Part shown: piece by piece, positions 1-30,708 of the stretch
Layout of the letters: the number at the start of each line of letters is the position of its first letter
Numbering within the stretch: the stretch's first letter is position 1
Source of the DNA: a virus
Lineage: Duplodnaviria > Caudoviricetes
Direction: 5' to 3' (one strand)
Length of the DNA: 30,708 bases
Virus record (IMG/VR): IMGVR_UViG_3300020043_002006
Span: 1 to 30,708 of that record
Translations under genes and position numbers: made by a program
Notes under the pieces: generated by a model
What the model saw: the letters and a program-made list of their open reading frames with translations, nothing else
The model's database searches: none
What the model was told of the DNA's origin: nothing

Positions 1-121
1 AAGATAAAAAAATACAAAGAGATAATTATAATATTAAATATTTTATATTATTATTTATTTTATTATTATTAATTATATATTATATTTTAAAAAAGTATTT
101 AAGAGTTATTTAAATACAAAA
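1..121. repeat. Terminal direct repeat, copy 1 (circular assembly overlap)
   Basis: Bases 1-121 are identical to 30588-30708 and contain the 3' end of the last ORF (30251..30700). Confidence 0.95.
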
Positions 122-276
122 GAAATAAAAGAAAAAGAAAAAAGGGTAAAAAAGAAAAAGAAAATAAAGAAAAAGCCTCTATAGAAAAACAAACTTTCAA
201 TATTTTACCTGTTCCAAGCATCATCCATTTTTATTAGGCTATGCAAGTCTTCAACGCATTGGTTAATTATTAAACG

Positions 277-311
277 CAAAACTACACAAAAAGTTACATT
301 GAAAAAACAAA
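277..311 (-). promoter_or_regulatory. Possible leftward Bacteroidota-type promoter
   Basis: Minus strand reads TTTG (311-308), 23 nt spacer, TAGTTTTG (284-277), matching TAnnTTTG. Confidence 0.3.
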
Positions 312-321
312 AGTTATTTAC

Positions 322-351
322 ATAAATGTTAATAGCTATTTTTTACATTTG
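322..351 (+). promoter_or_regulatory. Bacteroidota-type -7 promoter element with upstream ATAAATGTTAATA box
   Basis: TACATTTG at 344-351; same box and spacing recur at 6245-6274. Confidence 0.55.
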
Positions 352-355
352 ACAA

Positions 356-730
356 ATGAAAGTAAAACGTTCAACGATAGTAAAGAATTTAGATACTGTA
401 TTTTCTCAATACATTCGTTTACGTTATGCTAAAAATGAAATTGCTGAGTGTGTTACTTGTGGTAAAAAAGACCATTGGAAAAAACTTCAGTGTGGACACT
501 TTCAATCACGTAGACATTATTCAACACGTTGGGATGAAAATAACGTAGGTGTTCAATGTTACGGGTGTAATATTACAAATCAAGGTCAACAGTTTTTATT
601 TGCTAAATATTTAGGTTTAGATAAAGCTGAGGAAATGGTTTTAAAATCAAGGCAAATTGTTAAATTCACTGATGATGATTTGCAAGATATGATACTGCAC
701 TACAAAGAAAAGGTAAAAGAACTTTCTTAA
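356..730 (+). CDS. ninG: NinG/Rap-like recombination endonuclease
   Basis: LDTVFSQYIRLR, CVTCG, QCGHFQSR, TRWDENN, QCYGCN zinc/HNH-like pattern typical of lambda NinG family. Confidence 0.8.
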   Translation: MKVKRSTIVKNLDTVFSQYIRLRYAKNEIAECVTCGKKDHWKKLQCGHFQSRRHYSTRWDENNVGVQCYGCNITNQGQQFLFAKYLGLDKAEEMVLKSRQIVKFTDDDLQDMILHYKEKVKELS

Positions 731-758
731 TTTCTATTGTTTAATAATTGTTTGAATT

Positions 759-786
759 GGGTAGTTTAACAGCTACCCTTTTTTTT
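759..786 (+). terminator. Rho-independent terminator
   Basis: GGGTAGTT/AGCTACCC stem followed by T8. Confidence 0.85.
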
Positions 787-792
787 GCAATA

Positions 793-854
793 TGTTAAAG
801 TTTTGTTAAAAAATGAAATTATAGTTGCTAATTAAATTTGTCGTTATATATTTG
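793..854 (+). promoter_or_regulatory. Early host-sigma promoter with upstream TGTTAA direct repeats
   Basis: TTG 825-827, 19 nt spacer, TATATTTG 847-854; TGTTAA at 793 and 804. Confidence 0.7.
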
Positions 855-882
855 CTTCATCAAACAATAAATATTAAACATT

Positions 883-1314
883 ATGAAATTTTCAGATTTA
901 ACGCCCGAGCATTTTAATACAGCAAAGAAATATTTTTATGGTTGTAAAAATGAATCTTATAATAATTTTACATACCACTATTTTATTTTATTTAAAGAAA
1001 TTAACGAAAATAGTTTAATTTTTACAATATGTGAATTTGGTAAAGAAAAAGATATTATTTGTGATGCAAGTAATTTTACTTCTTCTATTTCATATTATAA
1101 ACATAATGGTGGTAATGTTGAAACTGCTATTGAAAACTCAAAAAAATTAATCAATCGTTCAGAAAATAAAATAATTGAATTAAATAATGAAATCGATTTT
1201 TTAAATACTAAAAGTAAAAAACCAATTACGTTTATAAAAAAAACAATAGCATCTAATAAAAGAGAAATAAAATTTCTTAATAAAATAATTATTGATTGTA
1301 AAAATTTAAAATAA
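883..1314 (+). CDS. Hypothetical early protein with C-terminal coiled coil
   Basis: 143-aa ORF directly after a promoter and A-rich leader; no recognisable motif. Confidence 0.65.
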   Translation: MKFSDLTPEHFNTAKKYFYGCKNESYNNFTYHYFILFKEINENSLIFTICEFGKEKDIICDASNFTSSISYYKHNGGNVETAIENSKKLINRSENKIIELNNEIDFLNTKSKKPITFIKKTIASNKREIKFLNKIIIDCKNLK

Positions 1315-1332
1315 CCTTAAAAACAATTACAA

Positions 1333-1503
1333 ATGAAAGATTTAATCGATTACCAAAGATTCCAAGTTGAAGCATTACAAAAACGCATTTGCGAACTTGA
1401 AAACAAATTAAACGATGTTAAAGCACATATATTTGAATTATGTGATGAAGAATGTCCTGAAGAGTATAAAACAATTATTAAACAAAAAACTTACGAATTA
1501 TGA
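1333..1503 (+). CDS. Small coiled-coil hypothetical protein (56 aa, not in ORF track)
   Basis: MKDLIDYQRFQVEALQKRICELENKL...; stop overlaps the ERF start (ATGA). Confidence 0.7.
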   Translation: MKDLIDYQRFQVEALQKRICELENKLNDVKAHIFELCDEECPEEYKTIIKQKTYEL

Positions 1504-2066
1504 AACAATTAATGTTAAACGAAAAGCTATCAAAAATTCAATTAGAATTTAAAGCTAACAAATCAAAATTTAATTCTTTTGGTAAATATAATTTTCGCTC
1601 TGCTGAAGATATATTAGAAGCATTAAAACCTTATAATGAAAAATATGGTGTATCTTTTACAATTACTGAAAAATTAATTTGTTTTGACCCACCTGTATTA
1701 AAATCAACTGCTAAAATTATTGATAACAATGGTATTAATGAAATAAAAGCGATTGCAATAGTTGGTGTAGATTTAAATCAAAAAGGTATGCAAGTGCCTC
1801 AGCAATATGGTTCAGCTTCATCTTATGGTAAAAAATACGCTTTAGGTAACCTTTTACTTATTGATGATACACAAGATGCTGATGCAACTAATACCCACGG
1901 AAAATCAGCTGCACCTGCTGAAGATGACCAAAAATGGTTAAACGTTAACACACCTGAGTTTACAAAAGCTATTGAATATTTAAAAAGTGGTGGAACTATT
2001 GAAGTTATCGAAAAAAAGTATAAATTAGCAGCCAAAACAAAACAAGAATTGTTAAAAGTTAAATAA
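1500..2066 (+). CDS. erf: ERF-family single-strand annealing protein
   Basis: FGKYNFRSAEDILEALKP and QQYGSASSYGKKYALGNLLLIDDTQDAD match the ERF signature. Confidence 0.85.
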   Translation: MKQLMLNEKLSKIQLEFKANKSKFNSFGKYNFRSAEDILEALKPYNEKYGVSFTITEKLICFDPPVLKSTAKIIDNNGINEIKAIAIVGVDLNQKGMQVPQQYGSASSYGKKYALGNLLLIDDTQDADATNTHGKSAAPAEDDQKWLNVNTPEFTKAIEYLKSGGTIEVIEKKYKLAAKTKQELLKVK

Positions 2067-2123
2067 TAAAAACTGAATAGCCGACAACAGAAAAAAAAGG
2101 TAGGCAAAGTAAATTTATATATT

Positions 2124-2429
2124 ATGAGTTCAATTATCAATTTGAGCATTAGAGTTGACAAACTACCAAAAGAAAAGTTTGTAATGGGTAAAGATGGAGC
2201 AGTTTATTATAACTGTACATTAAACATTAATGATGAAGCTAATCAATGGGGTCAAAACGTATCGTTAACTGATTCACAAACTAAAGAAGAACGTGATGCT
2301 AAAAAAGCTAAAAACTATTTAGGAAACGGTAACGTAGTTTGGACTGATGGAAACATTAAAGCAGTTAAAAAAGAAGGGCAACCTGCAACACAACAAGCTG
2401 CAGCAGTAGAAGTTGATTTACCATTTTAA
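2124..2429 (+). CDS. ssb: Probable single-stranded DNA-binding protein
   Basis: Small beta-rich protein after ERF; flexible tail ending in VDLPF, the SSB-type C-terminus. Confidence 0.7.
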   Translation: MSSIINLSIRVDKLPKEKFVMGKDGAVYYNCTLNINDEANQWGQNVSLTDSQTKEERDAKKAKNYLGNGNVVWTDGNIKAVKKEGQPATQQAAAVEVDLPF

Positions 2430-2436
2430 ATTAATC

Positions 2437-2461
2437 GGGTGGTGTAAAAGCCACCCTTTTT
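2437..2461 (+). terminator. Rho-independent terminator
   Basis: GGGTGG/CCACCC stem followed by T5. Confidence 0.75.
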
Positions 2462-2474
2462 AAATTAAACAATT

Positions 2475-2669
2475 ATGAAACAATTAGAAAAATACAAAAC
2501 CAATTTAAGATTAGAATTAAATAACGTATATAGTTACAATACTTTAGTAGCTATTATAGATTGGAAAACAAAAGAAATTTATCAGCAAAAACATTACAGC
2601 CAAACAACACAAAAACACATTAACTATGTAGCTGATAATTTTGATTTAATATTAATAAAAAACTTTTAA
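2475..2669 (+). CDS. Hypothetical protein
   Basis: 64-aa ORF with AAACAATT-ATG leader; VYSYNT..YSQTTQKHIN. Confidence 0.7.
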   Translation: MKQLEKYKTNLRLELNNVYSYNTLVAIIDWKTKEIYQQKHYSQTTQKHINYVADNFDLILIKNF

Positions 2670-2672
2670 GTT

Positions 2673-2891
2673 ATGAAATTATTTGAAGATGATTGGGGTG
2701 TAGATAATTCGCCAATAGATAATACTGAAATAACAACTACACTTTTATATTTTAGTACAGAAGAATTAAAAGAGTTTAAGGCATTATGCAAAAAAGGCAT
2801 AAGAAAAGAGTTTAATGAACAATACCAAGTAAAAGGTAATTTAAGCGATTTATTATTAATCATTTTAAGAGAAAAGTATGGAAACCTATAG
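2673..2891 (+). CDS. Small protein coupled to the TET gene (possible accessory/DNA-binding factor)
   Basis: 72 aa; overlaps TET start by 14 nt; acidic N-terminus then strand-helix-helix-like pattern. Confidence 0.65.
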   Translation: MKLFEDDWGVDNSPIDNTEITTTLLYFSTEELKEFKALCKKGIRKEFNEQYQVKGNLSDLLLIILREKYGNL

Positions 2892-3744
2892 ATTAAAAAA
2901 GCAATTAACCGACGAGCAAACTGCAGCGTTAAAAGGAAAGTATTTAAACGAAAAGCATTACGATACATTAATAACAGGTGATGCAGATGGTTACGATTCA
3001 AATGGTCGCCTTTTGTTTAAGTTTAGAAAAAACGCTATACCTATGGAAACTTTAAAACTTGGTGTAGATTCTTTTAAAGATAGTATTGAATTAACTGAAA
3101 GTAGGGGTATTGCAAGTGGCAGCAGCCACAAGCGTATAAGAAAAGATGGTTCAGTAAGTAACATAACAGTAGGTAACAAAGTTGAAAGTGGTAGCGTTGG
3201 TTATATGGATTCATCAGCTATGGTTAAATATTGTCGTAAAACTGCTTTTGCTAAAAACTATTTTGACAAGTTTACTGCAGGAATACCTTTTGTAAAATTC
3301 ATAGATAAAAAATATGAAGAATTGTGTCCTGAGCATTATGCAAAACAAATAGCAATAGCAAAAGGTACTAACAAAAATTATGTAATAGACAATACTGCTT
3401 TTACTACAATTACAGTTAACAAAAACTTTAGAACTGCAGTACATCAAGATGCAGGTGATTATCCTGATGGTTTTGGTAATTTAATTGCATATCGTGAAGG
3501 CGATTGGAAAGGTGGTTACTTTTGTTTACCTCAATACAAAGTAGCTATTGACTTACAAAACACCGATATTCTTTTTGTTGATGTACACAAATGGCACGGA
3601 AATACTGATTTTATAAACACTGATGATAACTTTTTACGAATTAGTTTTGTTTTATACTATCGTGAGTATATGTATAAGTGTAGCCAACCACAAGAAGAAC
3701 TACTTAAAATGAAAATGGAAAAAACAGGTTACTTAAATTTATAA
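2878..3744 (+). CDS. TET/JBP-family 2OG-Fe(II) dioxygenase (5-methylpyrimidine oxidase)
   Basis: TTITVNKNFRTAVHQDAGD (HxD), GGYFCLPQY, VHKWHGNT (distal His), RISFVLYYRE (2OG-binding Arg). Confidence 0.88.
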   Translation: METYRLKKQLTDEQTAALKGKYLNEKHYDTLITGDADGYDSNGRLLFKFRKNAIPMETLKLGVDSFKDSIELTESRGIASGSSHKRIRKDGSVSNITVGNKVESGSVGYMDSSAMVKYCRKTAFAKNYFDKFTAGIPFVKFIDKKYEELCPEHYAKQIAIAKGTNKNYVIDNTAFTTITVNKNFRTAVHQDAGDYPDGFGNLIAYREGDWKGGYFCLPQYKVAIDLQNTDILFVDVHKWHGNTDFINTDDNFLRISFVLYYREYMYKCSQPQEELLKMKMEKTGYLNL

Positions 3745-3746
3745 TT

Positions 3747-4511
3747 ATGGAACAATTAAATATATTCATACCAAGTAAAAACAGGGTTAATAATTCTACA
3801 CTATTAACTTTTGCTGAAACACAAAACGAAAAAATAACAATAGTTGTAGAACCACAAGATTATGAAAATTACTACAAAAAATTTCCAAATTTTGAATATT
3901 TAATTCTACCAATTAATGATGGTGGTATTACTTACGTAAGGAATTTCATAAAACAATATACAGAAGAAAACTCAATAAGTACTTATTGGCAATTAGACGA
4001 TGATTTAACAGGGTTTTTTAATAGAGAAGGAACAAAGTTAATCAGAACAGGTTTTGAAGCTTTATATTCAGCACAATTACAATTTAAATCAAATAAAATT
4101 GCTTTAGGTTCTTTGGAATATAGGCAATTTGCTTGGTCAGCAAGTAAAGAAATAATTTTAAATAGTTTTTGTGATTCTTGCGTTTATGTTGACAATTCAA
4201 AAATTACAGGTTTAAGGTATAGGGATTATGTATCAGGCAAAGAAGATAGGGATTTTGCTATGCAAGTAATTAAATTTGGGCAAACCACAGGTAGAACAAC
4301 ACTATATGCTTTTTCTGCTCCACCAAATGGAAGTAATGCAGGTGGTTTAAAAGAAACTTTTTACGATTTAGGAAAAGAAAAAATAGCAGTTGATAGAATG
4401 GTTGAATTATGGGGTGACCAAATTTGTGTTCCTATTGTAAAAGAAAGCGGCAGGAACGATATAAAAATTATGTGGAATAAAATAAATTCAACGCAAACAA
4501 GTTTATTTTAA
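3747..4511 (+). CDS. TET-associated glycosyltransferase (TAGT, GT-A fold)
   Basis: IFIPSKNR, IVVEPQD, GITYVRNFI, WQLDDD (DxD), KEDRDF, NAGGL; 2 nt downstream of TET. Confidence 0.82.
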   Translation: MEQLNIFIPSKNRVNNSTLLTFAETQNEKITIVVEPQDYENYYKKFPNFEYLILPINDGGITYVRNFIKQYTEENSISTYWQLDDDLTGFFNREGTKLIRTGFEALYSAQLQFKSNKIALGSLEYRQFAWSASKEIILNSFCDSCVYVDNSKITGLRYRDYVSGKEDRDFAMQVIKFGQTTGRTTLYAFSAPPNGSNAGGLKETFYDLGKEKIAVDRMVELWGDQICVPIVKESGRNDIKIMWNKINSTQTSLF

Positions 4512-4519
4512 TAAATAAC

Positions 4520-4527
4520 TATATTTG
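4520..4527 (+). promoter_or_regulatory. Bacteroidota-type -7 element upstream of ATPase/MTase
   Basis: TATATTTG 13 nt before ATG 4541. Confidence 0.5.
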
Positions 4528-4540
4528 CAAAAAATAAACA

Positions 4541-5392
4541 ATGACAGAACAAGAAACAATTAATAGGATGTTAATGCAAGTAATTGAAGAAGATTGCTAC
4601 ATTGACCCTGAACAAGAAATAGAATACCCAATACCTGCTATTAGTTGTGGTGAAAAAGAATACGAAACTAAAGATGGTTATAAATCTTTCCCTATTCCAA
4701 TAGGTACTTATGGTAACTTTTCATTTATACAAGCACCACCAAAGAGCAAAAAAACGTTCTTTATTTCGCTTTTAAGTGGTGTTTATATGAAAAATGAACT
4801 ACAAGGTTTTGGTGGTAATTTAAGAGGTAATAGACAAAATAAACACGTTATACATTTTGATACTGAACAAGGGAATTTCCACGCATCAATGGTTTTTAAA
4901 AGACCATTACAAATGACAGGCGATAAAGATGACAAATACCATACTTACGCATTACGCCAATTAGGATTTAAAGAACGTGTATCTTTTATTGAATATATAC
5001 TTTACGATAAATTAGAAGGTAACGATATTGGTTTAGTAATTATTGATGGGGTTGCTGATTTATGTGCTGATGTTAATAACATAGAACAAGCAAGTGAAGT
5101 TGTACAACATTTAATGCGATGGTCAAAGGAATTAAATTGCCATATTGTAACAGTTATTCACTCAAATTTCGGTACTGATAAACCAACAGGGCATTTAGGT
5201 AGCTTTTTAGAAAAGAAAGCAGAAACACAAATACAATTAGAACTAAACACAGTTAATAAAGAACTTGTTAAAGTAAGTTGTAAAAGAAGTAGAAACGCAA
5301 GTTTTGAAGATTTTAACTTTAAAGTAAACAATTTTGGATTGCCTCAAGTTGAAGGTGATTTATACGATATATTAAAAGATATAAAAATATGA
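4541..5392 (+). CDS. AAA+/RecA-fold ATPase, probable replicative helicase (RepA/AAA_25-like)
   Basis: Variant Walker A APPKSKKT, HFDTEQ, Walker B LVIIDG, VIH, GHLGS. Confidence 0.75.
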   Translation: MTEQETINRMLMQVIEEDCYIDPEQEIEYPIPAISCGEKEYETKDGYKSFPIPIGTYGNFSFIQAPPKSKKTFFISLLSGVYMKNELQGFGGNLRGNRQNKHVIHFDTEQGNFHASMVFKRPLQMTGDKDDKYHTYALRQLGFKERVSFIEYILYDKLEGNDIGLVIIDGVADLCADVNNIEQASEVVQHLMRWSKELNCHIVTVIHSNFGTDKPTGHLGSFLEKKAETQIQLELNTVNKELVKVSCKRSRNASFEDFNFKVNNFGLPQVEGDLYDILKDIKI

Positions 5393-6255
5393 TAGTATTA
5401 AGTTTATTTAATGGAATGAATACAGGCAGACAAGCATTGGAGAATGTCGGTATTAAAGTAGATAAATATTATTCAAGCGAAATTAAACCTTACGCTATTG
5501 AATTAACACAATATCATTTTCCTGATACTATACAAGTTGGTGATGTTACTAAATGGAGAGAATGGGATATAGATTGGAAAAGTATAGATTTAGTTTTATC
5601 AGGTTCACCTTGTCAAGATTTATCAGCAGCAGGTAAAAGAGCAGGAATAAATGGTAAAAAATCAAGTTTATTCTTTACTTTTGTTGAAATATTGGAACAT
5701 ATAAAATCTTTAAATCCTAATGTATTATTTCTTCAAGAAAACGTAGGTAGTGCATCAAAATTAGACGTTGGTATTATGTCGAGAGCATTGGGTGTTTATC
5801 CTGTTAGAATTAATTCGAGTTTAGTTACAGCTCAATTAAGGGATAGATATTATTGGAGTAATATAAGAACAAAAGAAGATGGTATGTTTGGTGATATTAT
5901 TACAGATATACCACAACCAAAAGATAAAGCAATAATGTTTAAAGATATTATCACAAGTGGTCAAGTTAAAAGAGATAAATCCCTTGCTTTATTAGAAAGA
6001 CAATCGTTTACTTATAAAGATAAATTTTCATTAAATGCACAAAAATTTTTAATAGAAAGAGAAAAATTTGGAACTAATTTAATTTATGAAGATAAATATA
6101 TTAGAATACCAAATAAAATAGAAATGTGCAGACTACAAGGTTTTCCTGATAATTATTGTGATATACTTACAACTGCAAAAGCAGGTAGTCTTTTAGGAGA
6201 TGGTTGGACTTTACCAATAATAGAACATATTTTTAGCTTTATAAATAAATGTTAA
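5389..6255 (+). CDS. DNA (cytosine-5)-methyltransferase
   Basis: Motif I LSLFNGMNTG, catalytic GSPCQ, motif VI QENV, motif VIII AQLRDRYYW, LQGFP, motif X LGDGW. Confidence 0.92.
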   Translation: MIVLSLFNGMNTGRQALENVGIKVDKYYSSEIKPYAIELTQYHFPDTIQVGDVTKWREWDIDWKSIDLVLSGSPCQDLSAAGKRAGINGKKSSLFFTFVEILEHIKSLNPNVLFLQENVGSASKLDVGIMSRALGVYPVRINSSLVTAQLRDRYYWSNIRTKEDGMFGDIITDIPQPKDKAIMFKDIITSGQVKRDKSLALLERQSFTYKDKFSLNAQKFLIEREKFGTNLIYEDKYIRIPNKIEMCRLQGFPDNYCDILTTAKAGSLLGDGWTLPIIEHIFSFINKC

Positions 6256-6274
6256 TAACTTATTAATAAATTTG
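6245..6274 (+). promoter_or_regulatory. Bacteroidota-type -7 element with ATAAATGTTAATA box
   Basis: TAAATTTG 6267-6274; geometry identical to 322-351. Confidence 0.55.
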
Positions 6275-6278
6275 AACA

Positions 6279-6575
6279 ATGGAAAACTTAACTATTAAAA
6301 ATCATTTGCAGGAATTACAAGTAAGCACATCAAGAATGTTAGTTTACAATTCTGATAACCCTGAATTATTATCTTACTTTAAGGATGTTACTTTTAAGTT
6401 AAAAATGATTGACCAATTATTACAAGTTGATTCTGTTTTAGATTGGTCTGCTGTTGAAGAATCATTTAAATCAATTCTAAGACAAGATTCTGAACTAACT
6501 GATGTTGATATACGCATTAGTTTAAAACCTGCAATAGAACAAAAGGTAGCGAAGATAACAGCTAAACTTTATTAA
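6279..6575 (+). CDS. Hypothetical protein
   Basis: 98-aa ORF in tightly packed + strand operon. Confidence 0.7.
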   Translation: MENLTIKNHLQELQVSTSRMLVYNSDNPELLSYFKDVTFKLKMIDQLLQVDSVLDWSAVEESFKSILRQDSELTDVDIRISLKPAIEQKVAKITAKLY

Positions 6576-6576
6576 T

Positions 6577-6789
6577 ATGATATACATTCTTTTGTTTTTT
6601 TCTTTAATCTTATTTTCTTTGACTTTAGCAGTTCAGCAAGGCAAGGATGTAAGATTAGCTATTATCAATGGTTTTATGATTGGTGCTTTATACGATGTAG
6701 AAGAAGCTGATGATGAAAAATGGCACACACTTCAAATATTAGTAGGAATACTATCAATAAACATTTTATGGGAAACGAATCAATATTAG
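6577..6789 (+). CDS. Small membrane-anchored hypothetical protein
   Basis: Hydrophobic N-terminus MIYILLFFSLILFSLTLAV. Confidence 0.65.
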   Translation: MIYILLFFSLILFSLTLAVQQGKDVRLAIINGFMIGALYDVEEADDEKWHTLQILVGILSINILWETNQY

Positions 6790-7289
6790 AACGAGTTGCT
6801 AAATACCATAGTGATTGGGTAGAACTTGCTGCAGTGTTTGACAAAGATTGGGCAGATGATATTGTGCAGGAAATGTATCTTTTATTGCATAAATACAAAG
6901 TAACCGAACAACAAATGTTTACCAATGGTAAAATCAATAGAGGTTATGTGTTTATCATAATAAGAAACATACATTTTCAACTTCATAATATTAGAAAACG
7001 TATTGATAAATGTGAATTAAACGATGATACATATAATTTAATTGATGATTATTCTGAAGAAAAAGAAATTGAATGGGATGATTTCAGAACAAAAGCAGAA
7101 CAAGAAGTTAATTCTTGGGAATGGTACGATAAAAAACTATTTACTTTGTATAGGGATAATAAAACATCAATAAGAAAATTAGCAAAAGAAACAGGTATTA
7201 GTTTTGTTTCTATATTTCACACATTAAAAGCTAATAAGCAAAAGCTGAAAAGATTATTACAAGAAGATTACGATAACTTAAAACTTTAA
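6768..7289 (+). CDS. Phage sigma-70/ECF-like sigma factor
   Basis: ADDIVQEMYL (region 2-like), GYVFIIIRN, C-terminal HTH SIRKLAKETGISFVSIFHTLK; ATG 6768 preferred over 6720 to limit overlap. Confidence 0.75.
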   Translation: MGNESILERVAKYHSDWVELAAVFDKDWADDIVQEMYLLLHKYKVTEQQMFTNGKINRGYVFIIIRNIHFQLHNIRKRIDKCELNDDTYNLIDDYSEEKEIEWDDFRTKAEQEVNSWEWYDKKLFTLYRDNKTSIRKLAKETGISFVSIFHTLKANKQKLKRLLQEDYDNLKL

Positions 7290-7290
7290 A

Positions 7291-7536
7291 ATGGACAAGT
7301 ATATAAGCGTAATTTTATACAATACTATTAACAGGGTTTTATTTTTATTTAATAGATGTATAACTGCAGATACTATGTTTTATATAGATAATTTAAATGA
7401 TAATTGGAGAGAATGGGTTTGTTATAAAGATTATTTTGAAATAAATTACAATGTATTAAGTAAAACTGATAACAAAAATTATTATAAAGTAGAAAATCAA
7501 ATAACATTATTTAAGTATAAATTTAAAAGAAAATAA
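7291..7536 (+). CDS. Hypothetical protein
   Basis: 81-aa ORF spaced 1 nt from both neighbours. Confidence 0.6.
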   Translation: MDKYISVILYNTINRVLFLFNRCITADTMFYIDNLNDNWREWVCYKDYFEINYNVLSKTDNKNYYKVENQITLFKYKFKRK

Positions 7537-7537
7537 A

Positions 7538-7906
7538 ATGGCAAAAAGAAAAGCAAAAGGACTTGGTGATACAGTAGAACAAATCACTAAAGCAACAGGT
7601 ATTAAAAAAGTAGTTGATGCAATTTCAGAAGCAACCGGTGTTGATTGTGGTTGTGGTGAACGTAAAGAACTATTGAATAAATTGTTTCCTTACAAACAAA
7701 CTGAATGTTTAAACGATGAAGATAACGAATGGTTAACACAATTCTTTTCAGTTACAAATAATCAGTTAACACCAAAGCAACAAACCAAAATTACAGACAT
7801 TTACAAGAATGTATTTAATCAAAGAATAGAGCCTTCAAATTGTGGTTCTTGTTGGAGAGATAGAATCAACGAATTAAAGAAAATACACGAAACACAAAAT
7901 AAATAG
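7538..7906 (+). CDS. Cys-containing hypothetical protein (possible Zn-binding)
   Basis: GLGDTVEQITKATGI, DCGCGER, NCGSC. Confidence 0.75.
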   Translation: MAKRKAKGLGDTVEQITKATGIKKVVDAISEATGVDCGCGERKELLNKLFPYKQTECLNDEDNEWLTQFFSVTNNQLTPKQQTKITDIYKNVFNQRIEPSNCGSCWRDRINELKKIHETQNK

Positions 7907-7907
7907 T

Positions 7908-8570
7908 ATGTTTATAAACCCTAACAGAAGGTTCGAATTAACCATAGATAAAAAGGTTTTCAGTTCTTTAAATAAAGATAAAAAAATATCCTATCTGTTT
8001 AGGAGTTCAAATGTAGGAAAATGTGCTGCTTTATTTGATGATTACTATCATTCTGTAAATGGTAATATTATACCACAAGATTGGTTTACATATTATAGCA
8101 GAAAAATAGGTGTTGATGTAATTATAAAGGTGTCTAAAGAACTTGAAAAAATAACCAATTTAAGTTATGATAATTGTTTTAAATATGCAAAATTTAGAAT
8201 ACTTGGGCAAACTTGGAATGGTATGCTAAACGAAATTGATTTGATTAACGAACTTAAAAAAGAGTTTCCAAATATTCAATTTAAAAAAGCACCTTACAAT
8301 TTAGATGAAAACTATTTTACTGATTGGGAAGCATACACAAATGGAAAGTTATTTTTAGGTTTACAAATAAAGCCAATAACGTATCAGTATATGAATACAC
8401 CTTATCAGAATCAGGCAAAGTTAAACCACGAAGCACAAAGGCAAAAGTATAAAGATGAATTTAAAGTTGCACATTTTCTGCTATATTATGAAGATAATAA
8501 ACTACACGAAAAGCAAAAAGTAATAGATAAAATAAATACATTATTAATAAATTTAATAGAAGTTAGATGA
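7908..8570 (+). CDS. Putative PD-(D/E)xK restriction-fold endonuclease, MjaI-like
   Basis: GQTWNG..NEI, LDENYFTD, LGLQIKPITY resemble the D...(Q/S)IKPxTY core I recall for the MjaI family; not verified by search. Confidence 0.5.
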   Translation: MFINPNRRFELTIDKKVFSSLNKDKKISYLFRSSNVGKCAALFDDYYHSVNGNIIPQDWFTYYSRKIGVDVIIKVSKELEKITNLSYDNCFKYAKFRILGQTWNGMLNEIDLINELKKEFPNIQFKKAPYNLDENYFTDWEAYTNGKLFLGLQIKPITYQYMNTPYQNQAKLNHEAQRQKYKDEFKVAHFLLYYEDNKLHEKQKVIDKINTLLINLIEVR

Positions 8571-8917
8571 ACAACATACAATTAGAATATTTAAAGCAAG
8601 TAATACTATCACAGTTATTATTAGAATGCAATGAAAATTTACGTTTTACAGTACAATACAAGCAACAAATTAAGAATAGAATAAACTTACTTAACAAAGA
8701 TTTAGAAAGTGTAGTACATAAAGAATATACAAGTATTTATAAAACAGACCCTGAAATGACTACTAACATTTTAAGTAAGATTGAAAGTTTGGTTTCTAAA
8801 TTAAGTACTTCAACACTTGATGAGTTAATTATGATAGATGCAGTTATTGAAAAATACAACGATAACAAAGAATGGTTTAAAGAATATGCTGAAGCTGAAT
8901 TTTTAAAGATTGAATAA
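8567..8917 (+). CDS. Hypothetical helical protein
   Basis: 116-aa ORF, ATGA-coupled to the upstream gene. Confidence 0.7.
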   Translation: MNNIQLEYLKQVILSQLLLECNENLRFTVQYKQQIKNRINLLNKDLESVVHKEYTSIYKTDPEMTTNILSKIESLVSKLSTSTLDELIMIDAVIEKYNDNKEWFKEYAEAEFLKIE

Positions 8918-9122
8918 TATGACGCTAAAAGAAAAGTTTGAACAATTTACAGAACAAAAGAGTTATGATAAAAAAAATTATAACGCAGAAGAATGCGAAC
9001 AAATAGCCGATGAATATGCTATTGAGTTTGCAGAGTGGGCTATTGACTATTCATTCAATGGTATGTATTCAAATGACGTTAAGGAACTATTAGAGGAATT
9101 TAAAAAAGAAAAAGGATTATGA
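8910..9122 (+). CDS. Hypothetical protein
   Basis: 70 aa; AIEFAEW...ELLEEFKKEKGL; likely start at the internal Met (MTLKEKF). Confidence 0.65.
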   Translation: MNNMTLKEKFEQFTEQKSYDKKNYNAEECEQIADEYAIEFAEWAIDYSFNGMYSNDVKELLEEFKKEKGL

Positions 9123-9349
9123 GCAAAATAACACCACTACATTATATGACTGATTCAAAAGTTGATGTAATAGATTTCTGTAAAATGTACGATATGAATT
9201 TTAACAGAGGTAACATAGTAAAGTACTTGGCACGTGCAGGTAAAAAAGATAATGAACTTGATGACTTACGAAAGGCTTTAAACTATATGATGCGAGAAAT
9301 AGAGCATTACGAAAAGTTGCAAGAACAATGGATTGAAAACAATAAGTAG
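9119..9349 (+). CDS. DUF3310-family protein (T7 gp1.7-like nucleotide kinase domain)
   Basis: PLHY..DVIDF..FNRGNIVKYLARAGKK..DLRKALNY signature. Confidence 0.8.
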   Translation: MSKITPLHYMTDSKVDVIDFCKMYDMNFNRGNIVKYLARAGKKDNELDDLRKALNYMMREIEHYEKLQEQWIENNK

Positions 9350-9370
9350 GGTAACACCTACTTTTTTTTT
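9344..9370 (+). terminator. Rho-independent terminator
   Basis: AAGTAGG/CCTACTT stem with T9 tail. Confidence 0.8.
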
Positions 9371-9431
9371 GTTAATTTTTTGTTAATTTTTTGTTGAAAT
9401 GTTAATAAGTAAAAAATAAGTTATATATTTG
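9370..9431 (+). promoter_or_regulatory. Early host-sigma promoter with TGTTAA repeats
   Basis: TGTTAA 9370 and 9381, TGTTGA 9392, TGTTAA 9400; TATATTTG 9424-9431. Confidence 0.7.
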
Positions 9432-9454
9432 CTGAAACAATTAAACAAAACAAT

Positions 9455-9640
9455 ATGCAAACATTTAAGTATCGTGGTCAAGAAATACAAGTTGATTACC
9501 ACACAGTAGAAGTAAAAGGTGAATTACCTGAAGTTATTATTGGTTCAGTATTTTATGAAGGTACTGATATAACAATGATACTATCACAAGATGATGAAGC
9601 TGAAATATTAGAAACAATTTACGATAAATTATATAACTAA
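9455..9640 (+). CDS. Acidic hypothetical protein
   Basis: 61-aa ORF after promoter and A-rich leader. Confidence 0.7.
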   Translation: MQTFKYRGQEIQVDYHTVEVKGELPEVIIGSVFYEGTDITMILSQDDEAEILETIYDKLYN

Positions 9641-9846
9641 TGAAAGCAGAAGTAATAAACGAATTGGATAGCTTAATTCAATTAACAAAGGATTTAGAAA
9701 ACGTATATATACAAAACAGGTTACGTTACGTTAAAAAATTATTACTTACTGATTGGAATGAATCAGATTTGTATTACCAACAAATTAGAGAAGTATTAAG
9801 AACAGATGAAACAATGAACAATTTAAACGATTTAAACATAAGATAA
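9640..9846 (+). CDS. Hypothetical protein
   Basis: 68 aa, TAATG-coupled. Confidence 0.65.
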   Translation: MKAEVINELDSLIQLTKDLENVYIQNRLRYVKKLLLTDWNESDLYYQQIREVLRTDETMNNLNDLNIR

Positions 9847-9847
9847 T

Positions 9848-10612
9848 ATGATAACAACATTTGATAACAAACAATGGGATAAAGAAGAACTATTAGCTAA
9901 TATGTATGATGATAGTTTTTACTATGGTTACTTAGGGCAAAACGCATTAAGTAGTTCAAGTATTAAAACATTAATATCTTCACCTAAAACATATTACTTT
10001 ACAACTAAATATGGTAGTGGTGAAACACAAGCGTTACGTGATGGTAAACTATTTCATACAATGATATTAGAACCTGAAAAATTAGATGATATTATCTTTG
10101 TAGATGCTGCAACAAAAGCAAGTAAAGAATTTAAACTTGCAAAAGAAACAGGAAAAGAAGTTTACACTAAAAACGAAAAGAAATCTGCTGAACGTTTATG
10201 CGATGCTTTACTAAGAAATGAAGCAGTAAAAGAATACTTAACAAAAGCAGAATATGAAGTTCCACAAATAGCAATGATTGATGGAATACCAATAAGAGCA
10301 AAAGCAGACATATTAAAAGGCAATACTATTATTGATTTAAAAACTACAACAGGTATTAAAGATTTTAGATACAGTGCTGATAAATATTCTTATGATTTAC
10401 AAGCGTGGTTATATCGTGAAATGTTTGGTGTAGAAAACTTTGTATTCATAGCAATAGACAAAGGCAGCTTAGACATCGCAATATTTGAATGTAGTGATGA
10501 GTTCTACGCTAAAGGTAAAGAAAAGTTTGAACAGGGTGTAAGCAACTATAAATACTTTTTTCAAACAGAAGGTGTTGACTTGGACCAATATGTATTAAGA
10601 GGTGTACTATAA
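9848..10612 (+). CDS. PD-(D/E)xK exonuclease (RecE/ExoVIII, DUF3799-like)
   Basis: LSSSSIK, GKLFHTMILEP, EYE, RAKADIL, IIDLKTT, YDLQAWLY; plausible partner of ERF. Confidence 0.85.
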   Translation: MITTFDNKQWDKEELLANMYDDSFYYGYLGQNALSSSSIKTLISSPKTYYFTTKYGSGETQALRDGKLFHTMILEPEKLDDIIFVDAATKASKEFKLAKETGKEVYTKNEKKSAERLCDALLRNEAVKEYLTKAEYEVPQIAMIDGIPIRAKADILKGNTIIDLKTTTGIKDFRYSADKYSYDLQAWLYREMFGVENFVFIAIDKGSLDIAIFECSDEFYAKGKEKFEQGVSNYKYFFQTEGVDLDQYVLRGVL

Positions 10613-10839
10613 TGGAACTAACAAAAGATGAAGCATTTGCAATGACACTTTATGATATATCACAAGGTGAATCATTAGAAACAATGCGATACGTTTTAAA
10701 AGACTATGAAGAACGTGAAGAATTTGAAGTTTGTGCAGGTATACATTTAGCAATAGAAGTTTCTTCATTTTTAACACTTACTGCAGTAGTAGAAGAATTT
10801 AACCCAATAGAATTAGAATTAACATTTGATGAATTATGA
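10612..10839 (+). CDS. Acidic hypothetical protein
   Basis: 75 aa, coupled to the exonuclease. Confidence 0.65.
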   Translation: MELTKDEAFAMTLYDISQGESLETMRYVLKDYEEREEFEVCAGIHLAIEVSSFLTLTAVVEEFNPIELELTFDEL

Positions 10840-11042
10840 CAGCAAAAGAAAAAGCAAAAGAGCTATTTGATAAGTATGTAGATTTAAGTGGTATTTTTGT
10901 AGGTGATTATGAAAGTGAAAAATCAATGTGTTTAATAGCAGTTGATGAAATATTAGAAAGTCATTATAAATTATTATCAGGAGTAAATACTACTATATAT
11001 AAATATTGGCAAGAAGTTAAACAAGAAATAGAAAAGTTATGA
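10836..11042 (+). CDS. Hypothetical protein
   Basis: MTAKEKAKELF..CLIAVDEIL..YWQEVKQEIEKL. Confidence 0.7.
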   Translation: MTAKEKAKELFDKYVDLSGIFVGDYESEKSMCLIAVDEILESHYKLLSGVNTTIYKYWQEVKQEIEKL

Positions 11043-11494
11043 TAGTAGAAAAAATTAAACAAGAAACAGGAATTGATGTAACCTTAAAAAGCAGGAAACG
11101 AGAACAAATAGAAATGAAAACATTAGCATCATTTTTATTAAGACAAAAAGGTTATTCGTTACACCAAATAGGAAAAGAACTAAACCTAAACCACGCAACG
11201 ATAATACATCATTTAAAAATATACCCAAGTGTAAAACATTACAATCCAAGGGTACAAGAAATAGAAAATATATTAGTTGGTAAAAAACCTGATTTAGTAG
11301 TTGAATCATTACAAAAAACATTAGAGTTAAAAGACAAAGAAATAAAAGAACTTAATGCAAGAATAGAACAACTACAAACAAACACAAATATAACACGCTT
11401 GATTAACTTATTAGATAACGATGACATACAAAATAAGTTTGAAGCATTTTTAACTATTAACGAAAAAGCAAGATATTATAAAAAATATGAGTAA
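11039..11494 (+). CDS. DnaA domain IV-like HTH protein with C-terminal coiled coil
   Basis: KSRKRE..YSLHQIGKELNLNHATIIH resembles the DnaA C-terminal HTH (SLxxIG..F..DHTTV.H). Confidence 0.7.
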   Translation: MIVEKIKQETGIDVTLKSRKREQIEMKTLASFLLRQKGYSLHQIGKELNLNHATIIHHLKIYPSVKHYNPRVQEIENILVGKKPDLVVESLQKTLELKDKEIKELNARIEQLQTNTNITRLINLLDNDDIQNKFEAFLTINEKARYYKKYE

Positions 11495-11603
11495 TTTACA
11501 ACGCATACAAAGAGTAATGAACTTCTATTATAAAAGAGGTTGTAATAAAGAATCAGTAAATAGATTGTATTATAAAATACTAAAGGATAAATTCAATAAA
11601 TAA
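11487..11603 (+). CDS. Small basic protein (38 aa, not in ORF track)
   Basis: MSNLQRIQRVMNFYYKRGCNKESVN...; fills the gap between genes. Confidence 0.55.
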   Translation: MSNLQRIQRVMNFYYKRGCNKESVNRLYYKILKDKFNK

Positions 11604-11604
11604 G

Positions 11605-11760
11605 ATGGGAGATTTTACAATGTGCGATGGGCAAGGTTGTGAATTGAAATCAACCTGCTATAGATATAAAGCTGAACCAAGTTTATACAGACAAAGTTAT
11701 TTTACTGAATCACCTGTTGAAGATGGTCAATGTGATTACTATTGGGAAATAGAAGATTAA
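11605..11760 (+). CDS. Small four-Cys protein (51 aa, not in ORF track)
   Basis: MGDFTMCDGQGCELKSTCYRY...QCDYYW. Confidence 0.65.
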   Translation: MGDFTMCDGQGCELKSTCYRYKAEPSLYRQSYFTESPVEDGQCDYYWEIED

Positions 11761-11787
11761 CAATTAGTTAAACCTATTATTTTTAAA
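11760..11787 (+). promoter_or_regulatory. Candidate late promoter ACAA-N12-WTWATTTTWAAA (copy 1)
   Basis: One of five copies with fixed spacing upstream of late genes. Confidence 0.55.
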
Positions 11788-11809
11788 ATGAATAAACAAA
11801 TTAATTCAA

Positions 11810-12055
11810 ATGGAAAATAAAAGAGGTGGTGTACGTGAAGGAGCAGGTAGACCAAGTAAAGCTGAAGAAGTAGCTATGATTGAAAAGTTAAAGCCATTAG
11901 AACCAAAAGCGTTTGAAGCATTAAAGAAAGGTTTAGATAATGGTGACTTTAAATTTGTTCAGTTGTTTTATAACTACTATGCAGGTAAACCACGAGAAAC
12001 AAAAGATATTACTTTGAATAGTGAACAGCCACTATTTAATATAAGCGATTTATAA
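11810..12055 (+). CDS. terS: Probable terminase small subunit
   Basis: GGVREGAGRP N-terminal motif, YYAGKP; directly upstream of TerL. Confidence 0.65.
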   Translation: MENKRGGVREGAGRPSKAEEVAMIEKLKPLEPKAFEALKKGLDNGDFKFVQLFYNYYAGKPRETKDITLNSEQPLFNISDL

Positions 12056-12073
12056 GCCATTTAAAACACTTTT

Positions 12074-13243
12074 ATGAGTGAATTTGTAGTTACTACTGCA
12101 ATAAAGAAAATGTTGCGTTTAAACAAACGTAAACGAGTTGTACAAGGTGGAACATCAGCAGGTAAAACTTTTGGTGTTCTGCCTATACTTATTGATAAAG
12201 CTATACGTGAACCATTACTTGAAATTAGTGTAGTATCAGAATCAATACCACATTTGCGTAGAGGTGCTTTAAAAGATTTCTTAAAGATTATGATGATGAC
12301 TAATAGGTATCGCGATATTCAATTTAACAAATCAACTTTAAAGTACACATTTGCCAATGGTAGTTACATCGAGTTCTTTAGTGTAGACCAACCTGATAAA
12401 CTACGTGGTGCAAGAAGAAATGTATTATATATAAACGAATGTAACAATGTACCTTTTGAAGCATACAATCAACTTGCAATAAGAACAAGTGGCGATATAT
12501 GGTTGGACTACAATCCAACTAATGAGTTTTGGGTACACAGAGAAGTTTTAAAAGATGAAGATGCTGAATTGATAGTACTTACTTATTTGGATAATGAAGC
12601 GTTACCACAATCAATAGTAAAAGAAATTGAACTTGCAAAAGCTAAAGCAGTTGATAACGAATATTGGGCGAATTGGTGGCAAGTGTACGGACTTGGTCAA
12701 GTAGGTCGTTTAGAAGGTGCCTGTATTCCAAATTGGAGTGAAATAGAATTACCACCTGAAGCAAGATTATTATGTTATGGTATGGACTTTGGCTATAGTG
12801 TTGACCCAACAAGTTTAATTGGTTTATACAAATACAATGATGCTTATATATTTGATGAAATCATTTATCAAAAAGGTTTATTGAATAGCGATATAAACAA
12901 CCTGTTAAAAGCAAATGATATTACTGAAATGATTTACGCTGATTCTGCTGAACCTAAATCAATAGCTGAACTAAGTAGTTATGGTAATATGATATTGCCT
13001 GTAACAAAAGGTAGAGATAGCGTTATATACGGAATCAATTTAATGAATCAAAACAGAATATACGTAACAAGTAGAAGTAAGAACTTGATAAAGGAATTAA
13101 GAAACTATACTTGGATGCAAGATAAAGAAGGCAATACACTTAATAAACCTATTGATGCTTTTAATCACGCTATTGATGCAGCACGTTACGCGTTTACTTC
13201 ACAGTTAGAGAATCCACACAAAGGAAACTACTATATCTATTAA
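12074..13243 (+). CDS. terL: Terminase large subunit (PBSX/SPP1-like)
   Basis: QGGTSAGKT Walker A, LYINECN Walker B, DYNP, GMDFGY, ADSAEPK, NHAIDAARY. Confidence 0.95.
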   Translation: MSEFVVTTAIKKMLRLNKRKRVVQGGTSAGKTFGVLPILIDKAIREPLLEISVVSESIPHLRRGALKDFLKIMMMTNRYRDIQFNKSTLKYTFANGSYIEFFSVDQPDKLRGARRNVLYINECNNVPFEAYNQLAIRTSGDIWLDYNPTNEFWVHREVLKDEDAELIVLTYLDNEALPQSIVKEIELAKAKAVDNEYWANWWQVYGLGQVGRLEGACIPNWSEIELPPEARLLCYGMDFGYSVDPTSLIGLYKYNDAYIFDEIIYQKGLLNSDINNLLKANDITEMIYADSAEPKSIAELSSYGNMILPVTKGRDSVIYGINLMNQNRIYVTSRSKNLIKELRNYTWMQDKEGNTLNKPIDAFNHAIDAARYAFTSQLENPHKGNYYIY

Positions 13244-13404
13244 TGACATACGGTGAAATCATAGCAACAATAGAATGCTACATTTATTTAAAGACTAATC
13301 AAAACGTATTGATAGGTATGCCACGTAATGTAGGTGAAATAAAGAAAATGAAATCAATGTATGAAATAGCTAAACAAGAAGTTGCTTATATGTGGCAAGT
13401 TTAA
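13243..13404 (+). CDS. Small hypothetical protein (53 aa, not in ORF track)
   Basis: TAATG-coupled to TerL; MTYGEIIATIECYIYLKT... Confidence 0.6.
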   Translation: MTYGEIIATIECYIYLKTNQNVLIGMPRNVGEIKKMKSMYEIAKQEVAYMWQV

Positions 13405-13471
13405 TTATATTCATTTAAATATAATATAGGTTATTTTGTTTGTTTTATATTCATTTGCGTATAGTTGTAAA

Positions 13472-13548
13472 TGTTAATGAAATGTTAAAGTTTTATAATT
13501 TAGTTGTATATTAAAAATAAAGTGTAATTTTACACCATCAAACAATAA
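13472..13548 (+). promoter_or_regulatory. Early-type promoter inside the late region
   Basis: TGTTAA 13472 and 13483, TAGTTG, TAATTTTA variant -7, CATCAAACAATAA leader shared with the 793-882 region. Confidence 0.55.
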
Positions 13549-13560
13549 CAATTAGAAATT

Positions 13561-13707
13561 ATGAGATATTTACACTACGTTTTAGACCAAGAAGGAAACA
13601 CAATAGAAATGCTTTTTTCTTCAAATAACAAACCTCGACTTTCAATGGAATGTTTAGCTAAAATTAAACAAGGTCAATATTTAATTCAAGATAGAGAAAA
13701 CAATTAA
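13561..13707 (+). CDS. Small hypothetical protein (48 aa, not in ORF track)
   Basis: MRYLHYVLDQEGNTIEMLF...; follows promoter and leader. Confidence 0.55.
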   Translation: MRYLHYVLDQEGNTIEMLFSSNNKPRLSMECLAKIKQGQYLIQDRENN

Positions 13708-13719
13708 AACAAAACAATT

Positions 13720-13857
13720 ATGAAAACAGTTACAGGAGTATTATCAGCATCGTTAGCTATGGCAAGTACTGAACCATTAGTACAATTATCATTTGCATTA
13801 TTAACCTTTTATTTAATCTACCGTGAACTTAAAAGCGATGAAAAATTGTCTGAATAA
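13720..13857 (+). CDS. Small membrane protein (45 aa, not in ORF track)
   Basis: MKTVTGVLSASLAMASTEPLVQLSFALLTFYLIYRELK; AAACAATT leader. Confidence 0.55.
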   Translation: MKTVTGVLSASLAMASTEPLVQLSFALLTFYLIYRELKSDEKLSE

Positions 13858-14050
13858 CGGAATCACTATTTATCCTGTTGTAATATATGATACTTATTTT
13901 GTAGGCAAACGAAAAATCAATTACGTTAAAATAGAAATCAATGTAAATGGTGCAAAGAAATTAGGAAACGATAAATACAAACAAGATGAAACACTAACAC
14001 AAAAGGTGTTTGAATTATATGAAGTATTAAATTTGAAGTTAGTTAAATAG
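13838..14050 (+). CDS. Hypothetical protein
   Basis: ATG 13838 in frame with the track ORF 13823..14050. Confidence 0.6.
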   Translation: MKNCLNNGITIYPVVIYDTYFVGKRKINYVKIEINVNGAKKLGNDKYKQDETLTQKVFELYEVLNLKLVK

Positions 14051-14110
14051 TTAACAGGATGTGAGTTCAGCAATCCACCCAATTACACATCGCAAGGTGG
14101 TAGTTAACTA
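14048..14110 (+). other. Candidate structured RNA/DNA element (pseudoknot-capable)
   Basis: TAGTTAAC/GTTAACTA outer stem, GATGTG/CACATC stem, crossing CCACC/GGTGG pairing. Confidence 0.4.
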
Positions 14111-14114
14111 AATT

Positions 14115-14143
14115 AAGGCAATCAGAAATGGTTGTCTTTTTTT
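14115..14143 (+). terminator. Rho-independent terminator
   Basis: AAGGCAATCA-GAAA-TGGTTGTCTT stem-loop plus T-run. Confidence 0.8.
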
Positions 14144-14150
14144 GTTTTAT

Positions 14151-14178
14151 ACAATTACTACTTTAATTAATTTTTAAA
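14151..14178 (+). promoter_or_regulatory. Candidate late promoter (copy 2)
   Basis: ACAA-N12-TTAATTTTTAAA. Confidence 0.55.
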
Positions 14179-14185
14179 ATAAAAT

Positions 14186-14857
14186 ATGAAAGTAGATATT
14201 AATGTTCCTGAATCGTTAAACGAAATTACTTTGTATCAGTATCAAAAGTTTGAAAAGCTAATACAAGATAATGAGCCGAGCCATTTTGTGAATCAGAAAA
14301 CTATTGAAATCTTTTGTAATATTGATTTAAGAGATGTAGCAAGGATAAGAATAGCTGATGTTGATGATTTACTTGTACATTTAAACAACTTACTACAACA
14401 AAAGCCACGTTTAACTAAAACATTTAAGTTAGGTGTTTACGAGTTTGGTTTTATGCCTAAAATTGAAGATATGACTTCAGGCGAGTTCATAGATTTAGAA
14501 AACTATTTATCAAGTACTGATACATTGCATAAAGCTATGGCTGTATTGTACAGGCCAATTACATCAAAGGTTAAAGACTTATACATAATAGAAGAATACG
14601 AATCAAGTAGTAAATATAGTGAGGTATTAAAGTATATGCCTTTAGATATTGCACTTGGTTCTATGCTTTTTTTTTGGACTTTGCTCAACGATTGCGGGAA
14701 CGCTTTGAACCATTATATATTGAGCGAAGTGGAACAATCGGAACAAGCGAAGCAAGTTTTGGAAAAAAATGGGGTTGGTATCAATCAATTTACGCAGCAG
14801 CTCAAGGAGATATACTTAAATTTGATTCCGTTACAAAACTACCAATCACTTCATTAA
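14186..14857 (+). CDS. Probable tail assembly chaperone (gpG-like), frame-0 product
   Basis: First gene of the tail cluster; contains a T9 slippery run at 14667-14675. Confidence 0.55.
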   Translation: MKVDINVPESLNEITLYQYQKFEKLIQDNEPSHFVNQKTIEIFCNIDLRDVARIRIADVDDLLVHLNNLLQQKPRLTKTFKLGVYEFGFMPKIEDMTSGEFIDLENYLSSTDTLHKAMAVLYRPITSKVKDLYIIEEYESSSKYSEVLKYMPLDIALGSMLFFWTLLNDCGNALNHYILSEVEQSEQAKQVLEKNGVGINQFTQQLKEIYLNLIPLQNYQSLH

Positions 14858-14928
14858 TGACTTGGTTAATGTTTGAAAAAGAAAAAACAGAAATAGAAAT
14901 AAAAAACATAAAAAGAAATGGTGTATAG
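14674..14928 (+). CDS. -1 frameshift extension (gpGT-like C-terminal part)
   Basis: Listed start TTG falls inside the T9 run, in the -1 frame; FGKKWGWYQSIY; bridges to the next gene at 14918. Confidence 0.6.
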   Translation: MDFAQRLRERFEPLYIERSGTIGTSEASFGKKWGWYQSIYAAAQGDILKFDSVTKLPITSLMTWLMFEKEKTEIEIKNIKRNGV

Positions 14929-15340
14929 AATTATTAGAGAAATTAAAGAAGCGTTACTTGATGAACCATTTGTAAACACAGTTACCGAGGGTGATATATT
15001 TGCAGTTGATTTAAACAAACAGACAATGTTTCCTTTGAGCCATATTATATTGAATCAAGCTACACATCAAGGTAATGTGTTATCGTTTAATATAACGCTT
15101 TTATTGATGGATATTATTAACCAAAAAGATGATGATAATAAAGTTGATATTTGGAATACTCAAATGTTAGTAGGCACACGTGTATTGAATAGATTAAACA
15201 GAGGTGATTTGCGTAGTGACTTTTGGGAGTTAACAGGTAACCCAACGTTTGAACCTTTTACTGAGCGATTTGAAAACGATTTAGCAGGATGGGCAATAAC
15301 GTTTGATGTATTAGTAAGAAACGATGTAACTATCTGTTAG
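14918..15340 (+). CDS. Probable tail terminator/completion protein
   Basis: 140 aa in tail cluster; FPLSHI..FTERFENDLAGW; size and alternating beta pattern. Confidence 0.5.
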   Translation: MVYRIIREIKEALLDEPFVNTVTEGDIFAVDLNKQTMFPLSHIILNQATHQGNVLSFNITLLLMDIINQKDDDNKVDIWNTQMLVGTRVLNRLNRGDLRSDFWELTGNPTFEPFTERFENDLAGWAITFDVLVRNDVTIC

Positions 15341-15843
15341 TGGATAATCAACAAACATATAAATTTTTAAACGACTTTGCTAAATATGTTATTCAGCAGA
15401 GTAGAAGCAATTTGAGTAAATCAAACAAGAACGTAGATAAGAAGCTATATAATTCACTTGATAAAGAAATTGAAGTTAGTGCAAATAGTTTTCGTTTAAG
15501 TTTCTTAATGGAAGATTACGGAGCGTTTCAGGACCAAGGTGTAAGTGGTACTAAAAAGAAATACAATACACCATTTAGTTACAAAAGTAAAAGACCACCA
15601 TTAAAACCTATTACTGATTGGGTAACAAAACGTAGATTTCAATTCAGAAAACCTAATGGTAAATTTATGAGTTACCAATCAACTGCTTATTTAGTTGCAG
15701 GTGGGATTTTAAAGAATGGTATCAAGCCAAGTTTATTTTTTACTAAACCATTTGAAAAAGCATTTGAACGTTTACCTGATGAATTAATTGAAGTCTATGG
15801 TTTGGATGTAGAACAATTTTTAAAATATACAATTAACAAATAA
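15340..15843 (+). CDS. Probable neck/tail-completion (virion morphogenesis) protein
   Basis: Basic; YGAFQDQGV, RPP, GIKPSLFF; position in tail cluster. Confidence 0.5.
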   Translation: MDNQQTYKFLNDFAKYVIQQSRSNLSKSNKNVDKKLYNSLDKEIEVSANSFRLSFLMEDYGAFQDQGVSGTKKKYNTPFSYKSKRPPLKPITDWVTKRRFQFRKPNGKFMSYQSTAYLVAGGILKNGIKPSLFFTKPFEKAFERLPDELIEVYGLDVEQFLKYTINK

Positions 15844-16841
15844 TGAAAAAAATATTTATTCGTAGTCCGTACTTTATTGAAGTAGATGAACTAAACCAAA
15901 CAAGCGCAAAGATTGAGTTGTACATTTGGAATAAAGAAAGTACAAAACCAAGTACACCTACTTACACATTGAGTAAAGATATAGCAAGTTCAACACAAAC
16001 TTTAATCAGTTGGAATATATCAAACTATGCAAAGGAGTTTATTAAACCTGTTGCACCTGTAGTTGTTAGTTCACCTACTGAAGAATCAGATTTAACTTGG
16101 TGTTATATGCAAGTAATTTCTTATTCAAATGATGTAGAAGTTAACAATGAAACATTTGTTTGTTTAAATGGTTATACTGCTTATTCTGATGGGTATAATT
16201 ATTCAACAACTGATGATATAGTTCCTTTAGTGAACGTAGACATTAAAGCGTATAAGTATACAAATGTTCCTTACATAAATGTATTTTTAGATTCAAATCA
16301 ATACACTTGGAGTTCTGATTCAGCATTTGATTTTATAGATGAGCCAACAGAGGGTATGTGGAAACTACCATATGATTTTAGTAGATATGAATTTGCAGTA
16401 GATGGTGGTTCTACTGATTTTGTATTTAATAGTGAAGAACTTTGCGAACCTAAATACACACCGATTACTTGTACATTTATAAATCGTTATGGTGGTTGGC
16501 AGTTCCTTACATTCTTTAAAGCCAATTCACAAAGCATAGACGTAACTTCTAAAGATTTTAATATGTTGCCTTCAGCTTTAGATTATAATGTCTTAAAAGG
16601 GCAAAAAAGAGCATTTAACCAACAAGGTAAACAAAAGATAAAATGTAACACAGGATGGGTTGATGAAAACTATTTTGAATTGATACAGGATTTGCTTTTG
16701 AGTGAAACAGTATTACTTGATAACAAACCTGTAATGGTTAAAACACAAAGTTCAGAATACAAAACAGGTTTAAAAGATAAAAACATAAATTACGAAATTG
16801 AATTTGAATATAACTTTGGGTTAATTAACGATGTAATATAA
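15843..16841 (+). CDS. Structural tail protein (distal-tail-like)
   Basis: 332 aa beta-rich; FINRYGGWQ, NTGWV, LLLSE. Confidence 0.55.
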   Translation: MKKIFIRSPYFIEVDELNQTSAKIELYIWNKESTKPSTPTYTLSKDIASSTQTLISWNISNYAKEFIKPVAPVVVSSPTEESDLTWCYMQVISYSNDVEVNNETFVCLNGYTAYSDGYNYSTTDDIVPLVNVDIKAYKYTNVPYINVFLDSNQYTWSSDSAFDFIDEPTEGMWKLPYDFSRYEFAVDGGSTDFVFNSEELCEPKYTPITCTFINRYGGWQFLTFFKANSQSIDVTSKDFNMLPSALDYNVLKGQKRAFNQQGKQKIKCNTGWVDENYFELIQDLLLSETVLLDNKPVMVKTQSSEYKTGLKDKNINYEIEFEYNFGLINDVI

Positions 16842-19154
16842 ATGAAAGTAGCTTTATATATATATACTGAAACAAACGAAAACGTTTCAAGCGTAGTTGC
16901 ATCTGATTTTAGAACAAGAGTCTTAGCTGATGGTGGTACATTTGAAGCGCAAACTTGTTGCGTAGATACAATTCAAAGTTTGGGTGGTTCGTTTGCTAAT
17001 GTAGAAACAGCAAAGCGTATTGAATTATTTGAAGATGAAAAGATTTCAGTTACTTCATCAATTCAAAACGTAAATGATATTTCAAGAGTGTTCACTGATT
17101 ACTCGCAGAGTTTTACAATTCCTGCAAGTGATAACAACAACGAAATATTTAGACATTGGTACGAAAATAGTTTGGATGATGCGTTTGACCAACGCAGAAG
17201 ATATAGCGGATATATTGAAATTGATACACAAACTTTCCGTAGTGGTAAATGGCAATTAGAATCTGCAACTGTAAAGGATAATAGAGTTGAAGATTACAAG
17301 ATTACTTTTTATGGTGAATTGAAATCGTTAACTGATAAATTCGGTGAAGATAAATTAAAAGATTTGTCTACTATAAACGATTACACAATTACTTACACAG
17401 GTGCAAATGTTGAAACACTTGTAGAATCAACTTCTGCTACTGATGTAATGTTTCCTTTAATTTCAAGTAGAAGGGTTTGGCAATATGGTGGTGGTGGAAC
17501 TGAAGATATTAGTCAAAACTCACATCATATACATTACACTGAATTGTTTCCTGCTATAAAAGTAGCAAGAATATTTGATGCTATTCAAGATAGATACAAT
17601 GTAAATTTCAGTGGTACATTTTTAAATCAATCAAGGTTTACTTCTGCTTATTTATGGTTAAAAAACAAAGAAACGTTCACAAATTTATCTACACCTAAAT
17701 TAGTACAATTTACAAGTATTTCAAACGAAACATCAAGTGGTACTATTAATACAAACGGATTTACACTAACACCTGTTTATGATGATATTACAAACTATGC
17801 GAATACAGCTATATATATTACGTTATCAATTAGCACTACTTGGAATGTTATATTTTATAAAGATGGTGTTCAGTTATCAAATCAAACAGGAACAGGTACA
17901 AGTATAGCTTTAAACGTTGGTAATATAGCAGGTGATTATCAAATTTATTTATCAACTACTGCAGCTTGTACTTATACAGGTGTATTACAAATATTAGAAT
18001 ACGTTTATAATACTTCAGCAGGGGAAACTGATTTAATAGGGAGTAATGCAAACGTAATAGGTGGTTCGTTAGCTAATGATTTAGATTTAACGCAACATAC
18101 ACCTGATATGAAAATATCTGATTTCTTTAGTGGTATTTTAAAAATGTTTAATCTTACTGCATTTTCTGAAGATGGAACTAACTACACATTAGAACAATTA
18201 GAAAATTGGTACTATCAAGGGCAAATAAGAGATTATAGTGAATATTGTATTACTGATTTTAACTACGATAGAATCAAACCATATAAAAAAGTAGTATTTA
18301 CTTATGAAAAATCAGAAAGTGTTTTAAATAGAGCGTTTTATGATAATGCTGCAAGGGAATATGGCAATTTAGAATACCCATTTAATAGTGATGGTGCAGA
18401 TTACACAATTAAATTACCATTTGAAGATTTATTATTCAATAGATTTACAGGTACTCAGTTACAAGTTGGTTATTCATTGAACAAAGATTTACAACCATAT
18501 ATACCAAAACCAATAATTCTTTATAGAACAGGTGCAAGTGTTTGTAGTTTTTATTTAAACAATGGTACAACAACAAACCATATAACCAACTATAACGTAT
18601 TTGGTCAAGAAGTTTACTATGAAAATAACGTACATAGTTTAAATTGGGGTTACGAAATATCAAGTTACTTTAATGAAATTGTATCAAATAGTTTATTTAG
18701 TGATTACTATTTAAATTACCTATCGAATTTATATTCTTTAAAATCAAGAATGGTAAAAGTAAAAATGCGTTTACCTTATTTGCAGTTATTAAATTTAAAA
18801 TTAAACGATAGAATTGTAATACGTGATAAGCGATACATTATAAACCAATTCACAACTGATTTAATAACGTTTGAAAGTGATTTTGAACTAATACAAGATT
18901 TTAGAAGTGTAAACTTTAACAATGGTAGAGTGCAAACAACTGACAACACATTAAAAACTTTACGTTTTGATAATACTTCAGTTGAGCCTTTAACTTGGAC
19001 CATTGAAAGTGATGTTGATGGTTTGATAACAAGCATTACAAATGGTGATACATACCTTGATGTAGTTGTTAAAGATAATGTAACAGGTTTAGAACGTACT
19101 GCAGCTATTACAAGTAATTTAGGAGACAGAATAATAATTATACAAGATGCTTAA
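16842..19154 (+). CDS. Large tail/baseplate hub protein
   Basis: 770 aa; DISRVFTDYSQSFTIPAS.NNN, LKMFNL; upstream of tape measure. Confidence 0.6.
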   Translation: MKVALYIYTETNENVSSVVASDFRTRVLADGGTFEAQTCCVDTIQSLGGSFANVETAKRIELFEDEKISVTSSIQNVNDISRVFTDYSQSFTIPASDNNNEIFRHWYENSLDDAFDQRRRYSGYIEIDTQTFRSGKWQLESATVKDNRVEDYKITFYGELKSLTDKFGEDKLKDLSTINDYTITYTGANVETLVESTSATDVMFPLISSRRVWQYGGGGTEDISQNSHHIHYTELFPAIKVARIFDAIQDRYNVNFSGTFLNQSRFTSAYLWLKNKETFTNLSTPKLVQFTSISNETSSGTINTNGFTLTPVYDDITNYANTAIYITLSISTTWNVIFYKDGVQLSNQTGTGTSIALNVGNIAGDYQIYLSTTAACTYTGVLQILEYVYNTSAGETDLIGSNANVIGGSLANDLDLTQHTPDMKISDFFSGILKMFNLTAFSEDGTNYTLEQLENWYYQGQIRDYSEYCITDFNYDRIKPYKKVVFTYEKSESVLNRAFYDNAAREYGNLEYPFNSDGADYTIKLPFEDLLFNRFTGTQLQVGYSLNKDLQPYIPKPIILYRTGASVCSFYLNNGTTTNHITNYNVFGQEVYYENNVHSLNWGYEISSYFNEIVSNSLFSDYYLNYLSNLYSLKSRMVKVKMRLPYLQLLNLKLNDRIVIRDKRYIINQFTTDLITFESDFELIQDFRSVNFNNGRVQTTDNTLKTLRFDNTSVEPLTWTIESDVDGLITSITNGDTYLDVVVKDNVTGLERTAAITSNLGDRIIIIQDA

Positions 19155-19290
19155 ACTAATATTAGAAATGCTACCCTTGTTAAAAGAACAAGAAAGCGAA
19201 GCTATAGCAATAGCAAAAGGAAAATACAAGATACCACAAACAATTAAAGAATTTAAAAATCAAATAGAATGGCAATTAAGAAAACGATAG
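19147..19290 (+). CDS. Small hypothetical protein (47 aa, not in ORF track)
   Basis: MLKLILEML..IAIAKGKYKIP; fills the gap before tape measure. Confidence 0.55.
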   Translation: MLKLILEMLPLLKEQESEAIAIAKGKYKIPQTIKEFKNQIEWQLRKR

Positions 19291-21167
19291 AAATTGATGT
19301 AAGTACAATACAAGCTGTAGGTGGTTTAGATAACCTTTCAAAAGCACTTGAAAAAGTAGATGCTTCAGCTAAAGGTGTTGATGCTACATTTGAAGAAGTT
19401 TATGGTGATTTAAAACCGTTGACTGCAAGAATGGGTGAAGCAGAAGATAGGCTTTACGAATTAGCATTAGCAGGTCAAAGTGCAAGTCAAGAATACAAAG
19501 ACTTATTAGCATCAGTTGGTCAATATCGTAAAGTTCAAATGCAAACCGATATGGTAGTTGATGCTGCTGCTACTACATTTGATTCAAAACTTGGTGGTGC
19601 ATTACAAGGTGTTACTTCTACTTTTGCAGGTGTACAAGGTGCGATGGCTTTAACAGGCAATCAATCTGAGCAATTAGAAGAAGCATTATTAAAAGTACAA
19701 GGTGCGATGGCACTTGCTGAAGGTGTACGTGGTATTCGTGAAGGAGTTACATCGTTTAAAGCATTAGGTACATCAGCTAAGGCTGCATTAAGTGGAATTA
19801 GAACAGGAATAGCTGCTACAGGTATTGGTTTATTATTAGTTGCACTTGGTGGAATTGTAGCTTATTGGGATGATATTAAAGCAGCAGTAAATGGTGTAAG
19901 TGCAGAACAAGAAAGTTTAAATGCTAAAGTACAAACTAACTTAGATGCAGAACAAGCCAAGTTAGATACAATCGGTGGTCAAGATAATATTTTAAAACTT
20001 CAAGGTAAAAGTGAAAAGGATATTTTAAAAATCAAGTTAGCACAAACAGAACAAGTTATAAAAGCTACTGAAGCTCAAATTGTACAAAACGATATAACTG
20101 CTAAAGCACAAATATCAGCTGCTGAACGTAACAAAGAAATATTAAAAGGAATGTTAGATTTCCTTTCTATTCCTTTCCAAACTGTATTAAAAACTATTGA
20201 TATGATAGGTTCTGCAGTTGGTAAAGACTTTGGTTTATCGGCAGGATTTTCTAAATTGTTAGACAAAGGTGCGAGTTTAATATTTGACCCTGCAGCAGAA
20301 AGAGCAGCAGCAGAAGAAACAAGAAAGGCAAATTTAAGTTCATTAAACAAACTTAAAAACGATGCAGCAGGTTTAAAACTATCAATTCAAAATATAGATA
20401 GTCAAGCGGCTAAAGAAGCATCAGATAAAGCTAAAGAAATAAACGATAAAAAACTACAAGATGAATTAGATACCTTAACAAAACAAGGTGAAATACTTGC
20501 AAAAGGTAGAGAACAAGCTAAGGCTATAAACGATGGTGTTTTAGAAGATTTAAAATTATTTGGTGAAAAGAAATTAGAAACAACACAAAAAACTTTAGAC
20601 CAACAAATAGCTGCAGCTGAAAATGCAAAGAACAAAGAAATAGAAATTGCTCAGGCAGAAGCTGATGCTAAAGCTGCAATTCAAACTGCAGTATTAGATA
20701 ATATTTCAGGTGGTTTAGGTTTATTAAAACAATTAGGTGAAAAAAACAAAGGAATACAAAAGGCCGCAATTATTGCTGAAAATGCAGTAGGTATTGCAAG
20801 AATTATTTTAAACACACAAGCAGCAAATGCTAAATCAGTTGCAGCATCGCCTTTAACTGCAGGTCAACCTTGGGTAACAATTAATACTATTAGTGGTGCT
20901 TTAAGTGTTGCAAGTTCATTATTAGCTACAAGAAAAGCATTAAGTGCTTTAGGTGGTGGTTCTGCAGGTTCTGCCCCTTCAACAAGTGGTGGTGGTGGTT
21001 CTGCTCCTGCTGCACCAAACTTTAACGTAGTTGGCAATAGTGGTGTAAATCAAATTGCACAAACATTAGGCAATCAGCAACCAATTAAAACATACGTAAC
21101 TGCAAGTGATGTAAGTACGCAACAATCTTTAGATAGAAACATTATAAGAAACGCAAGTATTGGATAA
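19269..21167 (+). CDS. Tail tape measure protein
   Basis: 632 aa, Ala/Gly-rich helical with hydrophobic segment TGIGLLLVALGGIVAYW and coiled coils. Confidence 0.85.
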   Translation: MAIKKTIEIDVSTIQAVGGLDNLSKALEKVDASAKGVDATFEEVYGDLKPLTARMGEAEDRLYELALAGQSASQEYKDLLASVGQYRKVQMQTDMVVDAAATTFDSKLGGALQGVTSTFAGVQGAMALTGNQSEQLEEALLKVQGAMALAEGVRGIREGVTSFKALGTSAKAALSGIRTGIAATGIGLLLVALGGIVAYWDDIKAAVNGVSAEQESLNAKVQTNLDAEQAKLDTIGGQDNILKLQGKSEKDILKIKLAQTEQVIKATEAQIVQNDITAKAQISAAERNKEILKGMLDFLSIPFQTVLKTIDMIGSAVGKDFGLSAGFSKLLDKGASLIFDPAAERAAAEETRKANLSSLNKLKNDAAGLKLSIQNIDSQAAKEASDKAKEINDKKLQDELDTLTKQGEILAKGREQAKAINDGVLEDLKLFGEKKLETTQKTLDQQIAAAENAKNKEIEIAQAEADAKAAIQTAVLDNISGGLGLLKQLGEKNKGIQKAAIIAENAVGIARIILNTQAANAKSVAASPLTAGQPWVTINTISGALSVASSLLATRKALSALGGGSAGSAPSTSGGGGSAPAAPNFNVVGNSGVNQIAQTLGNQQPIKTYVTASDVSTQQSLDRNIIRNASIG

Positions 21168-21191
21168 TGTAAACAAATTTGCTTACAAAAA

Positions 21192-21219
21192 ACAATTTAC
21201 TAAAAAATTAATTTTAAAA
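21192..21219 (+). promoter_or_regulatory. Candidate late promoter (copy 3)
   Basis: ACAA-N12-TTAATTTTAAAA. Confidence 0.55.
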
Positions 21220-21230
21220 ATAAAAAGATA

Positions 21231-21824
21231 ATGAATTTAATCGAACTTATTATAGATGAAAAAGAAGAAATGCAAGGTGTTGACGCCATAAGCGTAGTTG
21301 AATCACCTGCTATTGAATCTGATTTTATTGCATTGAAATCTGAAGAAGTTAAACTTGCTGAAGTAAATAAAGAAAAACGTATCTTAATGGGTGCTGTTTT
21401 AATTCCTGAGAAGCCAATTTACCGAAGAAATGGCGAAGATGAATACTATATATATTTTTCAAAAGAAACTGTAGTAAAAGCATCGCAGTTATTTTTAAAG
21501 AAAGGTAAACAAGGTAATTCTACATTAGAGCATCAGAAAGCTATTGAAGGTTTAACTGTTGTTGAAAGTTGGATTGTTGAAGATTTAACTAAAGACAAAA
21601 CTGCTTTATATAATTTAAGTGTTCCTGTTGGTACTTGGATGGCAAGTGTTAAAGTTGATAACGATGAAATTTGGAACGATTACGTTAAAACAGGAAAAGT
21701 AAAAGGTTTCAGTTTGGAAGGACATTTTGCTGACCAATTAGAAAAGAAAAAAGAATTAAGCAAAGTACTTACTGAAGAAGAAGAATTGATTGAAAAATTA
21801 AAACAAATTTTAAAAAACGCATAA
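21231..21824 (+). CDS. XkdF-like putative prohead serine protease
   Basis: KRILMGAVLIP, LEH, VESW, GTWM, VKTGKVKGFSLEG. Confidence 0.75.
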   Translation: MNLIELIIDEKEEMQGVDAISVVESPAIESDFIALKSEEVKLAEVNKEKRILMGAVLIPEKPIYRRNGEDEYYIYFSKETVVKASQLFLKKGKQGNSTLEHQKAIEGLTVVESWIVEDLTKDKTALYNLSVPVGTWMASVKVDNDEIWNDYVKTGKVKGFSLEGHFADQLEKKKELSKVLTEEEELIEKLKQILKNA

Positions 21825-22021
21825 TGAGCAAACAAACTAAAAGCAAAACAAGTCCAAAAGGTGGAAACAGAGGTTGTCTTTGTAAAGATGGCACTTACAA
21901 AAAAGAATGTTGTAATGGTGATTTACAAGCGCAAGGTGTAGGTGCTACACTTTCACAAGGTGGTGAATCATTAATTACTATTGTTGATGGAACAAGAACT
22001 ATAGTAAGAAACAATGGTTAA
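21824..22021 (+). CDS. Small Cys-rich protein
   Basis: SPKGG.RGCLC.DGTY..ECC.G.LQAQG. Confidence 0.65.
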   Translation: MSKQTKSKTSPKGGNRGCLCKDGTYKKECCNGDLQAQGVGATLSQGGESLITIVDGTRTIVRNNG

Positions 22022-22034
22022 TGTTAAAAATATA

Positions 22035-22062
22035 ACAAAACTTTATAATATTAATTTTAAAA
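22035..22062 (+). promoter_or_regulatory. Candidate late promoter (copy 4)
   Basis: ACAA-N12-TTAATTTTAAAA upstream of scaffold/capsid. Confidence 0.55.
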
Positions 22063-22072
22063 CAAAAATCAA

Positions 22073-22627
22073 ATGTCGAACGTAATTAACCAAATTAAAA
22101 CCTTATTGGGAATGGAAGTAAAACTTGCTCAAATGGCTTTAGAAAATGGTACTATTATCGAAGCTGAAGTATTTGAAGCAGGTGCAAGTGTTTTCATCGT
22201 AAATGAAGAAGATAGAATTGCTTTACCTGTTGGAGAGTACAAGTTAGAAGATGGTATGATTTTAATCGTAGCCGAAGAAGGTATTATTGCTGAAATCAAA
22301 GAAGTTGAAGCGCCTGTTGCTGAAGAAGCACCTGCTGAAACTGAAATTGAAGTAGAGCAAGAAATGTCTGAAGTTAAAGAACCTAAAAGAGTAATTGAAT
22401 CAGTTACTAAAGAAATGTTCTTTGCTGAAATCGAATCTTTGAAAAAAGAAATCGAAGCGTTAAAATTAGCTAAAGAAGAAGTGAAAATTGAAGAAGTAGA
22501 ATTATCTGCTGAACCTTTAACACACAATCCTGATGCTACAACTAAAAGAGATTTAAATTTATTCTCACAAAATAGAACAAAAACAACTTTTGATTCTGTA
22601 TTAAACAAAATTTCAAACTTTAAATAA
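22073..22627 (+). CDS. Probable capsid scaffolding protein
   Basis: Very Glu-rich with coiled coil; directly upstream of the capsid gene. Confidence 0.65.
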   Translation: MSNVINQIKTLLGMEVKLAQMALENGTIIEAEVFEAGASVFIVNEEDRIALPVGEYKLEDGMILIVAEEGIIAEIKEVEAPVAEEAPAETEIEVEQEMSEVKEPKRVIESVTKEMFFAEIESLKKEIEALKLAKEEVKIEEVELSAEPLTHNPDATTKRDLNLFSQNRTKTTFDSVLNKISNFK

Positions 22628-22633
22628 TTAAAA

Positions 22634-23566
22634 ATGGCTACTACTACAAGTATTACTACAACTTACGCAGGTCAATTTGCAGGAAAATATATTTCTGCTG
22701 CTTTATTGTCTGCTTCTACTATCGAAAACGGTGGTATCGAAGTTAAACCAAACATTGCTTACAAAGAAGTTATCAAAAAATTAGCAACTAACGATTTAGT
22801 TAAAGATGCTACTTGTGATTTCTCTGCTACTTCTACAGTTACTTTAACTGAAAGAATCCTTACTCCTGAGGAATTCCAAATTAACTTACAACTTTGTAAA
22901 AAAGATTTCCGTTCAGATTGGGAATCAATCCAAATGGGTTACTCTGCATTTGATTCAATGCCACCAAGTTTTCAAGATTTCTTGTTAGCTCACGTTGCTG
23001 CTAAAGCTGCTCAAAACAATGAAGTATCTATTTGGAGAGGTGCTAACGCTACTGCAGGTCAATTTGATGGATTTGTTACTTTAGCTACTGCTGATTCAAC
23101 TGTTATTGATGTAGTTGGTACTACTGTTGATGCTTCTAACGTAATTGATGAGTTAGGTAAAGTACTTGATGCAATTCCTGCTGCACTTTACGGACAAGAA
23201 GATTTATATATCTATGTTTCTCAAAACGTTGCTCGTGCTTACGTTCGTGCTTTAGGTGGATTTGGTGCTTCAGGTTTAGGTGCTAATGGTACTAACGCTA
23301 TGGGTACACAATGGTTCAATAATGGTTCATTATCTTTTGATGGTGTTAAAATCTTTGTTGCAAACGGATTAGCTGATAACTATATGATGGCTGCTCAAAA
23401 ATCTAACTTATACTTCGGAACAGGTTTATTATCTGACCACAATGAAGTGAAAGTTATTGATATGGCTGATTTAGATGGTTCTCAAAATGTAAGAATCGTT
23501 ATGAGATTTACAGCAGGTGTACAATACGGAATCGGTTCTGACATCGTTCTTTACACTCCTGCATAA
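22634..23566 (+). CDS. Major capsid protein
   Basis: 310 aa, strongly biased codons (GCT/ACT/TTC), between scaffold and a strong terminator. Confidence 0.85.
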   Translation: MATTTSITTTYAGQFAGKYISAALLSASTIENGGIEVKPNIAYKEVIKKLATNDLVKDATCDFSATSTVTLTERILTPEEFQINLQLCKKDFRSDWESIQMGYSAFDSMPPSFQDFLLAHVAAKAAQNNEVSIWRGANATAGQFDGFVTLATADSTVIDVVGTTVDASNVIDELGKVLDAIPAALYGQEDLYIYVSQNVARAYVRALGGFGASGLGANGTNAMGTQWFNNGSLSFDGVKIFVANGLADNYMMAAQKSNLYFGTGLLSDHNEVKVIDMADLDGSQNVRIVMRFTAGVQYGIGSDIVLYTPA

Positions 23567-23585
23567 TTTTTGAATAACCAATTTC

Positions 23586-23620
23586 AAGGGGTGGTGGAAA
23601 AAACGCCACCCTTTTTTTTT
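23586..23620 (+). terminator. Rho-independent terminator
   Basis: GGGTGGTG/CGCCACCC stem followed by T9. Confidence 0.85.
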
Positions 23621-23644
23621 AATAACATATAAAAATATATAACT

Positions 23645-24172
23645 ATGGCTTGTGATTTATCAAGTGGAAGATTAGAAGTATGTAAAGATTCAGTAGGTGG
23701 CTTAAAAGCGGTTTATTTCGTTAATTACGGAGACGCAACAGGTTATACTTACGATGCTACAAATACCGACGTAATCGATGCAGTAGCAGGAACTCCTTCT
23801 GCTTACAAATACGATTTAAAAGGTGCTTCTACATTTACACAAAACGTAAATAGCTCACGTGAGAATGGTACAACATTTTTCGAGCAAGTATTGGAATTAA
23901 CATTTAAAAAATTAACTGTTAAAGACCACAAAGAATTAAAATTAATGGCTTACGGACGCCCTCAAGTTATTGTAGAAGATAACAACGGAAATTTCTTCTA
24001 TGCAGGTTTAGAACACGGAATGGATGTAACAGGTGGTACTATCGTAACAGGTGGTGCTATGGGTGATTTAAGTGGATATACTTTAACGTTAACAGGAATG
24101 GAACAAGTACCTGCTAACTTTATTGGTGACACGTTAACTGCTGCAGGATTTACAGTAGTTGTTGGTTCTTAA
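23645..24172 (+). CDS. Probable major tail tube protein
   Basis: 175 aa, high-expression codon bias, MACDL..GR..CKD.VGG, GYTLTLTG; own terminator. Confidence 0.7.
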   Translation: MACDLSSGRLEVCKDSVGGLKAVYFVNYGDATGYTYDATNTDVIDAVAGTPSAYKYDLKGASTFTQNVNSSRENGTTFFEQVLELTFKKLTVKDHKELKLMAYGRPQVIVEDNNGNFFYAGLEHGMDVTGGTIVTGGAMGDLSGYTLTLTGMEQVPANFIGDTLTAAGFTVVVGS

Positions 24173-24193
24173 TAATCAACTTTAGATTAAATT

Positions 24194-24222
24194 AAGGGTA
24201 GCTTTTTAGTTACCCTTTTTTT
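24194..24222 (+). terminator. Rho-independent terminator
   Basis: AAGGGTAGCT/AGTTACCCTT stem plus T-run. Confidence 0.85.
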
Positions 24223-24228
24223 GTTTTA

Positions 24229-24256
24229 ACAATTAACTACATTATTTATTTTTAAA
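24229..24256 (+). promoter_or_regulatory. Candidate late promoter (copy 5)
   Basis: ACAA-N12-TTTATTTTTAAA. Confidence 0.55.
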
Positions 24257-24264
24257 TAAAAACA

Positions 24265-24594
24265 ATGATAATTCTAAAAGAGCAAGAAGCACCACAAAAC
24301 CTTTATGCCACTATTGATGGTTTAGAAGCTGATGCTATTGTTTTACGTGATGAAGAAACTAATACAGAAGAAACTATTGAATGCGTATTTTCGATTGATA
24401 AATATTACGCAGTTACTAATTTGGTTTTTCCGATAATACAAAATAAATTCTACACACTTACTATTTTAAATGGTACTGATGTAGTTTACAAAGATAAAAT
24501 ATTTTGCACTAATCAAATAATAGAACAATTTAGTATAAACAAAGATGATTATATTCAAAGAACTTCTGAAAACGAATACATAATTTATGGATAA
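24265..24594 (+). CDS. Structural protein (possible head closure)
   Basis: 109 aa beta-rich, upstream of portal. Confidence 0.5.
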   Translation: MIILKEQEAPQNLYATIDGLEADAIVLRDEETNTEETIECVFSIDKYYAVTNLVFPIIQNKFYTLTILNGTDVVYKDKIFCTNQIIEQFSINKDDYIQRTSENEYIIYG

Positions 24595-26365
24595 CGTACA
24601 CATTTTAAGTTTAAGCGCTTATAATTCACCTGTAATAACAGAATCTAAAAATAAAGAGTTTGTTGAATATGGTGAAGATAACAACTATTTTCAATACTTA
24701 ATTGATAGATTTTTGTACTCGAATACAAATCACGCTATCATTACAGGTGTTGCCAATATGATTTATGGAAAAGGTTTAGATGCTACTGATTCAAACAGAA
24801 AGCCAAACGAATACGCACAAATGATTTCTATTGTAAAAAAGGATTGTTTGCGTAAAGTATCATTGGAACGTAAGTTACTTGGTATGGCTGCTATGCAGGT
24901 TATTTACCTGAATGGTAAAGTTAAATCTGTTGAACATTTTCCTATGCACACATTAAGAGCAGAAAAATGTAACGATAAAGGAGAAATTGAAGCGTGGTAT
25001 TACCATCCTGATTGGTCTAAATATAAAAAAGGTGATGAATTAAAACGCATACCTGCTTTTAAATTTGGTAATGGTAAAGAAGTTGAATTGTACGTTATTA
25101 AACCTTATGTATCGGGTTATCATTATTACACGCCTATTGATTATAGTGGTGCTTTGCCTTATGCTATGTTAGAGCAAGAGGTTTCTGATTACTTGATTAA
25201 TGATGTAATGAATGGTTTTAGTGGTACTAAAGTAATTAACTTTAATAATAACATACCACCTGAAGAAAAACGCCAAGAAGTAGCAAGTGAAGTTAAACGT
25301 AAATTAACAGGTTCAAAAGGTGATAAAGTAATTGTATCATTTAACGCAAGTGCAGATAATAAAACTACTGTTGATGACATTCCTTTAAACGATGCTCCTG
25401 AGCATTATCAATATTTAAGTACTGAGTGTTTTGAAAAATTAATAGTTGGTCACAGAGTTACTTCACCAATGCTTTTAGGTATTCGTGATACAGGTGGTGG
25501 TTTAAGTAATAATGCTGATGAAATTGAAACTGCAACACGTTTATTTGACAATATTGTTATTAGACCATACCAATTAGAAATCATTGAAGCTATTGATGAA
25601 ATATTAGCAGTTAATGGTATCGCTTTAAACCTATATTTTAAGACAATACAGCCACTTGATTTTATTGATGTAAATACACTTAACGCAGAAACAAACGAAG
25701 AAGAAACAGGCGTTAAAATGTCTAAGGTGTGCTGTTCGACTGATTCTACTTTAGATGATGAAATAGCTGATGCTTTAATTGATTTAGGTGAAGAACCACG
25801 TGCAAATTGGTTATTGGTTGATGAAAGTGAAGTCGATTACGATAACGATGATGCTGAAAACGAATTATTAGCTAAAGAACCAAAACAAAGTTTACTATCT
25901 AAAGTTTACAATTTTGTAAGCACAGGTAATGCAAGACCAAACGCTAAAAGTGAGCAAGATGAAAACATTGATGGTATTCGTTTTATTACACGTTACGTTT
26001 ATGCAGGTGATACTAATGCTAAAAGCAGATTGTTTTGCAAAAAAATGTCTGATGCTAATAAGATATACCGAAAAGAAGATATTATAAGAATGTCAGAACA
26101 AGCAGTAAACAAAGGATGGGGTCCAAAAGGTGCTGATACTTATTCAATTTGGTTATATAAAGGTGGTGGTGCTTGTCACCATAGATGGAACAAACAAGTG
26201 TATGCAAGTTTTGAGGGTGTAAACATTGATGTTAATTCACCAAAAGCAAAACAAATTGCAGGTCGTAAAGCTGAAGCATATGGATATACAATTAAGAATC
26301 CTGAATTAGTTTCACAACGACCAATAGATATGCCGAACAAAGGATTTTTACCTAAAAACAATTAA
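24587..26365 (+). CDS. Portal protein with C-terminal extension
   Basis: YGEDN.Y, NGFS, GHRVTSPMLLGI, NNADEI, IRPYQ in the first ~370 aa; extension with SRLFC and GGGACHHRW. Confidence 0.75.
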   Translation: MDNVHILSLSAYNSPVITESKNKEFVEYGEDNNYFQYLIDRFLYSNTNHAIITGVANMIYGKGLDATDSNRKPNEYAQMISIVKKDCLRKVSLERKLLGMAAMQVIYLNGKVKSVEHFPMHTLRAEKCNDKGEIEAWYYHPDWSKYKKGDELKRIPAFKFGNGKEVELYVIKPYVSGYHYYTPIDYSGALPYAMLEQEVSDYLINDVMNGFSGTKVINFNNNIPPEEKRQEVASEVKRKLTGSKGDKVIVSFNASADNKTTVDDIPLNDAPEHYQYLSTECFEKLIVGHRVTSPMLLGIRDTGGGLSNNADEIETATRLFDNIVIRPYQLEIIEAIDEILAVNGIALNLYFKTIQPLDFIDVNTLNAETNEEETGVKMSKVCCSTDSTLDDEIADALIDLGEEPRANWLLVDESEVDYDNDDAENELLAKEPKQSLLSKVYNFVSTGNARPNAKSEQDENIDGIRFITRYVYAGDTNAKSRLFCKKMSDANKIYRKEDIIRMSEQAVNKGWGPKGADTYSIWLYKGGGACHHRWNKQVYASFEGVNIDVNSPKAKQIAGRKAEAYGYTIKNPELVSQRPIDMPNKGFLPKNN

Positions 26366-26368
26366 CAA

Positions 26369-26881
26369 ATGGCTTACGCATTATTAATAAGTACAGATGA
26401 TGTAAAGAAATTCACTATTCTAAATGGAAATTTGGATGTAGATGATTTCATTCAATATATAAAAATAGCACAAGATATAACTATTCAAAACTATTTAGGA
26501 ACTGAATTATATAACAAGTTTCAAACCTTGATTATAAGTGGTGATATTAGTTTAAGTGGTAACGTTAAATACAAGAACCTGTTAACTGAATACATTAAAC
26601 CTATGTTAGTGCATTTTGCTATGGTTCAATATTTACCATTTGCTGCATATACAATAGCTAATAAAGGTGTATTTAAACACACAAGTGAAAACGCTACAAG
26701 TGTTGAAAAAAATGAAATTGATTTCTTAGTAGAAAAAGAACGTGATATTGCACAACACTATACTCAACGTTTTATTGATTATATGTGTTTTAACAATGCT
26801 GATTTTCCTGAATATAATAATAATTCAAATGGGGATATGTACCCTGATACAGATAATTTTTATGGGTCTTGGGTGTTGTAG
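26369..26881 (+). CDS. Probable head-tail adaptor
   Basis: 170 aa helical after portal; IKIAQD..IQNYLGT.LY. Confidence 0.6.
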   Translation: MAYALLISTDDVKKFTILNGNLDVDDFIQYIKIAQDITIQNYLGTELYNKFQTLIISGDISLSGNVKYKNLLTEYIKPMLVHFAMVQYLPFAAYTIANKGVFKHTSENATSVEKNEIDFLVEKERDIAQHYTQRFIDYMCFNNADFPEYNNNSNGDMYPDTDNFYGSWVL

Positions 26882-26964
26882 CAAAAAGCAAAGAAAAAAA
26901 GTAGGCAAATACGAAAAGCCGAAACAAGAAAACAAAAAGAAGTTAGAAACATATTTAAGTAAAA

Positions 26965-27195
26965 ATGGCAAATAACATAAATTGGGGACAGGGTGCAAAC
27001 AATGACATTTATTGGGGTCAAGGTGCAGTAACTAATACTATTGGTTGGGGTTCTGTTTACTCTGTAAGTTGGAGTGGTGAAACTGAATTATTAGGTGATG
27101 AAGGAAAAGATGCAATAGATTTTAGAACACGTGTACTTGCTGATGAAGGTGTTTTTGAAGCATTTAATTGTTTAACAAACGAAATTAATTTTTAA
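26965..27195 (+). CDS. Small structural protein with WG repeats
   Basis: NWGQG, YWGQG, GWGS repeats; C-terminal DFRTRVLAD motif. Confidence 0.7.
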   Translation: MANNINWGQGANNDIYWGQGAVTNTIGWGSVYSVSWSGETELLGDEGKDAIDFRTRVLADEGVFEAFNCLTNEINF

Positions 27196-27198
27196 TAT

Positions 27199-28434
27199 AT
27201 GAGTTTATTTGATTCGGCAAGTTTGGTTGTCACGCCTAATGGTACAAAGGCATCTAAATTATACGCTATAAAACCAACTGATGGAAGTGGTGATTTAAGT
27301 GTAACAAGAGCAACAACAGCAACAAGAGTTAATTCAAGTGGATTGGTTGAAAGTGTAGCTACTAATGTACCAAGATTAGACTATACCAATGGAACGTGTC
27401 CGAGTATATTAGTAGAGCCACAGAGAACAAATAGCCAAAGATATTCAGAAGATTTATCTAATGGCTCGTATTATGCAACAGGTAACGCATCAATATCTAC
27501 AAATCAAACTACTGCTCCTGATGGTAATACTACTGCAGATAAGTTAATAGAAAGCAATACAAACGCAAGACACGAACTATACACAGGCTCACTAACTTAT
27601 AGTGGTACAACTTCAATTTCATTTTTTGCTAAGGTAGCAGGTAGAAGATATTTAGCTTGTTTCTTAGGTGGCGACCCATCAAAAGGAGGTGCTATATTTG
27701 ATTTGCAAGGTGGAGTAGTTTCTTTAACAAGTGGAGGCACAACTGCTAATATTCAAAACTTTGGTAACGGTTGGTATCGCTGTAGTTTTACTTCAATTTT
27801 AACGGGTAGTAGTTCATTATATACTTGTTTGAGAACAAATGCAAGTACTGTAGATGTTCAAACTTATTTAGGAGATGGTACTTCAGGTGTATATATTTGG
27901 GGTATGCAACAAGAGTTAACTTCAAGTTATCCTACTTCATATATTCCTACGGTAGCAAGTTCAGTTACTCGTAATGCTGATGTTATTTCTAAAACAGGAA
28001 TAAGTAGTTTAATTGGTCAAACTGAGGGGACTATGTTTTTGGATGTTAATGTAACAAAAGATGGCTCAGGATATTATCCTTTAGGAAATCTAATAGGTGC
28101 AACTTCAAGTATCTACATAGGTATAAATACTTTCATTACAACAGGTAATATTTATGCTGAGATAAGAAACACAACACAACAAGCGTTAATTAGTTCAAGT
28201 ATAAACAGTGGTAGATGTAAAATAGCTTTAGCATATAAGGCTAACGATATTGCTTTATATATTAATGGTAATTTAATAGGTACTGATACGAGTGCTACAA
28301 TTCCTGCTACTTCTGCTTTTAGTTTTGAATACGATGTTAGTATAGGTAATAGAAACACTAAAAATATTAACGATGTTGTACTTTGGAAAACAAGATTAAC
28401 TAATGCTGAGTTAGCAACCATCACAAGTTTATAA
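27199..28434 (+). CDS. Tail fibre/receptor-binding protein with lectin-like beta-sandwich domains
   Basis: TRATTATRVN, PRLDY, LVEPQRTN, GNGWYRC, PTSYIPT, RNAD, LYING (LamG/ConA-like). Confidence 0.65.
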   Translation: MSLFDSASLVVTPNGTKASKLYAIKPTDGSGDLSVTRATTATRVNSSGLVESVATNVPRLDYTNGTCPSILVEPQRTNSQRYSEDLSNGSYYATGNASISTNQTTAPDGNTTADKLIESNTNARHELYTGSLTYSGTTSISFFAKVAGRRYLACFLGGDPSKGGAIFDLQGGVVSLTSGGTTANIQNFGNGWYRCSFTSILTGSSSLYTCLRTNASTVDVQTYLGDGTSGVYIWGMQQELTSSYPTSYIPTVASSVTRNADVISKTGISSLIGQTEGTMFLDVNVTKDGSGYYPLGNLIGATSSIYIGINTFITTGNIYAEIRNTTQQALISSSINSGRCKIALAYKANDIALYINGNLIGTDTSATIPATSAFSFEYDVSIGNRNTKNINDVVLWKTRLTNAELATITSL

Positions 28435-29132
28435 TGGCCGCAGTTTACTTACATAGAAAAGAGTATGATAATTCTATTTATTACGTAGGTATAGGTAATA
28501 GCGAAAAAAGAGCAAGGGAAATTAGAGGTAGAAGTGAATATTGGACAAGAGTATTTAATAAATATGGTAGAAATATAGATATTGTTGCTAATAATATACC
28601 TTTAGAAGATGCAAAAGAATTGGAAATATTTTTAATACAACAAATAGGTATTGATAATTTATGTAATCATACTTTAGGCGGAGAAGGTTTTTTTGGTGGA
28701 AAACATACAGAAGAAACTAAAAGAAAAATAAGCGCCAAATCAAAAGGTAGAATCACAACGAAAGAAACCAAAGCCAAGATAGGTAAAAAGTTAAAAGGTC
28801 ATCAAAATTACAATTTAAGTCATACAGATGAATCTAAAGCTAAAATATCAGCAGCTTTTAAAGGAAAGAAAAGAAGTGAGTATTTTTGCAAACAAGTTAA
28901 AAAATCAAAAATAGGATATTGCCCAAGTAGACAAGCCATAGAAAACGGAGTAAAAAAAAGAAAAGAAAATGCATCTTTAATAATTGAATTGAATAGCGGT
29001 TTTATAGGTAAAATTTGGGAAATAGAAAACAAATTTAATATTGACAGAAAAGCTGTTTATTATAATTGTAAAAAAGAAAAAGCCATTTTAACAAGAGAAT
29101 GGAAAGGGTTGAATTTTAAAAAATATAAATAA
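28434..29132 (+). CDS. Free-standing GIY-YIG homing endonuclease with NUMOD3 repeats
   Basis: VYLH..IYYVGIG..R, E..LI, LCN.T.GGEG, then HTEETKRKIS, TKETKAKIG, HTDESKAKIS. Confidence 0.8.
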   Translation: MAAVYLHRKEYDNSIYYVGIGNSEKRAREIRGRSEYWTRVFNKYGRNIDIVANNIPLEDAKELEIFLIQQIGIDNLCNHTLGGEGFFGGKHTEETKRKISAKSKGRITTKETKAKIGKKLKGHQNYNLSHTDESKAKISAAFKGKKRSEYFCKQVKKSKIGYCPSRQAIENGVKKRKENASLIIELNSGFIGKIWEIENKFNIDRKAVYYNCKKEKAILTREWKGLNFKKYK

Positions 29133-29138
29133 AACACA

Positions 29139-29492
29139 ATGAATATAGCAAAATTACAATACAAAGATAAAGAAACTGCAATAGCTGATTTAATCGCTAA
29201 AGGAGTTTACAAAGAGGTAAAAGATTTAAACGATAATATTACTTTAGCTTATGGCGATGGTATTCAGGCTGTAGTTGAAATAGGTTTAATCGTTTTACAA
29301 AACGGAATTTACAACGAAAACTTTGAAGAAATAACTGCACCTGTTTACGCTGATGGCTATCACTTTGATGTTATGAGTGAAAACAAAATTAACTTTGGTA
29401 AAAACGAAATTGAAGTTAACAATCCTAAGCACACATTTGCAGGATATGATAAAGTAGAAGTATTAGAACCTTTTACTTTAGGTAATGAGTAG
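29139..29492 (+). CDS. Hypothetical protein, probably fibre-associated
   Basis: 117 aa; DGYHFDVM, NPKHTFAG. Confidence 0.6.
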   Translation: MNIAKLQYKDKETAIADLIAKGVYKEVKDLNDNITLAYGDGIQAVVEIGLIVLQNGIYNENFEEITAPVYADGYHFDVMSENKINFGKNEIEVNNPKHTFAGYDKVEVLEPFTLGNE

Positions 29493-29685
29493 AAAAGAAA
29501 AAATAGACTTGTTCCTATCTAAATGGGTATCAAGAAAATTAACAGTTTTTGTTGTAGCTTCTGCAGGTTTATTCTCAGGAGTTATAACATCAACTGATTG
29601 GGTTATTATAGGAACTTCTTACATAACTATTGAAGGAGTAACTAATATTGTTGAACGTTTAATGAAAGCTAAAAATGTCGCTTAA
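29485..29685 (+). CDS. Putative holin
   Basis: 66 aa, SRKL followed by two hydrophobic segments; upstream of endolysin. Confidence 0.55.
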   Translation: MSRKEKIDLFLSKWVSRKLTVFVVASAGLFSGVITSTDWVIIGTSYITIEGVTNIVERLMKAKNVA

Positions 29686-29842
29686 CGATTTGAAATTATA
29701 CGCATTAAATTCTGCTGCTATGGCAATTAGCTTTTCTAATGTAGAAGCTACTTTAAAGATATTCCTTTTGTGCATATCTATTGTGTATACTATTATGAAA
29801 ATTATTGAATTAGCAAAAAAGAAAAATGATGAGAGAGATTAA
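29675..29842 (+). CDS. Second small membrane protein (holin/antiholin candidate; 55 aa, not in ORF track)
   Basis: MSLNDLKLY..LKIFLLCISIVYTIMKII.. with charged tail; overlaps both neighbours. Confidence 0.6.
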   Translation: MSLNDLKLYALNSAAMAISFSNVEATLKIFLLCISIVYTIMKIIELAKKKNDERD

Positions 29843-30239
29843 ATACATAGTAATTCACTGCACAGCTTCTAAACCAAACACAACTAAAGAAGCTATTTTA
29901 AATTATTGGAAAAATACTTTAAAGTGGAAAACTGTAGGTTATCATCGTTTAATTGATGCAAATGGTATTATTCACGAACTTGCAAAATACGAACAAATAA
30001 CCAATGGTGTTAAAGGTTATAATTCTGAATCAATACATTTTAGCTACATTGGTGGAATAGATGAATCAGGTAGACCAAAAGATACACGTACAATTAAACA
30101 AAAAGAAAGTTTATTGTATTTAATTAAACAAGCTAAAAAGCAATTCCCTAACGCTATTGTTCAAGGTCACAAAGATTTTAAAGGTGTAGTTAAAGCGTGT
30201 CCATCATTTGATGCTAAAAGCGAATATAAAGCTATTTAA
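29826..30239 (+). CDS. Endolysin, N-acetylmuramoyl-L-alanine amidase (T7 lysozyme-like)
   Basis: IVIHCTA, GYH, GYNS.SI..SYIGG, GHKD, KACPSFD. Confidence 0.92.
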   Translation: MMREIKYIVIHCTASKPNTTKEAILNYWKNTLKWKTVGYHRLIDANGIIHELAKYEQITNGVKGYNSESIHFSYIGGIDESGRPKDTRTIKQKESLLYLIKQAKKQFPNAIVQGHKDFKGVVKACPSFDAKSEYKAI

Positions 30240-30250
30240 AGCACTTTAAT

Positions 30251-30700
30251 ATGAAAATAGTATATTTACTTGTTTTATTACTTTTAATGTCTTGTGGCTC
30301 ACGTAAAGTAGCTATAAACAAACAAGAAAAGCAAATTGAAGTTACTGAAGTTACAAATACTACTGAAGTTGATAGTTCAAATGTTGAAGTTAAATTTAAT
30401 TATGAATTAGAAACTTTTACTATTGAAGCAAAAGATAATTTAAAACCATTTGTGTATAATGGTAAAACGTATTTAAACGTTGTTTTAAAACACGAAAAGA
30501 AAAAAGATAATAGTTTATATAAAAAAGATATTAGAATTGTTAAAACACAAGCTAAACAATCAAATATAAAATTTAAAGAAGTAATTAAAGATAAAAAAAT
30601 ACAAAGAGATAATTATAATATTAAATATTTTATATTATTATTTATTTTATTATTATTAATTATATATTATATTTTAAAAAAGTATTTAAGAGTTATTTAA
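30251..30700 (+). CDS. Lipoprotein with C-terminal TM helix (unimolecular spanin candidate)
   Basis: Lipobox LLMS-C; C-terminal YFILLFILLLLIIYYIL followed by basic residues; follows endolysin. Confidence 0.65.
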   Translation: MKIVYLLVLLLLMSCGSRKVAINKQEKQIEVTEVTNTTEVDSSNVEVKFNYELETFTIEAKDNLKPFVYNGKTYLNVVLKHEKKKDNSLYKKDIRIVKTQAKQSNIKFKEVIKDKKIQRDNYNIKYFILLFILLLLIIYYILKKYLRVI

Positions 30701-30708
30701 ATACAAAA
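30588..30708. repeat. Terminal direct repeat, copy 2
   Basis: Identical to 1-121. Confidence 0.95.

Follow-up and report, generated by a model that had tools for sequence, protein, structure and literature searches.

The 30,708-base stretch of DNA analysed here, hereafter the window, is an entire virus record, and its complete loss of CTAG and of CCAG/CTGG is likely caused by a gene that the phage itself carries. This gene, at 7908-8570, encodes an MjaI-family endonuclease with no methylase beside it; we consider it probable that the enzyme cuts CYAG and that self is recognized by the absence of that site. The features that bear on this reading are as follows.

1..30708, no strand assigned: whole phage record, without CTAG, CCAG/CTGG, GATC or CATG on either strand (counts, shuffles).
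6720..7289, plus strand: sigma-factor-like gene upstream of the nuclease slot (phrog_1740, E 4.5e-5; synteny).
7538..7906, plus strand: gene flanking the swappable nuclease slot on its left, with the sole CCGG (counts, slot comparison).
7908..8570, plus strand: MjaI-family (PF09568) PD-(D/E)XK endonuclease gene (220 aa) without a methyltransferase next to it (profile, neighbours).
8232..8375, plus strand: predicted catalytic residues E109, D139 and Q153-x-K155-P156 (invariant in 35/35 aligned homologs).
8400..8462, plus strand: helix 165-185, which follows the catalytic strand and contains N173-H174 (model; residue 173 covaries with CCAG retention).
8567..8917, plus strand: right neighbour of the nuclease slot (slot sampling).
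29829..30239, plus strand: amidase endolysin, a host indicator, 83-85% identical to Flavobacterium sp. LMO6/LMO9 phage proteins.

The original prediction, drawn from a manual scan, held that CCAG, CTGG, CTAG, GATC and CATG are all absent, and each was indeed counted zero times, against Markov expectations of 98.6 for CCAG/CTGG, 62 for CTAG, 66 for GATC and 67 for CATG, and against 86.6, 53.6, 43.5 and 34.4, respectively, in 300 synonymous-codon shuffles. Comparison with both kinds of null had been set beforehand as the check on that prediction, and the counts fall far below both; at z values of -7.7 to -12.6 against the codon shuffles, these are the four lowest tetramers of all. The companion claims also proved accurate: CCTG (62) and CAGG (104) are frequent despite the lack of CCAG and CTGG, a single CCGG lies at 7635-7638, and the palindromes said to be present are there (AGCT 103, GTAC 85, TGCA 153, ACGT 98, TCGA 22, GGCC 3, GCGC 6). 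CCAG is missing from every five-base context with a real expectation (46 for ACCAG, 25 for TCCAG, 25 for CCAGA, 24 for CCAGC and 37 for CCAGT) and is empty in both orientations, which rules out a strand-biased, Type III-like loss. A scan for bipartite motifs with a gap singled out only GCNNGC and near-variants of CTNAG/GGTWAG. Codon choice bends as had been described: NCN codons before Gly end in A in 86 of 89 cases and never in T, an ending used 763 times elsewhere, with NCA at 6/6 such positions of the capsid gene; GAC encodes Asp in 18/18 cases where a C-initial codon follows (47/560 elsewhere), and His before G is CAC in 15/15 (26/90 elsewhere).

Because these synonymous switches are confined to forbidden contexts, they argue against mutational bias, repair bias or DNA modification as the agent that strips the words. 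The window does encode a TET/glycosyltransferase/C5-methylase set, and C-to-T changes connect CCAG with CTAG; however, both words are gone rather than exchanged for one another, and host genomes keep CCAG. The set is also patchy, with TET in only 3/41 related records and no C5 methylase in four site-free relatives (G001, G005, G011, G022); it was rejected as the cause, and the explanation as a whole is hardly credible.

The phage nuclease belongs to a family whose host-encoded members are paired with a methylase. PF09568 is carried by 65/65 homologs and RE_MjaI is matched by 27/35 aligned members, although the phage subfamily scores near the Pfam cut-off: P0121, 95% identical to the window protein, reaches 24.1 bits and P0122 reaches 27.0, against a curated cut-off of 22.7, whereas the window protein itself falls below the Pfam filter, with no RE_MjaI match reported by hmmscan. 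The phage nuclease matches a methylase-paired host enzyme by profile (E 2.7e-11), and its catalytic residues align to those of one such enzyme (L254), the QIKP motif and acidic residues being common to both groups. By the PD-(D/E)XK pattern, E109, D139, Q153 and K155 would have catalytic roles; the protein probably cleaves DNA. The predicted structure (pLDDT 93.7) finds Hjc as its top fold match (Z 7.8, rmsd 3.1, 99 aligned) and also BsaWI (Z 7.3, rmsd 3.0, 123 aligned), both weak and under the level called clear; Foldseek gave no match at E 0.001 and a PDB sequence search no relative. MjaI is CTAG-specific in the part of the literature drawn on here (PMC2615612). The phage endonuclease is nonetheless not half of an MjaI/M.MjaI-type restriction-modification pair but an orphan. 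Host members of the family adjoin a methylase in 6/6 genomes over the cut-off, whereas no cognate methyltransferase was found beside 7908-8570, between the neighbours 7538-7906 and 8567-8917. Likewise, no methyltransferase-motif ORF was found in three carriers whose genomes are complete with terminal repeats (G470-G472), and none of the other carriers compared has the C5 methylase of the window.

Association with the gene separates CTAG and CCAG from the other missing words. Across 82 viral loci bearing the nuclease gene (865,588 bases), CTAG is seen 0 times against 2,247 expected, in 82/82 loci, and 66 of the 82 have no CCAG. Carriers span GC contents of 0.24-0.38 and vary in their avoidance of GATC, CATG and CCGG, with loss of CCAG in common; some of those without CCAG, a group that includes L270, L284 and L294, show normal GATC, CATG or CCGG (for L284, GATC is 101 seen and 99 expected). 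When 32 long genomes are contrasted, CTAG is absent from 11/11 carriers and 2/21 non-carriers, and CCAG occurs four times or fewer in 8/11 and 2/21, respectively. Ranking 136 tetramers by this separation places CTAG first and CCAG third, whereas GATC (p 0.75), CATG (p 0.19) and CCGG (p 1.0) do not separate the 11 from the 21. The loci are related, and independent pairs for gene presence number only 5, of which 4.9 go the same way for CTAG (p 0.0625) and 2.9, with none opposite, for CCAG (p 0.25); the nuclease tree is a quick tree. The earlier appeal to selection by nucleases or defence systems is supported as regards nucleases, but for the loss of CTAG and CCAG the strongest candidate is the window's own enzyme, which that prediction did not name, rather than a host defence.

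The lack of separation by CCGG bears on a further proposal of the original prediction, namely that CCAG, CTGG, CTAG and CCGG are lost jointly to one symmetric specificity, CYRG. Such a motif would be expected of a symmetric homodimer with relaxed reading of the inner pair, the window holds CCGG once, and carriers are low in it overall (107 against 272 expected). In the window genome, however, CCGG carries no information (1 seen, 2.4-5.1 expected), and relatives free of both CCAG and CTAG retain it (9 seen and 10 expected in G005, 6 and 8 in G001, 5 and 7 in G022), as does the CCAG-free carrier L294 (31 and 33). Flavobacterium moreover owns a CCGG system, FpsJI, in the portion of the enzyme records used. 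A joint CYRG specificity is therefore highly improbable, and the motif that the data fit is CYAG/CTRG.

GATC, CATG and CCGG, together with several 6-mers, likely form a separate layer that reflects avoidance of host Type II restriction. Judging by the endolysin, the host is likely of Flavobacterium type. These three tetramers are low in cultured Flavobacterium phages, their avoidance is independent of carrier status, and the enzyme records used, which are partial, place matching systems in the host family, though these may not be those of the actual host: M.FpsJIV for GATC, M.FpsJI for CCGG, and M.Gli15749I and M.Lsp48II for CATG. Phages rarely avoid the sites of Type I, IIG and III host systems, according to the sections used of one survey (PMC6286503). 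Phosphorothioate systems were also considered; the consensi given for Ssp, Dnd and BREX type 4 in the portions of the reports used are NCTC, GAAG/GACG, GAGC, CCA, CAG, CCGG, GATC and GAAC. BREX type 4 was rejected as a source of CCAG loss, the consensi in the portion used of that paper being NCTC and GAAG/GACG, and so was phosphorothioate target avoidance, CCA and CAG being at expectation in the window. GATC alone could fit a phosphorothioate consensus.

It is informative to examine relatives that lack the gene, and the gene at 8567..8917 provides an anchor for sampling slot content regardless of the nuclease; in carriers of different backbones, a sigma-factor-like gene lies upstream of the slot. 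In gene-free loci the observed/expected ratio of CCAG averages 0.09 in those at least 88% identical to a carrier and 0.92 in those with 80-88% identity, and over 54 such loci CCAG is regained with distance from a carrier (rho -0.68). In a gene-free sister clade of 32 loci, CCAG is at 813 seen and 705 expected. CTAG behaves differently, with 35 seen and 574 expected in a gene-free clade and a ratio of 0.33 across the family without the gene, and it is nearly absent from cultured Flavobacterium phages; CTAG loss therefore has another cause as well. In two relatives that have lost CAGG/CCTG (G453, G455), no second orphan nuclease was recognized by eye among the ORFs.

That scarcity of CTAG invites the view that the nuclease is a passenger, active or not, persisting only where host restriction had already cleared the sites, CTAG-poor genomes being easier to enter. 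Such a history accounts for CTAG but not for CCAG, whose frequency in clades lacking the gene is normal, nor does it explain an exact zero of CTAG over 866 kb where non-carriers have scattered sites. Purifying selection on the nuclease (45-55 synonymous against 8-14 non-synonymous codon changes) and its invariant catalytic residues argue for use. A passenger is very unlikely, but this route may describe how the gene first entered.

If the phage enzyme does read CYAG, CCAG would be its second site, recognized through the helix that follows the catalytic motif, and helix 165-185 would contact DNA. N173-H174 is present in 62 carrier loci, 58 of which have no CCAG, whereas all 10 loci with F or L at residue 173 keep CCAG, several of them only as CCAGA or CCAGT. 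His at this position occurs in 2 loci that keep CCAG and 1 that does not, and L213, despite N173-H174, has 5 CCAG, which lie in a terminal stretch that does not look foreign by its GC. The independent contrasts for residue 173 number 3 (p 0.25). The nucleases of L272 (no CCAG) and L276 (21 CCAG, all CCAGA) are 86% identical, and the helix differs.

Retention of CCAG thus follows a residue of the phage enzyme, which weighs against the alternative that the phage nuclease cuts CTAG only and that a system common to the hosts of most carriers accounts for the loss of CCAG/CTGG, be it restriction-modification at CCAG or CYAG, or at a number of longer sites (for example CCAGT, CCAGA and CCWGG). Precedents for such a system exist: CCAG is listed as methylated for M.Gel16401IV and for an Exiguobacterium, two unrelated bacteria, in the portion used of one survey (PMC4752239), methylases of lactococcal phages set the marks CC6mAG and CY6mAG (PMC4190342), and F. 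psychrophilum has CCNGG in the records used. The absence of CCAG, and of CTAG, from G001, which is complete and gene-free and 86.9% identical to the nearest carrier compared, its absence from 11/19 close gene-free loci, which bear the other slot nuclease, and the lack of CCAGV (CCAGA/C/G) with normal CTAG in G033 (81% complete, nuclease gene not found) also favour it. However, carriers that differ in GC and in other avoidance share the loss of CCAG, no CCAG motif appears among the Flavobacteriaceae rows examined of the source, and in 401 Flavobacteriales genomes no relative turned up for the lactococcal CCAG methylase, a weak test with a single query. Depletion of CCAG in the host lineage itself is ruled out, as 401/401 Flavobacteriales genomes searched retain WWCCAGWW. 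We regard a host system as an unlikely source of the CCAG loss.

On the favoured reading, in which the phage's own nuclease cuts CTAG and also CCAG/CTGG, self and non-self would be told apart by an absent site rather than a methyl mark, and the phage's own DNA would be spared because its genome lacks these words. The enzyme would be made during lytic growth and would fragment the host chromosome; host chromosomes are poor in CTAG, CCAG being about 6-30 times commoner there. Co-infecting DNA bearing the sites, such as that of a rival phage, may be cut as well.

Endonucleases II and IV of phage T4 degrade host DNA, T4 itself being spared by base modification. There, as here, a phage nuclease would cut the host and spare the phage, but in the window phage it would be the lack of the site that protects, and its enzyme is of another fold family. 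R.MjaI and MthZI (RE_MjaI, PF09568; CTAG) share the family of the phage nuclease, and CTAG is absent from every carrier locus; the window enzyme differs in being phage-borne, in having no partner methylase, in forming a distinct subfamily and in its putative second site, CCAG/CTGG. The sections used of Rusinov et al. (2018, PMC6286503) likewise describe short sites lost completely through synonymous changes, but there the enzyme is the host's, whereas a phage gene is the leading candidate here for CTAG and CCAG. Oliveira et al. (2014, PMC4176335) count 12 solitary restriction endonuclease genes in 831 phage genomes, likewise without a methylase; the part of that study used gives no function, specificity or self-avoidance for them, whereas here composition gives the likely site. 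The methylases of lactococcal 936 phages (M.Phi15I, M.Phi93II, M.Phi145II; PMC4190342) provide a precedent for CYAG/CCAG as a recognition sequence, but those phages retain the sites (for phi15, 126 CCAG seen and 134 expected), and a search for a link in sequence gave none. In the literature searched, we found no description of an orphan phage nuclease with self marked by a missing site, and no described restriction enzyme for this asymmetric four-base site.

Words missing from phage genomes are usually taken as traces of restriction by hosts and serve to infer those hosts. Here, one of them likely points to the phage's own enzyme, and to a distinction of self from non-self without a chemical mark. 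Carriers vary both in one helix of the enzyme and in which contexts of CCAG survive in their genomes, so that the specificity of the enzyme can be predicted from genome composition, and they offer natural variants of a four-base cutter with an asymmetric site. More broadly, the chances seem to us evenly balanced that Flavobacteriales phages include a widespread family whose swappable slot holds a restriction enzyme without a methylase. The specificity of this enzyme would have broadened from CTAG to the asymmetric CYAG and would be tuned by one recognition helix, each genome being its own read-out (full CYAG, CCAGB, CCAGV or CTAG only). Such an enzyme would be a weapon turned both on the host chromosome and on co-infecting phages, one that may keep even gene-free members of the population free of its sites.

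CCAG, CTGG, CTAG, GATC and CATG each have a count of zero in the 30,708 bases of the window, which bears out the avoidance that the original prediction had described. By comparison, a Markov null gives 98.6 CCAG/CTGG, 62 CTAG, 66 GATC and 67 CATG, and 300 synonymous-codon shuffles give 86.6, 53.6, 43.5 and 34.4, respectively; against those shuffles these are the four lowest tetramers. The codon choices said to bend around the missing words do so on counting: NCT precedes Gly in 0 of 89 cases, Asp before C is GAC in 18 of 18, and His before G is CAC in 15 of 15. Because every CCAG context with a real expectation is empty, the loss of CCAG is not due to any single longer site. CCGG (1 copy counted, 2.4–5.1 expected) says nothing in the window. 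Also short here are CAATTG (0 of 17 expected), AAGCTT (1 of 14) and GGTWAG (0 of 12); GAATTC, CTTAAG and GATATC are absent or nearly so, and CTAAG/CTTAG is half-depleted in the window and close to zero in many near relatives. CAATTG is kept (23 versus 19 expected) in the related genome G001, which encodes its own amino-methyltransferase.

The proposal that CTAG, CCAG, CTGG and CCGG form a single motif, CYRG, fails, as CCGG stands at expectation in relatives free of the other sites (9 of 10 expected in G005, 6 of 8 in G001, 5 of 7 in G022, and 31 versus 33 in the locus L294). CYRG is rejected; CYAG, that is CTAG plus CCAG/CTGG, fits. Among 160 capsid- and terminase-anchored loci, related and partly overlapping, 133 had enough expectation to be used; in these, near-zero CCAG is accompanied by near-zero CTAG in 29 of 30 loci and by normal CTAG in none, and near-zero CTAG with normal CCAG is found in 24.

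The gene at 7908–8570 (+) encodes a predicted 220-aa nuclease of the MjaI family. The window protein itself has no Pfam match; PF09568 (RE_MjaI) is present in 65 of 65 homologs, is matched by 27 of 35 aligned members, and is scored above cut-off by a protein 95% identical to that of the window, and in the Atlas the window protein neighbours MjaI clusters (0.97). MjaI has the specificity CTAG (PMC2615612). E109, D139, Q153 and K155 are invariant in the alignment, codon changes are mainly synonymous (45–55 versus 8–14 non-synonymous), and the structure model has a pLDDT of 93.7, with weak matches to PD-(D/E)XK structures. Rows 10–21 of the Atlas neighbours are TaqI-family endonuclease clusters, chiefly viral, and TCGA has a count of 0 in several relatives (G027, G033); other words missing from relatives may therefore be the work of other orphan cutters.

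The phage nuclease stands alone, without a neighbouring methylase. Profile alignment matches it, at E 2.7e-11, to a host enzyme that has a partner methylase; among 401 Flavobacteriales genomes the family turned up in 7, and in all six above the cut-off an amino-methyltransferase adjoins the gene. In the complete genomes G470–G472, which carry the phage gene, no ORF with methyltransferase motifs was found, and just 23 of 83 carrier sequences have any. In other family members the slot between the neighbours at 7538–7906 and 8567–8917 is filled by a 130–133 aa gene or another nuclease-like gene; across relatives, no fewer than four different nuclease-like genes (of 220, 130–133, 125 and 149 aa) are found there.

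In 865,588 bases of 82 carrier loci (47, and 35 more from the best 80 of 208 matches) CTAG occurs 0 times versus 2,247 expected, and exact zeros number 66 for CCAG, 41 for GATC, 57 for CATG and 52 for CCGG. Three remote carriers (L284, L270 and L294; 40–47% identity) are without CTAG and CCAG, yet keep GATC or CATG. Among 32 long genomes, 0 CTAG is seen in 11/11 carriers versus 2/21 non-carriers and at most 4 CCAG in 8/11 versus 2/21, five of the non-carriers being 70–84% complete. Of 136 tetramers ranked by how well they separate the two groups, CTAG is first and CCAG third; GATC, CATG and CCGG do not differ. The gene changes state six times on the backbone tree, and in five independent pairs CTAG moves in the same direction in 4.9 (p 0.0625) and CCAG in 2.9, with none opposite (p 0.25); these contrasts are consistent with a link between gene and motif, but their number is too small for a p of 0.05.

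With the right neighbour as anchor, a choice blind to the nuclease, the sample came to 48 close loci (the nuclease gene in 23, a 133-aa gene in 19, another content or a truncated slot in 6) plus 32 distant ones, none with the nuclease gene directly upstream of the anchor. In this distant clade CCAG numbers 813 versus 705 expected and CTAG 35 versus 574; since it is gene-free, CTAG is scarce in the family regardless of the gene, and the trait that follows the gene is the loss of CCAG. It counts against this reading that 11 of the 19 close gene-free loci have 0 CCAG; these are near copies of carriers. Across 54 gene-free loci, mean observed/expected CCAG is 0.09 in the 18 at least 88% identical to a carrier, 0.92 in the 22 at 80–88% and 0.82 in the 14 below 80%. 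G001 is an exception: complete, without the gene and site-free, at 86.9% to the nearest carrier compared. The mosaic genome G024 (L101–L102) has 27 CCAG/CTGG and 6 CTAG in its first 8 kb and 1 and 0 in the other 17 kb, which suggests recent module exchange. One related clade (L147, L150–L158, L162–L166, G453, G455, L114) avoids the mirror word CAGG/CCTG (6 versus 61 expected in G453) and keeps CCAG; no MjaI-like gene was found in G453 or G455. G033 (L109:4772) lacks CCAGA, CCAGC and CCAGG and retains CCAGT and CTAG; a distinct 163-aa nuclease-like gene follows its sigma-like gene.

Some CCAG is present in 16 carriers: a single copy in two, an end stretch only in two (GC 0.39 versus 0.28 elsewhere in L241, indistinguishable in L213) and throughout in 12, of which five have nearly only CCAGA, one nearly only CCAGT, two mostly CCAGA and four all contexts. 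The nuclease sequence predicts which carriers these would be. With N at residue 173, 58 of 62 sequences have 0 CCAG, the other four being the single-copy and end-stretch carriers; all seven with R or Y have 0, all ten with F or L retain CCAG, and two of three with H do so. The nucleases of L272 (0 CCAG) and L276 (which keeps CCAGA) share 86% identity, and their differences include the helix (165–185) that follows the catalytic strand and bears this residue. On a tree from which that segment was excluded, the residue switched three times (p 0.25). By analogy with PD-(D/E)XK enzymes generally, this helix probably touches DNA.

GATC, CATG and CCGG are low alike in carriers and non-carriers, the same pattern as orthodox Type II avoidance (PMC6286503). 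GATC or CATG is low in three cultured Flavobacterium phages, which keep CCAG and gave no nuclease-profile match. Flavobacteriaceae methylomes include GATC, CCGG, CCNGG, CATG and GGTTAG (from the PMC4752239 supplements), and CCAG and CYAG are already known as methylation motifs (PMC4190342, PMC4759559 and PMC4752239). Solitary endonucleases, 12 in 831 phages, have been counted without a stated function in the sections seen of PMC4176335. In a mostly non-subscription literature, no description was found of a phage that combines a restriction enzyme lacking a methylase with self-avoidance, or of a CYAG nuclease; the available portions of PMC12914056, PMC11931770, the PT-seq preprint, PMC4081073, PMC5608340, PMC4571129, PMC13700133 and PMC12707154 added no support.

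Genes recognised in the window include terminase, ERF recombinase, NinG, amidase and a TET/TAGT/C5-methylase set, with no integrase among the 35 proteins scanned. Its amidase is 83–85% identical to those of Flavobacterium sp. LMO6/LMO9 phages, its terminase 56% to those of F. psychrophilum phages and its capsid protein 35% to that of Nonlabens phage P12024; from these similarities we infer a Flavobacterium host. The genes at 2878–6255 likely form a set for the hypermodification of cytosine, whose presence in the family is patchy, with TET in 3 of 41 related records:

Features of the window
1–30708, all genes on + strand, whole virus record
2878–3744, +, TET/JBP dioxygenase, part of the modification set
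3747–4511, +, TET-associated glycosyltransferase, part of the modification set
5389–6255, +, C5 methyltransferase, part of the modification set

GCNNGC has a count of 0 versus about 11 expected, and a homing-endonuclease-like gene with a NUMOD3 repeat (28434–29132) is inserted within the tail region.

The best explanation for the loss of CTAG and CCAG is, quite probably, the orphan MjaI-family nuclease that the phage itself encodes. Expressed from the early-middle block of genes as the phage grows lytically, the enzyme would cut CTAG and also CCAG/CTGG, with one inner substitution, but would spare the doubly changed CCGG; because a single site in the phage genome would be costly, all would have been removed by synonymous changes. 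Host chromosomes retain CCAG (401 of 401 Flavobacteriales genomes), and the five genomes that encode a related amidase have 212–311 copies of WWCTAGWW versus 1,674–6,482 of WWCCAGWW, so that cuts would be far more numerous with the wider site. We favour host DNA breakdown as the main use of the nuclease over harm to co-infecting phages; competition may also contribute to the absence of sites from gene-free kin.

Follow-up and report, generated by a model that had tools for sequence, protein, structure and literature searches.

The virus genome IMGVR_UViG_3300020043_002006 (30,708 bp; hereafter the window, meaning the whole stretch of DNA analysed) is complete, with terminal repeats present, and encodes three tightly coupled ORFs that a first-pass annotation had read as a DNA hypermodification cassette with a C5-cytosine methyltransferase (C5-MTase) gene nearby. 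The locus raises the question of which base such a cassette would modify, and of what the smallest of its products, a protein of 72 amino acids, contributes.

Organisation and linkage of the cassette

The coordinates, order and coupling of the three ORFs were as first annotated, with a 14 nt overlap between the 72-aa ORF and the dioxygenase ORF. The features of the locus are:

2437..2466, + strand: hairpin resembling an intrinsic terminator, 5′ of the cassette slot (terminator scan)
2673..2891, + strand: 72-aa ORF, putative stand-alone homologue of the ParB-activator C-terminal domain with a short acidic leader; ribbon-helix-helix (RHH)-like
2878..3744, + strand: predicted TET/JBP Fe(II)/2OG dioxygenase, 288 aa, clade-C1 type (Pfam PF12851, trees, folds)
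3747..4511, + strand: predicted TAGT-family GT-A glycosyltransferase, 254 aa (Pfam PF20691, phrog_842)
4520..4527, + strand: TATATTTG, possible Bacteroidota -7 promoter element before the ATPase gene (pattern match)
4541..5392, + strand: AAA_25 ATPase/helicase-like protein, 283 aa, phage backbone (Pfam)
5389..6255, + strand: C5-cytosine methyltransferase, 288 aa, in its own variable slot (Pfam)

Pfam scores exceeded the curated cut-offs for Tet_JBP (82.9 bits against 34.9), TAGT (71.6 against 27.5), AAA_25 (32.8 against 27) and, in the ORF at 5389..6255, DNA_methylase (95.4 against 22). Pfam scanning of 30 ORFs and PHROG scanning of 35 revealed neither a polymerase nor a thymidylate-synthase-like or sugar-nucleotide gene; one ORF of 109 aa and most of those shorter than 100 aa fell outside these scans. 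The post-replicative scheme of oxidation followed by glycosylation, proposed from the first reading, holds as a prediction, as does its host-derived sugar donor; the identity of the sugar is not predictable from the genome.

The terminator scan found 4 terminator-like sites against 1.2 in shuffles, and a sigma-70 promoter scan gave 22 matches against 27.5 by chance, i.e. chance level. The -7 element previously placed at 4520 was present as TATATTTG, a reading based on TAnnTTTG, which we take to be the Bacteroidota -7 consensus; as this pattern occurred 21 times on the + strand of the first 15 kb, TATATTTG is weak as lone promoter evidence. Two further ORFs, at 883 and 9455, likewise have the fuller TATATTTGC directly 5′. 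Joints in the read data stopped at 4536–4541; TATATTTG sits at the cassette's right edge and may be a -7 element. CATG, GATC, CTAG and CCAG had zero occurrences in the genome, which makes blanket restriction protection by modification doubtful. No trace of a modified-base context emerged from dinucleotide or k-mer counts.

Comparison with related loci showed that the TET gene directly followed the small ORF in 72 of 73 viral loci, whatever the slot or downstream gene. This order also held for 35 of 38 metagenome loci, a large share of them the same contigs as the viral loci. A C5-MTase gene was present in only 3 of the 72 TET-bearing loci, so that a co-occurrence of TET-TAGT with the C5-MTase in relatives, which had been put forward for checking, was not borne out; among the 10 close loci showing the slot after the ATPase gene, three had a C5-MTase there. 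A joint in the read data (5383–6247) that skips the C5-MTase gene was found in contigs from three of four runs. In other relatives the ATPase gene lay several kb from the cassette. Members of the C5-MTase family are common across phages (753 records), and in the window the C5-MTase gene, with recognisable motifs, lies 0.9 kb from the TAGT gene. The trio is thus a real, exchangeable cassette; the ATPase belongs to the phage backbone, outside the cassette, and the C5-MTase is independent of it, a bystander.

The same trio was found in a cultured relative, Nonlabens phage P12024L (genes 25–27; accession: JQ823123), at 64%, 72% and 72% identity, the last of these being between the TAGT protein and P12024L_27. 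In P12024L the trio was followed by an N6/N4-type MTase gene, whereas in the window a C5-MTase gene follows the ATPase gene; no C5-MTase was found in the whole P12024L genome. TAGT was the sole tailoring gene in both. The sister phage P12024S lacked the trio, and unrelated genes filled the slot. No modification data for P12024L were found; the pair, with and without the cassette in one host, makes the base and its effect measurable.

The dioxygenase and the glycosyltransferase

The dioxygenase motifs noted earlier, HQD (189), WHGN (239) and RISFVLY (254), were all present, and the Fe/2OG residues H189, D191, H240 and R254 were invariant in 43 sequences. Solved structures gave no match by sequence. 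In the fold search the best matches were CcTet, TET2, CMD1 and NgTET1 (E 5e-11 to 1.5e-8), with FTO appearing only from E 4.6e-6. The dioxygenase was 43–49% identical to clade C1 enzymes (L197, L174 and L209) and 28–31% identical to clade C2 (L274). L197 is the named contig of 5mYOX182 and L274 that of 5mYOX98 (C2); the C-termini at L174 and L209 matched 5mYOX176 and ParB176, plus ParB185, by eye. The single C5-MTase-linked TET among cultured phages, itself uncharacterised, was 23% identical.

In two quick trees (69 of 242 rows, and 37 selected rows) the clade of this dioxygenase and the ParB-associated C1 enzymes split from C2 with an SH-aLRT of 100. Nesting of the clade inside the ParB-linked rows received support of only 89–92 and was not forced by the AU test, in which the ParB-linked enzymes as one clade were not rejected (p 0.295); loss of the ParB nucleotide-binding domain is thus not established by the tree. 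The C-terminal tail extends 20 residues beyond C268. All 77 matched rows from the clade carried an extension of at least 15 residues, and one shorter than 15 was seen in 6 of 6 C2 rows and 36 of 138 ParB-linked rows; a C-terminal extension has been found only in ParB-dependent enzymes (PMC13229309). The insert is of the short C1 type, not the long C2 type that confers ParB independence (PMC13229309). The RxxR loop motif was missing in 69 of 69 matched clade rows and kept in 122 of 128 ParB-linked rows, counts that include duplicates. As the clade also sits on a long stem, substrate or activation may have changed. By sequence, the protein is a predicted TET/JBP enzyme of the clade-C1 type.

The glycosyltransferase motifs IPSKNR (8), LDDD (83) and KEDRDF (165) were likewise all found. 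Residues R13, D84–D86 and E166–D167 fit the pattern R...DDD...ED, with EDRDF instead of EDY/F, and the GT-A motifs resemble the set common to phage DNA glycosyltransferases and trypanosome JGT. Downstream sequence of at least 1.5 kb was available for 66 loci; TAGT was present in 56 of these, and TAGT-type genes stood without a kinase or amino-acid:DNA transferase (AADT) gene in 55. A kinase, or a kinase plus AADT, occupied the downstream slot in 10, in some relatives instead of TAGT; these genes have been linked to T-hypermodification (PMC13229309). Loci L004, L127 and L139 carried two glycosyltransferases, or a kinase, AADT and TAGT. TAGT is likely to represent an exchangeable tailoring slot and to add a sugar to the hydroxymethyl base.

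The 72-residue protein

Pfam, PHROG and NCBIfam did not name the small ORF. Alignment of its profile with that of the ParB C-terminal dimerisation domain by hhalign gave a probability of 94% (E 1.2e-7, 52 columns), with at most 0.86% in 40 column-shuffled controls; earlier runs with shallow alignments had reached only 17%, 60% and 67%. A ParB-tail HMM search over 1727 ORFs placed small ORFs in the top 43 positions. In a tail-domain search of 2011 ORFs, all 20 matches at E <0.01 were ParBs (20 of the 111 ParBs). The homology was visible only in such small search spaces and in profile–profile comparison. The small ORF did not match the ParB-N profile, ParB-N had 0 matches across the 73 viral loci, and the ParB nucleotide-binding domain (PF02195) was absent from the complete genome. 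Of the 99 clusters of the small-ORF family, 98 were of at most 120 aa; no longer homologue was found at E ≤10 in a word-index search, and none of ParB length in a profile search of 1.8 billion proteins. A shifted-frame test of the tails of distant homologues was positive in 10 of 28 testable tails (99 proteins), and the genomic context available for these distant members was one locus, L323.

The monomer model has an extended stretch (17–28) and two helices (29–54 and 57–69). A fold search gave MazE9, AmrZ, VapB12 and TraM as best matches (Z 3.5–4.0); these RHH matches were middling (rmsd 1.9–3.2 over 43–47 residues). Foldseek returned no match; in the ESM atlas the protein fell to clusters without names, plus a single RHH lead (0.90, low feature count). 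The gene occupies the usual position of ParB, directly 5′ of TET and overlapping its start, and its conservation is similar in strength to that of the dioxygenase. We lean towards reading the 72-aa protein as a stripped-down, tail-only activator of the dioxygenase.

Published fragments of ParB176 bear on this reading. A linker-plus-tail fragment gave 2.0–2.1% 5hmU (3/3) against 0% for the enzyme alone (4/4) (PMC13229309, Dataset S7), and the tail-only fragment reached only about 6% of full activation (PMC13229309). The main text of the same paper gives the two truncation values reversed, assigning 0% to the form that lacks the nucleotide-binding domain, so that either the main text or Dataset S7 is mislabelled. 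The TET–ParB complex could not be trapped (PMC13229309).

The same chemistry could also proceed with the dioxygenase working alone, the 72-aa protein being an RHH autoregulator, an inhibitor or timer, or a remnant of translational coupling. The RHH repressors and antitoxins among its best folds would suit such a role, as would the little activity left in ParB176 without its nucleotide-binding domain, the remodelled loop and long stem of the TET clade, and locus L162, where one small ORF precedes two TET genes. We consider it rather unlikely, given the residue-level homology to the activator tail at an identical gene position, the retention of the small ORF beside TET with enzyme-like conservation, and an insert of the short C1 type rather than the one that confers independence. 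Additionally, the promoter-like TAnnTTTG lay within 70 nt upstream of the small ORF in just 4 of 56 distinct upstream regions.

Predicted route and relation to known systems

In the proposed route the dioxygenase, switched on by the 72-residue protein acting as a small dimer, would convert thymine of already replicated phage DNA into 5-hydroxymethyluracil (5hmU) by oxidation, and TAGT would add a host-supplied sugar to 5hmU to give a base-J-like glycoside. The first-pass annotation had left the substrate open between 5hmC and 5hmU; it is now weighted to thymine, because the C5-MTase is unlinked from the cassette and the dioxygenase groups with the C1 T-dioxygenases. Thymine is probably the substrate and, given thymine, transfer of the sugar straight onto 5hmU is reasonably likely. 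The combined route from T through 5hmU to a base-J-like glycoside, with a tail-only activator, is the account that we cautiously favour. As in tested relatives, the modification is probably incomplete and selective for sequence.

A route through 5mC, in which 5mC formed by the neighbouring C5-MTase or by one from the host is converted to 5hmC by TET and then glycosylated by TAGT, could draw on the closeness of the MTase gene to the TAGT gene, on phage GT-A enzymes proven on 5hmC, and on the C1 enzyme 5mYOX176, which in vitro oxidised 5mC about as well as T (PMC13229309). It appears improbable in view of the rarity of the C5-MTase beside TET and behind the ATPase, its skipping in read-data contigs, its absence from P12024L with its N6/N4-type neighbour, the wide spread of its family in phages, and the low identity of the one C5-MTase-linked TET of cultured phages. 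Thymine might instead be oxidised while TAGT needs a prior sugar or phosphate from another, possibly host, enzyme, or moves a non-sugar group; the result would then be something other than a plain base-J analogue. In T6-like phages a TAGT is annotated as a second-sugar enzyme and thought not to add the first, the first glycosyltransferase gene behind a 5mYOX can be such an enzyme, and L004, L127 and L139 carry the extra genes described above. TAGT is, however, the only tailoring gene in the window and in P12024L, and most loci carry TAGT-type genes free of kinase or AADT; such a product would be surprising here.

TET-plus-glycosyltransferase cassettes are already published (PMC8256090, PMC13229309 and 10.1101/2023.12.21.572611). 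Clade C1 (5mYOX176/ParB176, 5mYOX185; O'Toole et al. 2026, PMC13229309) shares with this cassette the C-terminal extension, the short insert, a partner gene directly 5′ overlapping the TET start, and the downstream tailoring repertoire. It differs in its partner of about 200 aa, against 72 aa here with no nucleotide-binding domain, and in its usual next gene (glutamine amidotransferase, against TAGT); the dioxygenase here forms its own clade. The 14 'No ParB' C1 contigs (Fig. S4 of PMC13229309) are likewise C1-type with no annotated ParB by the PF02195 criterion, and some of these enzymes are inactive alone (PMC8256090). Clade C2 (5mYOX89, 97, 98) also has frequent glycosyltransferase neighbours and a thymine substrate, which is predicted here, but is a separate clade with a long insert, no C-terminal extension and no upstream partner. 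Phage clades A/B (PMC8256090; 10.1101/2023.12.21.572611) are alike in post-replicative oxidation, then GT-A glycosylation with host sugar donors, but depend on a linked GpC methyltransferase. Trypanosome base J (JBP1/2 and JGT) is likened by motifs, sharing the JGT-like GT-A set and the T to 5hmU to glycoside route predicted here; the cassette differs in being of phage genes with a stand-alone small partner.

The new part is the identity of the small ORF as a stand-alone tail-domain protein, of which no published description was found in a search that had Iyer et al. 2013 and the 2021 supplement outside it. A bolder reading, that a large Bacteroidota-phage lineage uses a 72-residue RHH partner, that the tail and not the CTPase fold activates, that unannotated small ORFs explain some seemingly inactive ParB-less C1 members and that TAGT makes a phage base J directly readable in P12024L, is tentative and doubtful as a whole. 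The study in which activator-dependent thymine dioxygenases were defined left open how the ParB partner works, whether its nucleotide-binding domain is a vestige and why some ParB-less members appear dead (PMC13229309); with a natural, widespread tail-only partner, a three-gene construct could address all three questions. A compact oxidase of thymine made of two parts might be of use as a DNA-labelling reagent as well. In the literature consulted, glycosylation of phage 5hmU is proposed but not shown; if TAGT glycosylates 5hmU, these phages would carry a base-J-like base outside eukaryotes.

The cassette genes and their host

The five ORFs described in the first-pass annotation, and every motif quoted for them, were confirmed at their positions:

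2673–2891, plus strand, 72-aa small ORF
2878–3744, plus strand, TET/JBP dioxygenase (288 aa)
3747–4511, plus strand, TAGT glycosyltransferase (254 aa)
4541–5392, AAA_25 ATPase
5389–6255, C5-MTase

The family calls also stood. Pfam identified Tet_JBP and TAGT in the 288-aa and 254-aa proteins above curated cut-offs, as it did the AAA_25 ATPase and then the C5-MTase downstream of TAGT, and a structure search showed the predicted dioxygenase model (pLDDT 84) to be closest to TET structures. Pfam, PHROG and NCBIfam assigned no family to the 72-aa ORF. TET-plus-glycosyltransferase cassettes are already known from the available text of PMC13229309, PMC8256090 and 10.1101/2023.12.21.572611; short upstream ORFs are mentioned, in the accessible part of the PMC13229309 SI, only for two truncated contigs. 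The literature searches yielded no description of a tail-only partner and no demonstrated phage glycosyl-5hmU; supplements or Iyer 2013 might alter either statement.

The record is a complete virus with terminal repeats. As the trio is also encoded by Nonlabens phage P12024L, and a Bacteroidota genome contig carries the small ORF and TET, a member of the Bacteroidota is the likely host. Two cultured phages, P12024L and P12024S, have flanks that are 97% alike; P12024L encodes the trio and an N6/N4 MTase (L021, 16207–18674), for which P12024S has an ATPase/GNAT gene plus a pair of small ORFs (L281, 2409–3951). In the window, a 64-aa ORF (2475–2669) lies between a terminator and the small ORF, in the same slot that the read joints show to be variable; several relatives also have it ahead of the cassette. 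A homing-endonuclease-like gene (phrog_314; 28434–29132) is found amid the tail genes.

The small ORF and the ParB tail

Phage thymine dioxygenases have been defined as ParB-dependent (C1) and ParB-independent (C2) in the available text of PMC13229309, which also notes that certain C1 enzymes lacking ParB showed no activity, for reasons unclear to the authors. At 80 loci of more distant C1 enzymes the upstream gene, where complete, encoded a ParB of ~200 aa whose end overlapped or abutted the TET start. The ParB_N domain was absent from the complete window genome in a search that was positive in 10/14 control genomes. When 1727 ORFs were ranked with an HMM of 111 ParB tails, small-ORF homologues took all of the first 43 places, with modest E-values (0.0009–0.08). 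Alignment of a deeper profile with the ParB tail (hhalign) gave a probability of 94% (E 1.2e-7), whereas none of 40 column-shuffled controls exceeded 0.86%; in the reverse search of 2011 ORFs all 20 matches under E 0.01 were ParBs. The small-ORF family is a large one: clustering at 50% identity gave 99 groups, of which 98 do not exceed 120 aa; the 178-aa outlier likewise precedes TET and TAGT. The small-ORF model consisted of an extended segment and two helices, for which a fold search returned RHH proteins as best matches of middling quality. Judged by its sequence, the small ORF is a stand-alone ParB tail domain.

Dataset S7 of PMC13229309 lists 5hmU at 2.0–2.1% for a linker-plus-tail fragment, 0% for the enzyme alone, 0.16–0.57% for the tail deletion and 32–33% for full ParB. 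Because the main text, in the part available, orders the ParB176 truncation values in reverse relative to Dataset S7, these truncations support activation only conditionally.

Dioxygenase class and downstream tailoring genes

The dioxygenase is likely of the thymine type, judging from sequence comparison. It shared 43% identity with the protein encoded by the named 5mYOX182 contig (5mYOX denoting these dioxygenases), 45% and 49% with loci matched by eye to 5mYOX176 and the 185 pair, and 28–31% with C2 enzymes, among them the one encoded by the named 5mYOX98 contig. Two quick trees, the first of 69 out of 242 rows and the second of 37 selected rows from which two long branches had been left out, grouped its relatives as a single clade (SH-aLRT 100) that fell with C1 rather than C2. 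Support for nesting within the ParB-linked enzymes was 89–92, and the AU test does not force it (p 0.295). The C-terminal extension and short insert were present. Counted against the thymine-type reading were the absence of the RxxR loop motif of ParB-linked enzymes from this clade, the lack of a characterised clade A/B enzyme in the trees, and the oxidation of 5mC too by tested C1 enzymes in vitro (PMC13229309, available text).

Among TET variants, L162 (4001–6730) carries two TET genes, 62% and 58% identical to that of the window, after one small ORF and with a kinase next. At L113 (1987–2235), L018 (4576) and L159 the small ORF is intact and TET is truncated or frameshifted, possibly through assembly error. 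The cultured Pelagibacter phage HTVC112P (L022, 3375–5597), an example of the ParB-dependent type, encodes a full ParB, a C1 TET annotated as DnaJ/SNF2 and an FkbM methyltransferase.

Where the downstream sequence extended for 1.5 kb or more (66 loci), the genes were TAGT-type (55), P-loop kinase (7), kinase plus amino-acid:DNA transferase (2), all three (1) or none (1); transferase matches were above the Pfam cut-off and kinase matches below it. The loci with a kinase after TET and no transferase in the fetched flank (L012, L013, L014, L107, L117, L161 and L162) suggest that the pathway may end there at a phosphorylated base. A 151–155-aa ORF with no Pfam or NCBIfam family follows TET inside the cassette at 37/66 loci (e.g. 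L003, 5800–6255); the window has no such ORF.

The C5-MTase and the proposed pathway

The C5-MTase had been put forward as a possible partner of the trio, and its co-occurrence with TET in relatives did not bear this out. Among 73 viral loci recruited by the small ORF alone, which overlap the 20 close loci and include near-identical strains, TET adjoined the small ORF in 72, the remaining locus ending inside the small ORF; any C5-MTase was present in only 3/72 (fetched flanks up to 4 kb). The slot behind the ATPase, visible in 10 of the 20 close loci, held the MTase of the window in one, a different C5-MTase in two and none in seven; in the single close locus with the window's MTase this gene was several kb away from the cassette. 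Contigs from 3/4 read datasets joined 5383 to 6247, omitting the MTase gene, and contigs from two skipped or replaced the slot of the trio separately from the MTase. No C5-MTase was found in P12024L (tblastn, four queries). The MTase family is present in 753 phage records, and a C5-MTase in only 6% of mined pathways (PMC13229309, available text). The C5-MTase is outside the cassette.

In the pathway that we consider likely, the small protein would dimerise after replication and engage the dioxygenase, which would then oxidise a subset of thymines, and TAGT would attach a sugar from a host nucleotide sugar. A small ORF that is instead regulatory or idle is possible though unlikely; the profile matches to the ParB tail speak against it. 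A 5mC route, with which the in vitro activity of C1 enzymes is in keeping, is improbable; the scarcity of C5-MTases at TET loci stands on the other side. That TAGT requires a prior group is equally improbable, and here the one locus with all three gene types can be set beside the TAGT-type majority.

CATG, GATC, CTAG and CCAG/CTGG each occur 0 times in the window (1–30708), about 100–130 each being expected under a Markov model; their absence argues that the genome does not rely on modification for those sites. This avoidance is largely common to close relatives, but not to P12024L. The purpose of the modification would probably be defence evasion or packaging.
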